From NCBI GenBank assembly GCA_051000215.1, contig JBPCON010000038.1, positions 3,797 through 67,796 on the forward strand: a stretch of DNA of 64,000 nucleotides, written 5' to 3'. Below, piece after piece: positions 1 through 64,000 of the stretch; position 1 is the first letter of the stretch; each line of letters opens with the position of its first letter. Under the pieces are notes generated by a model that saw only the letters and a program-made list of their open reading frames with translations, was not told the DNA's origin and did not search any database. A program made the translations under genes and the position numbers. This DNA comes from Acidimicrobiales bacterium. GTDB taxonomy: Bacteria > Actinomycetota > Acidimicrobiia > Acidimicrobiales > JACDCH01.

Positions 1-606
1 GCGGTGCTCCTCGCTGCGTTCGGTGGCCTCCGCCGTGGCGAGCTGCTGGCCCTCCGCCGACGCGACGTCAACGTGCTCCATCGCACGGTCTCCGTCGAGC
101 TGCAGCGCCAGCAAGGCGCCCACGGCGAGGACCTCGTCGGCCCGCCCAAGACCGCCGCTGGCCGACGCACGTTCGTCCTCCCGAGCGAGGTCGTCAAGGA
201 GATCGAGCTGCACCTCGTGCGCTTCGGCGGGGCCGGCGCCGACGGGCTCGTCTTCACCGGCGCCAAGGGCGGCTTCATCCGTCCCCACGTCCTGCAGAAG
301 CACTGGGCCGCAGCACGCATCGCCGTTGGCGTCGAGCACCTGCACTTCCACGACCTCCGCCACGTCGCCGGCACGCTCGCCGCTTCGACCGGGGCCGGCA
401 CCAAGGAGCTGATGCACCGGCTCGGCCACGTCTCGCCCCAGGCCGCGCTCCGCTACCAGCACGCAACAGCGGCGCGCGACAAGGCGATCGCCGACGGCAT
501 CGACGGGATGGTGAAGGCGGCGATGGCGGACGATCACGACCAACCCACGCCGTTCCGGGTCACCAGCGGACAGCGGCGGACGCCCGACGCGACCCCGGAT
601 TCTTAG
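1..606 (+). CDS. Tyrosine recombinase/phage integrase, C-terminal catalytic domain (5' partial)
   Basis: Catalytic motifs GLRRGE (R), PPKT (K), HFHDLRH (H-x-x-R), LGH and RYQH (Y); the frame is open to the window edge. Confidence 0.95.
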   Translation, partial: AVLLAAFGGLRRGELLALRRRDVNVLHRTVSVELQRQQGAHGEDLVGPPKTAAGRRTFVLPSEVVKEIELHLVRFGGAGADGLVFTGAKGGFIRPHVLQKHWAAARIAVGVEHLHFHDLRHVAGTLAASTGAGTKELMHRLGHVSPQAALRYQHATAARDKAIADGIDGMVKAAMADDHDQPTPFRVTSGQRRTPDATPDS

Positions 607-695
607 GTCACGTTCGGGTCACGCCAGCCGATCGAGCCTTCCCAGCCTCGGCCCCACCGGCGGAGAATCGGTGCCTGACCAGGACGTTCGAAGAG
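1..695. mobile_element. Right boundary of an integrative element/prophage inserted at the 3' end of tRNA-Gly; the element extends left of the window
   Basis: Integrase stop (606) lies 90 bp from the tRNA 3' end (696); GGTCACG direct repeats at 606-612 and 617-623. The other att site is not in the window. Confidence 0.65.
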
Positions 696-766
696 AGCGG
701 GTGACGGGAATCGAACCCGCGTTCTCAGCTTGGGAAGCTGATGTTCTGCCTCTGAACTACACCCGC
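696..766 (-). tRNA. glyU: tRNA-Gly (anticodon CCC)
   Basis: Minus strand reads GCGGGTG acceptor stem ... TCAGC-TTCCCAA-GCTGA anticodon arm ... GGTTCGATTCC T-loop ... CACCCGC plus discriminator T; CCA not encoded. Confidence 0.97.
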
Positions 767-856
767 AGAGGGAGAGACAATAGACGACGTCCGCGGGCGA
801 AGATCCACAGCGCGACGCCCTCTTTCAGCGTCGCAGGCAGCGTCTAGGGTCGCCCC

Positions 857-2455
857 GTGATCCTGTCCGACCGGTCGATCCGCGACGCAGTGGCGAGCGG
901 CCGCATCGTCGTCGAACCGTTCGACCCGGCCATGGTTCAGCCGTCGTCGATCGACGTGCGCCTCGACCGATTCTTCCGTGTGTTCCTCAACCACACGATG
1001 GGTGTCATCGACGTGAAGGAGAATCTGGAGGAGCTGACCCAGCTGGTCGAGATCGTCGACGAAGACACCCCGTTCATCCTTCACCCCGGCGAGTTCGTCC
1101 TCGGCGCCACACATGAGCGCATCGCCCTGCCGAACGACATGGTCGCGCGCATCGAGGGCAAGGCCCTGGGTGTCGACACGTGGATCCCGACTCCGGATGG
1201 ATGGCGGCTCATGGGTGAGCTCGAAGCGGGCGATCTCGTCTTCCACCCTTCTGGCTATCCGACCGCTGTCGTGGCAACCAGCGACGTGATGAAGGGACGA
1301 CCTTGCCGAGAGGTCCACTTCTCCGATCGAACGCACGTGTTGGCCGATGTCGATCACCTCTGGCGCGTGCAGACGAGAGCTGATCGACGGAAGAGGTCAA
1401 CGCGGCTGCTGACCACCGGCGAGATCGAGCGCACCTTGCGGATCGGTCCTCACGAGTACAACCACCACGTGGCGATGACCTCTCCGGTCGCATACCCCGC
1501 GAGGGAGCTGCCAATCGACCCGTATGTGCTCGGTGCCTGGATCGGCGACGGCACGTCTTCGGCAGCTGAGATCACGACCATGGATCCCCCACTGCTTCGG
1601 GAGATCGAGCTTGCCGGTTACGGCGTCTCGAAGGCCTCGAAGCCGCTCGCCTATCGCATCGGCGGTGAAGGTCATTCGAGAAACCCGGTCACTGGGCGCT
1701 ACGAGCGGAACGGATCGCTCTCGAGCCGGCTGCGAGACCTCGACGTCATGGGTCACAAGCACATTCCAGACGAGTACCTGTATTCATCGATCGAGCAGCG
1801 GCAGGCTCTCCTCGAAGGTCTCATGGACACGGATGGCTACGTCGACAAGTGGGGCCGGTGCGAGCTGACCACGATCAAGGTCGGCCTCGCTGAGCAATAC
1901 CGCGAGCTTGTCGCCAGCCTCGGGTTCCGGCCCGTCGTTGCGATCAAGTCGGCGACCCTCAACGGTCGGTTCATCTGCATGAAGTACGACGTCACGTTCA
2001 CACCTGACCGCCCGGTCTTTCGCCTCGAACGCAAGCTCGTGCGCCAGAAACGCTCGGGCTGGTTCGAGCGGGGTCGAGCGATCGTCGACGTCCGCGAGAC
2101 CGAGTCGGCGCCTGTTCGTTGCATCCAGGTCGGCGCGCGAGACGGCATGTTCCTTGCCACCAGGTCGTTCATCCCGACGCACAACAGCTCGCTTGGTCGC
2201 CTCGGGCTGCTCATCCACTCCACCGCCGGGTTCATCGACCCGGGGTTCAACGGGCACATCACCCTCGAACTGTCGAACGTCGCCAACCTGCCGATCACCT
2301 TGTACCCGCGCATGAAGATCGGCCAGATCAGCTTCCACCGCATGGACACACCGGCAGACGTCCCCTACGGGACCGGCGCCCTCGGTTCGAAGTACCAGGG
2401 CCAGCGCGGCCCCACCCCGAGCCGCTACTGGGAGAACTTCTCCCGCGGCGCGTAG
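857..2455 (+). CDS. dcd: dCTP deaminase precursor containing an intein (spliced product about 191 aa)
   Basis: N-extein QPSSIDVRL...LHPGEFVLG...ARIEGK and C-extein [31 protein letters not shown]...KIGQISF...[11 protein letters not shown] rejoin into a typical actinobacterial Dcd. Confidence 0.95.
1163..2185 (+). mobile_element. Intein (341 aa, Ala1, class 3 W-C-T signature) with LAGLIDADG homing endonuclease
   Basis: Block [15 protein letters not shown], block B ADVDHLW, LAGLIDADG motifs [10 protein letters not shown] and [10 protein letters not shown], block F PVRCIQV, block G FIPTHN followed by Ser+1. Confidence 0.93.
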
Positions 2456-2456
2456 G

Positions 2457-4667
2457 TCAGTCTTCGACGGTGGGGCCGACGAGCTCTCGGGGGCCGAGCT
2501 CGGCCTCCCCCCGCTCGATGGCTTCGAGGAGGTGCATGGAGATGTCGGCGACCTTCACCTCGTCGTCATCCTTGCCAGCACCCTTCACGCCGTCGTCCAT
2601 CATGATGTAGCAGAACGGGCACGCGGTGGCGATGCGTGAAGCGCCGGTTGCGATCAGCTCGCGGGAGCGGGCGTCGTTGACCTTGGTGCCGATGGTCTCT
2701 TCCATCCACATGCGCGCGCCGCCGGCGCCGCAACACATGCCCTTGGTGCCGTTGCGCTCGGCCTCGACGACCTCGACGCCGCCGATCCGCGCGATGACGC
2801 GCCGGGGGGCCAGGTACACGTCGTTGTGGCGACCCAGGTAGCACGAGTCGTGGTACACGATGCGGTCTTCGAGGCGAGCGTTGGTCAGATCGAGCTGGCC
2901 GCTCTCGACGAGGTGGTCGAGCAGCTGGCTGTGGTGCAGCACCTCGTAGTGCCCGCCGAGCTGGGGGTACTCGTTGAGGAGCGTGTTGAAGCAGTGGGGG
3001 CACTGCGTGATGATCTTCTTCACGCCCATGCCGTTCATCGTCTCGATGTTCTGCATCGCCAGCATCTGGAAGATGTACTCGTTGCCCGAACGCCGAGCGG
3101 GGTCGCCCGTGCACATCTCGGCCGGGCCGAGGATCGCGAAGTCGATGCCAGCGCGCTGGAGCAGCTTGGCCATCGCGATGGTGACCTTCTGGTTCTTGTC
3201 GTCGAAGGAGCCGGCGCAGCCGACCCAGTAGAGGTACTCCTGCTCGAGCGGTGCTGATCCGTCGACGATGGTGACGCCCTCGACCTTCGACGTCCACGCG
3301 TCGCGGTCGGTCTGGCTCATGCCCCACGGGTTGCCTGCGTTCTCCATCGAGCGGTACGCTGTGCCGAGCTCGGTGGGGAAGTTCGACTCCATGAGCGACA
3401 GGTAGCGCCGCATGTCGAGGATCTTGTCGAGGATCTCGATGTGGACAGGACAGATCTCGTCGCACGCCTTGCACGTCGTGCACGACCACACCTCCTCGGG
3501 CGTGATCCGCTCGAACAGCGACGACGCGCCGATGGTGATCTCCGGAACCATGCCGATCGGCGGCGAGACCTGCGGGTTGCCCGTGGCTGCCATGACCTCG
3601 CCGGCCTTCAGCACGATCTCGCGCGGGTCGAGTGGCTTGCCTGTGGCGTGCGCCGGGCACACCGAGGTGCAGCGCCCGCACATGGTGCAGGCGTCGGTGT
3701 CGAGCAGCTGCTTCCACGTGAAGTCCTCGACCGTCGAGGCGCCGAACGACTCGAGCTCGGTCTCCATCAGGTTCGGCATCGGCTTCATGGCGCCCTTCGG
3801 GCGCTCGCGGTCGCGCAGGTACATGTTCAGCGGTGAGGTGAACATGTGGCGCAGCATCGTCACCGGCAACATGACGAGGAAGGCGAAGAAGCACACGACG
3901 TGCACGGCCCACCATGCCTGTTGCCAGCCGGCCGCCGAGTCGATGTTGCGGACCAGCCACGAGAGCGGGTAGCCGACGAACGACCACCGCTCATAGCCGG
4001 GCCGGCCGATCTCGGCGATGCGGAACGCTTCGGCCACGAACCCGGAGACGCCGAGCAGCAGGAACGTCCCGAGGATGGCGAGGTGCTCCGGCTTGGACTT
4101 GATGCGGATGCGGTAGGGCTTCTGCGCGTAGCGCCGCACCAGCGCCCAACCGACGCCGGCGACGAAGACGAGGCCGGCGGCGTCGGCCACCATCGAATAC
4201 GCCTGGTACACCTGCCCGTGGAGGAACTTCAGCGGCTCAGGTGCGAGGTGGTCGAGCTCGGAGATCGTGGTGACGGCGAAGAGGACGAGGAAGGCGAAGT
4301 AGATCATCGAGTGCATCACCCCCGCGGCCGGGTCGCGCAGCAACGTGCGCATGTAGACGCCGGCGCGGAAGTCGGCGACTCGCTTCTTGATCGTCTTCGA
4401 GTTCGTCGCCCGCTTGTCCGGTGCGCCTCGCTCCCAATTGCGCACGCGGAGGCTGAAGAGCACGGATCCGTACACGAACATCACGGTGAGCACGACGTAG
4501 AAGCCGAGCTTCCACGCGCCCGGGATGTTGGTGAAGACCTCGCGCTTGATCGGCGAGTCGTCTTCCCAATCGACGAGCAACGGGAAGGCCCCCGAGAACA
4601 CCGAGACGAGGCCGAGACCCACGCCCAGGCCGATGACGATGTGGTGGGGGCGGATCTTGCGAACCAT
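2457..4667 (-). CDS. Membrane Fe-S oxidoreductase (FadF/Rv0338c-EtfD/heterodisulfide-reductase-like); alternative start 4742
   Basis: N-terminal multi-TM domain, two ferredoxin motifs CTMCGRCTSVCP and CTTCKACDEICP, two cysteine-rich CCG domains (VGCAGS/CPHC; MCCGAGG/ACPFC). Confidence 0.85.
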   Translation of the reverse strand: MVRKIRPHHIVIGLGVGLGLVSVFSGAFPLLVDWEDDSPIKREVFTNIPGAWKLGFYVVLTVMFVYGSVLFSLRVRNWERGAPDKRATNSKTIKKRVADFRAGVYMRTLLRDPAAGVMHSMIYFAFLVLFAVTTISELDHLAPEPLKFLHGQVYQAYSMVADAAGLVFVAGVGWALVRRYAQKPYRIRIKSKPEHLAILGTFLLLGVSGFVAEAFRIAEIGRPGYERWSFVGYPLSWLVRNIDSAAGWQQAWWAVHVVCFFAFLVMLPVTMLRHMFTSPLNMYLRDRERPKGAMKPMPNLMETELESFGASTVEDFTWKQLLDTDACTMCGRCTSVCPAHATGKPLDPREIVLKAGEVMAATGNPQVSPPIGMVPEITIGASSLFERITPEEVWSCTTCKACDEICPVHIEILDKILDMRRYLSLMESNFPTELGTAYRSMENAGNPWGMSQTDRDAWTSKVEGVTIVDGSAPLEQEYLYWVGCAGSFDDKNQKVTIAMAKLLQRAGIDFAILGPAEMCTGDPARRSGNEYIFQMLAMQNIETMNGMGVKKIITQCPHCFNTLLNEYPQLGGHYEVLHHSQLLDHLVESGQLDLTNARLEDRIVYHDSCYLGRHNDVYLAPRRVIARIGGVEVVEAERNGTKGMCCGAGGARMWMEETIGTKVNDARSRELIATGASRIATACPFCYIMMDDGVKGAGKDDDEVKVADISMHLLEAIERGEAELGPRELVGPTVED

Positions 4668-4806
4668 CGGGGGCGAACCTACTCCCGGCTCGGATCCGGC
4701 CACGAAACCGCGAGCCGTCGACCCGACACGAACGTCAGACACGCGTCAGAGAACCGACCACGTTGCGTCATGCCCACGTCGCAGCCGAGTAACCGCCTGT
4801 CTCTAG

Positions 4807-5235
<429 letters not shown>

Positions 5236-5250
5236 CCGAAGGGTGGGGGG

Positions 5251-5676
5251 TTAGCCGTACGTCTTGGTGTCGAGCTCGCGGATGCGCCCAGCGAGCACGG
5301 CGAGCATCTTGTGGCTCAGCGAAGGGACCTCGTCGAGGACGGTTGCGAACTCGCGCGGCCCGAGAACGAGGACGGTCACGGGGCTCACCGCGGTGACCGT
5401 CGCGGTGCGGGGCCCCTTGTCGAGCAGCGAAAGCTCGCCGAAGTAGGCGCCTGGGCCGAGCGCGGCCACCTCGCTGCCGTTGATCGTGACCGACACGGTG
5501 CCTTCGACGAGCACGAAGCACTCGTGCCCTGAGGTGTCCTGCTCGACGAGCACCCTCCCGGCCGGCAGGGCGAGCTCGTCGGAGGCCCTGGCGATGATCT
5601 GCAGCTCTTTCTTCGAGCACGCCGCGAAGAGCGGCACGTGCGCGAGATGATCGAGGTACGCGTCCCGCACCACCAT
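5251..5676 (-). CDS. Stand-alone cyclic nucleotide-binding domain protein
   Basis: LGPGAYFGELSLLDKGPRTATVTA phosphate-binding cassette; 141 aa with no HTH; GGAGG SD upstream. Confidence 0.85.
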   Translation of the reverse strand: MVVRDAYLDHLAHVPLFAACSKKELQIIARASDELALPAGRVLVEQDTSGHECFVLVEGTVSVTINGSEVAALGPGAYFGELSLLDKGPRTATVTAVSPVTVLVLGPREFATVLDEVPSLSHKMLAVLAGRIRELDTKTYG

Positions 5677-5769
5677 GTTCAGCCTCCCCAGTCGGTGACC
5701 GCCGAACCCTACTCGGGCGCGCTCGACCGAGCCTGGCTGTGCTCCTTGCGGTTCACCCAGAGGAAACAG

Positions 5770-6315
5770 ATGCGAAACACCGCACGAATAGCCTCACCGG
5801 CGATGGATGTGGTTCTCGTGCGCTGGCCCGTCGAAGAGGAGAAGCGCGAAGACCTGCGCGCCGGGGGCATTCCCCGGCTGCTCCTCGTCGAGAACGGCGC
5901 GCCGCCCCCGCTTGCCGAGGACGACCTCGAGGACTGGATACGCGTCCCTGCGGATGAGCTCGATCTGCACCACCGCGTCGAGAACCTCGCCCGGCGGTCG
6001 CGCTCGAAGGACGTCGTGTTTCCCGACCTCGACGACGACGGGGTGCTGCGCGTCGGGCAGGGGTGGGTGCCGCTTCCCCCCGTCGAGGCGCGATTGACCT
6101 CGGCTCTGGTCGAGCGGTACGGGGCGGTGGTCAGCCGCGATGCGCTGGCGCGCGCCGGCTGGCCCGATGGCGCGCCGGGGCGCAACGCGCTCGACGTGCA
6201 CGTCCTGCGCCTCAGGCGCCGTCTTGCCCCCCTCGATCTCGCCATCCGCACGGTGCGGTCACGCGGGTACCTGCTCGAGCACGCGAACGGTGCCGCAGCG
6301 CTCCGCCAGGCCTGA
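5770..6315 (+). CDS. OmpR/PhoB-type winged-helix DNA-binding protein with a degenerate, non-receiver N-terminus
   Basis: C-terminal VVSRDALARAGW...RNALDVHVLRLRRRL...IRTVRSRGY; start uncertain (5770 or 5803). Confidence 0.75.
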   Translation: MRNTARIASPAMDVVLVRWPVEEEKREDLRAGGIPRLLLVENGAPPPLAEDDLEDWIRVPADELDLHHRVENLARRSRSKDVVFPDLDDDGVLRVGQGWVPLPPVEARLTSALVERYGAVVSRDALARAGWPDGAPGRNALDVHVLRLRRRLAPLDLAIRTVRSRGYLLEHANGAAALRQA

Positions 6316-6363
6316 CGAGAAGCCGCCCCACTGCGAGCGGAGGCCCGAAGAGCCGTCGGGACA

Positions 6364-7128
6364 CTAGCCGGCTTGGGCTGCTACTTCGGCGGCTCCCGTT
6401 GTTGCGGCTTGGGGGTCGAGGTAGCGCCCTCGTAGAGGCGCGATAGCGCCGGTGGCGGCGACAGGCCGGAGATCGGCGTCGAGCTCATAGACGAGCGGGT
6501 TGCCGGTCGGGATGTTCAGCTCGGCGATGTCGGTCTCGGGGATGTCGTCGAGGTGCTTCACCAGCGCGCGGAGGCTGTTGCCGTGCGCTGCGACGAGCGT
6601 GACGCGCCCTGCGACCAGGTCGGGGGCCACGGCGTCGGTCCAGTAGGGCAGCACGCGCACGAGGCAGTCGGCGAGGCACTCTGTGGTCGGCACGGCGTCG
6701 GGAGGCAGCTCGGCGTAGCGGATGTCGCCCGACACGTCGAACTCCGAGCCGCGCTCGATCGGCTCGGGCGCGACGTCGTAGGAGCGACGCCAGACCTTGA
6801 CCCGCTCGGCGCCGAACTCGGCTGTGGTCTGTGCCTTGTCCTTGCCCTGCAACGCGCCGTAGTGGCGCTCGTTGAGGCGCCACGACCGTCGGACCGGTAT
6901 CCAGAGCCGCTCGCACGCGCCGAGCGCGAGCTCAGCGGTGCGGACGGCTCGCACCAGCACCGAGGTGTGAACGACGTCGGGGAGCAGCCCGGCGTCGCGC
7001 AGCAGCTCGCCGGCCCGGGTGGCTTCGACCTCGCCTCGCGGCGACAGCACGGAGTCCCACCAACCGGTGAAGAGGTTGCGGTCGTTCCACTCGCTGCGCC
7101 CGTGGCGCAACAGGATCAACGTCGACAT
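6364..7128 (-). CDS. gpmA: 2,3-bisphosphoglycerate-dependent phosphoglycerate mutase
   Basis: [49 protein letters not shown]. Confidence 0.95.
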
Positions 7129-7141
7129 GGCGCGCTCGAAC

Positions 7142-7894
7142 CTAGTGTTCGGTTGCGGCGAACCGCGAGGGCGTGCCGGGGACGCCGGCTTCGAACAGCG
7201 CCCTGAACGTGGCGTCTTCGCGAGACCGCGCGTTGCTGAGGAGCTCTCGCCTCGCTGCCACCAACAGCTGCTTCGTGGCCACGATCGAGCTCAGCGGGCC
7301 GGCACGCACGATGTCATCGGCTATCTCCACGGTGCGCTCGACGACTTCGGCATCGGGAACGACCTCGAGGGCGAGGCCCAGCTGCACAGCCTCGGGCGCG
7401 GTGACCCACCCGCCGCGCAGCAACACGTGCGACGCGCGTTGCCAGCCCATGATCGCAGCGAAGCTCGCCGACGATCCGGCTTCGGGGGCGACGCCGAGGG
7501 ACACGAACGGCCCTCGCAACCGCGCCGACGCCGCGATCAGCGCTGCGTCGCAGAACGGAAGAAGGGTCATGCCGATGCCGACGCCCACACCGTTGACCGC
7601 GGCGAGCAACGCCTTGGGGAAGCCGCTTATGGCGTCCATGAAGGCGGCGAACGCAGCCCCTTGGTCCGCGGGGCCGTTGCCGCCGCCAGCGCCGGCGAGC
7701 TCGCCGAGGTCGTTGCCAGCGCAGAAGCCGCGGCCCGCTCCGGTGAGCACGACCGCGCCGATCTCCTCGGAGGCAGCGGCCTCGGCGAGGCTGTCGGCGC
7801 ACGCCCGGTACAGGGCGCTCGTCATGGCGTTGAGCTTGTCCGGCCGGTTGAGGGTGAGCAGGCGAACGCCCCCCTCGTCGTGCGTGATCAGCAT
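7142..7894 (-). CDS. Enoyl-CoA hydratase/isomerase family protein
   Basis: [47 protein letters not shown]. Confidence 0.88.
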
Positions 7895-7914
7895 GCGGTG
7901 ATCTTCCCATGCCG

Positions 7915-7946
7915 AAGTTGTCAATCTCGCGCTCAACTTCTATCCT
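7915..7946 (+). promoter_or_regulatory. dnaK operon promoter (-35 TTGTCA, 17 bp, -10 TATCCT) overlapped by a HAIR-like HspR operator
   Basis: TTGTCA 7918-7923 and TATCCT 7941-7946; GTTGTCA-N7-GCTCAAC at 7917-7937 resembles CTTGAGT-N7-ACTCAAG, with AAGTTG/CAACTT inverted arms; hspR is in the operon. Confidence 0.7.
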
Positions 7947-7997
7947 GCTCAGGAGTTCAAGGTCGCACCCCTTCCACCATCTACGAGGAGCATCGCC

Positions 7998-9838
<1,841 letters not shown>

Positions 9839-9839
<1 letters not shown>

Positions 9840-10357
9840 TGCCCGACCAGGAGATCGTCGATCCCCAGGACCAGGCTCCTGGCGACGACGCTGGCGCGGG
9901 TGACGACCTGCTCGGCGAGGTCGAGGCCGAGATCACGGCCGACATCGCGTCGATCAGCGCGCAACGCGACGAGTACCTCGCCGTCGCGCAGCGCCTGCAA
10001 GCCGAGTTCGAGAACTACAAGAAGCGAGTCGGCAAGGAGCTGGCCGACAAGCATGCTGCGGGCAAGGCCGACCTCGCGCGCAAGCTGCTCGCCGTGCTCG
10101 ACGCGTGCGACAGCGCGATCATCCAGCGCGTCGACGGGATCGGGCCGATCCACAAGGTCCTGTTCGACACGCTGACGAAGGAGGGGCTCTCGGTGATCGA
10201 GGCCGACGACACCCCGTTCGACCCGAACTTGCACGACGCCGTCATGCACGAGGCAGCCGACGGCGACGCGGAACCGATCGTCGTCGAGACGCTGCGCACC
10301 GGGTACGTGTGGAACGGCAAGGTCCTGCGCCCCGCGATGGTCAAGGTCCGCGGGTAG
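9839..10357 (+). CDS. grpE: Nucleotide exchange factor GrpE
   Basis: QRLQAEFENYKKR, FDPNLHDAV, GY...VLRPAMVKV; TGATG coupling to dnaK. Confidence 0.95.
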
Positions 10358-10364
10358 CGAGCCC

Positions 10365-11501
10365 ATGGCCCCGCAGCGGGAGTGGTTCGAGAAGGACTAC
10401 TACGCCGTGCTCGGTGTGACCCCGACGGCGACAGCCAAGGAGATCAAGAGCGCGTACCGCAAGCTGTCGCGCAAGTTCCACCCCGACGCCAACGCCGGTG
10501 ACCCCGCGGCGGAGGAGCGCTTCAAGGAGATCTCCGCGGCGTATGACGTCATCGGCGACGAAGCGAAGCGCAAGGAGTACGACGAGGTCCGCACGCTCGG
10601 CCCGGCCGCACACGGCTTCGGCGGCGCCAGCGCCGGGGGAAGCCACGCCTTCACCACCGACAACCTCGGCGATCTCGGCGACCTGTTCGGCAACCTGTTC
10701 AACCGCGGGCGCCGCGGCGCCAACGCGCCGGGCGCGGCGCGCGGTGGGGGCCCACAGCGGGGCCAGGATCTCGAGACCGAGCTGCAGCTCTCCTTCGAAG
10801 GCGCGACGCAGGGAGTCACCACGAGCGTCAACCTGACGAGCGAGGTGGCATGTCACACCTGCTTGGGCTCGGGTGCGAAGCCGGGCACGACACCGAAGAC
10901 GTGCCCGCGCTGTGGCGGCCGAGGTGTGCTCGACGACAACCAGGGGTTCTTCTCGCTGTCCTCCCCCTGCCCCCAGTGCCGCGGCGCAGGGACGATCGTG
11001 GAGGACCCGTGCCCGACCTGTCGCGGAACGGGCACCGAGCTCAAGGCACGCCAGGTCAAGGTCCGGGTGCCGGCCGGTGTCGTCGACGGCCAGCGCATCC
11101 GTCTCTCGGGCCGTGGTGGGCCTGGTCGTCACGGTGGCCCGAACGGCGATCTCTACGTCGTCGTGCGCGTCGGGGCGCACCCCCTCTTCGGGCGCGATGG
11201 CCGCAACCTCACGATCGCCGTGCCCGTCACCTACCCGGAGGCCGCGCTCGGCGCTGACGTCAAGGTCCCGACCCTCGACGGGCCGGCCGTCACGATCAAG
11301 GTCCCGGCCGGCACGCGCTCGGGACGCACGTTGCGGGTCAAGGGCAGGGGCGTCCCGGGCGAGGGGATCAAGGCGCCAGGCGACCTCATGGTCACCGTGG
11401 AGGTGGCGGTGCCTGCGAAGATGTCGGCCGGTGAGCGCAAGGCTGTCGAAGCGCTCGCCGCCGCGACCGACGAGAGCCCTCGGGCTCACCTCGGGGTGTG
11501 A
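10365..11501 (+). CDS. dnaJ: Chaperone DnaJ
   Basis: J-domain with HPD, four CxxCxGxG motifs, C-terminal domain. Confidence 0.97.
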
Positions 11502-11508
11502 GGTGACG

Positions 11509-11901
11509 ATGGTCGAGCGACCGGAGCGAATGAGGGCGGTCTACGTCATCTCCGTCGCCGCCGAGCTGGCCGGCGTGCACCCGCAGACCTTGCGCATCTA
11601 CGAGCGCAAGGGGCTCGTCGACCCGGCGCGCACCTCCGGTGGCAGCCGCCGCTACAGCGACGACGACATCGCGCAGCTGCGCCGCATCCAAGAGCTCACC
11701 AACGAGGGGCTGAACCTCGCTGGTGTGCACCGCGTGCTCGCGCTCGAAGCAGAGGCCGCCCAGTTGCGGCGCGAGCTCGACGAGCTCCAGGTCCAAGCGC
11801 GCGACGCGGTGGCGAGCACGCACCGGCAGTACCGCCGCGACCTCGTGCCGCTGAAGCAATCGATGGTGCTCTTCAAGGGGCGCCGAGCGAGAGGCAGCTG
11901 A
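11509..11901 (+). CDS. hspR: MerR-family heat-shock repressor HspR
   Basis: [40 protein letters not shown]...GLNLAGV; position after dnaJ. Confidence 0.95.
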
Positions 11902-11903
11902 GC

Positions 11904-14396
<2,493 letters not shown>

Positions 14397-14433
14397 CCTC
14401 ACCCGGTCCTGTCGGCTGAACGAGGAGCGCGCC

Positions 14434-15714
14434 GTGCCCGCCACTGTTGTGGTCGGCACCCAGTGGGGTGACGAGGGGAAGGGGCGCTTCACCGACCTCT
14501 TCGCCAAGGAGATGCACCTTGTCGTGCGCTACCAGGGCGGGCACAACGCCGGGCACACCTTGGTGGTCGATGGCGAGAGCTTCGCCCTCCAGCTGGTGCC
14601 GAGCGGCGTGCTGTACGACCACATCACCCCGGTCATCGCGAACGGGGTCGTCGTCGACCCACAGGTGCTGCTCGACGAGGTCGACATGTTGACGCGGCGA
14701 GGCGTCGACTGCAGCCGGCTGCGGGTGTCGTCGAACGCCCACCTCATCCTGCCGTATCACCAGGAGCTCGACCGGGTGATCGAGCGGCACCTCGGCAAGA
14801 ACAAGCTCGGCACGACGAAGCGCGGGATCGGTCCCGCCTACGCGGACAAGGCCAGCCGCGTCGGTCTGCGCGTGCAGGATCTCTTCGACCCGAAGATCTT
14901 CGAGCAGAAGCTCGACGTCGTGTTGCGCGAGAAGAACCTCGTGCTGGCGAAGGTCTACAACCAGCTCCCGCTCGACCGCGACGAGATCCTCACCGCGTAC
15001 CTCGGGCACATCGCGCCGCGGCTCGAGCCTTACGTGTGCGACACGGTCGGGCTCGTGCACGACGCGCTCGAAGCGGGGCAGCACGTGCTGCTCGAGGGAG
15101 CCCAGGCAACGTTCCTCGATCTCGACCAGGGCACGTATCCCTACGTGACCTCATCGAACCCGGTCGCCGGCGGCGCGTGCACAGGAGCCGGCGTCGGCCC
15201 CATGCACATCGGGCGCGTCGTGGGCGTTGCCAAGGCCTACATCACCCGGGTCGGCTCGGGCCCGTTCCCGACCGAGCTCGCCGACGACGTCGGCGACGTG
15301 CTCGTCGAGCGGGGCCACGAGTTCGGCACCAACACCGGCCGTCGCCGCCGGCCGGGCTGGTTCGACGCGGTGATGCTGCGCCACGCGGTGCGGGTCAACT
15401 CGCTCTCTGAGGTCGCGATCACCAAGCTCGACGTGCTCGACGCGCTCGAGCAGCTCAAGGTGTGCGTGGCGTACGAGGTCGACGGTGCGCGCATCGAGGA
15501 CTACCCCGACAGTCAGTCGGTGTTGCACCGGGCAACGCCCGTCTACGAGGACCTGCCGGGCTGGGGCACCGAGATCGCCAAGGCCAAGGAGGCGAACGAG
15601 CTACCCGACGCGGCGCGCGCCTACATCGACTTCCTGCAAGACCAGGTGGGTGTTCCCATCCACCTCGTCGGCGTCGGCCCCGGTCGCGACGAGTACGTGC
15701 AGCTCGGGGGCTGA
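14434..15714 (+). CDS. purA: Adenylosuccinate synthetase
   Basis: [55 protein letters not shown]. Confidence 0.98.
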
Positions 15715-15715
15715 G

Positions 15716-16960
15716 GTGCGCGCTGTCGTGGTCGGCGGCGACGGGCGCGCCCACGCCATCGCAGCTGTGCTCGGGCGCACGTGCGCCTCCGTCGTGGTGT
15801 CGGGCGGCAACGCCGGGATGGCGGCTCTCGGCATCGACGTCACGGCCGCAACGCCTGATGCGCTCGACGCCGACCTCTTCGTGATCAGCGCCGAAGGGCC
15901 GCTCGTCGATGGCATCGCCGACCGGCTCCGAGCCCAGGGCAAGCGCGTCTTCGGGCCCGGGGCAGATGGGGCGCGTCTCGAGGGATCCAAGGCGTGGATG
16001 AAGGAGCTCGTCGCCCGAGCGGGCGTCCCCACCGCGAAGCATCGATCGTTCTCCGAGCCCGAAGCAGCAGTCGCGTACCTGCGCACGCTGGCTCCGCCGT
16101 ACGTCGTGAAGACCGACGGTCTTGCAGCGGGGAAAGGGGTGCTCGTCACCGACGTGCGCGCCGACGCCGAAGACGACGTGCGCGCGAAGCTCGCAGGGAC
16201 TTCGTTCGGGGCTGCCGGGCACACCGTCGTGGTCGAGGAGGGGATGGTCGGCCCCGAGCTCTCCGTGCTCGCGGTGTGCGACGGCACCTCCGCTGTCGCG
16301 TTGGCGCCAGCGCGCGACTTCAAACGGGCACGCGACGGCGACGTCGGCCCCAACACGGGCGGCATGGGCGCGTACGCCCCCGTCCCCGATGCCGACGACG
16401 CACTCGTCGGCGAGGTGATCGAGCGGTTCGTGTCCCCCACGTTGCACGCGCTGCGAGCACGGGGCATCGACTACCGGGGCACGTTGTACGCCGGGCTCAT
16501 GGTCACAGCCGAGGGCCTCAAGCTCGTCGAGTACAACGTGCGCTTCGGCGACCCGGAGGCGCAGGTGGTGTTGCCACTGCTCTCGTGCGACCTCGCCGAG
16601 CTGCTTGCCGCAGCGGCCGACGGCGGTCTCGAGGGGCGCCACGCGAGCTTCACGACCGAAGCGCGCGTCTGCGTGGTCGCTGCGGCCCCCGGCTACCCAG
16701 AGGCGCCGGTGGTCGGCGCGCCCATCGTCGGGCTCGAAGGCTTGCGCTTCGCTGGGGCAGAGGTGTTCAGCGCTGGTGTGGCGCGCGGCGAGTCGGGTTC
16801 GCTGGTCACAGCCGGCGGGCGGGTGCTCGACGTCGTGGGCGGCGGCGAGACGATCGCAGCCGCACGCTGCCACGCGTACGACGCGCTTCGTGGCATCTCA
16901 TTCGCCGGTATGCAGTTCCGAACCGATATCGCAGAAGCCGCTGCGCCGGACGAGGCATGA
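15716..16960 (+). CDS. purD: Phosphoribosylamine-glycine ligase
   Basis: [55 protein letters not shown]. Confidence 0.95.
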
Positions 16961-17052
16961 TCACGATCATGATCGAGCTGATCGAGCCGTTGCCGCAGGC
17001 AACGTTGGCGAGGCCGAAATCGGCCGAGACCGCGAGGGGACTACAGCTGTGA
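16957..17052 (+). CDS. Putative 31-aa small ORF bridging purD and purE
   Basis: ATGA overlap with the purD stop and GTGA overlap with the purE start; fills the whole gap in frame. Confidence 0.35.
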
Positions 17053-17504
17053 AGGTCGCCGTGCTCATGGGCTCGCCCAACGATCGCGACAAGATGCAAC
17101 CCGCGGTCGACATGCTCGAACGGTTCGGCATCGAGGCCGACGTGAGGGTGCTCTCGGCGCATCGCACCCCGGCGAAGGTCGCCGAGCTCGCGGCCGGTGC
17201 GCGTCAGGCGGGCTACTGCGCCTTCATCTGCGGGGCCGGCATGGCAGCACACCTCGCGGGCGCTGTCGCAGCGCAGACCACGCTGCCTGTCGTCGGCGTC
17301 CCCCTCTCGGGCGGCGCCCTCAACGGTGTCGACGCCCTCTACGCCACCGTGCAGATGCCCAAGGGCATCCCTGTCGCGACGGTGGCGGTCGACGGCTCGA
17401 TGAACGCTGCGCTGCTCGTCGTGCAGATGCTGGCGATCAACGACGAGGGCCTGGCTGGCAGCCTCGATGAGCACCGGCGGGAGATCGGCGGCGACCAGCC
17501 GTGA
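17049..17504 (+). CDS. purE: N5-CAIR mutase / AIR carboxylase PurE
   Basis: [45 protein letters not shown]. Confidence 0.95.
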
Positions 17505-18928
17505 GCGATCAGACGACGAACGTGCTCGCAGATCGGTACGCGTCACCACCGCTGATCGAGCTCTGGTCGTCCGCGCACAAGGTCGTGCTCGAGCGACGGT
17601 TGTGGGTCGCGGTTCTCCGGGCGCAGCGCGAGCTCGGCGTTGCGGTGCCCGAGGGCGTGATCGAGGCATACGAAGCCGTGAGCGACCAGGTCGATCTCCC
17701 CGCGATCGCTGCGCGCGAGCGCACGACGCGCCACGACGTCAAGGCCCGCATCGACGAGTTCGCCGCGTTGGCCGGCCACGAGCACGTCCACAAGGGGATG
17801 ACTTCGCGCGACCTGACCGAGAACATCGAGCAGCTCCAGGTCAAAGGCTCGCTCGAGCTCGTACGCGATCGCATGGTCGCGACACTGGTCCGCCTCGCGC
17901 AGCTCGCGACCGACCACGCCGAGTTGGTCATGACGGGGCGCAGCCACAACGTCGCAGCGCAGGCGACGACGTTGGGCAAGCGGTTCGCCTCGGCTGGCGA
18001 GGAGCTCCTCGTGGCGTTCGAGCGCGTCGAAGATCTGCTCGCGCGCTACCCGTTGCGGGGGATCAAAGGACCAATGGGCACTGCCCAGGACCAGCTCGAC
18101 CTCCTCGGTGGCGACCTGGGTAAGCTCGTTGCGCTCGAGAGCGCCGTCGCGCGGCACCTCGGCTTTACGCGCGTGTTGGGGTCGGTTGGCCAGGTGTATC
18201 CGCGCTCGCTCGATCTCGACGTCGTGAGCGCCCTGGTGCAAGCCGGCGCAGGCCCGTCTTCGCTCGCGGTGACGCTGCGGCTCATGGCTGGCCACGAGCT
18301 GGTGACCGAGGGCTTCCGGCCGGGCCAGGTCGGCTCGTCGGCGATGCCACACAAGATGAACAGCCGATCCTGTGAGCGCGTGAACGGTCTGATGGGCGTG
18401 CTCCGCGGCCACCTCACGATGGCGGCAGGGCTCGCGGGCGAGCAGTGGAACGAGGGTGACGTGAGCTGTTCGGTCGTGCGTCGGGTCCTGTTGCCCGACG
18501 CGTTCTTCGCGGCCGACGGGCTGTTCCAGACGGTCCTGACCGTGCTCGACGAGCTCGGTGCATACCCAGCGGTGATCGAGCGCGAGCTGCGCCGCTACCT
18601 GCCGTTCCTCGCCACGACGAAGGTGCTTGTCGCCGCCGTCAAGGCTGGGGTGGGCCGCGAGATCGCCCACGAGGTCATCAAGGAACACGCGGTGGCCGTC
18701 GCTCTCGAGATGCGCGAGAAGGGGAGCGACGGCAACGACCTGCTCGATCGCCTCGCTGGCGATGCTCGCTTGCGCCTCGATCGCGCGACGCTCGAACGAG
18801 TGGTCCTCGACCCGCTCGGCTTCACGGGTGCAGCGAGCGCCCAGGTCGTCTCCTTCGCGCAGCGGGTCGCCCCGATCGCGGCGCTCCACGCCGCTGCGGC
18901 TGCGTACTGCCCGGAGCCCATCCTGTAG
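17501..18928 (+). CDS. purB: Adenylosuccinate lyase
   Basis: [25 protein letters not shown] signature. Confidence 0.96.
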
Positions 18929-18937
18929 AACGAGTCG

Positions 18938-19822
18938 ATGACGTTGTTGAACCTCCCGCACATCTACTCCGGGAAGGTCCGCGACATCTACGACGCGGGC
19001 GAAGACCGGTTGTTGATGGTGACCTCGGACCGCCTCTCGGCGTTCGACGTCGTGATGGCCGAGCCCGTACCCGAAAAGGGGCGCGTACTCACCGCGATGA
19101 CCGCCTTCCGGCTCGAACAGCTCAGCGATGTGGCTGGCAGCCACCTCCTTTCGACAGACATCGCCGATCTGCCCGAACCCGCCCGGCTCCCCGAGGTCGC
19201 GGGGCGGGCGATGCTGTGCCGCCGGGCCGAGATGCTGCCGGTCGAATGCATCGTGCGGGGCTACCTCTCGGGTTCGGCATGGAAGGAGTACAAGGCGAAG
19301 GGAACGATGCACGGGGCCGAACTGCCTGCCGGTCTCCAGGAGTCCGATCGGCTGCCCGAGCCGGTGTTCACGCCGTCGACCAAGGCCGAGATCGGCGATC
19401 ACGACGAGAACATCTCCTACGAGCGAGCCGCAGCGATCCTCGGCGACGACGTCGCGAGCCGAGCGCGCGAGCTCAGCCTCGAGCTCTACGAGCGCGGCGC
19501 GCAGTGGGCGCTCGAGCGTGGCATCGTCATCGCCGACACCAAGTTCGAGCTCGGCTTCGTCGATGGCGAGCTCGTCGTGTGCGACGAGGTCCTGACCCCC
19601 GACTCGTCGCGGTTCTGGGCTGGTGAGGCCGTCGTCGCCGGGACCACCCCGCCGAGCTTCGACAAGCAGCCCGTGCGCGACTACCTCGACGGGCTCGACT
19701 GGGACAAGCAGCCCCCACCACCGAGCCTGCCCGATGAGGTCGTCGACGCGTCAGCTGCCCGTTACCGAGAAGCGTACGAGCGCATCACCGGCCGGTCCCT
19801 CGACGCCTGGCCGGGCGCCTGA
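18938..19822 (+). CDS. purC: SAICAR synthetase
   Basis: YSGKVRDIY, SDRLSAFD, ECIVRGYLSGS, FTPSTKAE, IADTKFELG, DEVLTPDSSRFW, FDKQPVRD. Confidence 0.97.
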   Translation: MTLLNLPHIYSGKVRDIYDAGEDRLLMVTSDRLSAFDVVMAEPVPEKGRVLTAMTAFRLEQLSDVAGSHLLSTDIADLPEPARLPEVAGRAMLCRRAEMLPVECIVRGYLSGSAWKEYKAKGTMHGAELPAGLQESDRLPEPVFTPSTKAEIGDHDENISYERAAAILGDDVASRARELSLELYERGAQWALERGIVIADTKFELGFVDGELVVCDEVLTPDSSRFWAGEAVVAGTTPPSFDKQPVRDYLDGLDWDKQPPPPSLPDEVVDASAARYREAYERITGRSLDAWPGA

Positions 19823-20672
19823 GCACCCAGAGGTCCTGGTAGTCGAGAAGGCCGCTGGGTTCGTGCGCCACGATCTCCACATCGGGATCGGCCTCGGACA
19901 CCAGCGTCGCGATCACGTCCGGACGGTGCCACGTCATGCCGTAATCACCCCGGGTGGAGCGGTATGGCGAGTACGAGAAGCCAGGGCCGGCCCACGCCGC
20001 CTCGATGTCGGCGCGCACGCCGCCGAACGAGGTGGGGTTGTTCTCCTCGAGCTCGTCGAGTGCCCGTCGGCCGTGGGTGCTGAAGACGAAAGCGCCTCCG
20101 GGAGCCAACGAGCGGCAGCCCAGTCGTAGGAAGCGCTGCGAACCCTCCCAATCGACGTGGGTGATCACCGAGATGGCGAACACGACATCGAAGGTCGAGC
20201 CCGTGATGACCTCGAATGCAGCGTTGGAGCGCAGGGTGGCGACGCCGAGCTCGTTCTGGCAGAACCGCACCGCGCTGGGATCGAGCTCGATTGCCGTGAG
20301 CTGCTCGCTTGGGACTCGCTCGGCGAGGACGCGCAAGAGCCGGCCATAACCCGCTCCGATCTCGAGCCAGCGGCCTGCATCGATGTCGGCTCCGGCCAAG
20401 CGAGCGAGGCGTGTGACGGCATCGACCGTGGTGCGAGCGCTGTCGAGGTACTGCTCGATGCCTGAAGGAGTTGCGCCGAACGCTCGCAGCATGAAGTCGT
20501 TGCGATGAAAGCGGCCATGGCCGGCGACTTCGACAGGAGGCAGCCGCCGGAGGACAACTTCTCGCAGCCGGCGAGCCGAGCGCCACGCCGTTGGGTGGTC
20601 GTGCAGGAGCTTCGCCGCACGCTGCCGCGAGCTGTGTCGAAGCGATCCCAGATCACCCAAGACCGCCAGCAT
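19785..20672 (-). CDS. Class I SAM-dependent methyltransferase, antisense insertion in the pur cluster
   Basis: WLEIGAGYGR motif I, FDVVFAISVITHV, LAPGGAFVFSTHG; full-length similarity to 58779..59621; start uncertain. Confidence 0.8.
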   Translation of the reverse strand: MLAVLGDLGSLRHSSRQRAAKLLHDHPTAWRSARRLREVVLRRLPPVEVAGHGRFHRNDFMLRAFGATPSGIEQYLDSARTTVDAVTRLARLAGADIDAGRWLEIGAGYGRLLRVLAERVPSEQLTAIELDPSAVRFCQNELGVATLRSNAAFEVITGSTFDVVFAISVITHVDWEGSQRFLRLGCRSLAPGGAFVFSTHGRRALDELEENNPTSFGGVRADIEAAWAGPGFSYSPYRSTRGDYGMTWHRPDVIATLVSEADPDVEIVAHEPSGLLDYQDLWVLRRPARRRGTGR

Positions 20673-20717
20673 AGAGAGCAGCCCGATATCGCGATGGCGG
20701 CATGCGAAGATGGGCCC

Positions 20718-20978
20718 GTGCGCTTCTCCGTCGTCGTCGAGGTGCAGCTGCGCGCCGGCGTCGCCGATCCGCAGGGCGCCACGATCGAGCGGTCGCTGCC
20801 GACGCTCGGTTTCGACGGCGTGAGCGGCGTCCGCGTCGGAAAGAGCATCCGCTTCGTCGTCGATGCGCCCGACGAGGCCGCTGCGGGCGTCGAGGTCGAG
20901 GAGCTCTGTCAGCGCTTCCTCACCAACCCGGTGATCGAGGACTCCACCGCCACGGTGACCGAGGTCGACGCCGCGTGA
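20718..20978 (+). CDS. purS: FGAM synthase subunit PurS
   Basis: VQLRAGVADPQGATIE...VRVGKSIRF...FLTNPVIED. Confidence 0.93.
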   Translation: MRFSVVVEVQLRAGVADPQGATIERSLPTLGFDGVSGVRVGKSIRFVVDAPDEAAAGVEVEELCQRFLTNPVIEDSTATVTEVDAA

Positions 20979-21649
20979 CGTCGGTCGGCGTCGTGTTGTT
21001 CCCCGGCTCGAACTGCGAGCTCGACGTCCTGGAGGCCGTTCGGGATCTCGGCGGCGACGCACGCCTGCTCTGGCACGGCGATCGCGACGTCGGAGCAGTC
21101 GACGCCGTCGTCGTACCCGGCGGGTTCGCGTACGGCGACTACCTGCGGCCAGGGGCCATTGCCCGGTTCAGCCCGATCATGGCCGCCGTGAGCGCGTTCG
21201 CCGCTGCCGGTGGGCCGGTGGTGGGCATCTGCAACGGCTTCCAGGTGCTCACTGAGGCAGGCCTGCTCCCCGGCGCGCTGCAGAAGAACCGGGGCCTCAA
21301 GTTCTTGTGCACGACCGTTGAGGTTCGGGTCGAGACGAGCGCGTCGCCGCTGACGTCGGCCGCGAACCAGGGAGATGTGTTGCGCATCCCGATCAACCAC
21401 TTCGAGGGGCAGTACACATGCAGCCCCGAGACGCTCGACGCGCTGCGGGCCGAGGATCGTGTGGTGCTGCGCTACGTCGACAACCCCAACGGCTCGGCCG
21501 ACGCCATAGCCGGCATCTGCAACGAGGGGCGCAACGTCGTGGGGCTGATGCCGCACCCGGAGCGAGCGTGCAACGAGCTGCTCGGATCGACCGACGGCGT
21601 GGTCCTGTTGCGGTCGCTCCTGGCCACCCCAGCAGCCGTCGCCGCCTGA
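20975..21649 (+). CDS. purQ: FGAM synthase glutaminase subunit PurQ
   Basis: FPGSNCE, PGGFAYGDYLRPGA, GICNGFQVL, GLMPHPER. Confidence 0.96.
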   Translation: MTSVGVVLFPGSNCELDVLEAVRDLGGDARLLWHGDRDVGAVDAVVVPGGFAYGDYLRPGAIARFSPIMAAVSAFAAAGGPVVGICNGFQVLTEAGLLPGALQKNRGLKFLCTTVEVRVETSASPLTSAANQGDVLRIPINHFEGQYTCSPETLDALRAEDRVVLRYVDNPNGSADAIAGICNEGRNVVGLMPHPERACNELLGSTDGVVLLRSLLATPAAVAA

Positions 21650-21665
21650 CCAGGCACACTTCGAG

Positions 21666-22016
21666 CTAGCGGGCCTTGGGTCGCCGTCCTGGGCGGGGCC
21701 TGGTCTCGTAGGCGGTCTTCGTCGCGGCGTCGCTGGCGTCGAGGTCGACGAGCAACAGCTCGGTGCCGTGCCCGCCCCCGAGCTTGCGAACCCAGACGTT
21801 GAGCCCCTTCCTGCGAGCCCAACTCGTCGCACTGATCGAAACGCTGTTGCGCTCCTTGGTCGAAGCGAAACTGACTTGTGCCGCGACGTTTCCGGTCGCC
21901 TTGAACTCGTCGAGCAGCTCTGCGCCTTTGCTGCTACCAGCACGAGTTTGCGGTTGGCTGATGAGACTACTCAGGGTCTGTTGATCGACCGCTTTGAGTT
22001 TGAACGATGTCACCAT
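21666..22016 (-). CDS. Hypothetical 116-aa basic protein, antisense between purQ and purL
   Basis: AGGAG SD 4 nt before ATG 22016; visibly more A/T-rich than its neighbours; C-terminus RPRPGRRPKAR. Confidence 0.7.
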   Translation of the reverse strand: MVTSFKLKAVDQQTLSSLISQPQTRAGSSKGAELLDEFKATGNVAAQVSFASTKERNSVSISATSWARRKGLNVWVRKLGGGHGTELLLVDLDASDAATKTAYETRPRPGRRPKAR

Positions 22017-22030
22017 GATTCTCCTACGTG

Positions 22031-22067
22031 TTTCGAGAACCACTTTGTAGCTGGTTCCCAGTCGAAA
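22031..22067. repeat. Bulged inverted repeat / hairpin upstream of the hypothetical gene
   Basis: TTTCGA-GAACCA [9 nt] TGGTTC-(CCAG)-TCGAAA. Confidence 0.5.
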
Positions 22068-22110
22068 GGGAAACTCCGCGTCATTCGATGCGTTCGAGTA
22101 TGTTCCCTCG

Positions 22111-24324
22111 GTGCCTCCCGACGTGCGTGCCGTGCACCGCTCGCTGGGACTCACCGATGATGAGCTCGAGGCCATCGTTCGCATCCTCGACAGGATGCCG
22201 AACCACCTCGAGCTGGCCATGTACTCCGTCATGTGGTCTGAGCACTGCTCCTACAAGTCCAGTCGCATCCACCTCCGACGGCTGCCGACCGAGGCCCCCT
22301 GGGTGTTGGTCGGGCCAGGTGAGGGGGCCGGCGTGGTCGATGTCGGTGACGGCATCGCCGCCGCCATCCGCATCGAGAGCCACAACCACCCATCCGCCAT
22401 CGAGCCATACCAGGGCGCGGCGACAGGTGTCGGCGGCATCCTGCGTGACATCTTCTCCATGGGGGCCCGCCCGATCGCGGTCCTCGATCCCTTACGGTTC
22501 GGGCCGCTCGAGGACCCCCGCAGCCGCTGGATCGCCGAGGGGGTCGTGTCGGGAATCTCGGGCTACGGCAACTCGGTCGGCGTCCCGACTGTGGGCGGCG
22601 AGACCGTGTTCGACGAGACGTACGCTGACAACCCCCTCGTCAACGTCTTCGCGCTCGGGGTGTTGCCCGTGGAGCGCCTGGTGCTGGGGCGAGCCACCGG
22701 CACCGGGAACCTCGCGGTGCTCCTCGGCTCGTCGACCGGCCGCGACGGCATCGGGGGGGTCTCGGTGCTGGCCTCGGCGGGCTTCGGGGGCGACGACGAT
22801 GCCGCCAAGCGCCCGAGCGTGCAGGTCGGCGACCCGTTCGAGGAGAAGCGGCTCATCGAGGCATGCATCGAGCTGCTCGATGGCGGCCTCGCCGTCGGTG
22901 TGCAGGACCTCGGCGGCGCTGGCCTCACGTGCGCGACGAGCGAGACCGCAGCCAAGGGCGGTGCGGGCATGGACGTCTACGTGAGCGAGGTGCCCCAGCG
23001 CGAGCCGGGCATGGCGCCCTTCGAGGTGCTCACCAGCGAAAGCCAGGAACGCATGCTGGCGATCGTGGCCCCCGAGCGGCTCGATGAGGTGCTCGCCATC
23101 ACCGAGCGGTGGGAGATTCGGGCCTCGGTCGTCGGCACGGTGACCGGATCCGGGCGCCTGCGGGTGCTCGAGCACCCCGGCGGGGCAGTGCTGGCCGACG
23201 TGCCAGCCAAGTCGCTCGAGGAGGACGCGCCGCTCTACGACCGGCCACGCCGCGCCCCGAGCGACCTGGCCGCTCGCCGCGCATCGGGACCCGAGCGGCT
23301 CCCGGCGCCGCTCGACGCAACGGCCGATCTTCTCGCGATGCTCATCGACACCGGGTGGGTGTCGAGCCAGTTCGACCACCAGCTCTTCCTCAACACCGTC
23401 GCTGGCCCCGGCGGCGACGCTGCCGTGCTACGGCTCAAGAACCCGACCACCGGTGCCGATACTGGTCGTGGCATGGCACTCACGACCGATGGCAACCACC
23501 GCTGGTGCGCGGTCGATCCGTGCCTCGGCACGTCGATGGTGGTGGCCGAGGCAGCGATGAACCTCGCGTGCGTCGGCGCCCGGCCGCTCGCGCTCGTCAA
23601 CTGCCTCAACTTCGGCAACCCGGAGCACCCCGAGGTGATGTGGCAGCTCGCCGAGGCCATCGACGGCATGGGCGAAGCCTGTCGAGCCCTCGAGATTCCC
23701 GTCGTCGGCGGCAACGTCAGCCTCTACAACGAGTCGCGTGGCGCCGACATCGACCCGACGCCCATCGTCGGGATGCTCGGGGTGATCGACCGTCTCGAGC
23801 AGCGACCCCCGGGCGTCGGGCTGATCGAGGGCGGTGCGATCCTGCTGGTCGGGCCGCGCACCGCGCAGCTCGCGGGATCGCGGTGGGCTTGGGAGCGCGG
23901 CGAGCGCGGCGGGGGCCTGGACGCCATCGACTTCGACCTGCACGAGCGGGTTTGCGACCTCGTGCGCGCGCTGGCCCTCGAAGGGATAGCGGCTGGGGTG
24001 CACGACATCGCAGACGGCGGCCTTGCGCTTGCGATCGCCGAAGCCGCCATACGCTCCGGCATCGGCTTCGAAGTGCACGCCGTCACGGGCCATGGCGAGC
24101 TGTTCGCCGAGGGCGCTTCACGCGTCGTTCTCTGTGTCGCGCCGACGATGGTCGCTGAGGTCGAGGCGCGCTGCCAGGCCGCTGGGGTGCCTGTCGTGCT
24201 GCTCGGGCACGCGAGGGGCGATCGCCTCGACGTCGCCGGTCTCATCGACATCTCATTGGCCGACGCGACGGCCGCTTTCCGTGACCATCTCCCAATGGCG
24301 CTCGGCGCCGGAACGGCGCACTAG
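22111..24324 (+). CDS. purL: FGAM synthase subunit PurL
   Basis: MWSEHCSYKSS, ESHNHPSAIEPYQGAATGVGGILRDI, GGVSVLAS, DLGGAGL, SESQERM, NFGNPE, GGNVSLYN. Confidence 0.98.
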   Translation: MPPDVRAVHRSLGLTDDELEAIVRILDRMPNHLELAMYSVMWSEHCSYKSSRIHLRRLPTEAPWVLVGPGEGAGVVDVGDGIAAAIRIESHNHPSAIEPYQGAATGVGGILRDIFSMGARPIAVLDPLRFGPLEDPRSRWIAEGVVSGISGYGNSVGVPTVGGETVFDETYADNPLVNVFALGVLPVERLVLGRATGTGNLAVLLGSSTGRDGIGGVSVLASAGFGGDDDAAKRPSVQVGDPFEEKRLIEACIELLDGGLAVGVQDLGGAGLTCATSETAAKGGAGMDVYVSEVPQREPGMAPFEVLTSESQERMLAIVAPERLDEVLAITERWEIRASVVGTVTGSGRLRVLEHPGGAVLADVPAKSLEEDAPLYDRPRRAPSDLAARRASGPERLPAPLDATADLLAMLIDTGWVSSQFDHQLFLNTVAGPGGDAAVLRLKNPTTGADTGRGMALTTDGNHRWCAVDPCLGTSMVVAEAAMNLACVGARPLALVNCLNFGNPEHPEVMWQLAEAIDGMGEACRALEIPVVGGNVSLYNESRGADIDPTPIVGMLGVIDRLEQRPPGVGLIEGGAILLVGPRTAQLAGSRWAWERGERGGGLDAIDFDLHERVCDLVRALALEGIAAGVHDIADGGLALAIAEAAIRSGIGFEVHAVTGHGELFAEGASRVVLCVAPTMVAEVEARCQAAGVPVVLLGHARGDRLDVAGLIDISLADATAAFRDHLPMALGAGTAH

Positions 24325-24326
24325 CC

Positions 24327-25889
24327 ATGTCGGCTTCTTCACGGTCGGTTGCCCAGCGGTCCCGCGCGCTTGCTCTCGGGGTCGCGCTCGTCTTGCTCGC
24401 CGCGGCGTGCGACAAGGGCACAGGATCCCAGGCCGAGAGCACCACCACTGTCGTCACCACCTCGCCAACGACCATCGCCCCGACCACATCCACGACGGTG
24501 GCGGCGACGACGACCACGGTCTCCGAGACGACGACCACGACCAGCCCGTCGCCGCCGACCACCATCCCAGGCGGCGGGTCGCTGACGCTCACCGATACGG
24601 GCTTCACCCGCGTGCGCGTCAGCATCACGAACCAGGCGCAGTGGGCCACCATCACGCTGCACGGCACCTCCCCCGTCGCCTCGAAGATCATCTCGACCAC
24701 CGGCAACAGCCAGGTCACCGCGCTCGGCGGGCAGGACATCGCCGTCCACGGTGACGGCACGGCGGTCGTCGACCTCGTGCTGTCGATCGCTCCAGGTGCC
24801 GCCACGTTCCTGTCGATGTGCAAGAACTACCTCGGCCGGGCGACGCTCGACGTGCACCGCTTGACCGACGGCGACGTGCCGATCGCGTCGTTCAGCAACA
24901 CCGGCATCGACCCGACGTCGTCGCCTTCCAGATGTGAGAACTACGCCGAATCTCCGCTCGATCGCGCCGCGCTCATCGGCCCGGTGCGGTGGCCCGCCCG
25001 CCACGACCCACGCCCGCTCGTGCTGGCCAACTACTACCCGTGGTACGACCCGGCGACGCTCAACCGCACGTTTGGTCCCGACGCGCCGATCGGGCCGGCT
25101 GACTCGTCCGACCCGACGGTCGTCGCGCAGGCAGTCGATCTGGCCCGTGGCTCCGGCATCGACGGTTTCGTCGTCGAGTACGAGGCGACGCCAGCCAACG
25201 ATCCGAGGATCGACTACGTCTACGCAGCCGCGGAGCAGCGCACGGGCTTTCAGGTCGCGCTCACGCTCGACATCGACCTGATCTACCGGCGCAACGGTCA
25301 GTTGAGCAACAACATGCTCGACGCAGCGCTCGGATCTGCCGCTTCGCACGCTTCGAGCCCGAGTCAACTGCGCGTGGGTGACCGGCCTGTCGTGTTCGTC
25401 TACGGGGTGAGCCGCGTCACGAACCAGCAATGGTCCGGCGCGCTCGACCGCCTTCGCGGACGAACGGGCGTGCAACCGTTCGTCATCTCGAACGACCCTG
25501 GCCTGAACAGCGACGCGCACTACCTCTACAACACGTACAACCTGACGACGCTCGATCAGCTCACACAATGGGCGTCGGGGACCTTGTTGCAGCAGCAGCT
25601 GCAGCCCGGCCTTGCCGGGCAGACCGGGTCGCTCTGGGTGGCGCCGGCATCCCCCGGCTACGACGATCGCCTCGTGAACCGACCGGACCACAGCTTCGTG
25701 TCGCGCGACGGGGGGCGCCGCTACGACCAGTCGTGGCAGACGGCCTTGACGACGTTGCCGGACTGGGTGCTCATCGCGACCTGGAACGAGTACTCCGAGC
25801 AGACGCACATCGCCCCGGGCTCGACGACGGGCTACCAGGCCCTCGACCAGACCACAGCCTGGGCACAGACGTTCCACGCCACGGGGTGA
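24327..25889 (+). CDS. Lipoprotein with Thr/Pro-rich linker and GH99/GH71-like glycoside hydrolase domain
   Basis: Lipobox LLAAAC; linker TTTVVTTSPTT...; VLANYYPWY, GIDGF, SPGYDDR, RDGGRRY, LIATWNEYSEQTHIAP. Confidence 0.75.
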   Translation: MSASSRSVAQRSRALALGVALVLLAAACDKGTGSQAESTTTVVTTSPTTIAPTTSTTVAATTTTVSETTTTTSPSPPTTIPGGGSLTLTDTGFTRVRVSITNQAQWATITLHGTSPVASKIISTTGNSQVTALGGQDIAVHGDGTAVVDLVLSIAPGAATFLSMCKNYLGRATLDVHRLTDGDVPIASFSNTGIDPTSSPSRCENYAESPLDRAALIGPVRWPARHDPRPLVLANYYPWYDPATLNRTFGPDAPIGPADSSDPTVVAQAVDLARGSGIDGFVVEYEATPANDPRIDYVYAAAEQRTGFQVALTLDIDLIYRRNGQLSNNMLDAALGSAASHASSPSQLRVGDRPVVFVYGVSRVTNQQWSGALDRLRGRTGVQPFVISNDPGLNSDAHYLYNTYNLTTLDQLTQWASGTLLQQQLQPGLAGQTGSLWVAPASPGYDDRLVNRPDHSFVSRDGGRRYDQSWQTALTTLPDWVLIATWNEYSEQTHIAPGSTTGYQALDQTTAWAQTFHATG

Positions 25890-25934
25890 GCGCCGCGGAA
25901 CGTCGACAGCCAGACGTTGCGCGAACCTAGGCCA

Positions 25935-26687
25935 GTGATCGAGACGGTGATCTTGTGCGGCGGGATGGGCACCCGCGCGTATCCCCACACGATCGAGCTC
26001 CCGAAGCCACTTCTCGAGGTCGACGACCGCCCGGTGCTCCAGCACGTCATGGACATCTACGAGCGGCAAGGTTTCACCCGCTTCGTCCTCGCGGCTGGAT
26101 ACCGCGGCGAGCTGATCGTGGACTTCGTTTCGCGGCTCTCGAGCGATCTCGACATCCGGGTGCGCGACACGGGCGAGTTGGCCAACACCGGTGAGCGCAT
26201 CCTGCGCTGCAGCGACGATGTCGGTGAAGTCTTCTTCGCGACATATGCCGATGGGCTCGGCGACGTCGACCTCCAGGCGTTGCTGTCCTTCCACCGCGCT
26301 CATCGCGGCGCAGCCACCCTGACCACCGTCCCACTTCCCTCGCAGTACGGGACGCTCGAGCTCGACGGCGAGGGACGGGTGCTGCGATTTCGGGAAAAGC
26401 CGAAGTTGCCCGAGCATCGCATCAACGCAGGTTTCTTCGTGTTCGACAGACGAGTCTTCGAGTTGTGGGACGGGGAGGATCTGGAGCGCGAAGTCCTCCC
26501 GCGCCTTGCCGCCGCCGGCGAGCTCTACGCCTTTCACCACGACGGGTTCTGGAAGTCGATGGACACCTACAAGGAATCCCTTGACCTCACCGAACTGTGC
26601 CGGCCCGGGCCGCCGCCGTGGTTGCGGCGACCGCTCCCGGCGGACACGCCTCTCGCGGCTCCATCCGCAGCGGTCGAAAGCACGTGA
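25935..26687 (+). CDS. rfbF: Glucose-1-phosphate cytidylyltransferase-like nucleotidyltransferase
   Basis: LCGGMGTR, PKPLLEV, DTGELANTGER, TYADGLGDVD, FREKP, INAGFFV, HDGFWKSMDT. Confidence 0.8.
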   Translation: MIETVILCGGMGTRAYPHTIELPKPLLEVDDRPVLQHVMDIYERQGFTRFVLAAGYRGELIVDFVSRLSSDLDIRVRDTGELANTGERILRCSDDVGEVFFATYADGLGDVDLQALLSFHRAHRGAATLTTVPLPSQYGTLELDGEGRVLRFREKPKLPEHRINAGFFVFDRRVFELWDGEDLEREVLPRLAAAGELYAFHHDGFWKSMDTYKESLDLTELCRPGPPPWLRRPLPADTPLAAPSAAVEST

Positions 26688-28429
26688 CGGTCACCGCGAG
26701 CCCGCCCCGCGACACACCGCGAGGCCGCCCTCAGATGCGTTCCACGATGCGGATCATGGGGGTTTGCCTCGCTCTGGCGGCCTCGAGCCTGACCCTGCCC
26801 GGAGCCGTCCGCACGCAGGGCCGCTCTCGCCCGAACGTTGTCGCGACCCCGTCTTCACCCACGTCGATTGCCGTGACCTGGTCCTCGACTGCAAAGCCCG
26901 ATCTCTGGTGGGTCCTCGTCAATGGTCCAGACGATCGCTCTGTCGGTCAGCGCAGCACATGCGGCACCTGCCGGAAGGTCGTTGTCGATCACCTGGCGCC
27001 AGGGAGCCATTACTTCGTACGCGTCTTCGGCGTCGGCGCGTCGGGCTTCGACCCGATGTCCGATCCGGTGTCCGCGATGACCGCCCCTGCGGCCGGCTGC
27101 GAGTCGGTCGGCTCCAACACGTGCGTTGTCGTCGACGCGGCGAATCCCGGCGCGCCCACGACAGGTGTCGGGCTCGGGAGCCTCCACGGCATCACCGCCT
27201 CGACCGACCCCGCTCGCGTCACCCCGCTCGAGCCGACGGCCTGGCGCCTCAGTGCCCTGGACTTTCCTCGCTTCGCGCTCGCTCATCGGTACGGCGGGGC
27301 CATCACGGTGATCCTGAGCGACCCGTGGGTGACCGCGACCCACAATCTGGCTCCCTGGTCGAACTGGGACTTCTATCGCTACTGGGTCGACCTCGTCGTG
27401 CAGGCGCACATCGGCCAAGGTGCCCTGCCCGATTACTGGGAGATCCAAAACGAGCCGAGCGCTGAGACCTACACCGGTGCCGAACCGGCGACAGCCGATC
27501 TGGTGTTCCAACAGCACCAGGTCGCGGCGGAGGTCATTCGTCAACGGCTACCGGCTGCGAAGATCCTCGGCCCAGCCCCTGGCTACCCGAACTTCGGCTT
27601 CGGGCTCGCCGACGTCTCAGGCTTCGTGCAGCGCGCCGACTCGACAGGGCTCCACCCGGCCGGCGTCTCCTGGCACGAGATCGGCGCAGGCTGCCTCGGC
27701 TACTGCGACGGCAACCCCCGGGCTGTGCTCCAGCACGCGGACGACGTGCGCGCTGTCCTGGCCGCTCACCCGGCCCTCGCCGGCGTGAAGCTCGTTGTGG
27801 ACGAGTGGGGTGCCCCCTGGTCGGCCCGCCAGCCTGGTTCGGTCGCTGGCTATCTGTCCTCGCTCGCCTCTGCCGGTATCGACATCGCCAACCCTGCGTG
27901 CTTTGCGTTGGACGGGACAGACGGGGTCTCGCGCTTGTCCTGCTTCGCTGTTCCGGGGACGCTCGACGGTCTTGTGCTCGACGACGGCACCACGCCGACC
28001 GATGCGTGGTTCGTGCATCGGGCCTATGCCCAGATGACAGGCCCCAGCGCTCGGCTGCTCAGCTCGACCATCGCGGATCCTGAGGCCTCGTCGATCGCGA
28101 CGATCGACGCGACAGACACGATCCGGGTGCTCCTCGGGCGCCACACCGGCTGCCAGGTCGGAGTTGACGACAACTGTCCAGTCGGCTTCAGCTACGCCGC
28201 ACCGACATCGGTGCGCGCGCTGATCACCGTCGGATCGACCAGCACCAGGTACCTCACAAGCGTGGAACGCATCGCCTCGACGGCCGGCGCGTCGAGCGGA
28301 CCGACGCAGCTCGGTCAGCCCAGGCTTCTGACAGCGCCGTCGAAGCGCGGTGCCGCGACGATCGATGTTGGCGCCTTGACGCTGAACGACGGCGAGGCAG
28401 TTGTTATCACCATGGTGCCGGTGCGTTAG
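26684..28429 (+). CDS. Putatively secreted protein with a fibronectin III-like domain and a GH-A clan (GH39-like) hydrolase domain
   Basis: Hydrophobic N-terminal segment, SPTSIAVTW...LAPGSHYFVRV (FnIII-like), WEIQNEP acid/base, VSWHE, VVDEWG nucleophile. Confidence 0.65.
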   Translation: MTVTASPPRDTPRGRPQMRSTMRIMGVCLALAASSLTLPGAVRTQGRSRPNVVATPSSPTSIAVTWSSTAKPDLWWVLVNGPDDRSVGQRSTCGTCRKVVVDHLAPGSHYFVRVFGVGASGFDPMSDPVSAMTAPAAGCESVGSNTCVVVDAANPGAPTTGVGLGSLHGITASTDPARVTPLEPTAWRLSALDFPRFALAHRYGGAITVILSDPWVTATHNLAPWSNWDFYRYWVDLVVQAHIGQGALPDYWEIQNEPSAETYTGAEPATADLVFQQHQVAAEVIRQRLPAAKILGPAPGYPNFGFGLADVSGFVQRADSTGLHPAGVSWHEIGAGCLGYCDGNPRAVLQHADDVRAVLAAHPALAGVKLVVDEWGAPWSARQPGSVAGYLSSLASAGIDIANPACFALDGTDGVSRLSCFAVPGTLDGLVLDDGTTPTDAWFVHRAYAQMTGPSARLLSSTIADPEASSIATIDATDTIRVLLGRHTGCQVGVDDNCPVGFSYAAPTSVRALITVGSTSTRYLTSVERIASTAGASSGPTQLGQPRLLTAPSKRGAATIDVGALTLNDGEAVVITMVPVR

Positions 28430-29127
28430 CGCCGTCGAAGGGTCCGGCGGATCTTCGCGATGACGCGCTGCGAGTATCTCTTGAGTCGGCGGCGGGTCGT
28501 CGTGTAGAAGGCCTGCTCCGTCCAATCCTCCGAGAGGGTGCCGGCTCGCCGCTTCTCCCACGCCCCCCACTTCGCTGTCAGGGTGATGGACTGCCAACGA
28601 GGATCGCGCTTGACGAACGCGTTCAGCGCGCCGACCGCTGGTAGGTCCAGATCGTCGACGAGCAGGGCTCCGCCCTGGCGAAGCATCGACCCGGCGTAGA
28701 ACCAGTCCAGCATCGGGAGGGGGAAGCCGTGGCTGCCGTCGACCAACACCAGATCGAGCTCGGTACCGGCGGCCTCCATGACGGGCAGCGTCTGGTGCGA
28801 CGAGCCAACGCGAAACGACAACGCCGCGGTTGCGATGCCGCGCCGCTCGCAGTCGGCCAGCACCCGGTCTGCCTCGTCCTGTCCGGCGGTGCAGCAGACG
28901 TGCTGGCATCCGAGAGCTGCGAACAACACGGTCGAGAGCCCACATCCGGTCTCGAGGGTGCGGGTGCCGGGGCCGCATCGGTCCGCGATGAAGCGGTAGC
29001 ACGCCTCATCGGTGGACCACACACCCATCGACGTCCCGCTCGCCGTGACGCCCATCGGGTGGATCACGGGCGGGTCTGCCAGCAGATCGTCGACGAGTGA
29101 TTGGCGATCAGCGTTTCCAGCGGGCAC
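28426..29127 (-). CDS. Class I SAM-dependent methyltransferase (Methyltransf_24-like)
   Basis: TLETGCGLST, LVLVDGSHGF, LRQGGALLVDD. Confidence 0.8.
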   Translation of the reverse strand: MPAGNADRQSLVDDLLADPPVIHPMGVTASGTSMGVWSTDEACYRFIADRCGPGTRTLETGCGLSTVLFAALGCQHVCCTAGQDEADRVLADCERRGIATAALSFRVGSSHQTLPVMEAAGTELDLVLVDGSHGFPLPMLDWFYAGSMLRQGGALLVDDLDLPAVGALNAFVKRDPRWQSITLTAKWGAWEKRRAGTLSEDWTEQAFYTTTRRRLKRYSQRVIAKIRRTLRRR

Positions 29128-29156
29128 GACGCCCGACTTTACAGACCTGGATCTTC

Positions 29157-30083
29157 TCAGCGATCTGCGACGACGTCGCGGACCCAGGCAACCGTGTCAC
29201 GCAGGCCTTCCCCGAGCGGCGTGGCGGCCTCGGCGCCCAACGCTCTCGCTCGTGAGACATCGGCCGTCCAGTGCAAGGGGTCCCCGGCGCGCGCCTCGCC
29301 CGTGAACGCGAAGGAGGTTGGGAGCCCTGTGGCCGCGATGATCGCCTCGGCCAACTCGGCCAAGCTCACGGCTTCGCCCGAGCCGAGGTTGTAGCTCTCA
29401 GCGCGCCCCGGCGCGTTGCGAGCCAAGGTGACGATGGAGCGCACCGCGTCACGGACGTATAGGAGGTCGCGCGTGACGTCGGATCGGCCGTGGATCACAC
29501 ACGGGTTCTCGCCTTCGAGCACGCGCCGGATGAGATCGAAGACGAAGAGCTTGCGCTGTCCTGGCCCATACAGCGAGAACGGGCGGACCGCGAAGCAGCT
29601 GATGTCGTAGATGCGGTGGTACAGCCGCAGGTACTCCTCTGCGGCGAGCTTCGCTACTCCATAGGGAGACATGGGGGCCAGGGGGTGGTCTTCCGTCATC
29701 GGCACGAACTCGGCGCCGCCGTAGACGGCGGCGGACGACAGGAGCACAACTGCGGGAGGGTGCACGCAACAACGTGCCGCCTCGAGCAGAGCGATGGTCG
29801 ACGCGACGCTGCCCAGGAGGTCGCCGACCGGGTCGAGGAGAGATGGCGGGACGAAGGCGGGCGACGCCAGGTGGAAGACGACCTCGGGTAGCTCGTCATG
29901 GAACACGCCCGCCAGGTCGACTCCCTCGAGCGGGCCGACGAGCGAGGACCACTCGGCGCCCGGCGGTGCCTCCGAACGATCGATGACCGTGACAGCCGTG
30001 CCGCCCTCGAGGAGCTCGCGCACGAGCCACTGGCCGAGAAATCCGTGCCCGCCGAGCACGACAGCCTTCGCCAGCGCTCGCAT
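29157..30083 (-). CDS. NAD-dependent sugar epimerase/dehydratase
   Basis: GGHGFLG, VFHLAS, LSSAAVYG, YGVAK (YxxxK), RPFSLYGPGQ, RDLLYVRD. Confidence 0.9.
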   Translation of the reverse strand: MRALAKAVVLGGHGFLGQWLVRELLEGGTAVTVIDRSEAPPGAEWSSLVGPLEGVDLAGVFHDELPEVVFHLASPAFVPPSLLDPVGDLLGSVASTIALLEAARCCVHPPAVVLLSSAAVYGGAEFVPMTEDHPLAPMSPYGVAKLAAEEYLRLYHRIYDISCFAVRPFSLYGPGQRKLFVFDLIRRVLEGENPCVIHGRSDVTRDLLYVRDAVRSIVTLARNAPGRAESYNLGSGEAVSLAELAEAIIAATGLPTSFAFTGEARAGDPLHWTADVSRARALGAEAATPLGEGLRDTVAWVRDVVADR

Positions 30084-30124
30084 GGGCGGACAGTAGCCCG
30101 AGGCCAGCGACCCCCCGGGATAGC

Positions 30125-31204
30125 GTGCCGCGGGTGTCTCCGCTCAGCGTGGCCTACGACGTCACACCAGTTTTGTCAGGCAGAACGGGCATCGCTCGCT
30201 ACGTCACAGAACTGAGCCGGGGCCTCGAGAGCAACGGTGTCGACGTGCGTCGCTACGGCGTCGGCCGGGCGCAGTTCCCGGCACCGGCGCGCACCAAGCA
30301 CCTCCGCGTGCCCCTGCGCGCTGTGCAGCGAAGCTGGTCGGCGGGCGGACCCCCGCTCATCGAGCGCCTCAGCGGGGCAGTCGACATCGTCCACTCGACG
30401 AGTCTGGTCGTCCCCCGATCTCGGCGCCCGATCGTGGTGACCATCTACGACACCGCACCGCTCGACCATCCTGATCTGCATTCAGCGCGGACCGTCCGCG
30501 GCTTCGAGACGTTGATGCACGATCTGCCAAGGGCGGCCGCCGTGCTCACCGTGAGCAAGTCTGTTGCCGCCGACCTCGCCCGCCACGGCGTGGATCCCGA
30601 TCGCGTCACGACCGTGTACCTCGGCCGCACAGCCTTCCCCGTCCCAGAGCCCGTCGACATGCCGCGCCCCTTCCTCCTCACGGTCGGCGAGCAGGTGCCT
30701 CGCAAGGATCAGACAACGCTCGTGCGAGCCTTCGCCCGAGCAGACCTCGGGGATGTGCACCTCGCGCTTGTCGGCCCGCCTGGCGAGGCGACGCCGGGGC
30801 TGCGGGCTCTCGTCGCCGAGCTACGCATCGAGGGGCGCGTCCACTTCCTCGACGCAGTCGACGACGCGGGGCTGGCCTGGCTCTACGCCTCAGCGCTCGC
30901 TTACTGCTTCCCAAGCGTCGGCGAGGGGTTCGTGACGCCGGTGGTCGAGGCCATGGCCGCCGGGTTGCCGGTCGTCGCGAGCGAGATCGCACCAACGATC
31001 GAGATCGCCGGTGGCGTCGCGCTCCTGCATCCGGTCGGCGACGTCGCGCTCTGCTGCGCCGCCCTCGAGCGGGTCGTGCACGAGCCGGGACTCGCCGCGC
31101 ACCTTGGTGATCTCGGTCGGGATCGAGCGGCGAGCTTCACCTGGGAGAGAACCGCAGCCCAGACCGTCGCTGTCTACGAGCAGACCCTGACCGCTCGGTC
31201 CTGA
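30125..31204 (+). CDS. Glycosyltransferase family 4 (start may be 30134)
   Basis: RTGIARY, VGEQVPRKD, FPSVGEGFVTPVVEAMAAGLPVV. Confidence 0.9.
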   Translation: MPRVSPLSVAYDVTPVLSGRTGIARYVTELSRGLESNGVDVRRYGVGRAQFPAPARTKHLRVPLRAVQRSWSAGGPPLIERLSGAVDIVHSTSLVVPRSRRPIVVTIYDTAPLDHPDLHSARTVRGFETLMHDLPRAAAVLTVSKSVAADLARHGVDPDRVTTVYLGRTAFPVPEPVDMPRPFLLTVGEQVPRKDQTTLVRAFARADLGDVHLALVGPPGEATPGLRALVAELRIEGRVHFLDAVDDAGLAWLYASALAYCFPSVGEGFVTPVVEAMAAGLPVVASEIAPTIEIAGGVALLHPVGDVALCCAALERVVHEPGLAAHLGDLGRDRAASFTWERTAAQTVAVYEQTLTARS

Positions 31205-31220
31205 AGAGCGACCCGGGGCG

Positions 31221-32708
31221 CTAGTAGGCGCCCCGACCTCGGATCACCGCGGAGAAGGTCTTCAGGATGATCGCGGCATCCATCGATGGCGACCAATGAT
31301 CGACGTAGTACAAGTCGAGGCGCACAGCCTCGTCCCAGCTGAGGTCGGCGCGGCCGCTCACCTGCCAGAGCCCGGTGAGCCCTGGCTTCACCAGGAGGCG
31401 CCGATGGACGTGGTCCTCGTACAGCTCTGTCTCCTCCGGTAGGGGAGGCCGTGGGCCGACGATCGACATCTGGCCGCGGAGGACGTTCCAGAGCTGTGGG
31501 AGCTCGTCGAGCGAGCGGCGGCGCAAGAACCGCCCGACTCGGGTGACGCGCGGGTCGACCCGAATCTTGAACGTCACCCCGTTCGACTCGTTGCGCCCCA
31601 CGAGCGCCTCTCTTTGCTCATGTGCCCCGACGCACATCGTGCGCAGCTTGAACAACGTGAAGACCTTGCCGTCTCGCCCGACACGCTGCTGGCGGAAGAG
31701 CACAGGACCACGCGAGTCGAGCTTTATCGCAATCACGAGCAGGAGGTAGAAGGGCGCCCCCAACACAAGCACGAGACCAGCAGAGGTGCGGTCGAAGAGA
31801 TCCTTGACCATGCGCTGAGGCCCGCTCAGCTCGGGCTCGTTGATCTGCACCAGCGGCAGGCCAGCCACGGGGACGACAGACAGGCGAGGCCCGGCAACAT
31901 CGGTCACTGCCGGCGCGACCATCAAGATGACGCCCGTTCCTTCGAGAGCCCACCCCAGCTCGCGGAGCTGCCCGGAAACCGCCTCGGCGAGCACGACCAC
32001 GACGTCGGCGTTCGTGCGAGCTTGTGCCGCGAGCGCGTCGTTGGCAACGCCCACGACGGGTACCACCTCGCCCGCCACGTCAAGCGTTGTCGCGTCGGTG
32101 TCTGCGCAGATGCCGACCACGTTCAGGCCGGTCCACGGCGCTCGCTTCAGGTGGCTGGCGAAGGCACGCGTTTGCCAGACCGGTCCCACGAGCAACACTC
32201 GGTGGATGGCCCGACCGCGGCGGCGCAGCGCGTGAAGCCATTGCCTGGCGACGAAGCGCCCGAGGACGGTGAGCCCCATCGCGATGGGGATCGCCGCTCC
32301 GATGAAGCCGCGCGCGATCTCTATGTGGAAGACGAAGAAGACGATGCCGACGGCTGCGACCAACCGAACGCCGGCGCTCAGAACCCGGCGGTACTCCTCG
32401 GAGCCGTTGCCGAGGACCTTCGGGTCATAGGCGCCCGTGGTCATCAGGGTCAAGAGCCACGCCGCCACCATCACGACGCCGACCCAGCGATAGGGAAAGT
32501 CGAAGCTGTGGACGTAGAGCTGGGCGTCGCGATCGCCGAAGCGCAGGCCGAGGCCAGCCACGCAAGCGATGCCAGCAGCCAGCGTGTCGGTGACGACCAG
32601 GCCGATCCGAAAGCGACGAACCCAGCGGCGGTTGGGCGCCACGATCGAGGGGTCGAGCGCAGCAAAAGAGGGGGCGCCGCGTGCGTGGCCGACCTCCGTC
32701 GCTGTCAT
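31221..32708 (-). CDS. Priming polyprenyl-phosphate glycosylphosphotransferase (WcaJ/CpsE-like)
   Basis: TM N-domain, CoA-binding-like middle domain, FKLRTM, DPRVTRVGRFLRRRSLDELPQLWNV, GPRP, VKPGLTGLWQV. Confidence 0.93.
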   Translation of the reverse strand: MTATEVGHARGAPSFAALDPSIVAPNRRWVRRFRIGLVVTDTLAAGIACVAGLGLRFGDRDAQLYVHSFDFPYRWVGVVMVAAWLLTLMTTGAYDPKVLGNGSEEYRRVLSAGVRLVAAVGIVFFVFHIEIARGFIGAAIPIAMGLTVLGRFVARQWLHALRRRGRAIHRVLLVGPVWQTRAFASHLKRAPWTGLNVVGICADTDATTLDVAGEVVPVVGVANDALAAQARTNADVVVVLAEAVSGQLRELGWALEGTGVILMVAPAVTDVAGPRLSVVPVAGLPLVQINEPELSGPQRMVKDLFDRTSAGLVLVLGAPFYLLLVIAIKLDSRGPVLFRQQRVGRDGKVFTLFKLRTMCVGAHEQREALVGRNESNGVTFKIRVDPRVTRVGRFLRRRSLDELPQLWNVLRGQMSIVGPRPPLPEETELYEDHVHRRLLVKPGLTGLWQVSGRADLSWDEAVRLDLYYVDHWSPSMDAAIILKTFSAVIRGRGAY

Positions 32709-32864
32709 CGTCGCCTCCAAGCGTTCGCAGGGCACGAAGTCGTCGATCAGGCAGCCCCGGTGCTTCTGCGCTGATCAACGCCGGGACCGGACGCTACCGC
32801 GCTCCCCACTCAGCATCCACTGCGGCGGCCTCTCCGGGCGATGTGGAGGCGGTGTCGTCTGTTT

Positions 32865-33596
32865 TCATCTCTCCAGAACGGCGAGGGCGTACGCAGAAAA
32901 GAGGCGCATGTTCCAGCGTCGAAAGAGCGCGCAGATCTGGCGAGCCATGGCTCCGAGGACGGGAACTCGCTCGAGGTACTCGAACTCCCAGATCGGGACG
33001 AGCGTGACGGACGTGAACCCCAGGGCCCGTATCTTCACTTCCATACGTTTGGTCGACCTGCACCAGCTGTACCGAGCAGGGAACTTTGGATGTGCCGTTC
33101 TATCCCGAGGAGCGACAAGGCGGAGCACCCTGTCAGCCAGGCGTTCGGGAAGGAGCCGATTCAACACGAACGGAGGGGAGTAGAGCGTCGGAAAGAAGTG
33201 GATTGCGACTCCCCCTTCCCGCAGCAGAAGGCGCGTGTTCTCGAACGCGCGACGACCAGAATCGACGTGTTCGAGGACGGATCGCGAGAAGAGGAGATCT
33301 GCATCGATGCTCGAGTCATCATCCAGTCGCCCCGCAATATCAATGAGAAGACGTCGCGAGTAACTCGTATCAGCGAGCCGCAACTCGTCTTCGTCTATGT
33401 CGCTGATGACGTACGAGGCCACGGACCGCGAGGGCATCAAGGGCCGACGGCCGCTGCCGATCTCCAGAACGGTCTTTGCATCCAACATCGAGATGGCAAT
33501 GTCGATGATGGAATCGAATTGAAGGAAGCACGTTCGCCCGCCAATGGGGCCCAAGTTCTGCTCGATCTCTTCGACGACGTCAGACGCGCTGGGCAA
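32865..33596 (-). CDS. Class I SAM-dependent methyltransferase
   Basis: VLEIGSGRR, DLLFSRSVLEHV, LLREGGVAIHFFP; more A/T-rich than its neighbours. Confidence 0.8.
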   Translation of the reverse strand: MPSASDVVEEIEQNLGPIGGRTCFLQFDSIIDIAISMLDAKTVLEIGSGRRPLMPSRSVASYVISDIDEDELRLADTSYSRRLLIDIAGRLDDDSSIDADLLFSRSVLEHVDSGRRAFENTRLLLREGGVAIHFFPTLYSPPFVLNRLLPERLADRVLRLVAPRDRTAHPKFPARYSWCRSTKRMEVKIRALGFTSVTLVPIWEFEYLERVPVLGAMARQICALFRRWNMRLFSAYALAVLER

Positions 33597-33658
33597 GGTC
33601 TCATTTCCTCCGGGTGGCGCTCTGCCCTTCCTACACGAGCGCTGCGCATCATGGTCTT

Positions 33659-34645
33659 TCAGCCGAACAGCGCGTCGGCGAGGGCGCCAGCGAGGCGCTG
33701 TTCGAACGCCGCGACTTGCTCGGCTCCGGCGCGTCGATCGACCCCGTTCAGCTCGAGCGCTGACGGCTCAGTCGGGGGCGACAGGAACAGGTGGTCCGAG
33801 TCGAGAGTCAGGTCATCGCCCCGCGGCCCCACCGAGAGCGTCGGCACGCCGAAGGCCAGGGGCGTACGGAGGCTCATGCGCCCGTCGTGAGCTGGTCCCC
33901 ACAGCGGCGCGATGGCCAGCCGCCATTCGCTGAAGATTCGCGGCAGCGATGCACGAGGCACATGACCGAGCAGCTCGATCTCGTAGCGGTCGCGCACTTC
34001 CTGCGGCCAGTCGTGTTGATCCCAGCCCCCGCCGGCGACGACGAGGCGGTTGAACTGCGGGCCCAGCCGCTCGAGCGTGTGAGCAAGCCAGTCCGCGCCC
34101 TTGTCCGGGCGGCAGAGCCCGAAGACCCCGACGGTTCTCTCGCGCTCGGGGTTCGGCTCGAGCGCGACATCGAGATCATGGCGCGACGGCGACATGCCGT
34201 TGGTCGGAGCGGCAACTTCGACGGTGCAGCGTCGACCGATCAGTCCACGCGCAGCGGCCCGCAACGCATCGCGCTCCGACGCGCTCGAGACGATGATCCG
34301 CCCGGCGAGCAGCGCGACCAGGGTGACTGGCCAGCGGAGCATCCTCCTGAGGTGCTGGTACTCGTGGAGGTGGAGGCGAAAACGCTCCCGGCCGAAGAGC
34401 GCTCGCAGAACGACGGCGCGCGGCAGCAGCCCTACTCGATACACGGTCATGGTCGTCGGGTAGACGCCGACACAGACGGCGCCAGTGAGCGAAGCGCGTC
34501 GCGCGTCGCGGACGAAAGGAGCGAGCCCCTTCGCAGCCGTGTCGAGCACGTCGAGATCGCCGAGGCGCTCGGACATGATCGCCTCGCTCCCGCCGACGCC
34601 GCAGCGCTCGTGGCCGAAGTCACCCATCGCCAGCACACCCCGCAC
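33659..34645 (-). CDS. Divergent GT-B fold glycosyltransferase-like protein
   Basis: CGVGG N-terminus, LHLHEY, GVFGLCRPDKG, LGHVP, SLRTPLAFGVP; lacks the canonical E-x7-E motif. Confidence 0.55.
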   Translation of the reverse strand: MRGVLAMGDFGHERCGVGGSEAIMSERLGDLDVLDTAAKGLAPFVRDARRASLTGAVCVGVYPTTMTVYRVGLLPRAVVLRALFGRERFRLHLHEYQHLRRMLRWPVTLVALLAGRIIVSSASERDALRAAARGLIGRRCTVEVAAPTNGMSPSRHDLDVALEPNPERERTVGVFGLCRPDKGADWLAHTLERLGPQFNRLVVAGGGWDQHDWPQEVRDRYEIELLGHVPRASLPRIFSEWRLAIAPLWGPAHDGRMSLRTPLAFGVPTLSVGPRGDDLTLDSDHLFLSPPTEPSALELNGVDRRAGAEQVAAFEQRLAGALADALFG

Positions 34646-34655
34646 CCGGCTCGCT

Positions 34656-35768
34656 TCAGGCGCCACTCGCCAGCTCCTCGTAGAGCGCGTCGAGCTGCGC
34701 GCCCATGGAGCGAACGTCGAAACGCTCGCCCAACCGCTCGCGGCCCGATACGGCCAACGCTCGACGGCGTGGCGCGTCACGCAGCAGGGCCACGATGGCA
34801 GCACCCATGGCTTCGGGATCTCCGACCGGCACGAGCACGCCCGATACACCGTGTTCGACGACGTCGCGATTGCCGACGGCGTCGGTGAGCACGACTGCTG
34901 TCTCGGCTCGCATGGCCTCGAGGGGAGAGTAGGGGCCACCTTCGAAGCGCGAGGACAGGGCGAAGACGTCGAGCTCACCCAACGCCCCGCCAGCACCGGG
35001 AAGCGAGAGCACCTGATGGAACCTCTCGCCAAGGCCGCTTGCGGCGACGGCTTCATCGACGAGGGCCTGCTGCTCGCCGGCTCCGATGAGCACGAAGTGC
35101 ACATCGCGCATCGCGCTGCCGACGACAGCGCAGGCTGCGACGAAGTCCTCGGGCGCCTTTTGGTGAACCAGCCGGCTCACGGTGCCCACGAGCGGGACGG
35201 TTGCGGAGATGCCCAGCCTGGCGCGCAGCTCCACAGCTCGGGGTCGTTCGAGCTCGACGCCGTTGGGGATGACCACCAGCCGGGCGCGGTCGATCAGCCC
35301 GATTTCGACGGCCAGCTCGCCTTCGCTCGGCGACACCGCGACGAAGCGATCGGTGAGCGGGCGCAGTCTGCGCTCGACGAGCACGCCTGCCCGTACCTGG
35401 GTGATGCCGTTGGGGGTGTAGATCCGGGGTGACCGGAGGCCGACGCTGGCCGTTCTCGCCAAGAGGCCACCGATCGAGGAGTGCCCATGCACGACGTCGG
35501 GGCGCACGCGACGAAGCAGGTGACGGAGCCGCGCCAACGCCAGCGCGTTGCGGGGCGCCCACGGCGTGCGGCGCATGGACAGCACGTGCACGGTTGCGCC
35601 GGCGTCGCGCAGCTGCTCGATCGCGGTCTCGTCGCTGAGGCCACCGATGCGCTCCGGTGGGAGGACCACCTCGTGATCGCTGGCCGGCGCGTGGCGAGCG
35701 ATGTCGACGAGGTGGCGCGCGGTGCCGCCCCCGACAGCCTCGAGCACGTGCGCGACCCGAGGCCTCAT
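34656..35768 (-). CDS. Glycosyltransferase family 4
   Basis: GGGTARH, VHGHSSIGG, VIPNGV, SRLVHQKAPE, SRFEGGPYSPLEAM. Confidence 0.92.
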   Translation of the reverse strand: MRPRVAHVLEAVGGGTARHLVDIARHAPASDHEVVLPPERIGGLSDETAIEQLRDAGATVHVLSMRRTPWAPRNALALARLRHLLRRVRPDVVHGHSSIGGLLARTASVGLRSPRIYTPNGITQVRAGVLVERRLRPLTDRFVAVSPSEGELAVEIGLIDRARLVVIPNGVELERPRAVELRARLGISATVPLVGTVSRLVHQKAPEDFVAACAVVGSAMRDVHFVLIGAGEQQALVDEAVAASGLGERFHQVLSLPGAGGALGELDVFALSSRFEGGPYSPLEAMRAETAVVLTDAVGNRDVVEHGVSGVLVPVGDPEAMGAAIVALLRDAPRRRALAVSGRERLGERFDVRSMGAQLDALYEELASGA

Positions 35769-36928
35769 CGACCGAGCGCCTCAGCGTGCACCGCAGCGGT
35801 CTGCGCAGCGACGCGCGACCACCGAAAGTGCTCCTGATGGATCGCCCCGGCAGCAATCAGCGCCGCTCGGTGGTCGGGATCGCCGGCCACCGCCGCGATG
35901 GCGGCACTCCATGCGTCGTCGTCGGTCGGGTCGAGCAGGATCCCGGCTCGGCCCATCACCTCCGGCAGCGCCCCGGAAGCGCTGGCGATCGCGGGCACGC
36001 CGGCTGCCATCGCCTCGAGGGGCGTGAGCCCGAAGCCTTCGTCCCGCGAGGGGTGCACCAGGGCAAGGGCAGCGCCGACGAGAGCGGGGAGATCGCCCCC
36101 CGGCACGTAGCCAGCGAGCTCGACGCGTCCGTCGAGGCCGAGTTGGTTGATCTCGGTCACGACCTCCTGGGCACCGACGCCTCGGGGTCCGGCTATGAGC
36201 AGCGCTCGGCTACCGAAGAGACCGGGGTCGAGCTTTGCGAGCGCGCGGAGCACGACGCTGAGGTTCTTGCGCCGCGCGACCTGTCCGACGGCCAACAGGT
36301 AGCGGCCGGGTTCCACGCGGTGGCGCGCGCAGACTTCGGCGATCGTCGCAGCGTCCATCCGCGTCCGGAACTCGTCGCCGACAGCGAGCTGCACGACGCG
36401 GATTCGACTGCGCTCGATGCCGGCCTCCTCGACGAGCTGGGCGGCTCCATGCTCCGCGTCGGCGATCACGAGCCGGGCGTGGTCGCGGGCGTGCGCGATG
36501 CCACGGCCGAAGAGCCACGACTCACGCCTCGGGTACCACGCGCGGTGCTGGAGCGGCATGAGGTCGTGGATGGTCGTGACCAACGGTGCTCGCGTCGGGG
36601 TGGCAGTCCACGGGTGCAGCGCGTGCACGAGGTCGGGGCGGGCGATGAGGCCGTCGATGCGAGGGCGTCCGACGATCGCCCACGCAGCCGCGAGCGCCTT
36701 GCGGGATCCAGGGACCTGGCGCCGCTCCATCTCGGGCGGCAGCCACGTGGGGTTCTCACGTTCGCGGGTGCTGGCGATCACATAGCGCTGAGGGAATCGT
36801 CCGGCCGCCAAGCTCGTTGCGAGCTCGATGTAGTAGCGGCCGACGCCTGTCGCGGAGGGCGAGGAGAATCGGTGGGCGAGCAGGGCAACGACCGGGAGCG
36901 TGACCGCGCTGGCGTCGCTCAGGGTCAT
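35765..36928 (-). CDS. Glycosyltransferase family 4
   Basis: TGVGRY, TIHDL, RRKNL, HPSRDEGFGLTPLEAMAAGVP. Confidence 0.92.
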   Translation of the reverse strand: MTLSDASAVTLPVVALLAHRFSSPSATGVGRYYIELATSLAAGRFPQRYVIASTRERENPTWLPPEMERRQVPGSRKALAAAWAIVGRPRIDGLIARPDLVHALHPWTATPTRAPLVTTIHDLMPLQHRAWYPRRESWLFGRGIAHARDHARLVIADAEHGAAQLVEEAGIERSRIRVVQLAVGDEFRTRMDAATIAEVCARHRVEPGRYLLAVGQVARRKNLSVVLRALAKLDPGLFGSRALLIAGPRGVGAQEVVTEINQLGLDGRVELAGYVPGGDLPALVGAALALVHPSRDEGFGLTPLEAMAAGVPAIASASGALPEVMGRAGILLDPTDDDAWSAAIAAVAGDPDHRAALIAAGAIHQEHFRWSRVAAQTAAVHAEALGR

Positions 36929-38097
36929 GCGTGCGCCGGGTCGCCTGCGTAGGCGGCGGCGAAGGCGTCGGCGAGACCATCGGTGGTGTAGCGGCGATCC
37001 GCGACGAGGTCGAACGCCGCTTTGCGCAGTCGATCTGCCGCAGCATCGTCGGTGAGGATCCGCACGAGCGCTGCCGCAAGGGCAGGGGGGTCTTCGGGAG
37101 CGACGAGGAGCCCCGTCTCGTCGTCGTGGACGAGGTCGCGGACGCCGCCGACATCGGTTGCGACCACGGCGACGCCCGCTGCCATCGCTTCGAGGATGGC
37201 GAGCGGCAGGATCTCGCTTCGCTCCCTCGCCGCCTGGACGTAGCACCGGCTGGCGCCGACGATGGTCTCGGGCCGCTCCACGAAGCCAACGAGCTCGAGA
37301 GCGTCGCTGATGCCGAGCCGGCTGGCCTGATCCTCCAGGTCAGCGCCGAGGTGCTCGAAGCCCTGTTGTGCCTCGCCGATGATCCGCAGGCAGGCGTCGG
37401 GCACCGACGCCCGGACGATGGCCAAAGCGTCGAGGAGCACATCGAGGCCCTTGTCGGGATGCAGGCGAGCGGTCGAGGAGATGACGGGCCGAGTCTGAAG
37501 CGGTACCGGTTCGACCCGGCGCGCGTGTTCGGGTACGACGTTCGCGATCGCGCGGAGAGACCGAGCGCGGCGGAGGTCGGGCATTTGGCGGAGCACCGCC
37601 ATGCTCGGCACGACAACCTCGTGGGCAAGGCGACAACCGAGGAGGTTCAGGGGCTTCGAGGCATGCATCGCCTGCACGTGCCAAACAAGGCGTGCGCCCG
37701 CAGCGCGCGCAGGCAGGGCGGCGAGGATGAGGCCGCGTTGATCGACGACGTGCACCACATCGGGGTGCCGCCTGCGCAGCTCGAGGGTGAGGCGTAGCCA
37801 CCACCAGGGCAACAGCGCAGCCGCGGCAAGGAGGTGGTGGCGTGTGGTCGTGCGCCCGTACCGTGCCAGCGAGGCTGGCGGCCTCAGGATGGTGACTTCC
37901 AGCCCGCCTGCCACTAGGCGTCTCGTGAACGGGCCGTCGGCGGGCACGACCACGGAGACGGCCCAGCCCCGCGCCGGCATCGCCTGTGCGAGAAGGTGAG
38001 CGGTCCGTTGCGCCCCGCCGTAGACGTGAGGGTACGCATCGAAGAGCACGACCGTGTGCGGCGGCGGCGCCTCGGTTCGCGCCGGGCCGTCGCTCAC
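36925..38097 (-). CDS. Glycosyltransferase family 4
   Basis: YGGAQR, RLHPDKGLDVL, SEILPLAILEAMAAGVAVVATDVGG. Confidence 0.92.
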   Translation of the reverse strand: MSDGPARTEAPPPHTVVLFDAYPHVYGGAQRTAHLLAQAMPARGWAVSVVVPADGPFTRRLVAGGLEVTILRPPASLARYGRTTTRHHLLAAAALLPWWWLRLTLELRRRHPDVVHVVDQRGLILAALPARAAGARLVWHVQAMHASKPLNLLGCRLAHEVVVPSMAVLRQMPDLRRARSLRAIANVVPEHARRVEPVPLQTRPVISSTARLHPDKGLDVLLDALAIVRASVPDACLRIIGEAQQGFEHLGADLEDQASRLGISDALELVGFVERPETIVGASRCYVQAARERSEILPLAILEAMAAGVAVVATDVGGVRDLVHDDETGLLVAPEDPPALAAALVRILTDDAAADRLRKAAFDLVADRRYTTDGLADAFAAAYAGDPAHA

Positions 38098-38227
38098 CCC
38101 CGCACTGTAGCGAGGGCCGAGGTCTCCGCTCGGTCGCCGCCACGCCGCCGGAGCCCGAAGATGACCAGGTTATTCTCGCTCCCATGCTGCGCTCGATGGA
38201 CGGTGATGGGGCGCGGCAGCGGTCTCC

Positions 38228-39445
38228 ATGAGCGGCGGCGTCTTGTGGGTGACAGCCGAAGTGCCCGACCGCGAAGGGGGCGGCGGCAACCAGCGCCAGG
38301 CGTACCTGCTCCAGGCGCTGGCCGACCTCGTGCCGGTCGACCTCCTCGTTGTCGGTCAACCGCGTGACAAGGGTGTCACCGACGCCGTGAGGCGGCTCGT
38401 CGCGATCCCGAGGCCAGAGCCTGAGCCCCGAAGCCGGATGCGCGGGCGCACGCACGCAGCCGTTTCGGCATGGGTGCATCGCACGCCGCTCGACGTCGAC
38501 GAGCAGACTCCGTTGCGCAACCTCCTCGGCGTCGAACTGCGCACGATGAGCACCGATGTTGACGCTGTCCTCGTGCATCACCAGTCGCTCGGGCCGCTCC
38601 TGACCGGGCCCCGCCGAGGCCGGGCCCGGTGGGTTGCGAGCTTCTTCCATGCCGCCGGCGTTCGCTCGGAGCAGGCTGCGGCCGTCGAGACCCGTGCGCT
38701 GCAGCGGGCGTTGCTTCGCCGCGACGGCGCGAACTCGGCACGGTTCGAGCGTCAGATCATCGATGTCTCCGACGCCCTCGTGGTCATCACGTCTGAGGAC
38801 GCCGAAAGACTGCGCCGCTCAGGCACCCCGGTCCACGTCGTACCGATGGGCATCGACCTCGATGCGTTCCGGCCGGGCCCACTGCCTCCGGAGCCGACCG
38901 TTCTCCTGACCGGATCGTTCGACTATCCGCCGAACGTCGATGGCGCAGTTTGGTTCGCATCAGCCGTCTGGCCCAGGGTGCGAGCCGAGGTGCACGACGC
39001 GAAGCTGCTCGTTGTCGGGCGACAGCCCGCAGCGGTCGTGGCAGCGCTCGACGGACACGATGGCATCGAGGTGCACCCGGACGTGCCGGCGATAGCCCCA
39101 TGGCTCGCCCGAGCTCGGGTCTCGGTCGTACCGATGCGGGTGGGTACCGGCGTTCGGGTGAAGGCCATCCAGTCGCTTGCTGCCGGATGCCCGGTGGTCG
39201 GCACGCCGATCGGCATGGAGGGCCTAGGGCTCGGCCCCCACGAAGCGTGCATCACGGCTGAGCCGGGCTGCTTCGCTGAAGGCGTGATTGCTCTTCTGCG
39301 CGATGACGCGCTGGCCGAAGCACGCCGCGCCGCCGGGCGGCGCCACGCCGAGCGGCAGTGCTCGTGGGCGCACTCGGGCGCGTTGCTGAAGTCGGCCCTC
39401 CTCGGCGCGCCTGGCCCGAACACGCTCGGCGGCCGGTCGTGCTGA
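38228..39445 (+). CDS. Glycosyltransferase family 4 (GT4_4-like)
   Basis: GGGNQR, GSFDYPPNVDGAVWF, GTGVRVKAIQSLAAGCPVVGT. Confidence 0.88.
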   Translation: MSGGVLWVTAEVPDREGGGGNQRQAYLLQALADLVPVDLLVVGQPRDKGVTDAVRRLVAIPRPEPEPRSRMRGRTHAAVSAWVHRTPLDVDEQTPLRNLLGVELRTMSTDVDAVLVHHQSLGPLLTGPRRGRARWVASFFHAAGVRSEQAAAVETRALQRALLRRDGANSARFERQIIDVSDALVVITSEDAERLRRSGTPVHVVPMGIDLDAFRPGPLPPEPTVLLTGSFDYPPNVDGAVWFASAVWPRVRAEVHDAKLLVVGRQPAAVVAALDGHDGIEVHPDVPAIAPWLARARVSVVPMRVGTGVRVKAIQSLAAGCPVVGTPIGMEGLGLGPHEACITAEPGCFAEGVIALLRDDALAEARRAAGRRHAERQCSWAHSGALLKSALLGAPGPNTLGGRSC

Positions 39446-40320
39446 GCGCCGTCGTTTGCACGCGCGACAGGGCGCAGTTGCTCGAGGGCTGTTTGCGCTC
39501 GCTCGAGGCCGATCTGCCGCGCGGGGGGCAGCTCATCGTGGTCGCCCATGGCGGAGCCGACGCGGCCGGGGAGATCGAGGCCCTCGATGTTGGCGCGAAC
39601 GTGCTGTGCGAGGCGCTGGGAGGCAAGAGTCGCCAACTCAACGTGGGTCTCGACGCTTCGGCGCACGACATAGTCGTTCTGACCGATGACGATTGTCGGG
39701 TCGAGCCCGGGTGGCTCGAAGCGATGGCGGCGCCCTTCGAAGATCGCAAGGTTGGCGCGGTGTTCGGCTACGTCGCAGGCCTCTCCGGGGTGCGCGGCGC
39801 GGAGTACGACCGCGTGGCTCCGGGCCCAGCGCCGCCGAACACGTGGCTCTACGCGAACGGCGCATCGATGGCGGTGCGCCGCCGAGCAGTCATCGAGATC
39901 GGCGGGTTCGACGAGCGGCTCGGCCCCGGTGCGCCGGCGCACGGCGAAGAGCACGATCTGGTGTTGCGACTCGAGGACGCCGGCTGGCTCGTGCGCATCG
40001 CCGACGCGCCGAAGGTTCGACATCTCGAGTGGCGTGACGAGGCCGAGACGCGCCACAACCTCCTCGTGTATTCGCGTGGCGCTGGCGCTTTCCTCGGCGC
40101 TGCGTTGCGCCGTTCCCCCCGTCGTGCGGCCCGCATGGCCCTCCGGCGAGCTCGTTACCAATGGGCATTGTGGGGGTTTGCAACGACGGAGGGGTGGGCG
40201 TTCGGCCCGGCGACGACATGGGCGTTCTTGTGCGGCATCGTGTACGGCGTTCGGCTCTCGCCGCGCCGATTCCTGTGCCCTCAGCCGCCCGACCCGAGCT
40301 GGGGGACAGAGGAGCCGTAG
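39439..40320 (+). CDS. Glycosyltransferase family 2
   Basis: VVCTRDR, VLTDDD (DxD), GASMAVRR, GGFDERLG, GEEHDL. Confidence 0.88.
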   Translation: MLSAVVCTRDRAQLLEGCLRSLEADLPRGGQLIVVAHGGADAAGEIEALDVGANVLCEALGGKSRQLNVGLDASAHDIVVLTDDDCRVEPGWLEAMAAPFEDRKVGAVFGYVAGLSGVRGAEYDRVAPGPAPPNTWLYANGASMAVRRRAVIEIGGFDERLGPGAPAHGEEHDLVLRLEDAGWLVRIADAPKVRHLEWRDEAETRHNLLVYSRGAGAFLGAALRRSPRRAARMALRRARYQWALWGFATTEGWAFGPATTWAFLCGIVYGVRLSPRRFLCPQPPDPSWGTEEP

Positions 40321-40994
40321 CCGTAGCCGACTTCCTCTGCCGGCACCTTGTTCATGATCACGCCGAGCAACCTCGTGCGGTTCTGAATGAGCGCGTCCTT
40401 CGCTCGTTGTGCCGTCCCCACCTCGGTGTGGCGAGCCTCCACGACCAGGATGGCACCTGCGGCCATGCGACCGATCTCGAGGGTGTCGGCGATCGGCAGC
40501 ACCGGCGGGCTGTCGATGAGCACGACGTCGGCCTGGGCCGACAACGCGTCGAGCAGCCGCTTCGTACGCTCGGCAGTGAGCAACTCGGTCGGGTTGTTCA
40601 CAGAAGGGCCAGTGGCGAGGAGGTACAGGCCCTGACCCTCTTCGTCTCCGTCGCTCAGGCTGACGTACTGCAGACACTCGGCAAGCGGCTTGCGGTCGAG
40701 CAAGAAGTTGGTGACGCCGAACTCGTTGTGCGCGCCGAAGCCCCTGTGCAGCGACGGCTGACGCAGGTCGAAGTCGACGGCCACGATTCGCTGGCCGATC
40801 GAAGCCAGCGACGCAGCGAGACCGGTGCACGCGGTGGTCTTCCCCTCGCCTGCCTGAGCACTCGTGATGACGACGACCGGGTTGGCCAAGTCGGAGAGCG
40901 CCACGAGCACGTTCGTACGCAAGACGCGAAACGCCTCGTCGGCCGCGACTGCTCTGGCGGTGGGGGGCTCCCCCCGGCGACTGAGCCTAGGCAC
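40281..40994 (-). CDS. CpsD/CapB-family bacterial tyrosine kinase
   Basis: EAFRVLRTN, Walker A SAQAGEGKTT, DFDLRQP, LIDSPP, C-terminal GYGYG tyrosine cluster. Confidence 0.92.
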   Translation of the reverse strand: MPRLSRRGEPPTARAVAADEAFRVLRTNVLVALSDLANPVVVITSAQAGEGKTTACTGLAASLASIGQRIVAVDFDLRQPSLHRGFGAHNEFGVTNFLLDRKPLAECLQYVSLSDGDEEGQGLYLLATGPSVNNPTELLTAERTKRLLDALSAQADVVLIDSPPVLPIADTLEIGRMAAGAILVVEARHTEVGTAQRAKDALIQNRTRLLGVIMNKVPAEEVGYGYGSSVPQLGSGG

Positions 40995-41697
40995 CGGCGA
41001 GGCGAGGGTCGATCGGGATGGCGCCGAGCACCGGTAGCTGCAACCGCTGTTGGGCGTCGTCCGTGCTCTTGATCGTGAGGTCGAGGTACTCGAGGAGCAC
41101 GACGACGCCGACCGCGACGATCAGCCCGAACATCGCAGCGAGCAGAAGGTTGCGAAACAGGCTGCTCGGCTCTGGCGTCGTCGGAAGGACAGCGTGCTCG
41201 TAGACCGACACGGGTGCCGGCGTCTTGCTGGCGTCGGTCCCCGTCGATTGCTGGCGTTCCTGCTCGTTGATCAGATCGACGAAGCCGTCGGCCACCGCGT
41301 TCGCCAAGGCAGCGGCCGTCGCTGGGTCATGGTCGACGACCTGCACCGTGATCAGTTGCGTACCGACCTCGGCCGTGGCCGCGATCTCCCGTTGCGCATC
41401 CTCGACCGAGAGCGCCACGTTGGTCCTCGCGAGGGCCTTCTCGGCCACTGTTCGCGTCGAGATCATGTGCGAGAAGCTGTTCGCGAGGAAGCCGAGGCCG
41501 TAAGAGAGGTCACCCGAGACGTTGCCGGTGTTGCGATTCAGATCGATCGTGCGAGAGCCGACATAGAGGGACGAGGTAGCGGTGTAGTTCGAACCGCGAG
41601 GCGTGATGAGGTACCCGGCGAGAAGGGTCGCGGCGATCGTGACGAGGACGAGCAGGCGGCGGCGCCGCAGGATTCTGAGGTAGTTGCGGAGTTCGAT
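40987..41697 (-). CDS. Wzz/CpsC-like polysaccharide co-polymerase (kinase activator); apparent ATC start codon
   Basis: IELRNYLRILRRRRLLVLV + TM1, YTATSSLYV, TM2 and YLDLTIKS...LQLPVLGAIP; no in-frame ATG/GTG/TTG before 41466; GAGGT SD 8 nt upstream of the ATC at 41697. Confidence 0.8.
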   Translation of the reverse strand: MELRNYLRILRRRRLLVLVTIAATLLAGYLITPRGSNYTATSSLYVGSRTIDLNRNTGNVSGDLSYGLGFLANSFSHMISTRTVAEKALARTNVALSVEDAQREIAATAEVGTQLITVQVVDHDPATAAALANAVADGFVDLINEQERQQSTGTDASKTPAPVSVYEHAVLPTTPEPSSLFRNLLLAAMFGLIVAVGVVVLLEYLDLTIKSTDDAQQRLQLPVLGAIPIDPRLAGA

Positions 41698-41806
41698 GGT
41701 GAGGAACCTCGTGCTGTCCGCCGGGGGGCGGAGACGGTCGGATGTTTGGATGGCGTGCAGCGCGCCCGCGTCCGCGGACCGGCGACAATCCTGTCATAGT
41801 CGGCCC

Positions 41807-43387
41807 ATGGATACGCGAGCGGGCACCCCTGCTCGGGGGCTGGTCGGTCGCGGGCAGCGCGCCAAGAAAGATCGGAGGGTTCACCCTCGTTGGCCGTGGA
41901 TGATCCCGGTCTTGGCCGCGCTCATCGTGTTGTCCTTGCCGACCCTCTTGGTGAAGGTCATCGCGGTCGCCATCGGACTCGGCGTCGTCGTGGCAGCCGC
42001 CCGGCGCCCGCAGCGCGCGTTGGCCGGCTTGATCGTGCTGGTGCCGTTTCAGGCCCAAATCTTCTCCGGCATCTACAGCCTCGGCGTCCCGCCCGAGCTG
42101 GTCGGCCCGCTCGCGCAGTGGAAGGAGATCGCGGTCGTAGGCGTGCTCGTGGCCGGAATTCGGCGGGCCAGACGAGAGCACCATCACATCGACCGCCTCG
42201 ACGCTGCCGGGCTTCTCTATGTCGGTCTGGGGACGCTGTACATGCTGTTCCCCAACCTCATCCTCCAGCACACGGTCGGCTCTGATCTCGATTTCAGCAC
42301 CAGGCTGCTCGGATGGCGAACCGATGTGTTGTACATCGCGCTCCTCCTCGCCTGCCGGCACCTCCGTTTGTCGCGGGAGGTGGTTGCGCGCCTCGTGAAG
42401 ATCTTCTTGACGACCGCGACGGTGATCGCCGCGATCGCGTTCTTCGAGTTCATGTTCCCGGCGACGTGGAACTCGTTCATGATCGAGCGACTGCAGCTTG
42501 ATCGGTACAAGCTCGAGGTCTTGCACATCGACCCGCTCAGCGATCGCTACCTGTACGACGTGCGCGTCTACACGTCGGTGGCCGGGAGCCAGGTGCTCAG
42601 GGTCGGCTCGGTGATGCTGCAGTACTACGCCCTCGGCTTCTACATGGTGGGGGCGATCGCCGTTCTTGCCGACCGAGTGGTGCGTGGTCTCCTCGGCCCG
42701 CGCGTGTACGTCGCGCTCACCCTCGCCGGTGGTGCGCTTCTGCTCACCCAGACCCGCAGCGCGATCCTCGCGGCGCTCGTCGTGTTGTTCCTCACCCTCT
42801 TGCGTCGCTCCGGCTCCGGCCAGCGGGCCGCCGACGCGAGAATGAGGTTCTCCATCGTCCTCGGCGCTCTCGTGGTCGTCGCCATACCTGCTGCGCTCGC
42901 GATGGGGCTCGTCGCCCGCTTCAACGGCAAGGACGATGTCTCCTCGAACGACGGGCACAGCACCCGCTCATCGGAGGGCTACGCGATCCTCGTCGAGAAC
43001 CCGCTCGGGCTCGGCTTGGCGACCTCGGCCGGCGCCGGCCAGCGCTCTGCCGTGAAGGGGTACGTGAACACCGAGACGCAGTACCTGGAGATCGGGGTGC
43101 AGCTCGGAGTAGCCGGACTCGTACTCTGGCTCGCAACGGTGATCGGTACCATCGTCGCTCTCGGGCGAGCGGTGGCCCGTGCGCCGAACGGGTTCGACAC
43201 CGGTCTCGCGACAGCGACGCGCTCAGCGCTCATCGGCTTGTTCGCCGCGGGCGTCGTCTTCCAGACCTACATCGACTTCAGCGTGTGCTGGAGCATCTGG
43301 CCCCTCGCCGGGCTCGCGCTCGGCATGACCGAGACGGCGAAGTTCGCCGACGCGTCAGGTGGCGAACTCGTGCACCCGGCCGGGTGA
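41807..43387 (+). CDS. O-antigen ligase / Wzy polymerase family membrane protein
   Basis: Many TM segments, LLLTQTRSAILA, DDVSSNDGH, NPLGLG, ETQYLEIGVQLGVAGL. Confidence 0.75.
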   Translation: MDTRAGTPARGLVGRGQRAKKDRRVHPRWPWMIPVLAALIVLSLPTLLVKVIAVAIGLGVVVAAARRPQRALAGLIVLVPFQAQIFSGIYSLGVPPELVGPLAQWKEIAVVGVLVAGIRRARREHHHIDRLDAAGLLYVGLGTLYMLFPNLILQHTVGSDLDFSTRLLGWRTDVLYIALLLACRHLRLSREVVARLVKIFLTTATVIAAIAFFEFMFPATWNSFMIERLQLDRYKLEVLHIDPLSDRYLYDVRVYTSVAGSQVLRVGSVMLQYYALGFYMVGAIAVLADRVVRGLLGPRVYVALTLAGGALLLTQTRSAILAALVVLFLTLLRRSGSGQRAADARMRFSIVLGALVVVAIPAALAMGLVARFNGKDDVSSNDGHSTRSSEGYAILVENPLGLGLATSAGAGQRSAVKGYVNTETQYLEIGVQLGVAGLVLWLATVIGTIVALGRAVARAPNGFDTGLATATRSALIGLFAAGVVFQTYIDFSVCWSIWPLAGLALGMTETAKFADASGGELVHPAG

Positions 43388-44325
43388 GCGGACCCGATCC
43401 CGAGATCAGCGTCGTCGCCCCGACCTACCGGCGTCCGGATCGACTGCGCCGGCTGGTGGCTGCGCTCGGCGTGCAGGATCTCGAGCCCGAGCGCTGGGAG
43501 CTGATCGTCGTCGACGATGCGTCGCCCGATGAGACGGGTGAGGTCCTCGATGACCTCGCCCGTGCGAGTCGAGGAGCTTTCCGAGCGGTCCACCGCGCTG
43601 TCAACGGCGGCCCGGCCGCCGCGCGCAACGAGGGCGCCCGATGCGCCCGGGCTGGGGTTGTGGCTTTCGTCGACGACGACTGCGTCCCCGAGCCCGGATG
43701 GGCGCGAGCGATGGCCGGCGCGTTCGCCCGCAACCCGCGACTCGGTGTGGTGCAGGGGCTCACGCGCCGTCCTGAAGAGCCCCTCGGTCCGTGGACGCTG
43801 TATCGCGAGATCACGTGGGAGTCACCTTGGTTCGAGGGGTGCAACATCGCCTACCGGCGCGACCTGTTGCTCGCGACAGGTGGGTTCGACGAGAGCATCG
43901 GGTGGTACGGCGAGGACACCAGCGCCGGCTGGAAGGTGCTCGACACAGGCGCGGAACGCGACTTCGAGCCCAACGCGGTCGTGACCCACGACCTCGAGGA
44001 GCGCGGCCTCGGATGGCGCGTGCGTCATGGTTGGCTCGAGCGCAACCTGGTCGAGCTCGCTGCCAGGCATCCCGGGCTCCGTGCGTCGGCGTTCTGGCGG
44101 CCGTGGGCGTTCCGGCGCGAGAGCGTCGCGTTCCCGATCGCGGTCCTCGGTCTCCTCGCCGCCGTCCGCCGTCCGAGCGCAGCGCTCCTGGCACTGCCGT
44201 ACGTGTTGCTCCGTCGACGCTCGTTCCGGCGTCCCCAAGACGCGCTTGGCGTCGTCGCCATCGATGCCGCGCAGCTCGTCGGGCACCTCGATGCTTCGCT
44301 GCGCCATGGCACGCTGGTGCTGTGA
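43384..44325 (+). CDS. Glycosyltransferase family 2
   Basis: VVAPTYRR, VVDDAS, FVDDD, EGCNIAY, GGFDE, GED. Confidence 0.9.
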   Translation: MSGPDPEISVVAPTYRRPDRLRRLVAALGVQDLEPERWELIVVDDASPDETGEVLDDLARASRGAFRAVHRAVNGGPAAARNEGARCARAGVVAFVDDDCVPEPGWARAMAGAFARNPRLGVVQGLTRRPEEPLGPWTLYREITWESPWFEGCNIAYRRDLLLATGGFDESIGWYGEDTSAGWKVLDTGAERDFEPNAVVTHDLEERGLGWRVRHGWLERNLVELAARHPGLRASAFWRPWAFRRESVAFPIAVLGLLAAVRRPSAALLALPYVLLRRRSFRRPQDALGVVAIDAAQLVGHLDASLRHGTLVL

Positions 44326-45290
44326 GCTCGAGCACGTTGCGCCCGCCTGACATCGCGGTCGTCGTCCCGACCTACCGGCGCGCGAAGAACCTCCCGCGCC
44401 TGGTGGCGGCGCTCGAGAACCAGACGCTTCCCCTCGATCGGTTCGAGGTCGTCATCGTCGACAATGGCTCGAACGACGAGACCGGGTCCGTCCTCGCGCA
44501 ACTGGCAGCCACCACGTCGATGCGGCTCCGTCCGCTGCACATAACGGACAACAACGGCCCCGCCAGGGCGCGCAACCTCGGCTGGCGATCGACTCAGACG
44601 AACTACGTCGCCTTCACCGACGACGATTGCGTGCCGCGCCCCGACTGGCTCGAGCAGGCGCTGACCGCCACCACGGCCACACCGGATCTGGCAGTGCTCC
44701 AGGGGGCCACCCTCCGTCCTGTCCGAGCTCAGCGCTACGGGCCCAACACCGTGTACCGCGAGACGCTCGCGCCCTCGCCGTACTTCGAGGGGTGCAACCT
44801 GGTGTACCCGAGGGCCGTGCTCGAGCGGACGGGCGGCTTCGACGAGACCTACCACTTCGGTGGCGAGGACACGGCGGCAGGCTGGTCAGCGATCGAGACA
44901 GGCGGCAGATGGCTGTTCGACGAGACCTGCGCCGTCGAGCACGACATCGTCGAGCGTCCCCTCCGGTGGCACCTCATGATGGCGTGGCGAGAGGGCAACC
45001 TCGTCGACGTCGCCGTGCGCCATCCGGCGCTTCGGCGTCGCGGGTTCTGGCGGCCCTGGGCGCACCGGCGGCGCAACGTGGCCTTCGCGGTCGGTGTCTG
45101 TGGAACAGCGCTCGCGCTGCGCCGACCCGTGGCGCTCATCGCATGGTTGCCGTGGGTGTGGGAACAACGACCGGCCGTGCGCAAGCCCGGCGAGTTCGTC
45201 ACAGCACTCGTCCGGCGCTTCTTGAACGACAGCGTCGTGTTCGCCGCGATGGCACGCGCCTCGATCCGCAACCGCACCATCGTGTTGTGA
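44322..45290 (+). CDS. Glycosyltransferase family 2 (tandem paralog of 43384..44325)
   Basis: VVVPTYRR, IVDNGS, FTDDD, EGCNLVY, GGFDE, GED. Confidence 0.9.
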   Translation: MSSSTLRPPDIAVVVPTYRRAKNLPRLVAALENQTLPLDRFEVVIVDNGSNDETGSVLAQLAATTSMRLRPLHITDNNGPARARNLGWRSTQTNYVAFTDDDCVPRPDWLEQALTATTATPDLAVLQGATLRPVRAQRYGPNTVYRETLAPSPYFEGCNLVYPRAVLERTGGFDETYHFGGEDTAAGWSAIETGGRWLFDETCAVEHDIVERPLRWHLMMAWREGNLVDVAVRHPALRRRGFWRPWAHRRRNVAFAVGVCGTALALRRPVALIAWLPWVWEQRPAVRKPGEFVTALVRRFLNDSVVFAAMARASIRNRTIVL

Positions 45291-46588
45291 CGCGGGTCCT
45301 CTTCATCAACCTCTACTACCCACCACATCACCTGGGCGGCTACGAAGCTTCGTGCGCCGATGTGGCGGTGCGGCTGGCCGAGCGAGGCCACGACGTCGCT
45401 GTGCTCACCACCGACCAGCGCCCCGATGGCGCGCTCGATCCGCCAGGCGAACGCGACGGCCCGGTGCCGGTGTGGCGCGACCTTCGCGCGTACCTGCGCA
45501 GCGACGGCGTCCTGTGGTCTCCATCACCGATCGGTCGCTGGCGCGTCGAGCGTCACAACCAGCGCGTGCTGCGCCGCGCGCTAGAAGCACAACGCCCCGA
45601 CGTCGTGTCGGTCTGGCAGTTCGGCGCGCTTTCTCTCGGCCTGCTCACGACCATCGCCGAGCGCGACATACCGGCCGTCTACGCCGTGTGCGACGACTGG
45701 CTGAGCTACTCCCTCCGCCTCGACGCGTGGCACCGTTTGATGGCGCATGTGCCGAAGCGTTTGCGACGCGTTGTTCGTGCTGTCGCGAGGGTCCCGACCA
45801 CGGTGCCCGACCTCGGGCGCACCGGGCCGTTCCTCTTCGTCAGCGAGCTCACCCGTGCGCGTTCGCGTCGCGACGCGCCATGGTCGATGGACGACACCGC
45901 GATCGTGCACAGCGGCGTTGACACGCGCGCGTTCACTTCTGCTTCGGCCCCTCCCGCCGCTGCTGGCCCTGAACGGCCATGGGGTGGACGCCTCCTCTTC
46001 GCTGGCCGCTACGACCCGCGCAAGGGGATCGAGACCGCCATCCGTGCGCTCGCTCACCTCGAGGACGAGGTGCTCGAGATCCGCGCCTCGGGGCACCCAG
46101 AGGAGCGCGCCAGGTTGGAAGGCATCGTGCGGGAGCTCGGTCTCGACGATCGCGTCGAGTTCGCGACGTCGCAACGCACCGGGCTGGCCCAGCGCTACCG
46201 GAACGCGGACGTGGTTGTCTTCCCGAGCGAGTGGGAGGAGCCCTTCGGCCTTGTGCCCCTCGAAGCCATGGCCTGCGCGACCCCGGTCGTCGCCAGCGGC
46301 GTTGGCGCGTCGCTCCCCTTCCTGGTCGATGGCGTGAACTGCGTGCGCTTCGAGCCCGGCAACCCCGCGGCCCTGGCCGGCGCCGTCCGGCGAATCGCGG
46401 CCGACGATGCGTTGCGTCGACGTCTCGTGGATACCGGCATGCGCACCGCGCAGTTCTTCGACGTCGACCGCCTGGCTGACGCGTTCGAGGCCTGGCACGG
46501 TGCCGCGGCGTCGCGGTTCAGCGCGGGCCGCCCCTCGGATCGACCCTTCTCAGCCGCCGACGTGCTCAGGATCGGGCGCGATGGCTGA
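45287..46588 (+). CDS. Glycosyltransferase family 4
   Basis: YYPPHHLGGYE, AGRYDPRKG, FPSEWEEPFGLVPLEAMACATPVV. Confidence 0.92.
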   Translation: MTRVLFINLYYPPHHLGGYEASCADVAVRLAERGHDVAVLTTDQRPDGALDPPGERDGPVPVWRDLRAYLRSDGVLWSPSPIGRWRVERHNQRVLRRALEAQRPDVVSVWQFGALSLGLLTTIAERDIPAVYAVCDDWLSYSLRLDAWHRLMAHVPKRLRRVVRAVARVPTTVPDLGRTGPFLFVSELTRARSRRDAPWSMDDTAIVHSGVDTRAFTSASAPPAAAGPERPWGGRLLFAGRYDPRKGIETAIRALAHLEDEVLEIRASGHPEERARLEGIVRELGLDDRVEFATSQRTGLAQRYRNADVVVFPSEWEEPFGLVPLEAMACATPVVASGVGASLPFLVDGVNCVRFEPGNPAALAGAVRRIAADDALRRRLVDTGMRTAQFFDVDRLADAFEAWHGAAASRFSAGRPSDRPFSAADVLRIGRDG

Positions 46589-47537
46589 CATCCGCGTCGG
46601 CATCGTCTCGTGGAACACAGCGGAGCTGCTCGATCGCTGCCTCGCGGCACTACCGGCAGCGCTCGGTGATCTCGACGCAGAGGTCGTCGTCGTCGACAAC
46701 GCTTCAAGCGACGCCAGCGCGGCTGTCGCCCGCGGTCACGACAACGTGACTGTTGTCGCGAACGCCGCGAACGAGGGCTACGCGCGGGCGATGAACCAAG
46801 CACTGGCCGCAACCGATGCTCCGGTTCTCATTGCGCTCAACCCGGACACCGAACCGCCCCCCGGTTCGCTGGCTGAGCTCGCACGACGCCTACTGGGCAA
46901 CCCGCGGGCTGGCCTCGTCGTGCCTCGTCTCGTCAACGTCGACGGATCGCCCCAGCCATCAGCGCAGCGCTTCCCCTCGCTCGGGCTCGCAGTCGTCTCG
47001 GGGTTTCTCCCGCTGCCTTGGCAGCGTGGCCGGCTCGGTCGTCGATGGTGGCTGCCTCCCGCGCCACAACCCGAACGGACGGTGGCTGTCGACTGGGCGA
47101 TCGGTGCGGTCCACGTGATCCGAGCCGAGGCCACAGCGGGTCGGGATCCGTACAGCGAGCGGTGGTTCATGTACGTCGAAGACCTGGAGCTCTGCTGGCG
47201 GTTGCACCAACAGGAGTGGGCCGTCGTGCTCGAGGCTGCTGTCGCGATCCCACATGTGGGCAACGCCAGCGGCGCGCAGGCCTGGGGCTGGACCCGCGCG
47301 CGCCGCTACTGGGCCGCGACCTACGACTTCGACTCCCAGGCCAGGAGCCGTGCGCACGCGCGAGCCTGGGCTGCGGTCAACCTCGCGGCTACCGCAGCGC
47401 ACCTCGCAGCCAATCAGCTCAGGCGCGCGCGACCGAGCGAGCGCCGCCAGAGCCACAGCGACGCAGCGGGCGAGCTACGCGCGCTACTGCCGGTGCACCT
47501 CCGAGCGATGTTGCACGGGCCCCCGCCTCCTTCGTGA
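46581..47537 (+). CDS. Glycosyltransferase family 2 (WbbL/rhamnosyltransferase-like)
   Basis: IVSWNT, VVDNASSD, NEGYARAMNQ, LNPD, DWAIGA, FMYVEDLELC. Confidence 0.88.
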   Translation: MADIRVGIVSWNTAELLDRCLAALPAALGDLDAEVVVVDNASSDASAAVARGHDNVTVVANAANEGYARAMNQALAATDAPVLIALNPDTEPPPGSLAELARRLLGNPRAGLVVPRLVNVDGSPQPSAQRFPSLGLAVVSGFLPLPWQRGRLGRRWWLPPAPQPERTVAVDWAIGAVHVIRAEATAGRDPYSERWFMYVEDLELCWRLHQQEWAVVLEAAVAIPHVGNASGAQAWGWTRARRYWAATYDFDSQARSRAHARAWAAVNLAATAAHLAANQLRRARPSERRQSHSDAAGELRALLPVHLRAMLHGPPPPS

Positions 47538-47567
47538 GGATCGGCTCCGCGGATCGGGGAGCGCAGC

Positions 47568-49298
47568 TCAGGCGTCGATGGGTTCGCACACCGCGACGAT
47601 GTACGCCCCGAGGGGCCCCGGCCGGTCGAAGCGGGCGAGCGCCGATAACAACGATCGGGGCGTCATGTTGGGGTAGATGGCTCCCTGAGGCTCGGCTGCG
47701 ACCAGCCGAAGACCCGCCTCACCCACGAGGTTTCGGAGGAACCTCATGTCGAATTGCAGGCCACGCCACTCGGATCGGGTCGCCGCCATGAACGCCGACA
47801 TCGGGAGATGCCAGCGATTGGGCTCGATGAGTAGGAGACGGTCTCGACAGACGCGACGCATCTCACTCAGAACGGCGACCGGGTCACTCACATGGTGCAG
47901 GAAGTTGCTCTCTACGACCACGTCGAACTGCCCGTCGCGGAACGGCAGCTGCGCAGCATCACCCTCGAGCATGGGGTTCTCACATGGGCTGCGCGCCAAC
48001 AGGTTGCGCGAGAAGTCGATGCCGACCACGAGCCCGGCGCGCTCGTTGAGGTGCCATGTCACCGTGCCGTTGCCGGCGCCGACGTCGAGAACGGACGTCG
48101 TCTCATCGATGTGGAGGTGCTGCGCTGCCCAGTCGAGTTTGGGGACTGCGAACGCGGTGGGCCCCGGGTCGCGGGGGTCGAGGAAGCGCTCCTTGCGCTC
48201 CCAATACCGCTGCTGCCGCGCGCGGAACTCGTCGGGGTCACCAGATCGACCCTCGACCGGCGGTTCGGCGACCGCTTCGATGCTGCGGACCCCAAAGCGG
48301 CCGAGGCTGCCCGGGTGGCTTCGGCGCACGCTGACGGAGGGCAAGCTGCGGTCGTCCTCGATCGGCATGCCCGTCTTGCGGGCGTAGATGCACATCTTGG
48401 TGTGCGGGTCGATGTCGATGACCCTGTCGGCGACACCGAAGCGGTCGAGGGCCTGCTCCACCCGCGAGAAGATCGGCTCGGAGTAGAAGCGGAGGTCGGC
48501 GAGCATGTTGCGGACGGTCGAGATCTTGCCGATCGAGTGCCACTCATATGCGGTGAAGCCCGAGAGGGCGAGTAGCTGGGCCATTCCTCTCACCGTGAAG
48601 AACTGGAGGTGCTCGGGCGCCCGTTTCATCTCCAGCCACCCCGCGCCGAGAGCGCGTGAGACGAGCGCGCCGGCATCAGGGGTGACCAACACGAGCAGCC
48701 CACCGGGACGCAGGAGCCGCCAGACATCTGAGAGCTCTTCGCGCGGGTCAGCGAGGTGCTCGATGACGTCGAACATCGTGATGCAGTCGAAGGATCCATC
48801 CGCGAAGTCGACGTCGCGCACAGTGGCGCACTGGACGTGGTCGCTGATGTTCTCCTGCGCCCACTTGACGGCGTGCCCGTTGAGGTCGATGCCCCAGGCA
48901 TCCCAGCCGGCGGCCGCTGCCACCTCGACGAACAAGCCCATCCCGCAGCCGATGTCGAGGAGCGACCCCTTCCACTCGTGGCGCTCGATCTGCTCGAGCA
49001 CCTGCGCGAGTCGCAGTTGGATGTTGCGGCGATCGCGGAGATAGTCGGCGTAGCCGAAGTAGGCGTCGTGGTCGGTCGCCTGAAACGCGGGGTTCTCGAA
49101 GTAGTCCTCGCTGTAGATCTCGACGACTTCCTCCATAAAGGGTCGCGGCGACACGTAGAGGTGCTTGCAGCTGGTGCAGCGAACGATGTGGTGCCCGTCG
49201 ACCACGTAGGCGGGCCGCGAGTGCGACGTGCGACAGATCGTGCACGAGGACTCGACGGTCGACGACCAGCGGCCGCCGGTAGAGTTGCGGTCGGGCAT
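47568..49298 (-). CDS. Fusion of two class I SAM methyltransferase domains with an N-terminal Cys4 motif
   Basis: CTIC...CTSC, LLDIGCGMG, FDVIEHL, EHLQFF; second domain VLDVGAGNG, DAAQLPF, FLHHV. Confidence 0.85.
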   Translation of the reverse strand: MPDRNSTGGRWSSTVESSCTICRTSHSRPAYVVDGHHIVRCTSCKHLYVSPRPFMEEVVEIYSEDYFENPAFQATDHDAYFGYADYLRDRRNIQLRLAQVLEQIERHEWKGSLLDIGCGMGLFVEVAAAAGWDAWGIDLNGHAVKWAQENISDHVQCATVRDVDFADGSFDCITMFDVIEHLADPREELSDVWRLLRPGGLLVLVTPDAGALVSRALGAGWLEMKRAPEHLQFFTVRGMAQLLALSGFTAYEWHSIGKISTVRNMLADLRFYSEPIFSRVEQALDRFGVADRVIDIDPHTKMCIYARKTGMPIEDDRSLPSVSVRRSHPGSLGRFGVRSIEAVAEPPVEGRSGDPDEFRARQQRYWERKERFLDPRDPGPTAFAVPKLDWAAQHLHIDETTSVLDVGAGNGTVTWHLNERAGLVVGIDFSRNLLARSPCENPMLEGDAAQLPFRDGQFDVVVESNFLHHVSDPVAVLSEMRRVCRDRLLLIEPNRWHLPMSAFMAATRSEWRGLQFDMRFLRNLVGEAGLRLVAAEPQGAIYPNMTPRSLLSALARFDRPGPLGAYIVAVCEPIDA

Positions 49299-49358
49299 GG
49301 TCGCAGTCTCGCATCTCGAAGTCGTCGCCCCGCCTGTGCGCCCTGACGGTCGGCAAGG

Positions 49359-50789
49359 ATGGGCGGCGTGAACCGCATGGAGGATGGCCCGGCCTCTGGT
49401 GAGCTTGCCGAGGACACCCCGGTCGAGCGAATCCGACCAGCGACGCGCCGGGGGTGGTGGGTGGTCGTGGCGATCCTGTCGCTCGCGCTGGCCCTGCGCG
49501 TTGGCGAGGTCGCACACATCAGCGCCGGCTACGTGCCGAAGAACGATGCGGCGGACTACGACAACATCGCATCCACCCTCGCCCAACTGCACCATCTCCC
49601 GAGCACGGTGATCCCAGGTGCCGAGGGCCCGAGCGCGTTTCGTGCGCCGCTGTACCCCTTGGTACTGGCCAGCGTCTACCAGGTCGTCGGCGGCCACAGC
49701 TGGACGTGGGGACTGCTGCAGCAGGCACTCATCGGATCAGCGCTCGTGGCGATGATCGGGGTGATGGGCGCCCAGCTCTTCGGTCGTAGGGTCGGGGCAA
49801 CAGCGATGGCGCTCGCCGCGGTGCACCCGACGATGATCCTCTTCGGCAGCTCGCTGCAGCTGGAGCCGCTCCTCGCCCTGCTCGAGCTGGCGACCATCGC
49901 CGCGGCGCTGCAGCACCGCCGCGCGCCGCTGGGGTGGCGATGGCCGGTGGCGAGCGGCGCGCTGCTCGGGCTCACCATCCTGACGCGCGAGATCGGCATC
50001 TGGCTCCTTCCCGTCGTTGTCGTGCTCTTGTGGGCACCTCGCGTGAAGGAAAGCGCTCGGTTGTGGCGCTTCGGGCCCGTGCTCGCAGTTGGCGTCGCTG
50101 TAGCGGTCGTTGCGCCATGGACCGTGCGCAACGCGATCGAGCTTCATGCACTGGTGCCCGTGACCACGACGAGCGGGGTGGTCTTGGCTGGCGTTTACGA
50201 CGAGACGTCGCGCGCGAACACCCTCGACCCCGCGCTCTGGGTGCCCCCCTGGTTCGACCCTGGGATGGCACAGGTCATCCTCCGCGATCCGCATCGCGAC
50301 GAGGCGCAGCTCGACAAGGCGCTACGAAGCGCGGCGATCGACTTCGCGAAGGACAACCCGCGCTACGTGCCCAAGGTCTTCTTCTGGAACACGGTTCGGC
50401 TCTTCGACCTCCAGGGCACCCGAGACGCCGAGTACATCTCGCAGTTCATCCCCTACCCCACAGGCCTCACCAAGCTCTCGGTGTACAGCTCCTACCTCGT
50501 GTACGTGCTGGCCATCGCAGGTGCGCTGCTGGGCGCGGCCCGCGGCGCGCCGAAGGTGGTCTGGCTCTTCCCTGTGCTGGTGTGGCTCAACCTTGCTCTG
50601 CTGTCGGGCAACATCCGCTACCGCTCGTCGATCGAGCCCTTCCTCCTCCTGCTTGCGGCGGCGACCGTCGCAGCGGTCCATCAGCGGATCAGGACCGTTC
50701 CAATTCCGCGCGACCGCGCCGACTCGACGGGCGCCGATCATCCCGATGCCATGCTGACGAGCTCGGCGCGTACTTCGGGGCGTGGGTGA
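49359..50789 (+). CDS. GT-C membrane glycosyltransferase (ArnT/PMT-like)
   Basis: NDAADY first-loop acidic motif, FRAPLYP, EPLL, PWTVRN, multiple TM helices, RYRSSIEP. Confidence 0.75.
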   Translation: MGGVNRMEDGPASGELAEDTPVERIRPATRRGWWVVVAILSLALALRVGEVAHISAGYVPKNDAADYDNIASTLAQLHHLPSTVIPGAEGPSAFRAPLYPLVLASVYQVVGGHSWTWGLLQQALIGSALVAMIGVMGAQLFGRRVGATAMALAAVHPTMILFGSSLQLEPLLALLELATIAAALQHRRAPLGWRWPVASGALLGLTILTREIGIWLLPVVVVLLWAPRVKESARLWRFGPVLAVGVAVAVVAPWTVRNAIELHALVPVTTTSGVVLAGVYDETSRANTLDPALWVPPWFDPGMAQVILRDPHRDEAQLDKALRSAAIDFAKDNPRYVPKVFFWNTVRLFDLQGTRDAEYISQFIPYPTGLTKLSVYSSYLVYVLAIAGALLGAARGAPKVVWLFPVLVWLNLALLSGNIRYRSSIEPFLLLLAAATVAAVHQRIRTVPIPRDRADSTGADHPDAMLTSSARTSGRG

Positions 50790-50922
50790 TCGGGTCGCCG
50801 TGGGCGTTGCTGGCCTGTGCTGCGTTCGACGAACGGCGTGCGATCATGGGCGCGAAGACATCGGCCATGCTCGTGATCGCCCGCAAGGCATCCGACGGGG
50901 CCGCGAGCGAGGAGACAAGAAG

Positions 50923-51624
50923 GTGAACGAGGCACAGCTCCTGACGATCGTGATGCCGGTGTACAACGAGGCGTCGACGTTGCGGCTGGCCGTGAAGCGC
51001 CTCCTCGAGACGGAGCTGCCGATCGCAGTCGATCTGCTCGTCGTCGACGACGGCTCGACGGACGGTTCGCTGGAGACGATCGAGGACTACGAGACGCAGG
51101 GGGCCGTGCGGGTCGTTCGCCACGGTCACAACCAGGGCAAGGGCGCGGCCGTGCGTACGGGCATCGCCGAGGCACGAGGGAACCTGCTCACGATCCTCGA
51201 CGCCGACCTCGAGTACGACCCAGCCGACTACAACCAGCTTCTCGAGCTGCTTCTCACCGGGGAGGCCAGAGTCGCGTACGGCACCCGCAGCTTCGGCGCG
51301 CACACCGCATACTCGTTCTGGCACGTCGTCGGAAACAAAGGCGTCACGCTCATCGCCAGCTTCCTCTTCAACGCCTGGCTCACCGATCTCGAGACCTGCC
51401 TGAAGATCGCCGACACCGAGCTGTGGCGCGAGGCCGATCTGCGTTCGAACGGGTTCGGCATGGAGGCCGAGATCACCGCCAAGCTGCTCCGGCGCGGCGA
51501 GCGCATCGCCGAGGCCCCGATCAGCTACCGCGCCCGCGGCCGAGACGACGGCAAGAAGCTGCACTGGACCGACGGCGTCGTCGCCGTGTGGATCCTCACT
51601 CGGGTTCGGGTGCTGGGTCGCTGA
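50923..51624 (+). CDS. GT2 polyprenol-phosphate glycosyltransferase (Dpm1/Ppm1-like)
   Basis: VMPVYNE, VVDDGSTDG, NQGKGAAVR, LDADLEYDP, DLETCLK, FGMEAEIT, GKKLHWTDG. Confidence 0.88.
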   Translation: MNEAQLLTIVMPVYNEASTLRLAVKRLLETELPIAVDLLVVDDGSTDGSLETIEDYETQGAVRVVRHGHNQGKGAAVRTGIAEARGNLLTILDADLEYDPADYNQLLELLLTGEARVAYGTRSFGAHTAYSFWHVVGNKGVTLIASFLFNAWLTDLETCLKIADTELWREADLRSNGFGMEAEITAKLLRRGERIAEAPISYRARGRDDGKKLHWTDGVVAVWILTRVRVLGR

Positions 51625-52708
51625 ACGACCCACCGGCGTAGAGAGCCTCACAGCTCGGGGCGAGCCCTTGGTCCCAGTCGAAGCGTGTGGCCGACGCTCG
51701 GCAACGAGCCACGGTGTCGGGGCGCCGCGCGAGACGCAGCGCGCGAAGGCATGCCGCGGCCAGACCCTGCGGATCGTTCGGCTCGCACACCTCCCCGTTC
51801 ACCCCCTCGGTGACGAGCTCCTTCGGCGCGCCGTCGCTCGAGACGACCAAGGGCGTTCCGCAGGCCAACGACTCGATGAGCGCCATGCCGAAGGAATCCG
51901 AGACCGACGGCAGGCAGGTGGCCCACGCTGTCGCGTAACGCTCAGCTTGACCGTCGGCCCGGCCCGGACCGAGCAGGTCGGTGCGGGCCAGAGCCTCGGG
52001 CGGCGCCGCGTCGAGGAACGCCGCCGGGTCTCCGGGGCCCGACAGGCCGAGGCGGATCTCGGGCTCGACCTCAGCGATGAGCGGCAGCGCTGCGAGCAAT
52101 GTGGCGATGCCTTTGCGGGGCTCGCTCAGCGCGCCCGAAAACAACAGCGTGGGCTTCGGCGAGCGCGCCGGCGCGGGTCGGAACTCCTCGAGGTCGACCC
52201 CCCCGGGTACGACGACCCCATCGCTGCGGGCGTAGTCACGCTCGAGGTACCCCAGCGCGTACCGCGACATGCAGGAATAGACATCGATGCCGCGCACGAC
52301 CTTGTCGACGACGGCAGCCTCCTTGCCCATCTTCGACCAGAACGCCCGGCTGGGGAGCCCGAGGTCCGTGATCACCGTACGGCGTCTCGGGTGCAGGCGC
52401 GCAGCTCTGATCGACGCGAGCGCGTCGCGTCGCCCCATCGAGTGGACCACGTGGTAGCGCCCTGCGACGAGCCGGGGGAGCGCGCGTCGCGCGAAGTCAG
52501 CCTCGTGCGCGAGATCGTTGTGTCGGAGACGGCGCAAGCGCACCGTGCGCACACCGTCGAGCTCGTCGTCGGTGGGCTCCCATCCAGACGACAGGATCGA
52601 CACGTCGTGTCCGCGTCTCACGAGGGCGGCTCCGAGCGACTGGGTGAAGCGCTCAGCTCCCCGGCGCACCTCGGGCCAGCAGAACGCATGGGTGAACAGG
52701 ATCCGCAC
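51596..52708 (-). CDS. Glycosyltransferase family 4
   Basis: RRGAERF, VPGGVD, EPRKG, PSVSDSFGMALIESLACGTP. Confidence 0.9.
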   Translation of the reverse strand: MRILFTHAFCWPEVRRGAERFTQSLGAALVRRGHDVSILSSGWEPTDDELDGVRTVRLRRLRHNDLAHEADFARRALPRLVAGRYHVVHSMGRRDALASIRAARLHPRRRTVITDLGLPSRAFWSKMGKEAAVVDKVVRGIDVYSCMSRYALGYLERDYARSDGVVVPGGVDLEEFRPAPARSPKPTLLFSGALSEPRKGIATLLAALPLIAEVEPEIRLGLSGPGDPAAFLDAAPPEALARTDLLGPGRADGQAERYATAWATCLPSVSDSFGMALIESLACGTPLVVSSDGAPKELVTEGVNGEVCEPNDPQGLAAACLRALRLARRPDTVARCRASATRFDWDQGLAPSCEALYAGGSFSDPAPEPE

Positions 52709-52743
52709 GGCGCCGGATCGTACGGCGTCTACCCTCGCACCTG

Positions 52744-53343
52744 ATGACAAGACGGGCGCGACCAGCACGACCCGAGCGCTCTCTCCTCGACGCCGGCATC
52801 TGGCCAAACGTCCGGGGCAAGCGCTGCTTGCACGTCGCTGCTGTCGGCGACCCCGCCGCGCGCCCGATGCTCGAGGCGCTTCAGCAGCGAGGCGCGGCCG
52901 AGGCGGTCAACGTCGTGCTGCGCGACGCCGAAGAGGTCGAGGCCGAGGGCGTGTTCGACGTGGTCGTCGCGACAAGGGTCCTGCACTTCTCCTGCGCCCC
53001 AACGAAGCTGGTGGCAGCCTTGCGCGACGTGACGCGGGGCGTGCTCCTGTCCACGGAGCCGATCGACCTGTGGCTGTCCTTGCTTGCTCGTGGGCGCCCG
53101 GTCAGCCGTCTGGAAGGCTCGGGCGCGCAGCTGACGCTCGGGTTCAACGGCGCCGGGCACCGGCACCTGCTCGAAGGCGGCGGGTTCGCGATCGAGCGGG
53201 TGTCCAAGCCGTTCGTCGTGCCCGAGGCGGCGGATCACAGCTGGGCTGGCGCGCTCGCGACTCGGCTGCTCACCGGCGCGACCGAGGAGGGCACCGTGCA
53301 CCGCGCCCTGCTGGCGCGCCCGCTCGTGCCTGCTACAGCGTGA
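52744..53343 (+). CDS. Degenerate paralog of the CmoB/DUF1698-like methyltransferases at 55127 and 55966
   Basis: Shares RGKRCL, RGAAE, FDVVV, LLS, RGRP, HLL..GGF.I.R, HR.L.A.P, but the SAM motif DIGTWDG is replaced by HVAAVGD. Confidence 0.6.
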   Translation: MTRRARPARPERSLLDAGIWPNVRGKRCLHVAAVGDPAARPMLEALQQRGAAEAVNVVLRDAEEVEAEGVFDVVVATRVLHFSCAPTKLVAALRDVTRGVLLSTEPIDLWLSLLARGRPVSRLEGSGAQLTLGFNGAGHRHLLEGGGFAIERVSKPFVVPEAADHSWAGALATRLLTGATEEGTVHRALLARPLVPATA

Positions 53344-54328
53344 CCGACCGCGCTCGTAGGCTGCCGACGGCGAGCGCAGCAGCCGTAACGGCGTCGACTG
53401 CCATCTCGGCTGGGAGCACAGCGAGCTTCCTTCGCCACGGCAGCGCGGATCGCCGCAGCTCGAGCAGGCGGAGCGCGACCCAGGCCGTGATCGAAACTGC
53501 CGCGAGTCTCGGCCGCCGGACGGCCAGCGTCGCCACCGTGAGGTACACGGGCAAGCGCGTCCTGCGGCCGAGCTGCCACCGCCATCGCAGCAGCGTCTCG
53601 CGCAGCTCGGGCACCTCCTTCACGAGCGCGGGGAAGGCCGCGACCCGAGCGGTGCGGCTCAGCAGCTCCAGGGTGTCGTCGGGGGCGAACACCGCGTGGT
53701 GCACGAGCGCGTCGGGGGCGTACGCAACGGCGCCGCCGTCGCGGATCACCCGCCAGGCAGCGAGCGTGTCCTCCCCGAAGCCGTCGCCCTTCGTTCGCTG
53801 GTCAGGCCTGAAGCCCCACCGCTCTCCCGCTGCCTGGTCGAACCCGCCAACGCGCAGCAACGCGTCGCGGCGGTACAGGATGTTGCAGGTCGGGTAGAGG
53901 CCCTCGAGCCCCGAGCCCATGCTCCGCTCGAGAGGCAGGAGGGGCCTGGCGGGGACCGTCCGTCCGTTGACCACGTCGGCGCCTGCGTCGATGGCGGCGA
54001 TCGCCGCCTCGAGCCATGAGGGGCAGGGCGCGCAGTCGGAGTCGGTGAACGCGAGGATGCTGCCCTGGGCAGCGTCGATGCCGATCGTGCGTGCGTGCAC
54101 GGCTCCCCCCCCAGCGCCGTCGAGGACGCGCACAGGTCGCCCTTTGACGTGACGCTCGGCAGCTGCCGAGCCGGACCCGTCGGAGGATCCGTCGTCGACG
54201 ACGACGACCTCGAAGTCGTCGAACGTCTGGGCTGCGAGGGCGTCGAGCGCGAGGCCCAGGAGCACGCGGCGGTCCTTGACGGGGACAACCACGCTTACAC
54301 GCGGCGGAGGCCGCTCGGTCGTGCTCAC
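53333..54328 (-). CDS. Glycosyltransferase family 2
   Basis: VVVPVKDR, VVDDGSSD, FTDSDC, PTCNILY, GGFD, GED. Confidence 0.9.
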   Translation of the reverse strand: MSTTERPPPRVSVVVPVKDRRVLLGLALDALAAQTFDDFEVVVVDDGSSDGSGSAAAERHVKGRPVRVLDGAGGGAVHARTIGIDAAQGSILAFTDSDCAPCPSWLEAAIAAIDAGADVVNGRTVPARPLLPLERSMGSGLEGLYPTCNILYRRDALLRVGGFDQAAGERWGFRPDQRTKGDGFGEDTLAAWRVIRDGGAVAYAPDALVHHAVFAPDDTLELLSRTARVAAFPALVKEVPELRETLLRWRWQLGRRTRLPVYLTVATLAVRRPRLAAVSITAWVALRLLELRRSALPWRRKLAVLPAEMAVDAVTAAALAVGSLRARSVTL

Positions 54329-54392
54329 GAGCAGGCGAGCGTAGGCGCGGGAGTTCGGCGCCGACTGGCGGGGCCGGTAACGTCGAGCCTCC

Positions 54393-55130
54393 GTGGACCA
54401 GGCCAAGCAGGAGACCAGCGCGCGGATGCGGCGCTTCTGGGACGAGCGAGCGCGCGAGAACGCGGCGTGGTACGTCGACACCAGCCTGAGCTACGACCAG
54501 CCCGACATGGAGCAGTTCTTCGCCACGGGCACACGCATTGTCGAGGAGGCTCTCCTCCGCGCACCGGTGAAGCCCGAGCGCACCGAGATCGCCGTTGACC
54601 TCGGCTGCGGCCTCGGGCGCATCACCGCGGCCCTGGCCGTGCACTTCGACCACGTGATCGGCGTCGACGTCTCAGCGGAGATGCTCGCCAAGGCCAGGGC
54701 GCACGTGAGCGATGAGCGCGTCGAGTTCATGGAAGGCGACGGCGTCGGCTTGCAGCCGATCGCCGATGCAAGCGTCGACTTCGTGACGAGCTTCACCGTG
54801 TTGCAGCACCTGCCCGAGCCCGATCTGGTGCTCGGCTACCTGCGTGAAGGCGCGCGTGTGCTTCGCCCGGGCGGAGTGCTCGCGGTGCAGTGGAACAACC
54901 TGCCCCACCCCACCATGTGGCGGGCGAAGGGCATGTGGTGGCGGATGCGCCAGCGCCTCGGGCTGGGCATGAAGGACGAGCAGCGCAACGCTCGGGAGTT
55001 CATCGGCAGCCGGGTGCCGTGGGGCCCGATCGATTCGACACTGCGCGGGGAAGGCCTCGAGGTGGTCGGTCGCAAGGGCGAGCGAACGCTGTTCTCATGG
55101 GTTTGGGCCGTGAAGCCTGAGCGCGCGTGA
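54393..55130 (+). CDS. Class I SAM-dependent methyltransferase
   Basis: FWDERA, VDLGCGLGR, IGVDVSAEM, VLQHL, RVLRPGG. Confidence 0.88.
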   Translation: MDQAKQETSARMRRFWDERARENAAWYVDTSLSYDQPDMEQFFATGTRIVEEALLRAPVKPERTEIAVDLGCGLGRITAALAVHFDHVIGVDVSAEMLAKARAHVSDERVEFMEGDGVGLQPIADASVDFVTSFTVLQHLPEPDLVLGYLREGARVLRPGGVLAVQWNNLPHPTMWRAKGMWWRMRQRLGLGMKDEQRNAREFIGSRVPWGPIDSTLRGEGLEVVGRKGERTLFSWVWAVKPERA

Positions 55131-55966
55131 GCACCGCCGACATGATGAGCGCGACCTCCGTGCAGGCCCGGCTCGACCAGCTCGGCTGGTACCACTCCAT
55201 CGACGTTGTCGAGGGCGCGGCCACGAAGGGTTGGTTCGACCTCCGACACGCTCTGCCTCTGCTCCCGTTCCCCGACTTGCGTGGCAAGCGCTGCCTTGAC
55301 ATCGGCACGTGGGATGGCTTCTACGCATACGAGATGGAGCGGCGTGGCGCGGCGGAGGTCATCGCTCTCGACGTGCCCGACCTCGCCGGGATCGACTACC
55401 CGCCCGAGGTGCTCGCTCAGGAGGGCATCGACCTGAGCCACCGCGCAACGCAACCGCGCTCGGCCGGCTTCGAGCTTCTCCACGAGCTGCTGGGCTCGTC
55501 GGTGCAATGGCGTGGTGGCAGCATCTACGACCTCGACCCGAACGAGATCGGCACCTTCGACTTCGTCGTGTGCGGGAGCCTCCTCGTGCACCTCCGCGAC
55601 CCGGTGCGCGCGCTCGACGCGGTCCGCCGGGTCACCTCGGGGTCGCTGCTCTCGATCGACCACCTCCACCCGCCGCTCCAGCTGCTGTCTCGTCGGCGAC
55701 CGCTCTTCCAGTTGCGGGGCATGGGCGTCGACTTCCAGTGGTGGTTGACGAACGACGTCGGCGCCAAGCACCTGCTCCACGTGGGCGGCTTCGCCGTCGA
55801 TCGCACCTCGGACTATTTCCTCCTGCGCCATGGTGCCGACAGTCCCCCGCAGCCTGGCCGCAGCGTCAGGCACCGCCTGACCGCCCTCGGGAACCGGGTT
55901 CTCGCGCACGACTCCTCGGCGAGCGGGCATCTGCATCGCGGGTATCTCGCCCACCCGCGGTTCTGA
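55127..55966 (+). CDS. SAM-dependent methyltransferase (CmoB/DUF1698-like)
   Basis: WYHSID, LRGKRCLDIGTWDGFYAYEMERRGA, FDFVVCGSLLVHLRDP. Confidence 0.82.
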   Translation: MSTADMMSATSVQARLDQLGWYHSIDVVEGAATKGWFDLRHALPLLPFPDLRGKRCLDIGTWDGFYAYEMERRGAAEVIALDVPDLAGIDYPPEVLAQEGIDLSHRATQPRSAGFELLHELLGSSVQWRGGSIYDLDPNEIGTFDFVVCGSLLVHLRDPVRALDAVRRVTSGSLLSIDHLHPPLQLLSRRRPLFQLRGMGVDFQWWLTNDVGAKHLLHVGGFAVDRTSDYFLLRHGADSPPQPGRSVRHRLTALGNRVLAHDSSASGHLHRGYLAHPRF

Positions 55967-56781
55967 TGGTCCAGCCCATGGGAACGGAGTCGCTCCGCGT
56001 CGAGGTCGAGAGCCTGCCGTGGTATCACACGATCGAACTGCCAGGGGGCATCGTCACGCCGGGCGAGTACGACCACCGCCCGATCGTGGCGAAGGTCCCC
56101 CTGCCCGAGCGTCTCGACGGCCTGCGTTGCATCGACATCGGGACCCACGATGGATTCTGGGCGTTCGAGATGGAGCGAAGAGGCGCTTCTGGTGTGCTCG
56201 CGATCGATGTGGAGAAGGCCGACGACATCGACTGGCCCGAGCCGCGGCCGCAGATCAACGACGAGCTTCGCGCGTTCCTCGTTCGGCGCAAGCACGCGTT
56301 CGAGGTCGCTCGCGACGCGCTCGGGTCCAGAGTCGAGCGCCGCTACATCTCGGTGTACGAGCTCGAGAAGGACAAGGTGGGCACGTTCGATGTCGCGTTC
56401 CTCGGGACGCTGCTGCACCACTTGCGCGACCCGATCGGCGCACTGCAAGGCGTGCGGAGAGTGGTCGAGGGCCGATTGGTGCTCGTCGGTGTCTTCTCGC
56501 CGCTCAAGACAGCCCTGCTGCCGTTCACGCCGGTGACGGAGCTGCTCGAGTACGGAGGCGACCCCTTCTATGAGATGCCGAACCTGGCGGGGCTACGCCG
56601 CCAGCTCGAGCTCGGTGGCTGGGAGATCGAGCGCTGGGGCGGCGTGCACCTCCAGGGCTACGGCACCGGCTGGCAGAACGCCCCGATTCAGTGGAGGGGT
56701 CGCAACGCACGGACCCTCCCGCGCCAACTCATGCTGCGGCGCGGCGCCCTGCACGTGAGCGTCGTCGCCCGTCCCCGCTGA
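55966..56781 (+). CDS. SAM-dependent methyltransferase (CmoB/DUF1698-like), tandem paralog
   Basis: WYHTIE, LDGLRCIDIGTHDGFWAFEMERRGA, FDVAFLGTLLHHLRDP. Confidence 0.82.
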   Translation: MVQPMGTESLRVEVESLPWYHTIELPGGIVTPGEYDHRPIVAKVPLPERLDGLRCIDIGTHDGFWAFEMERRGASGVLAIDVEKADDIDWPEPRPQINDELRAFLVRRKHAFEVARDALGSRVERRYISVYELEKDKVGTFDVAFLGTLLHHLRDPIGALQGVRRVVEGRLVLVGVFSPLKTALLPFTPVTELLEYGGDPFYEMPNLAGLRRQLELGGWEIERWGGVHLQGYGTGWQNAPIQWRGRNARTLPRQLMLRRGALHVSVVARPR

Positions 56782-57455
56782 TGCGGCCCGCCGTCGTCGA
56801 GTTCGCGCGCGATGTCGCAGCGTCGTTCCCGATCGACTCGCCGCTCATCGAGGTCGGCGCGCGCGCTGCGGAGGGCCAAGAAGGCATCGCCGACATGCGT
56901 GCCATCTTCGACGCTGCGATCCACGTCGGCTGCGACATCCAGGAGGGTCTTGGCGTCGACCGGGTCGAGGACGTGCACAACTTGAGCTTCGACGACAACA
57001 GCGTCGGCACGCTCATCTCGCTCGAGACCCTCGAGCACGTTGCCGATCCGTTGCGCGCTGTGCGCGAGATGCACAGGGTGCTCAAGCCCGGTGGTCTGCT
57101 GGCGATCAGCTCGTTGATGTTCTTCCCGATCCATGCCCACCCGTGGGACTACTGGCGCTTCACCCCTGAGGGCTTCGAGCTCCTGCTCGAGCCCTTCGAG
57201 TCGAAGCTCGTCGTCGCGCAGGGCTGGGAGTTCATGCCCGAAGGCGTCTTCGGCGTCGCGGTGAAGGGACCTGCCGAGCTCTCCCCTGGGCAGTTGCCGC
57301 GCACCATGAACATCGCTCGCCACTGGGACGGCGGCAAGCGCGTCGAGCTCGGGCCCCTGCGGCTCTCGTTGCGCGAGCTGTGGAAGCTGACGCTGAAGCA
57401 TTCCGTCGCTGCCCTCAGCGACCGGGCACGAGGCCTCGGCGCAACTCGCCGCTAG
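56781..57455 (+). CDS. SAM-dependent methyltransferase (type 11-like)
   Basis: IEVGAR, VGCD, ETLEHV, RVLKPGG, HAHPWDYWRFT. Confidence 0.8.
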   Translation: MRPAVVEFARDVAASFPIDSPLIEVGARAAEGQEGIADMRAIFDAAIHVGCDIQEGLGVDRVEDVHNLSFDDNSVGTLISLETLEHVADPLRAVREMHRVLKPGGLLAISSLMFFPIHAHPWDYWRFTPEGFELLLEPFESKLVVAQGWEFMPEGVFGVAVKGPAELSPGQLPRTMNIARHWDGGKRVELGPLRLSLRELWKLTLKHSVAALSDRARGLGATRR

Positions 57456-57474
57456 CGCGCGACGCTCGCGCTAG
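57452..57474. terminator. Hairpin between convergent genes, possible bidirectional terminator
   Basis: Perfect 8-bp stem CTAGCGCG/CGCGCTAG with a 7-nt loop, incorporating both stop codons; no U-tract. Confidence 0.4.
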
Positions 57475-58109
57475 ACCTTCAGCCACTCCTCGGCGCCCGG
57501 GTCCCACCGGCGAACCGGGCGCGCCGGGTTGCCGACCACGAGGGTGCGTTCCTCGACGTCGGAGGTGACGACCGCCCCGGCACCGATGTAGGCGTGCTCC
57601 CCGACCGTCACCCCCATGAGCACGGCCGAGCCGATGCCGAGGAATGATCCGCGCCCGATCACCACCTTCTCCGGTGGCGCCATGGGCTGGTCGATGATGG
57701 GCGTCAACGGGTCCTCGTAGCGGTGGTAGGTGTCGCCGATGAAGATGCGAGCGGCGGTGACGACATCGGCACCGATCTCGATCTCTCCGACGCACGCCAC
57801 GTGGCTCTGCGCGCCGATGCTGGTGCGGTCGCCGATGGTCAGTCTCGGCGTGATTCCCGCAATTGCGGCCACGACCGAGAGGAAGGAGCGCTCCAGGATC
57901 GTGACGTCGTCGCCGAGGAACACCGACGCCGGCGTGCTCACCCTGGCCGGCGGGACGATCCAGGTGTTGCGGCCGTACGCGCCGAACGCGCTCGGCGGCG
58001 GCGGGGTGAGCACGTGCGCGGTGTCCGCCGCCATGCGCCGCGCTCGACGCTCTTCGCCCACGCGTCTGCGGATCTCTTCGATGTTCGGAACGCGACGAGG
58101 GATCCTCAT
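57471..58109 (-). CDS. Hexapeptide-repeat (LbH) acyltransferase
   Basis: IGDRTSIG, IEIGADV, IGRGSFLGIGSAVLMGVTVGEHAYIGAGAVVT, VVGNPAR. Confidence 0.88.
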   Translation of the reverse strand: MRIPRRVPNIEEIRRRVGEERRARRMAADTAHVLTPPPPSAFGAYGRNTWIVPPARVSTPASVFLGDDVTILERSFLSVVAAIAGITPRLTIGDRTSIGAQSHVACVGEIEIGADVVTAARIFIGDTYHRYEDPLTPIIDQPMAPPEKVVIGRGSFLGIGSAVLMGVTVGEHAYIGAGAVVTSDVEERTLVVGNPARPVRRWDPGAEEWLKV

Positions 58110-58759
58110 GGGAACCGGGTCCCCTCCCACTGCATCGTGTTCGTGTCGAGCCGCCGCACGACCGTGGCGGGGTTGCCGTACACGACGGAATGAGCAGCGA
58201 CGTCGTCGAGCACGACTGCGCCCTCGCCAACGAAAGCGCCGGCCCCCACCCGCACGCCGGGACCAATCACGCACCCCCATCCGAGGTAGGCGCCGGCCTC
58301 GATCACGATCGCTCCGCCAGGAGGCGGCGGGGGTGTCGCGTCCCGTCCGAGCGGGCCCCACGTGTCGGTGATGGCCACGTAGTCCGAGCTCGACACGCCG
58401 GTCTCGATGGTGACGCCAGCGCTGCAAACGATCTCGGCGCCCGGCGCGAGGTGCACGTGATCACCGACGACGAGCCGCGCGCCGGACAGGGTGTCGACCG
58501 CCAGGCCGCTGTCTTCGAGGATGACCACTCCGTCACCGATCTCGATTGCCGCGGTCCCACTGATGCGCGTCGGGGCGACGAGGAACGAACACGTCCCCCA
58601 TCGGGCGAAGCTCGACGCGGGCGGCGTTCTGCGCTCCCGGGGCACGCGCATGGCTGTGCGGCTCGGAGCGCGGAGCTCGGCGGCGCGCGACCGAGCCCGC
58701 TGCGCCCAACCGCGGCCGCGCCGGGCCGCTGCTCGGAGCACCCTCGAGGCCGTTGGCAT
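58106..58759 (-). CDS. Hexapeptide-repeat (LbH) acyltransferase, tandem paralog
   Basis: IEIGDGV, VGDHVH, IEAGAYLG...IGPGVRVGAGAFVGEGAVV, VYGNPA. Confidence 0.85.
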   Translation of the reverse strand: MPTASRVLRAAARRGRGWAQRARSRAAELRAPSRTAMRVPRERRTPPASSFARWGTCSFLVAPTRISGTAAIEIGDGVVILEDSGLAVDTLSGARLVVGDHVHLAPGAEIVCSAGVTIETGVSSSDYVAITDTWGPLGRDATPPPPPGGAIVIEAGAYLGWGCVIGPGVRVGAGAFVGEGAVVLDDVAAHSVVYGNPATVVRRLDTNTMQWEGTRFP

Positions 58760-58778
58760 TCGTCGAGATGGCACTTTC

Positions 58779-59621
58779 TCAGCTGCTGCTCGACGCCAGC
58801 AGCGCCCCGAGTCGATAGACGTGAAGATCTTGTGCCCCGAGCCATGCGCGAGGCGCGTAGGCGAGCCGTCGCGCGTCTGTCGCGACGCTGCGCTTGATGA
58901 CGTCGTCCAGATATTCGGCCGTGTGGAGCGTGATGCCATATGCCGCGCGGCGATAGTGCGGATACGGGACGTGGGCGTGCCCCGAGCGGGTGAGCTCTGC
59001 GGCGACGCTGTCTATATGAGCGTGACCGTTCGGCAAGAAGTGGGGGAGCCAGTCGACGGAGCTCGGCCCAATGGTGGAGAACACCAACAGTGCTCCGGGA
59101 CGCACATTTCGGTGGATCAGGTTCCAGAGCTCGTGTTCGGACGTGTTGTCGAGATGCGTGAGGAGCGAACCCATCCAGACGATGTCGTAGGGCCCGGGCG
59201 TCAGTCGCACTCTGGCCGGTTGCCGTGACGCCAGAACGGTCTCGACGCCGAACTCGTTTCGACAAAACCGCAGCGCGCTCCGATCGATGTCCGCCCCGGT
59301 CCAACGGACCTCTGGGAACGCGGTGACGAGGTGGCGCAGCACCCGGCCGTGGCCGCACCCGAGATCCAAACCGGTGCCCCCGTCGTCGCGAACCGACTGC
59401 GCGAGGTGTTGGCCGATCAACGCAGCGATCTGCTCGCCGGCCGCGACGTAGTCGGCCACTTGCTCTGGGACTCGCTTCGGCATCATCAGATCGTTGGCGT
59501 GGATCCGCCCGGGTACGCCGGCGAGCTGCTTCGGCGGCATCAGCTCCCGCACTGCCGTACGCGCCGTGCGCGCGGCCCAGTACAGAGGGGGAAGCGACTT
59601 CAGCCGGTCCTTCATCAGCAT
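58779..59621 (-). CDS. Class I SAM-dependent methyltransferase directly downstream of wzt
   Basis: LDLGCGHGRVLR, TGADID, SLLTHL, LVFST; homologous to 19785..20672. Confidence 0.85.
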   Translation of the reverse strand: MLMKDRLKSLPPLYWAARTARTAVRELMPPKQLAGVPGRIHANDLMMPKRVPEQVADYVAAGEQIAALIGQHLAQSVRDDGGTGLDLGCGHGRVLRHLVTAFPEVRWTGADIDRSALRFCRNEFGVETVLASRQPARVRLTPGPYDIVWMGSLLTHLDNTSEHELWNLIHRNVRPGALLVFSTIGPSSVDWLPHFLPNGHAHIDSVAAELTRSGHAHVPYPHYRRAAYGITLHTAEYLDDVIKRSVATDARRLAYAPRAWLGAQDLHVYRLGALLASSSS

Positions 59622-59649
59622 CGGAGAACGCCCAGACCGACCGGCGTGT

Positions 59650-60867
59650 TCACAGCGCGACCCCGGGATAGTCGCTGAGGATCTCCTCGCCCAGGCGGAT
59701 GCTTGCTTGCAGGTCCGCGACTCCCGATGTGCCCAGCGGGGGCGTGACATAGACGAGCATGCCCATGGTGTCGCGGTGATGGACCGATCGTCCGTCGAGG
59801 GAGGTCACCGTGAGCAGGAAACGGAAGGACCCGCCGGCCAACTGCGGTGTGAAGTCGATCTCGACGTCGGCGTCGTCTCCCGCCTCGTAGCGTTGATGGC
59901 TTCGGTTGAGGACCGAACGCATCTCGTAGACGACGGTGCGGTCCTCAGCGAGCACAGTGAAATGGATCTGGGGGCTGTCGACTGTGATGTCGAAGTGCAG
60001 GCGTACACGCAGCTTGCTCGGCACGCCGCGAGGCAGGCGGCTCGTCGGCCCGTTGGGACCCAGCAGCTCGCGGAAGCTCACCTCGACGCCACCGATGACG
60101 CCTTCCTCCTGCTGGCTGTCGCCTCCGTCGCCCCCCTCGGAGAGCAGCTCGTGGTGACGGGCGATGACCTCCTCGACGTCGCCGTCGAGCTCGAGGCGCC
60201 CGCGCCGCAGCAGGATGGCGCGAGGGCACAGGAGGCGTATGGCATGCATCGAGTGGCTGACGATGACGATCGTCGCACCACCTTCTTTGAGCTGGCGCAT
60301 GAAGTCGAAGCACTTGAGCTGAAACGCGAGGTCGCCGACGGCGAGCACTTCGTCAACGAGAAGCACCTGCGGGTCGACGTGCACCGCCACCGAGAAGCCG
60401 AGGCGCATGAACATGCCCGATGAGTAGAACTTCACCGGCGTGTCGATGAACGCTTCGAGCTCTGCGAAGGCGACGATCGCGTCGAAGCGTTCGGCGACCT
60501 CGTTCTTGGTGAGGCCGAGGAGCATGCCGTTGACGAAGACGTTCTCGCGGCCGGACATCTCTTGATGGAAGCCGACGCCAAGGCTGATCAGTGGTGCGAC
60601 GCGCCCACGGATCGTGACCTGCCCCGTCGAGGGCTGCGACACGCCGGCAAGCAAGCGAAGCAATGTCGTCTTGCCGGCACCGTTGTGGCCGACGATGCCG
60701 ACGGTCTCGCCTCGCCCAACGCTCAGATTGATGTCGGTGAGCGCCCAGTGCTCGACGCGCTTCGGCCGCCAGAACGGGAGCAGCGATTTCAGGAGCATGG
60801 CCTGCTCCTGGAGCTGCCAGTAGCGCTTGCCGACCCCGTTGAGATCGATGGCCGTGCTCGTCGTCAC
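59650..60867 (-). CDS. wzt: Polysaccharide ABC transporter ATPase with a C-terminal Wzt_C domain
   Basis: GHNGAGKTT, GFHQEMSGREN, YSSGMFMRLGF, LVDEVLAVGD; about 150-aa C-terminal beta-rich extension. Confidence 0.92.
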   Translation of the reverse strand: MTTSTAIDLNGVGKRYWQLQEQAMLLKSLLPFWRPKRVEHWALTDINLSVGRGETVGIVGHNGAGKTTLLRLLAGVSQPSTGQVTIRGRVAPLISLGVGFHQEMSGRENVFVNGMLLGLTKNEVAERFDAIVAFAELEAFIDTPVKFYSSGMFMRLGFSVAVHVDPQVLLVDEVLAVGDLAFQLKCFDFMRQLKEGGATIVIVSHSMHAIRLLCPRAILLRRGRLELDGDVEEVIARHHELLSEGGDGGDSQQEEGVIGGVEVSFRELLGPNGPTSRLPRGVPSKLRVRLHFDITVDSPQIHFTVLAEDRTVVYEMRSVLNRSHQRYEAGDDADVEIDFTPQLAGGSFRFLLTVTSLDGRSVHHRDTMGMLVYVTPPLGTSGVADLQASIRLGEEILSDYPGVAL

Positions 60868-61706
60868 AGGAGATCGACGAAGAGCCGGTCGTGGCGCCGT
60901 TGCGCTTCGAACCCGATCAGGGTGAGCATCACTGTCATCGCCACGGAGATCGTCACGGGGCGCAGCAGGGCCTCGCTGCCCCCGACGGTCGCTCGATGGA
61001 TGAGGGCGACAATGCCGGTGAGAGGGTTCAGGTCGACCCAATCCGCGAAGCGTCCGAGCAGGTCGCGTGTGTAGAGGACAGGGGTGAGGTAGATCCAAAC
61101 GAGCATCGCAGCTTGCACGAGGAACCTCGTGTCGCGGTAGTAGACCTGGAGCGCCGAGACGACGAGCGTGAGCGCCATCGAGAACAAGACGAGCAGCACC
61201 ATCGCCGGACCGAGGAGCAGCAGCCTGGTGCTGAGGTCGACGCCGAGCACCGGAAGGACAAAGAGGAGGACGACCATCGAGACCCCGAGGCTCACGAGGT
61301 TGGCCACGGCCGGAACGAGAACGAGGAGCACCCGGGGGAACCAGACCTTGTCGGTGAGGCTCGACCCGTCGACGATGGCTGTCACGCCCGCCGTCAACGT
61401 CGTGCCGAAGTACGAGAACGCGAGCACGCCGCCGAAGACGTAGGCGCCGAAGTTGATGCCGGTGCTCGATCTCGGGATGATCTGGGAGAACACCGCAGCC
61501 ATGACGACACCCTGCAGGACGGGTACGGCGACTGCCCAGAGCACCCCGAACGCTGCACGCTTGTAGCGCGTCTGGAAGTCCTTGCGCGCGAGCATGAGGA
61601 ACACTGCGCGGTGCGCCCAGACGTCGGCCATCCACGCGCGCGGCGGCCCCGGTCTGGGCTCGAGCACGAGCACGCGGTCAAGCGGTGCAGCGGTGGGTTC
61701 AGGCAA
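60864..61706 (-). CDS. wzm: Polysaccharide ABC transporter permease
   Basis: KDFQTRYK...GVLWAVAVP, KVWFPR, YYRD, WIYLTPVLY, LNPLT. Confidence 0.92.
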   Translation of the reverse strand: MPEPTAAPLDRVLVLEPRPGPPRAWMADVWAHRAVFLMLARKDFQTRYKRAAFGVLWAVAVPVLQGVVMAAVFSQIIPRSSTGINFGAYVFGGVLAFSYFGTTLTAGVTAIVDGSSLTDKVWFPRVLLVLVPAVANLVSLGVSMVVLLFVLPVLGVDLSTRLLLLGPAMVLLVLFSMALTLVVSALQVYYRDTRFLVQAAMLVWIYLTPVLYTRDLLGRFADWVDLNPLTGIVALIHRATVGGSEALLRPVTISVAMTVMLTLIGFEAQRRHDRLFVDLL

Positions 61707-61711
61707 GGCGA

Positions 61712-62176
61712 TCAGCCATGGCGGAGCGCCCAATCGTAGGAGATCGTGTCGGTGAAGGGATCTATCCGCTCGATCTCGTCGGGGCGGTGGGCGACGCTGG
61801 AGCAGTTCGCCACCAGTGCAGGTGACACCCCTTCGCCCTTGAAGCCGTTCCAGACGCGCGGCGGGATGGTGACCAGCGCGTAGTTGAGCTCTCCTGTGTG
61901 GATCTCGACGAGGTTGCCTTGCGTCTTCGACCCGTCGCGGCCGTCGTAGCAAACGAGCTTGACCATGCCGATCGGCACCGCGTAGTTGAGGGTCATCTCC
62001 TTGTGGAGGTGCCAGGCCTTGATGGCACCCGGGTACACCATCGAGAAATAGATCTCGCCAAAGTGCTCGAAGCGCTCGCCGTCCTCGCGCAGCATGTGAA
62101 ACACAGCGCCTCGCTCGTCGGGTATTCGCCGTAGCGGGGTCACGTAGAGCCCGTCGATAGCGCTTGTCTCACTCAT
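61712..62176 (-). CDS. rfbC: NDP-4-keto-6-deoxyhexose 3,5-epimerase (RmlC/RfbC-like cupin)
   Basis: DERG, IKAWHLH, GMVKLVCYDGR, IPPRVWNGF. Confidence 0.78.
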   Translation of the reverse strand: MSETSAIDGLYVTPLRRIPDERGAVFHMLREDGERFEHFGEIYFSMVYPGAIKAWHLHKEMTLNYAVPIGMVKLVCYDGRDGSKTQGNLVEIHTGELNYALVTIPPRVWNGFKGEGVSPALVANCSSVAHRPDEIERIDPFTDTISYDWALRHG

Positions 62177-63113
62177 CCGCCAATGCTCCCTTGTTGTTCA
62201 AGCAGAAGGAGATGAGCTCGTCGACGGCGTCGATGAGCCCGACGCTGGCCTCCCAGCCGGCAGCCTCGAGTCGACCGACCGCCACGGTGTAGGGGCCGGG
62301 TGGGTCGGCCTGGGGCCGAGCACTCCGCAACCTTGGCCGAGTGCCTGTTCGCACAGCAAAGCCGTCAGCTATCAGCTCGGCGAGGGCTCGCACCGTCAGG
62401 GCCGACCCAGACGCGAGGTTGTAGGTGCCTGAGGCGATGGTTGTGCCGGTGCAGGCCCTGACCGCCGCACACACGTCACCGAGAGCGATGAAGTCGCGCC
62501 ACTGTTGACCGCTCGAGCGCAGGACCATGTCCCCCGTTCGCACTGCCTGCCTGGCGAGGTCGGAGGCAACGAGCGACCACCGGTCGACCTCGAGGGCCGC
62601 CGGCGCTCCGACGGCATTGGTGAGACGCAGGATCACGACCTCGAGGCCCGCCTCGGCGGCCTGGCCGACGAGATGCTCCGATGCGAGTCGGGCTATCGCG
62701 TACGTCGAGCGTGGCGCGGGAACAGTCGCTTCGTCGATGATGGCACCAGACACCAGCTTGGCGCCGTAGACGTGCACGCTCGAGACGTAGACCACGCGGC
62801 GCACCCCGGCCGAGGACGCCGCGCGTATGACGCGTTGGGTGGCGAGCGATGTCTCCGCGAGGGCGCGCTCAGGGTCGAGCGCCGCGAACGTCTCGTTCGG
62901 ACCCGCGAGGTGCACGACGGCGTCGACACCAGCAAGAGCGTCAGCGAGCCGAGCCTCCTCGGTGAGCAGGTCGAGCTCGACCTGCTCGAGCGCCGGTGGG
63001 AGAAATGGCGCGGCTTTGCGCACGAGCGCTCTGGTGGACTCGGGCGCGAGTGTGCTCACGAGACGGCTGCCCAAGTAGCCGCCGGCGCCCGTGACAGCAA
63101 CCACGCGTGTCAC
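62169..63113 (-). CDS. NAD-dependent epimerase/dehydratase (possible NDP-sugar 4-reductase)
   Basis: TGAGGYLG, VVHLAG, VSSVHVYG, YAIAR, RDFI. Confidence 0.8.
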   Translation of the reverse strand: MTRVVAVTGAGGYLGSRLVSTLAPESTRALVRKAAPFLPPALEQVELDLLTEEARLADALAGVDAVVHLAGPNETFAALDPERALAETSLATQRVIRAASSAGVRRVVYVSSVHVYGAKLVSGAIIDEATVPAPRSTYAIARLASEHLVGQAAEAGLEVVILRLTNAVGAPAALEVDRWSLVASDLARQAVRTGDMVLRSSGQQWRDFIALGDVCAAVRACTGTTIASGTYNLASGSALTVRALAELIADGFAVRTGTRPRLRSARPQADPPGPYTVAVGRLEAAGWEASVGLIDAVDELISFCLNNKGALADE

Positions 63114-64000
63114 GCTGCGCCGTTTGTCAGGTGCTCCCGGTACCAAGCCACGGTCTCGGTCAATGCCTCTTCCATCGTGTACCGCGGCGTCCAGCCGAGC
63201 ATCTTGCGGGCCTTCGCGGCCGACAGGAACTGCTCGTCGATCTCATGGGTCGCGGTGGCCCTGACGTCGGGCGCCAGGTCGGTTCCGATGGCATGTTGGA
63301 GCATGGCGACCAGCTCGAGCACGTTGAGTGGGTGCTCGGTGGAGAAGTTGAACGCCTCACCGACCACCTCTGGCCGCTCCGCCATCTGCTCGACGAGCTG
63401 CAGATAGGCGAGGGCGCCGTCGACGACGTAGAGGTAATCACGGACCATCGTGCCGTCGGAGCGGATGATCGGGGGTTCTCCGCGCAGCAACGAACGGATC
63501 GTGCCGGGCACGAGGCGGTCCCAGTTGCTGTCGCCGGGGCCGAAGAAGTTGCCGCAGCGGGTGACGCTCACAGGAAGGTCGTAGGTGTGCCGGAAGCTCT
63601 GCGTGATCAGGTCAGCACACGCCTTTGACACGTCGTAGGGGTTACGGGCGAGGAGCGGCATGTCCTCGTCGTAGGGGAGCTCGGGTTGTGCGCCGTACGC
63701 CTTGTCGCTGCTCGCAGTCACGAGCTGCTCGAGCCGCGGCGACCGCTTTGCTGCCTCGAGGACGGCCCACGTGCCGGCGATGTTGGCCTCGAAGGTGGCC
63801 ACGGGGTTGCGGTTGGCGACGCCGACCTGGCTCTGGGCGGCGAGATGGAACAGGGTTCGCGACTCGTAGTCGCCGAGCAGGCGCTCGACGGCGGCCTGGT
63901 CCTCCACCGCGCCGCGCACGAGCGCGACGCGCCCGCTCCAGTGTTCGCTGATCGGTGACACCGGCACGTCGTCCCGGGCGAGCACGACGACCTCGGCGCC
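63110..64000 (-). CDS. CDP-glucose 4,6-dehydratase-like SDR (5' partial at the window edge)
   Basis: FHLAAQSQV, SSDKAYG, YDVSKAC, RCGNFFGPGD, RDYLYV. Confidence 0.75.
   Translation of the reverse strand, partial: GAEVVVLARDDVPVSPISEHWSGRVALVRGAVEDQAAVERLLGDYESRTLFHLAAQSQVGVANRNPVATFEANIAGTWAVLEAAKRSPRLEQLVTASSDKAYGAQPELPYDEDMPLLARNPYDVSKACADLITQSFRHTYDLPVSVTRCGNFFGPGDSNWDRLVPGTIRSLLRGEPPIIRSDGTMVRDYLYVVDGALAYLQLVEQMAERPEVVGEAFNFSTEHPLNVLELVAMLQHAIGTDLAPDVRATATHEIDEQFLSAAKARKMLGWTPRYTMEEALTETVAWYREHLTNGAA

Follow-up and report, generated by a model that had tools for sequence, protein, structure and literature searches.

The dcd locus and its in-frame insert

We analyzed a stretch of 64,000 nucleotides from an Acidimicrobiales bacterium, hereafter called the window. 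An open reading frame at 857..2455 on the + strand starts with GTG and encodes, with no internal stop codon, a 532-aa precursor of the dCTP deaminase Dcd. Both PF22769 (Pfam DCD) and TIGR02274 matched this precursor in two stretches, residues 2-102 and approximately 443-523. The features of the locus are given below; all of them lie on the + strand.

857..1162, +: N-extein, Dcd residues 1-102, ending in ...ARIEGK (Pfam DCD: residues 2-102 on profile positions 1-100; M. tuberculosis Dcd residues 1-101 aligned)
1163..2185, +: predicted class 3 intein, 341 aa, from Ala1 (GCC) to Thr339-His340-Asn341 (AAC) (homology to M. smegmatis DnaBi1 and M. chimaera DnaB1; predicted fold HINT plus LAGLIDADG)
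1163..1426, +: N-terminal splicing (HINT) half with blocks A and B (residues 1-70 gap-free against 6bs8, 36/70 identical)
1163-1165, +: Ala1 (GCC)
1304-1306, +: Cys48 (TGC)
1355-1357, +: His65 (CAC)
1361-1363, +: Trp67 (TGG)
1427..2056, + (borders approximate): LAGLIDADG homing-endonuclease domain (Pfam LAGLIDADG_3 and Hom_end; Foldseek match to PI-SceI)
1523-1555, +: LAGLIDADG motif 1, intein residues 121-131, with Asp129 at 1547-1549 (kept in 116/118 homologues)
1805-1840, +: LAGLIDADG motif 2, intein residues 215-226, with Asp224 at 1832-1834 (kept in 117/118 homologues)
2057..2185, +: C-terminal splicing half with blocks F and G (PVRCI...IPTHN against PVRCV...VPTHN of 6bs8, where the Cys is Cys118)
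2120-2122, +: Cys320 (TGC) of block F, the predicted initiating nucleophile (aligned with Cys118 of 6bs8)
2177-2185, +: Thr339-His340-Asn341 of block G (aligned with PTHN of 6bs8)
2186..2455, +: C-extein, Dcd residues 103-191 of the spliced protein plus the stop codon (2qxx and 1xs1 alignments; Ser+1 invariant)
2186-2188, +: Ser+1, the catalytic serine (AGC), followed by SLGR (Arg107) and, further on, Glu130 (2qxx and 1xs1 alignments)

Splicing the precursor in silico gave a protein of 191 aa that was covered by PF22769 in one stretch (1-153/153) and scored 221 bits against TIGR02274 (cut-off 92.8), with the catalytic Ser, Arg, and Glu all present. This spliced Dcd was 64% identical to the M. 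tuberculosis Dcd:dUTPase (alignment to 2qxx, E 4e-76). Its residues S103, R107, and E130 corresponded to E. coli S111, R115, and E138 in the 1xs1 alignment, in which the offset was a constant +8 over the stretch, and S103 aligned with S102 of M. tuberculosis in 2qxx. The insert separates K102 of Dcd from the catalytic serine, and the codons right after it read AGC TCG (Ser-Ser).

An earlier note, written from the DNA sequence alone, had described a 341-aa insert at 1163-2185 of Dcd that starts with Ala, carries Trp, Cys, and Thr-His-Asn, and contains two LAGLIDADG motifs. The open reading frame, the codons, and the Pfam matches bore out every one of these details, and the profile matches and the alignments likewise upheld its statements that removal of the insert leaves a 191-aa Dcd, that S103/R107/E130 match the E. 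coli catalytic residues, and that the +1 residue is the catalytic serine itself. The locus presents what is expected of an intein, namely, an in-frame insert in a conserved host whose removal gives a contiguous homologue, and alleles free of the insert exist. With E values of 1.4e-22 for the intein against DnaBi1 and 4e-76 for the spliced extein, chance is excluded as the origin of the two matches. The insert is real, and it is probably functional.

The insert has the residues and the predicted fold of a class 3 intein

In a PDB sequence search, the insert matched the M. smegmatis DnaBi1 intein (6bs8, E 1.4e-22) and the M. chimaera DnaB1 intein (6rix, E 8e-22), with Ala1, Cys48, His65, Trp67, the block F Cys, and THN aligned in both. 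As required of class 3 inteins (Tori et al. 2010), position 1 of the intein is not Cys, Ser, or Thr but Ala. Furthermore, the WCT triplet is found at the proper places, with W67 at position 12 of block B, C320 at position 4 of block F, and T339 at position 5 of block G. The +1 residue, which in class 3 inteins is Ser or Thr and rarely Cys, is Ser in all 120 of the listed homologues that carry both Dcd and the intein (61-71% identity). Indeed, K-1, A1, C48, H65, W67, C320, T339, H340, and N341 are each just as invariant in this set (120/120).

The AF2 model (pLDDT 87) predicts a HINT fold, in keeping with the C-terminal H340-N341 and the nucleophilic Ser at +1. Foldseek searches with this model retrieved the class 3 DnaB inteins 6bs8 and 6rix (target TM 0.82-0.84), PI-SceI (E 3e-16), and the M. 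tuberculosis Dcd:dUTPase (target TM 0.87-0.92). The class 3 reading of the earlier note (Ala1 and W-C-T) is thus in good agreement with the homology to proven class 3 inteins, the invariance in the 120 listed homologues, and the predicted fold. For the class assignment we relied on three homologous solved structures and the positions of the motifs rather than on curated intein models: the intein and Hint models of Pfam and NCBIfam gave 0 matches to the splicing domain, and the endonuclease alone was detected. As the splicing domain escapes the standard intein models, thousands of such precursors are annotated merely as "dCTP deaminase," some 340 residues too long.

The nearest solved relatives, DnaBi1 and M. 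chimaera DnaB-1 (6bs8, 6rix, and 6riy), share with the Dcd intein a homologous splicing domain, Ala1, Cys48, His65-x-Trp67, PVRC(I/V) in block F, PTHN in block G, and GK at -2/-1 (their N-extein is SVGK). However, they are mini-inteins of 139-145 aa without an endonuclease, whereas the Dcd intein has 341 aa and a full LAGLIDADG domain. They also reside in the Walker-A loop of a replicative helicase, while Dcd is a metabolic enzyme of the dUTPase fold without a P-loop. The DnaB intein of mycobacteriophage Bethlehem (MP-Be), the founding and experimentally dissected class 3 intein (PMC2807308), also has 341 aa, LAGLIDADG motifs, and a hydroxyl residue at +1. By its published numbering, which we compared in place of an alignment, His65, Trp67, Cys320, Thr339, His340, and Asn341 are numbered identically. 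It differs in having Pro1 after Gln-1, Thr+1, and a phage helicase as host.

Taken together, these comparisons argue, with a probability of about 0.85, for a functional class 3 LAGLIDADG intein that interrupts, in the phosphate-binding loop of the active site, a dCTP deaminase resembling the M. tuberculosis Dcd:dUTPase.

Predicted splicing pathway

Class 3 inteins are defined by an absolute need for the block F Cys and by a thiol-labile branched intermediate at block F (Tori et al. 2010). By analogy with the MP-Be DnaB and M. smegmatis DnaBi1 inteins, splicing would begin with an attack of the block F residue Cys320, aided by His65 and Trp67, on the Lys102-Ala1 bond, giving a thioester-linked branched intermediate. 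The N-extein would then be transferred onto the side chain of Ser+1, cyclization of Asn341 would free the intein, and an O-to-N acyl shift would yield the native ...EGK-SSLGR... loop. Since the 341-aa insert directly precedes the catalytic serine, Dcd would be active only after splicing, and it is reasonable to infer that the unspliced precursor is inactive.

Ala1 is also common in class 2 inteins, and the class of the Dcd intein is read here from sequence. Splicing might follow another route, e.g., of the class 2 KlbA type, in which Ser+1 would attack the N-terminal junction directly and Cys320 would be merely structural. However, the full W-C-T triplet is present together with His65 and is invariant in the 120 listed homologues. 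Moreover, the class 3 mechanism is proven for the nearest solved relatives, which depend on the block F Cys: the C118A mutant of DnaBi1 is inactive (PMC6195587), and so are the C320A and C320S mutants of the MP-Be DnaB intein (PMC2807308). We consider such a route quite improbable compared to the class 3 pathway.

The endonuclease domain is full length

Both LAGLIDADG_3 (PF14528) and Hom_end (PF05204) scored above their cut-offs in the central part of the insert, and the domain is full length. Each of its two LAGLIDADG motifs ends in the catalytic acidic residue, and the predicted fold is PI-SceI-like. Among the homologues, the endonuclease domain is about as conserved as the N-extein, with both catalytic Asp residues kept. 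In two copies (G009 and L022), 37-43 aa are deleted within the endonuclease, a kind of decay expected toward the end of a homing cycle. The probable role of the endonuclease is to cut dcd alleles that lack the intein, so that the element is copied into them.

The Dcd intein is widespread but patchily distributed

The earlier note had not counted Dcd among the common intein hosts. This view did not hold: the best 120 of 3378 matches to the precursor, all of them full length, were without exception Dcd precursors with the insert (120/120). They came from Acidimicrobiia, Gaiellaceae, and unnamed metagenome sequences, and one Pseudonocardiaceae genome carried a Dcd intein as well. The Dcd intein is therefore unrecognized rather than uncommon, with thousands of copies in public data. 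An intein in Dcd of Beggiatoa/Chloroflexi is said to figure in the work of MacGregor in 2013.

As to how patchy the insertion is among relatives, a point raised in the earlier note, only 4 of 61 related genomes had the intein (the genome under study, G009, G022, and G042). About 30 of the 61 had an uninterrupted EGKSSLGR, and in many genomes of the same family the search for Dcd came up empty, which suggests that Dcd is dispensable there. On the extein tree, alleles with and without the intein were intermingled (6 changes, compared to a mean of 6.6 after shuffling), and the GC3 of the intein was 0.78 versus 0.89 and 0.93 for the exteins. Homing by the endonuclease would account for this patchy spread.

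A donor within the same genome was ruled out, as no further copy of this intein type, e.g., in DnaB, was found there at E<=0.01. Similarly, a screen of 50,697 phage records found no phage-borne Dcd with a class 3 intein. The phage matches to the intein part were terminase inteins, and the phage Dcd genes among the matches listed were uninterrupted.

The related genomes without a Dcd match raise the possibility that loss of Dcd is tolerated and that the insert is a dead, non-splicing remnant in a dcd pseudogene; nothing else points specifically in this direction. Against it, the reading frame is intact, all catalytic residues of the intein and of Dcd are present, and exteins and intein are strongly conserved over 118-120 homologues. 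In intein-bearing alleles, the mean identity to our sequence was 64% for the N-extein and 79% for the C-extein. This strong conservation implies that the host gene is under selection and must be matured, and we regard a dead remnant as highly improbable, even more so than a change of splicing route. A functional intein remains our preferred reading.

Relation to class 3 inteins of other hosts

To date, descriptions of class 3 inteins have come almost exclusively from ATPases such as helicases and terminases, in most cases with the intein in the P-loop (PMC2807308 and PMC5050341). In a library clustered at 50% identity, 18210 cluster representatives belonged to the family at E<=1e-3. Of the 150 best-scoring ones, most had A1, C48, H, W, C, and THN, with junctions of the type ...GK↓A...THN↓S/T (arrows mark the splice junctions), and the sites were mostly the Walker-A GK↓S/T of DnaB-like helicases and terminases. 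Terminase large subunit inteins of cluster E mycobacteriophages (e.g., Cjw1) and DnaB inteins in genomes of the same family are 34-45% identical to the Dcd intein and have the same type of junction (GRGWGK↓A...THN↓T and ARPSMGK↓A...IPTHN↓T), but their hosts are ATPases. The Dcd site, EGK↓SS, resembles the Walker-A GK↓S/T junction in sequence and is likewise in a phosphate-binding loop.

Dcd inteins formed a single clade with a support of 99 in both FastTree and IQ-TREE. In the FastTree tree (149 rows), P-loop inteins of DnaB-family helicases are among the rows that group with them, while in the IQ-TREE tree (62 rows) the same helicase inteins lie deep in the P-loop side and do not adjoin the Dcd clade. 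Both trees are unrooted and leave the Dcd clade without a resolved sister group, so that the direction from P-loop to Dcd is a parsimony argument. At the DNA level, the target sites in dcd and in the dnaB genes of the relatives share a short core only, GGGCAA(G/A)↓A, too little to argue for a direct jump driven by the endonuclease. The Dcd inteins most likely arose by one jump from the P-loop of a DnaB-like helicase to the similar EGK↓SS loop in Dcd.

This is reminiscent of the switch from terminase to Cas4, in which a class 3 LAGLIDADG intein likewise moved to an unrelated host through look-alike nucleotide-binding sites (bioRxiv 10.1101/2025.01.02.630785). In that case, however, 10+2 bases are identical, compared to approximately 7+1 between dcd and the relatives' dnaB.

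Splicing of a Dcd intein has been demonstrated experimentally for cyanophage vB_AphaS-CL131, the sole case that we found (PMC6293099). The CL131 intein also resides in the active-site loop of Dcd. However, it is a class 1 intein (Cys1 ... Asn↓Cys+1) and carries an HNH endonuclease. Its point of insertion, after GKSTYAR↓, lies 5 residues downstream, and it is not homologous to the class 3 Dcd intein in the sense tested. As site, class, and endonuclease all differ, a common insertion site was ruled out. We found no paper on a class 3 intein in Dcd or at this site, although Tori and Perler 2011 or MacGregor 2013 may list it. Thus, while the type of element is well known, Dcd as the host of a class 3 intein is apparently undescribed in papers.

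Could splicing respond to redox state or zinc?

In addition to being a mobile element, the intein might have been kept because Dcd maturation, and hence the supply of dUMP and dTTP, follows the redox state or zinc. As in M. smegmatis DnaBi1, a Cys320-Cys48 disulfide formed upon oxidation, or Zn bound to Cys320, would reversibly stall the precursor, which should be inactive given the insertion at the catalytic serine. The residues of such a conditional intein are in place, which gives the redox or metal dependence suggested in the earlier note a concrete footing: a gap-free alignment puts Cys48 and the block F Cys on Cys48 and Cys118 of DnaBi1, and both are invariant in the 120 listed Dcd inteins. 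In DnaBi1, an H2O2-induced Cys48-Cys118 disulfide blocks splicing in vivo (PMC6195587), and inhibition of the same intein by zinc is reported (PMC7360933).

However, most members of the wider family keep Cys48 irrespective of their host, and DnaBi1 needs this residue for splicing as such (PMC6195587). The presence of Cys48 is therefore not specific evidence for regulation. In the DnaBi1 crystal, moreover, the two Cys are 11-12 A apart. The patchy distribution off the extein tree and the decay of the endonuclease in some copies are the signature of a selfish element rather than of a retained regulator, and the apparent dispensability of Dcd in many genomes of the same family also speaks against such a role. 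By analogy with DnaBi1, a conditional switch is plausible, but we consider it unlikely.

Implications

What we describe is a large, well-conserved lineage of class 3 inteins in a metabolic enzyme of another fold. It offers a clean natural case for asking how inteins switch from one host gene to another, and whether the chemistry of the splice junction, rather than the DNA site of the endonuclease, sets the limit. It also provides a second, independent host in which DnaBi1-type sensitivity to redox state and zinc can be tested, with dCTP deaminase activity as an easy read-out. In a more specific and somewhat more doubtful extension of the switch, the intein would be a posttranslational valve on the supply of thymidylate precursors, where oxidative stress or excess zinc would trap Cys320 and leave the precursor unspliced and inactive. 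If this were true, conversion of dCTP to dUTP and dUMP would pause until reducing conditions return, carrying the replication-brake logic of DnaBi1 into nucleotide metabolism, and the valve would act in widespread soil Actinobacteriota and Chloroflexota.

The insert in dCTP deaminase is probably a functional class 3 intein

The dCTP deaminase (Dcd) gene of the window is interrupted by a 341-residue insert, and the host parts before and after it are the N-extein and the C-extein:

857-2455 (+): dcd precursor ORF, GTG start, 532 aa, zero internal stops
1163-2185 (+): insert, 341 aa, numbered from Ala1; Ser+1 is the first C-extein residue

Since the precursor begins with M/V-I-L-S-D-R, in register with residue 1 of M. 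tuberculosis Dcd, the GTG start call is correct. Pfam DCD and TIGR02274 match the precursor in two separate stretches, residues 2-102 and ~443-523. As the earlier note had claimed, in silico removal of nucleotides 1163-2185 leaves a 191-aa Dcd, which matches PF22769 end to end (1-153/153), TIGR02274 with 221 bits (cut-off, 92.8) and the M. tuberculosis bifunctional dCTP deaminase:dUTPase (2qxx) with 64% identity (E 4e-76). Alignment to E. coli Dcd (1xs1) gives an offset of +8 over the catalytic stretch, so that S103/R107/E130 correspond to S111/R115/E138 of the E. coli enzyme. This agrees with the spacing noticed earlier, and the same alignment identifies the catalytic serine, S103, as Ser+1 of the insert.

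Among all PDB sequences, the best matches of the insert were the M. smegmatis DnaBi1 intein (6bs8; E 1.4e-22) and the M. chimaera DnaB-1 intein (6rix/6riy), both established by experiment as class 3 (PMC6195587, PMC7664689). Residues 1-70 align gap-free with DnaBi1 (36/70 identical), with Ala1 on Ala1, Cys48 on Cys48 and His65-x-Trp67 on His-x-Trp. At the C-terminal end, PVRCI...IPTHN aligns with PVRCV...VPTHN, which equates Cys320 with the catalytic Cys118 of DnaBi1. The founding class 3 intein, that of mycobacteriophage Bethlehem (MP-Be DnaB), is 341 aa long and carries His65, Trp67, Cys320, Thr339, His340 and Asn341 (PMC2807308); its length and the numbering of these six residues are identical to those of the Dcd intein.

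A search of 5.8 billion proteins, restricted by length, gave 3378 matches to the Dcd precursor. The best 120 of these were all full-length Dcd precursors of ~530 aa (61-71% identity), few of them named records (Acidimicrobiia and Gaiellaceae MAGs), and Lys-1, Ala1, Cys48, His65, Trp67, Cys320, Thr339, His340, Asn341 and Ser+1 were invariant in 120/120. For the whole precursor, an AlphaFold2 model from 118 sequences reached a mean pLDDT of 87, mostly >90 in the intein. When compared with the PDB by Foldseek, it matched PI-SceI (HINT + LAGLIDADG; E 3e-16), class 3 DnaB inteins (target TM 0.82-0.84) and M. tuberculosis Dcd:dUTPase (target TM 0.87-0.92). On the alignments, the matching numbering, the conservation and the predicted fold, the insert has all sequence-level features of class 3, as first read from Ala1 and the W-C-T residues; the biochemical criterion of the class is an obligate block F Cys and two branched intermediates.

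The endonuclease domain is full length in the window. Pfam LAGLIDADG_3 and Hom_end match it above their cut-offs, and the catalytic Asp of its two LAGLIDADG motifs (11 and 12 residues long) is kept in 116/118 and 117/118 homologues, respectively; both motifs had looked intact at first reading. With a mean identity to the query of 62%, the endonuclease region is about as well conserved as the N-extein (64%). Two related Dcd inteins have lost 37-43 aa between the motifs, which is the decay expected after homing targets run out:

G009: same-family genome
L022: Pseudonocardiaceae MAG

Overall, the Dcd insert is a real, intact and probably functional class 3 LAGLIDADG intein. The intein/Hint models of Pfam and NCBIfam gave no match to its splicing domain (1163-2185) at E<=0.01, and the LAGLIDADG part alone was recognized; public records thus name such precursors plain "dCTP deaminase."

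If it follows the homologous MP-Be DnaB and DnaBi1 inteins, splicing would start with an attack of Cys320 on the Lys102-Ala1 bond, followed by transfer of the N-extein to Ser+1, cyclization of Asn341 and an O-to-N shift that would restore the Dcd active-site loop. With 341 residues between Lys102 and the catalytic Ser and Arg107, the unspliced precursor is expected to be inactive. Strong extein conservation in alleles that carry the intein implies that maturation does take place.

Patchy carriage points to a mobile element

Among 61 related genomes, the Dcd intein was found only in the genome under study, G009, G022 and G042, while the uninterrupted EGKSSLGR occurs in ~30 genomes of the same order. 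This is the patchiness among relatives that the earlier note had proposed to look for (4/61). On the extein tree, intein-bearing and intein-free alleles are interspersed (6 changes versus a shuffled expectation of 6.6, in a small sample of low resolution), and the GC3 of the intein is 0.78, compared to 0.89 and 0.93 for the flanking exteins. Together, these data indicate that the Dcd intein is a mobile element, repeatedly gained and lost, rather than a fixed feature. No second intein of this type was found in its own genome.

Many same-family genomes gave no Dcd match when the 61 genomes were searched with the Dcd exteins, and Dcd seems absent from much of the family. Most of G001-G017 (same family) lack a match to either extein, including the near-complete G005 (96%) and G007 (98%); in the same-family genomes that have Dcd (this genome and G009), it carries the intein in each.

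The gene lies in the following neighborhood:

4-606 (+): 3' part of a tyrosine recombinase (Pfam Phage_integrase), upstream of dcd
695-766 (-): tRNA-Gly(CCC), directly upstream of dcd, its 3' end adjoining the recombinase 3' part
2457-4742 (-): 761-aa membrane protein with a NarI-like N-terminal part, a 4Fe-4S dicluster domain and two CCG cysteine-rich domains (HdrD/DsrK-like)
4894-5235 (+): P-II nitrogen regulatory protein

The dcd stop codon (2453-2455) and the convergent gene, which ends at 2457, are separated by a single base. The Pseudonocardiaceae locus L022 has the same order, with an integrase (54-851; 43% identical to that of the window), tRNA-Gly(CCC) (989-1062) and an intein-bearing dcd (1198-2670). 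This shared order suggests that mobile elements have repeatedly integrated at the tRNA beside dcd; the integrated island would lie left of the window. Saccharomonospora phage PIS 136 (JX006077.1 77938-78501) encodes an uninterrupted Dcd 66% identical to the spliced Dcd; close dcd homologues are thus present in actinophages, which could ferry alleles between hosts.

The Dcd junction resembles a Walker-A site

Searching the intein against 1.84 billion cluster representatives gave 18210 matches at E<=1e-3 (4071 at E<=1e-30), and the junctions of the best 150 of the 18210 were mapped. In nearly all of these 150, Ala1, His-x-Trp, the block F Cys and THN are present, as is Cys48 in most. Although the 2018 DnaBi1 paper (PMC6195587) called Cys48 non-conserved, the great majority of these class 3 family members have it at the equivalent position, whatever the host. 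About two-thirds of those with mappable junctions read ...GK|A...THN|S/T (bars mark junctions), i.e., the Walker-A Lys and Ser/Thr boundary, as in terminases (GRGWGK|T) and DnaB (ARPxMGK|S/T). Same-family genomes carry a DnaB P-loop intein, ARPSMGK|ALSLDT...PVRCI...IPTHN|TAFALG, that is lacking in the genome studied here:

L014 (G010), L015 (G007), L018 (G003), L019 (G014), L020 (G016): DnaB P-loop class 3 intein loci

Their lengths, 251 to 382 aa, place the endonuclease at differing stages of decay. A class-3-type intein (Ala1, DHLW or EHLW, CVCI, VTHN|T) also occurs in PhoH-like ATPases of L016 (G050) and L017 (G022); it shares ~36% identity with the Dcd intein, and its insertion site, AYMRGR|A, is not of the GK|S/T type.

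The preference of class 3 inteins for ATPase P-loops was already known (PMC2807308, PMC5050341), Lys|Thr being the "classic" P-loop insertion (PMC5050341). The Dcd junction IEGK|SS reproduces this Walker-A-type GK|S/T junction, although Dcd is not a P-loop ATPase. Within the dUTPase superfamily, the G-(K/R)-S-S loop itself contacts phosphate, and the resemblance may therefore be functional as well as local.

In unrooted trees (FastTree, 149 rows; IQ-TREE, 62 rows), the Dcd inteins form a single clade (support, 99). FastTree grouped them with P-loop inteins of DnaB-family helicases (Pfam DnaB, AAA_25), whereas in the IQ-TREE tree the same helicase inteins lay deep within the P-loop side, not adjacent to the Dcd clade. 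At the DNA level, the Dcd site and the relatives' DnaB sites share only GGGCAA(G/A)|A. We infer a single host switch from a helicase-type P-loop to Dcd, tentatively as to direction and mechanism, since the trees are unrooted, the neighbors of the Dcd clade differ between them and the shared DNA core is short. The same kind of process, "extein switching" from terminase to Cas4 via similar nucleotide-binding sites, has been proposed in a preprint (bioRxiv 10.1101/2025.01.02.630785).

The view of Dcd as an uncommon intein host held for the literature but not for sequence data, where the best 120 of 3378 matches all carry the intein. In a full-text search for Dcd and intein, the only characterized case was that of cyanophage vB_AphaS-CL131 (PMC6293099), in a paper that also cites Dcd inteins in a Beggiatoa and a Chloroflexi genome. 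Read directly from the gene, the CL131 intein starts with Cys, ends in Asn|Cys, contains an HNH nuclease and is inserted after GKSTYAR|, five residues downstream of the site in the window; site, Cys1 and nuclease rule out that the two are the same element. Among the papers found, none described Dcd as a host enzyme for class 3; in public data, it is a common yet unrecognized one.

Redox and zinc sensitivity

Splicing of DnaBi1 is reversibly blocked in vivo by a Cys48-Cys118 disulfide that forms on exposure to H2O2, and it is lost with every substitution of Cys48 (PMC6195587). Both equivalent cysteines, Cys48 and Cys320, are present and invariant in Dcd inteins (best 120 of 3378), which makes it quite likely that the Dcd intein would be sensitive to oxidants and zinc in vitro. 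That splicing would also serve as a physiological switch, selected for regulation, is far less certain and, in our view, unlikely, since most members of the wider family keep Cys48 whatever protein hosts them (best 150 of 18210), the intein is distributed like a selfish element, and Dcd may be dispensable in this family. The Dcd intein is of value mainly as a case from nature in which a look-alike splice junction would have guided a host switch, and as another system, besides DnaBi1, for testing whether class 3 splicing depends on redox state or zinc.

Follow-up and report, generated by a model that had tools for sequence, protein, structure and literature searches.

The window analysed here is a stretch of 64,000 nucleotides, and from position 24327 to 64000 it is occupied by a single glycan island that runs on to about 67776, past the window end. 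This island of approximately 43 kb and 43 genes is bordered by purL on the left and by purF/purM on the right. The purL gene itself (FGAM synthase II; 22111–24324, + strand; Pfam AIRS, AIRS_C and FGAR-AT_linker) lies outside the island and marks its left boundary. The genes past the window end comprise the end of a 4,6-dehydratase gene, an acidic coiled-coil protein, a DUF4012 protein and a small sortase substrate. The source genome (G000), from an uncultured member of the Actinomycetota that probably belongs to the Acidimicrobiia, is a metagenome-assembled genome (MAG) of 63 contigs, 97% complete, with 2770 called genes; genes were called with a codon log-likelihood model and typed with Pfam and NCBIfam. 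Frequent reference is made below to the related locus L121 (JGI contig Ga0604654_0000503), which has the identical gene order at 48–83% amino-acid identity.

Two exported proteins are encoded near the left border. The first (24327–25889, +), a lipoprotein, contains a glycoside hydrolase domain of the GH71/GH99-like kind (Glyco_hydro_71, 62 bits; GH99, 34.8 bits), and its sequence displays an LAAC lipobox and a Thr/Ser/Pro-rich linker. The other (26747–28429, +) is a secreted fn3-domain protein (24 bits) with a signal peptide and a WEIQNEP motif recognized by eye; it has a 48% identical ortholog in L121, and no PDB relative was found for it apart from fn3. It is possibly a clan GH-A hydrolase, the NEP motif being the sole basis of that assignment; the two exported hydrolases of a preliminary description of this DNA are now one GH71/GH99-like lipoprotein and one candidate. 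Between the two lies a sugar-1-phosphate nucleotidylyltransferase resembling glucose-1-phosphate cytidylyltransferases (25935–26687, +; NTP_transferase, 76.6 bits), which scores 182.7 bits against TIGR02623, below the cutoff of 300. An SDR-type NDP-sugar epimerase/dehydratase follows at 29157–30083 (−; Epimerase, 150 bits; no equivalog match), and three further sugar-nucleotide genes stand at the other end of the window: an RmlC-like cupin of the NDP-4-keto-6-deoxyhexose epimerase type (61712–62176, −; dTDP_sugar_isom, 27.1 bits), an SDR reductase/epimerase (62169–63146, −; Epimerase, 117 bits), and an NDP-hexose 4,6-dehydratase (63110–64000 and on to 64063 past the window, −; GDP_Man_Dehyd/Epimerase, 177 bits; 188 bits against TIGR02622, cutoff 278). 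The set had been described as CDP-sugar genes; the best NCBIfam names, glucose-1-phosphate cytidylyltransferase and CDP-glucose 4,6-dehydratase, agree with this, but both matches fall below their equivalog cutoffs and leave the nucleotide unsettled.

Chain initiation can be assigned to a WbaP/WcaJ-like polyprenyl-phosphate hexose-1-phosphate transferase (31221–32735, −; Bac_transf, 221 bits, plus CoA_binding_3; 414 bits against TIGR03025), the only Bac_transf gene in the whole genome; a WecA/TagO-like second PF00953 gene is present as well. Seven GT4 genes are firm: 30125–31204 (+; Glyco_trans_1_4, Glycos_transf_1 and Glyco_transf_4) and, by Pfam/NCBIfam typing, 34656–35768 (−), 35765–36928 (−), 36925–38097 (−), 38228–39445 (+), 45287–46588 (+) and 51596–52708 (−). 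The eighth that had been counted, a 325-aa protein at 33659–34636 (−) with a 61% ortholog in L121, is only weakly like the C-terminal half of a GT-B enzyme (E 0.0012 and 19% probability when compared by hhalign with the island GT4s; Pfam Glyco_trans_1_2, E 0.04). The six GT2 genes occupy 39439–40320, 43384–44325, 44337–45290, 46581–47537 and 50923–51624 on the + strand and 53333–54481 on the − strand. One of them (50923–51624; Glycos_transf_2, 103 bits) resembles polyprenyl-phosphate sugar synthases of the AglJ/PpgS/DPM kind, its top NCBIfam matches being AglJ, PpgS and dolichyl-P hexose transferase, each below its own cutoff. It lies beside a GT-C protein of the PMT_2 type (49359–50789, +; PF13231, 34.9 bits, cutoff 26.1) with at least 7–9 transmembrane segments.

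A conserved triad is found in the middle of the island. The BY-kinase, a CpsD-like P-loop tyrosine autokinase (40281–40994, −), reaches 127.3 bits against TIGR01007 (cutoff 108), and its Walker A GEGKTT and C-terminal YGYG are kept in orthologs. Its PCP-2b partner is a Wzz/CpsC-like chain-length regulator (40987–41697, −; TIGR01006, full-length match of 79.8 bits), whose gene apparently starts at ATC; when translation is begun there, the Pfam Wzz alignment already covers residue 1, and L121 and L119 also have the ATC, where G007 has an ATG. The third member is a polytopic membrane protein of the Wzy_C family (41900–43387, +; PF04932, 44.6 bits, cutoff 31.7), and the Wzz/BY-kinase pair adjoins its gene in every relative. 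The AF2 model of the Wzy_C protein (pLDDT 88.8) has WaaL as its top PDB fold (7tpg, E 5e-6), with FtsW and RodA next. Because the PDB matches included no Wzy polymerase, the WaaL match leaves room for a polymerase; the model is compatible with the ligation proposed earlier, and the protein may be a ligase/O-OTase or a polymerase, which such a match does not separate.

The nine methyltransferase genes of the preliminary description, with ten domains in several unrelated subfamilies, are all there, one of them degenerate. The island is the sole methyltransferase cluster of the genome, holding 8 of its 41 class-I hits within 43 of the 2770 genes (hypergeometric P ~1e-7). Clear paralogs are only gene 29 (55127–55966, +; TIGR04290-like by Pfam/NCBIfam; 78% ortholog in L121) and gene 30 (55966–56781, +; 36% identity over 277 aa), and the others belong to mutually unrelated subfamilies. 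They comprise a TylF/CmcI-like enzyme (28426–29127, −; Methyltransf_24, PF13578, 35.2 bits); a gene of low GC3 (0.71) with weak Methyltransf_12/23/11 matches (32865–33596, −), a segment that is missing between the orthologs of the GT4 and gene 09 in the syntenic L121; a two-domain protein (47568–49298, −) in which a Zn-ribbon and a first methyltransferase precede a second one (two Methyltransf_11/23/25 stretches; motif I at residues 113 and 403) and whose orthologs, at 56–76%, were found only in metagenomes; a Methyltransf_11/25 protein with motif I DLGCGLG (54393–55130, +; 81.6 bits); gene 31 (56781–57455, +; Methyltransf_11, 49.7 bits; 81% ortholog in L123); and a Methyltransf_12/25 protein directly downstream of wzt (58779–59621, −), which by this position is a candidate cap-forming enzyme. 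Gene 26 (52744–53343, +) is the degenerate one, by sequence comparison a truncated paralog that matches the C-terminal portion of gene 29 at 33% identity and lacks SAM motif I, and its orthologs persist in L121 (48%) and L122 (42%). None of the island methyltransferases was assigned by NCBIfam to a characterised or curated sugar O-methyltransferase family, the best names being generic class I ones (UbiG, UbiE, BioC, CmoB-like); sister islands contain such families, namely TylF at 300 bits in G007 and RMNT_CmcI in L004. Two LbH acetyltransferases of the WbbJ/WcaF-like type follow, an O-acetyltransferase at 57471–58034 (−; Hexapep; NF007240, 75 bits, below cutoff) and, by Pfam/NCBIfam typing, an acetyltransferase at 58106–58651 (−). 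Since methyltransferases are enriched in this way, a densely methylated and acetylated glycan, as had been proposed, seems the natural reading, and the sister-island families point the same way.

The exporter is a Wzm/Wzt pair at 59650–61673. Wzm (60864–61673, −) is an ABC-2 permease (ABC2_membrane, 50 bits), and Wzt (59650–60867, −; ABC_tran, 73 bits) carries a C-terminal carbohydrate-binding β-sandwich. Pfam Wzt_C matches it at 27 bits, below the cutoff of 30.4, and the AF2 model aligns with full-length Aquifex Wzt including its carbohydrate-binding domain (CBD) over 372–381 columns (E 6e-38), residues 378–405 being of low confidence. The CBD of Aquifex WzmWzt binds 3-O-methyl-Man/Rha caps (PMC9445017). 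Together with the priming transferase, the GT-C, the Wzz and BY-kinase genes, Wzy_C, the six GT2 and the two LbH genes, this pair completes an inventory that Pfam/NCBIfam typing upheld.

The locus type is conserved. Homologous-cluster searches found about 10 related loci, several of which likewise adjoin purF; they include, besides L121 and G007, L128, L122/L127, L119/L120, L004, G006, G022 and G002. In all eight that are contiguous enough to check, the Wzy_C/Wzz/BY-kinase triad and the CBD-type Wzt with its Wzm lie 11–20 kb apart. The distance between purL and purF is 0.06–2.6 kb in 9 of 12 relatives and 38.6 kb in G007, where a homologous island is carried. A GtrA gene is located 2.6 kb past the island in the present genome; in G007, G002 and G008 it stands where the island meets purL. 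The island is therefore one real, conserved surface-glycan locus, and chance juxtaposition is rejected. Genes 26, 29 and 31 are retained in place in syntenic loci at 48–81% identity. Methyltransferase counts range from 3 to 9 across the related loci, with 3–5 in the relatives; the methyl-rich character is real, but its extreme is peculiar to this genome.

As stated earlier for the window, Pfam/NCBIfam typing found neither a Wzx flippase nor a tyrosine phosphatase in the window, nor in the island and the 7.5 kb that follow the window on its right. The 97%-complete genome has no PF01943/PF13440 match except MurJ (PF03023, 319 bits), its sole MOP-family protein. No Wzx was found in G006 or inside any of the roughly 10 islands examined, while G007 and G022 have Wzx genes outside the island, and one of these lies on the contig of the G007 island, 42 kb past purF. 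Strain-variable glycan genes, wzx included, are those most readily lost from MAG bins.

We give about an even chance to the reading that the island encodes one ABC-transporter-dependent assembly line for a methyl-capped, heavily O-methylated and O-acetylated cell-envelope heteropolysaccharide, whose chain is transferred outside by Wzy_C. We infer the following order of steps. The single WbaP-like transferase would prime polyprenyl phosphate with hexose-1-phosphate. The GT4 enzymes, seven or eight in number, and about five of the GT2 enzymes would then lengthen the chain in the cytoplasm, an NDP-6-deoxyhexose from the locus's own pathway being among their substrates. The sugars would be decorated by the two acetyltransferases and by as many as eight active SAM methyltransferases, and at least one methyl group would serve as non-reducing-end cap, to be read by the carbohydrate-binding domain of Wzt as Wzm/Wzt exports the finished lipid-linked chain. 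Outside the cell, the WaaL-fold Wzy_C protein would move it onto an acceptor, perhaps the wall, via one of the genome's two LCP enzymes, whose genes lie outside the island, or a protein of the cell surface, for example the conserved sortase-anchored one adjoining DUF4012. A separate module of GT-C, Ppm-like GT2 and GtrA may use a polyprenyl-phosphate donor to attach a side sugar, with the two-domain methyltransferase tied to it. The split Wzz/BY-kinase pair would control the Wzy_C transfer step; a pair of this kind is characteristically found with a Wzy polymerase and not with a ligase, and we know of no slg or O-antigen ABC system that needs one.

That pair, conserved with Wzy_C as a unit, is among the features that suggest two glycans instead of one, as in Lactococcus lactis CWPS and Enterococcus faecalis EPA. 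The gene content divides roughly into a right half (Wzm/Wzt, 6-deoxyhexose genes, methyltransferases), which could make an ABC-exported backbone, and a Wzy-type left half (priming transferase, GT4 block), whose repeat units Wzy_C would polymerise outside with Wzz/BY-kinase in control, and the GT-C or an LCP enzyme would join the two glycans outside. This arrangement has a documented precedent (PMC9574508); in L004, the locus most closely related to the right half, the ABC part adjoins purF, and the Wzx genes that G007 and G022 carry elsewhere count in its favour, as does the WecA/TagO-like gene, whose product could prime a second chain. The single Bac_transf primer speaks against it; the halves never separate in the eight checkable loci; and the flippase would have to be off-locus, undetected or unconventional, no Wzx having been found in the present genome, in G006 or in any of the islands. 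We regard two chains as a possible but rather doubtful account.

The lack of a detected Wzx favours a genuine hybrid without Wzx, the strongest form of the proposal in the preliminary description, in which Wzm/Wzt, as single exporter, feeds the polymerase/co-polymerase pair with methyl-capped lipid-linked blocks, which Wzy_C under Wzz/BY-kinase would polymerise or ligate onto a growing backbone. The strict linkage of CBD-type Wzt with the triad, metagenome contigs included, would suit this scheme, and the BY-kinase looks functional from its TIGR01007 score and conserved tyrosine cluster. The WaaL fold match, however, suits simple ligation equally, some relatives with the same island type have Wzx elsewhere, and MAG incompleteness is a caveat. 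To our knowledge, a Wzy acting on ABC-exported chains has no precedent, and we consider this scheme improbable. More remote still, and very unlikely in our judgement, is that the methyltransferases act mostly on lipids, peptides or small molecules, or that the product resembles a mycobacterial GPL-like glycolipid. The absence of curated sugar O-methyltransferase assignments in the island would permit it, but the methyltransferase genes are all interleaved with glycosyltransferase genes, three are retained in syntenic loci, sister islands have the TylF and RMNT_CmcI sugar families, and the island lacks PKS, NRPS, acyl-carrier and lipid genes; nothing points to the glycolipid suggested earlier.

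The single ABC-dependent assembly line has a close counterpart in the S-layer glycan (slg) pathway of Geobacillus stearothermophilus, which comprises a WbaP-like primer, Wzm/Wzt, a methyl cap, a Wzy_C-domain transferase and 6-deoxyhexose genes (PMC2943079). The core architecture is the same, and what the island has in addition is the PCP-2b/BY-kinase regulator and the GT-C/GT2/methyltransferase side-branch cassette. Because the Geobacillus core already has this architecture, the label of a hybrid Wzy/ABC locus in the preliminary description is only partly needed and was overstated as a requirement; composite ABC and Wzy loci have in any case been described in lactococci and enterococci (PMC9574508). 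By this comparison, the island is best read as a known export route in a richly decorated form, with no new type of machine.

Genes in the window were called with a third-position and codon log-likelihood model, which was chosen because the stretch has 68% G+C and which gives model-based gene starts, and they were typed with Pfam and NCBIfam. The window represents C27:3797-67796 of a 2.81-Mb genome in 63 contigs (97% complete). From 24327 on, all genes are assigned by this typing to glycan metabolism. To the left lie purL, purQ and further housekeeping genes (dnaK operon, clpB, purA, purD), and near the left end a dCTP deaminase gene (857-2455) is split by a LAGLIDADG homing-endonuclease intein (DCD plus LAGLIDADG_3/Hom_end). 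To the right of the window follow, in order, the end of a dehydratase gene, an acidic coiled-coil protein, a DUF4012 protein and a 227-aa secreted protein (67093-67776 in window numbering), then purF and purM, and then, right of the island, a GtrA-family gene. The flanking genes on both sides thus delimit an island of approximately 24327-67776 (43.4 kb, 42-43 genes) that splits the purL-purF pair. In nine of 12 relatives the gap between these two genes is 0.06-2.6 kb; it reaches 38.6 kb in G007, a genome of the same family and another genus, and in two further relatives (G002, G008) purL and purF are on different contigs. There is no support for insertion by a mobile element: no sign of an integrase, a tRNA or repeats was noticed, and the GC is uniform except at 32-34 kb.

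The island opens with a GH71/GH99-like lipoprotein, a sugar-1-phosphate nucleotidylyltransferase and a secreted fn3 protein, followed by a Methyltransf_24 enzyme, an SDR epimerase, a GT4 and a WbaP/WcaJ-like polyprenyl-phosphate hexose-1-phosphate transferase (TIGR03025, 414 bits). Next come a methyltransferase (MT) of low GC3, a 325-aa protein that is weakly GT-B-like, four GT4 and a GT2, and then a BY-kinase, a CpsC-type Wzz and a Wzy_C protein. After GT2, GT2, GT4 and GT2 genes stand a two-domain MT (47568-49298), a PMT_2 GT-C (49359-50789), a GT2 like the polyprenyl-phosphate-sugar synthases AglJ/PpgS (50923-51624) and a GT4; a degenerate MT-like gene and a GT2 lead to four MTs in a row, two LbH acetyltransferases, an MT, Wzt and Wzm, and finally an RmlC-like cupin, an SDR and an NDP-hexose 4,6-dehydratase. 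The preliminary description had counted six GT2 genes and nine MT genes with ten domains, both of which stand, and eight GT4-like genes, which become seven firm and one doubtful. The genes it called CDP-sugar genes do have the CDP type as best match, with scores below the equivalog cutoffs, and the pathway is therefore named NDP-6-deoxyhexose here. PDB sequence searches with the fn3 protein, the 325-aa protein and DUF4012 gave nothing useful, and a low-threshold Pfam run contributed no more than the faint likeness of the 325-aa protein to GT-B and a match of Wzz to the Wzz domain. The longest ORFs of a divergent GT2 (53333-54481, minus strand) and MT (54393-55130, plus strand) share 89 bp at their 5' ends (54393-54481), and one gene or the other probably starts farther downstream.

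This gene set belongs to a conserved locus type. A tblastn search of all island proteins against the purL-purF interval of G007 revealed GtrA, a small Bac_transf, four GT4, BY-kinase, Wzz, Wzy_C, GT2 and GT4 genes, five MTs (one of them TylF at 300 bits), Wzm, Wzt, a nucleotidyltransferase, two Acyl_transf_3, a sulfotransferase, an RmlC-like/SDR/dehydratase trio and DUF4012. In G002 the purF-side contig carries Wzy_C-Wzz-BY-kinase-GT4-PGT (PGT being the Bac_transf priming transferase), and the purL-side contig GtrA and Wzt. The metagenome contig JGI 3300064095 Ga0604654_0000503 keeps the gene order of the island, with 48-83% identity, over the stretch that begins with the fn3 protein and ends with DUF4012; the architecture is also present on JGI 3300005529 Ga0070741_10000371, on JGI 3300050240 Ga0506524_0005815 and, beside purF/purM, on ENA ERZ25039498 contig_47462, and ENA ERZ1700618 has the right half of the island adjoining purF. 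A Wzy_C ortholog occurs in 7 of 40 GTDB relatives. The three that are contiguous enough (G006, G007, G022) have on the same contig, 11-20 kb from Wzy_C, a Wzt ortholog that covers the carbohydrate-binding domain (CBD), and with the window and four metagenome contigs the Wzy_C-Wzt(CBD) linkage is found in eight of eight evaluable loci. Chance juxtaposition of two clusters is ruled out by synteny in about ten loci.

On these shared genes the modification set varies. Related loci have 3-5 MTs against nine here, the acyltransferases are LbH in the island and AT3 in some relatives, a sulfotransferase is present in G007, and the segment with the PGT and the low-GC3 MT (31.2-33.6 kb) is absent from this position on the closest syntenic contig. 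The purL-purF site is therefore a hotspot with a conserved scaffold and variable decoration, and it acts like a serotype-type hotspot. Surface variation driven by phages or grazers typically shows this pattern of changing modification genes. The PGT and low-GC3 MT (31221-33596) also form the sole G+C dip of the island (0.651), the GC3 of the MT being 0.71 against about 0.85, and this segment may be a later replacement or acquisition. What is new is the scaffold of PCP-2b/BY-kinase, Wzy_C, CBD-type Wzm/Wzt and DUF4012 that is conserved in an uncultured actinobacterial clade, its site between purL and purF, the record MT load of this member, and an MT-bearing three-component cassette; all component families are already known, and composite loci too.

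In this cassette the two-domain MT lies in divergent orientation to the GT-C/GT2 pair. Among 81 loci retrieved with the alignment of the MT homologs, 23 loci, across many phyla, carry a gene homologous to this GT2 no more than 1.5 kb from the MT; the GT2 homolog stands beside the MT in all six closest Actinomycetota loci, with gaps of -47 to +60 bp, and eight loci with the GT2 nearby also have a GT-C within 4 kb. The loci cited for the cassette are window 47568-51624, L006-L011, L013-L024, L119 and L128, and the order GT-C, GT2, MT recurs in the last two. In L119 the GT2 and the first MT domain form one 583-aa ORF (53% and 59% identical to the window genes), a fusion that may be an artefact since this assembly looks indel-prone; other GT2-MT fusions exist (P0035, P0082, P0091). 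The two-domain MT has no ortholog in the 40 GTDB relatives (best match 39% identical, partial) and is known only from metagenome contigs. Its reading as a WbdD-like terminator was dropped, because the conserved neighbours are a Ppm-like GT2 and a GT-C, not wzt. PMT_2 on the GT-C and GtrA_DPMS_TM (41 bits) are both above cutoff, and the GT2 is similar to AglJ/PpgS/DPM synthases, below their curated cutoffs. The GT-C, the GT2 and the nearby GtrA look like a three-component extracytoplasmic glycosylation module plus a methylation step, which possibly acts on the polyprenyl-phosphate sugar. The nearest analogy for the MT is AglP, the methyltransferase of the Haloferax volcanii Agl pathway (PMC3871713). 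Spread over many phyla, the cassette is a lead for a new step in three-component glycosylation.

The right-end block (64336-67776 in window numbering, 4336-7776 of L001) is also found in the related loci L004 (14700-18673), L099/L100 and L119 (11627-14183), and its conserved members are the acidic coiled-coil protein, DUF4012 and the small secreted protein. The last, which comes after DUF4012 in the genome of the window, in G007 and in L004, has a Thr/Pro-rich, Cys-flanked motif and an L(A/S)xTG sorting signal. The motif reads 'CDPxYGC(T/N)PxT...TC.IS' in the genome of the window, in G007 and in L119; in the same two genomes and in L004 the protein ends with 'GGGSL(A/S)(R/K)TG', a transmembrane (TM) segment and poly-Arg, a sortase sorting signal. 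The 227-aa protein of the island ends with GSLARTG, TM and poly-Arg, and the L119 copy keeps the N-terminal motif and has a garbled C-terminus. No S-layer gene was seen in the island, and the LCP enzymes for wall linkage are encoded outside it. The small sortase-anchored protein could be the acceptor of the glycan or its organiser; standing beside DUF4012, it recalls GspA of Actinomyces oris, which is LCP-glycosylated and sortase-anchored (PMC6381275).

The genes of Wzm (ABC2_membrane, 50 bits) and Wzt (ABC_tran, 73 bits) overlap. The nearest PDB sequence to Wzt is that of Aquifex Wzt (E 1.6e-66), and an AF2 model (pLDDT 77.7) aligns with full-length Aquifex aeolicus Wzt, NBD and CBD, over 372-381 columns (E 6e-38). 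The C-terminal 110 residues are modelled as an eight-stranded beta domain, with the strands at residues 261-374 (pLDDT 75-88), and the whole C-terminal domain is taken as residues 255-405 or thereabouts; Pfam Wzt_C reaches 27 bits against a cutoff of 30.4, and homologs carry precomputed PF14524. The CBD of Aquifex Wzt binds 3-O-methyl-mannose/rhamnose caps and certifies the chain for export (PMC9445017). The Wzy_C protein (family score 44.6 bits) has a WaaL/SEDS-like fold. For its model, built from a 28-sequence alignment (pLDDT 88.8, pTM 0.89), the best solved structure is the WaaL O-antigen ligase 7tpg (E 5e-6, TM 0.44/0.51), followed by FtsW and RodA, and no Wzy polymerase is among the PDB matches; since the match is to the WaaL/Wzy/SEDS superfold, ligase and polymerase are separated neither by family nor by fold. 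The BY-kinase (TIGR01007 above cutoff) has a conserved Walker A motif and a conserved YGYG tyrosine cluster, and Wzz (40987-41697) is matched along its entire length by TIGR01006 and Pfam Wzz, both with scores below their cutoffs. The Wzz frame (start 41695-41697, minus strand) has no ATG, GTG or TTG ahead of the first transmembrane helix; an ATC codon falls exactly at the ATG of the G007 ortholog (I-E-L-R-N-Y-L vs M-E-L-R-R-Y-L) and is found in two independent metagenome orthologs (L121 and L119, the former with an in-frame stop five codons upstream), and when the protein is read from this ATC, the alignment to the Pfam Wzz domain begins at residue 1. The pattern looks like initiation at a conserved AUC. 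To our knowledge, a BY-kinase/Wzz/Wzy_C triad paired with a CBD-type Wzm/Wzt lies outside current pathway schemes.

With an HMM made from the island MT cores and iterated on the called proteome, 41 class-I MTs were counted among the 2770 genes of the genome, eight of them within the 43 island genes (hypergeometric P ~1e-7), and no other genome site has three class-I MTs within 12 kb; the Methyltransf_24 gene is a ninth island MT beyond these eight. The only clear paralogs are gene 29 (55127-55966) and gene 30 (55966-56781). Gene 26 (52744-53343), a truncated copy of gene 29, has lost the N-terminus and SAM motif I, and yet two diverged syntenic loci keep it at the same place (48% and 42% identity), probably for a non-catalytic role. 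Characterised sugar O-methyltransferase families were sought by NCBIfam and PDB sequence searches, which gave generic class-I matches only. The MT directly downstream of wzt (58779-59621) is a candidate chain-terminating enzyme, as are further MTs. Within the 2.8-Mb genome the island is the largest glycan investment, with a fifth of all class-I MTs, so that the surface probably bears an unusually hydrophobic coat, a polymer rich in methyl and acetyl groups. Named homologs from Acidimicrobiaceae and Actinomycetota MAGs suggest an uncultured member of the Actinomycetota, probably of the Acidimicrobiia, and we know of no experimental study of the cell envelope in this group; the prediction of an O-methylated/O-acetylated glycan is concrete and testable. 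It is highly improbable that the MTs act on non-glycan substrates or that the product is a glycolipid, as family typing found no NRPS, PKS or acyl-lipid genes within the island and assigned no MT to GPL-type families. Mycobacterial GPL, MMP and MGLP systems have 2-4 methyltransferases. They share with the island the actinobacterial lineage and several SAM MTs on hexoses/6-deoxyhexoses (predicted for the island), but they make cytoplasmic polysaccharides or lipopeptide glycolipids and have no Wzm/Wzt(CBD), Wzy_C or PCP (PMC9883506); no homology of island genes to them was found.

The preliminary description had suggested looking for wzx beyond the window; no MOP/Wzx flippase was found in the island or in the 7.5 kb to the right. 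Genome-wide, PF01943 has no match over cutoff in this 97%-complete, 63-contig MAG, and the sole PF13440 match (C58:49897-51603) is MurJ (Pfam 319 bits). As the genome is a MAG, the missing wzx and other absences are taken with caution. The absence is not clade-wide: genuine Wzx genes occur elsewhere in the relatives G007, G022, G005 and G011, with none in G006 and a weak candidate only in G002. No CpsB/Wzb-type tyrosine phosphatase is among the island genes. The rest of the genome encodes another Wzm/Wzt pair, another Wzz-BY-kinase, this one fused and accompanied by a DUF4012 of its own, two LCP genes and two PF00953 genes (MraY and a WecA/TagO-like gene), and the sole Bac_transf gene is the island's own. 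More glycan loci, none with Wzx, lie at C8:50-67 kb, C51:54.6-56.7 kb, C13:82.6-83.9 kb and C62:7-36 kb; besides that fused kinase (597 aa) with its DUF4012 and the second Wzm/Wzt pair, they hold a 10-TM protein without Pfam family, a 39% paralog of the island GT-C and a GT4/epimerase cluster.

The most economical reading, to which we give even credence, is an integrated ABC-plus-ligase route that needs no Wzx. The WbaP-like enzyme would prime a polyprenyl-PP-linked chain, which the GT4 and GT2 enzymes would lengthen with donors including an NDP-6-deoxyhexose; the chain would be O-methylated and O-acetylated in the cytoplasm with methylation as the cap, leave through Wzm/Wzt(CBD), and be transferred by the Wzy_C enzyme with its WaaL fold. 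A dual-chain system of the lactococcal or enterococcal type, with an off-locus flippase (PMC9574508), is a rather unlikely alternative. The dual-chain, rhamnose-rich Lactococcus lactis CWPS and Enterococcus faecalis EPA (PMC9574508, PMC7188991) resemble the island in that one locus combines an ABC-exported chain containing 6-deoxyhexose, a Wzy-like polymerase (a Wzy_C-family candidate in the island) with a Wzz-like partner, GT-C enzymes and three-component glycosylation of side chains (a candidate module in the island), while LCP anchoring is encoded at another site; unlike the island, they have a Wzx flippase and GacI/J-type C55-P-GlcNAc side-chain priming, and they lack the BY-kinase, the CBD on the ATPase and the MT series that the island has. 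Polymerisation of ABC-exported blocks by Wzy, a truly Wzx-independent route, seems quite unlikely. Beyond the integrated ABC-plus-ligase route stands a broader proposal, unlikely as a whole, that the textbook split between ABC- and Wzy-dependent pathways fails in this clade: a cap-reading Wzm/Wzt would be the sole exporter, methyl-capped lipid-linked chains would pass to the WaaL-fold Wzy_C under Wzz/BY-kinase and on to the conserved sortase-anchored protein beside DUF4012, and the widespread GT-C/Ppm-like GT2/Zn-ribbon MT cassette would supply a sugar methylated on its polyprenyl-phosphate carrier. Paired with a CBD-type Wzm/Wzt where no Wzx is found in the genome, the triad is a concrete system in which to study what a PCP does outside a Wzx/Wzy cycle.

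DUF4012 exopolysaccharide clusters of the Bifidobacterium longum 105-A type reportedly export via Wzx/Wzy, whereas the island has Wzm/Wzt and no Wzx. For three-component glycosylation systems, we know of no described methylation step such as that predicted for the cassette. The B. longum 105-A clusters (PMC5412050) share with the island a priming Bac_transf, DUF4012, Wzz/BY-kinase and many GTs. The GtrA/GtrB/GT-C, Ppm1/Pmt and ArnC/ArnT systems (PMC9574508, PMC11127046) likewise have a polyprenyl-phosphate-sugar-synthase-like GT2 beside a PMT_2 GT-C, and a GtrA-family protein is near the island; the cassette differs in its Zn-ribbon MT, a conserved third neighbour that now and then forms a fusion with the GT2. 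The export of O-antigen in E. coli O8/O9a and Aquifex aeolicus (PMC3482155, PMC9445017) is alike in a Wzt of NBD and beta-sandwich CBD and provides methyl-cap recognition as a model, with an MT directly downstream of wzt in the island; in contrast, the island lacks a WbdD-like kinase or coiled-coil ruler as well as an outer membrane, lipid A-core and Lpt, and its primer is WbaP-like, not WecA.

The preliminary description spoke of a hybrid Wzy/ABC locus, and the gene combination is real, but not unprecedented, as the core matches the slg architecture of a monoderm, Geobacillus stearothermophilus NRS 2004/3a (WsaP, WsaC-F, Wzm/Wzt, a 2-O-methyl cap by WsaE, the Wzy_C OTase WsaB and rml genes; PMC2943079). 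The slg-type families, a WbaP-like primer, Wzm/Wzt and a Wzy_C-domain protein, are all present within one cluster here. Both systems have a WbaP-like hexose-1-phosphate primer, Wzm/Wzt, 6-deoxyhexose genes, a methyl chain-ending cap and a Wzy_C-domain membrane transferase after export (both predicted for the island) and a monoderm host, and neither needs Wzx, the island being judged by its genes. The likeness is at the level of protein families, and the 6-deoxyhexose genes are of CDP/NDP type, not rmlABCD. No S-layer gene is seen in the island, where the candidate acceptor is the small sortase-anchored protein. The island adds a split Wzz/BY-kinase, DUF4012, the GT-C/GT2/MT cassette and LbH acetyltransferases, and has nine MT genes against one MT domain. 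Three traits are unusual: the obligatory companionship of PCP-2b and BY-kinase, DUF4012 with its neighbours, and the number of MTs.
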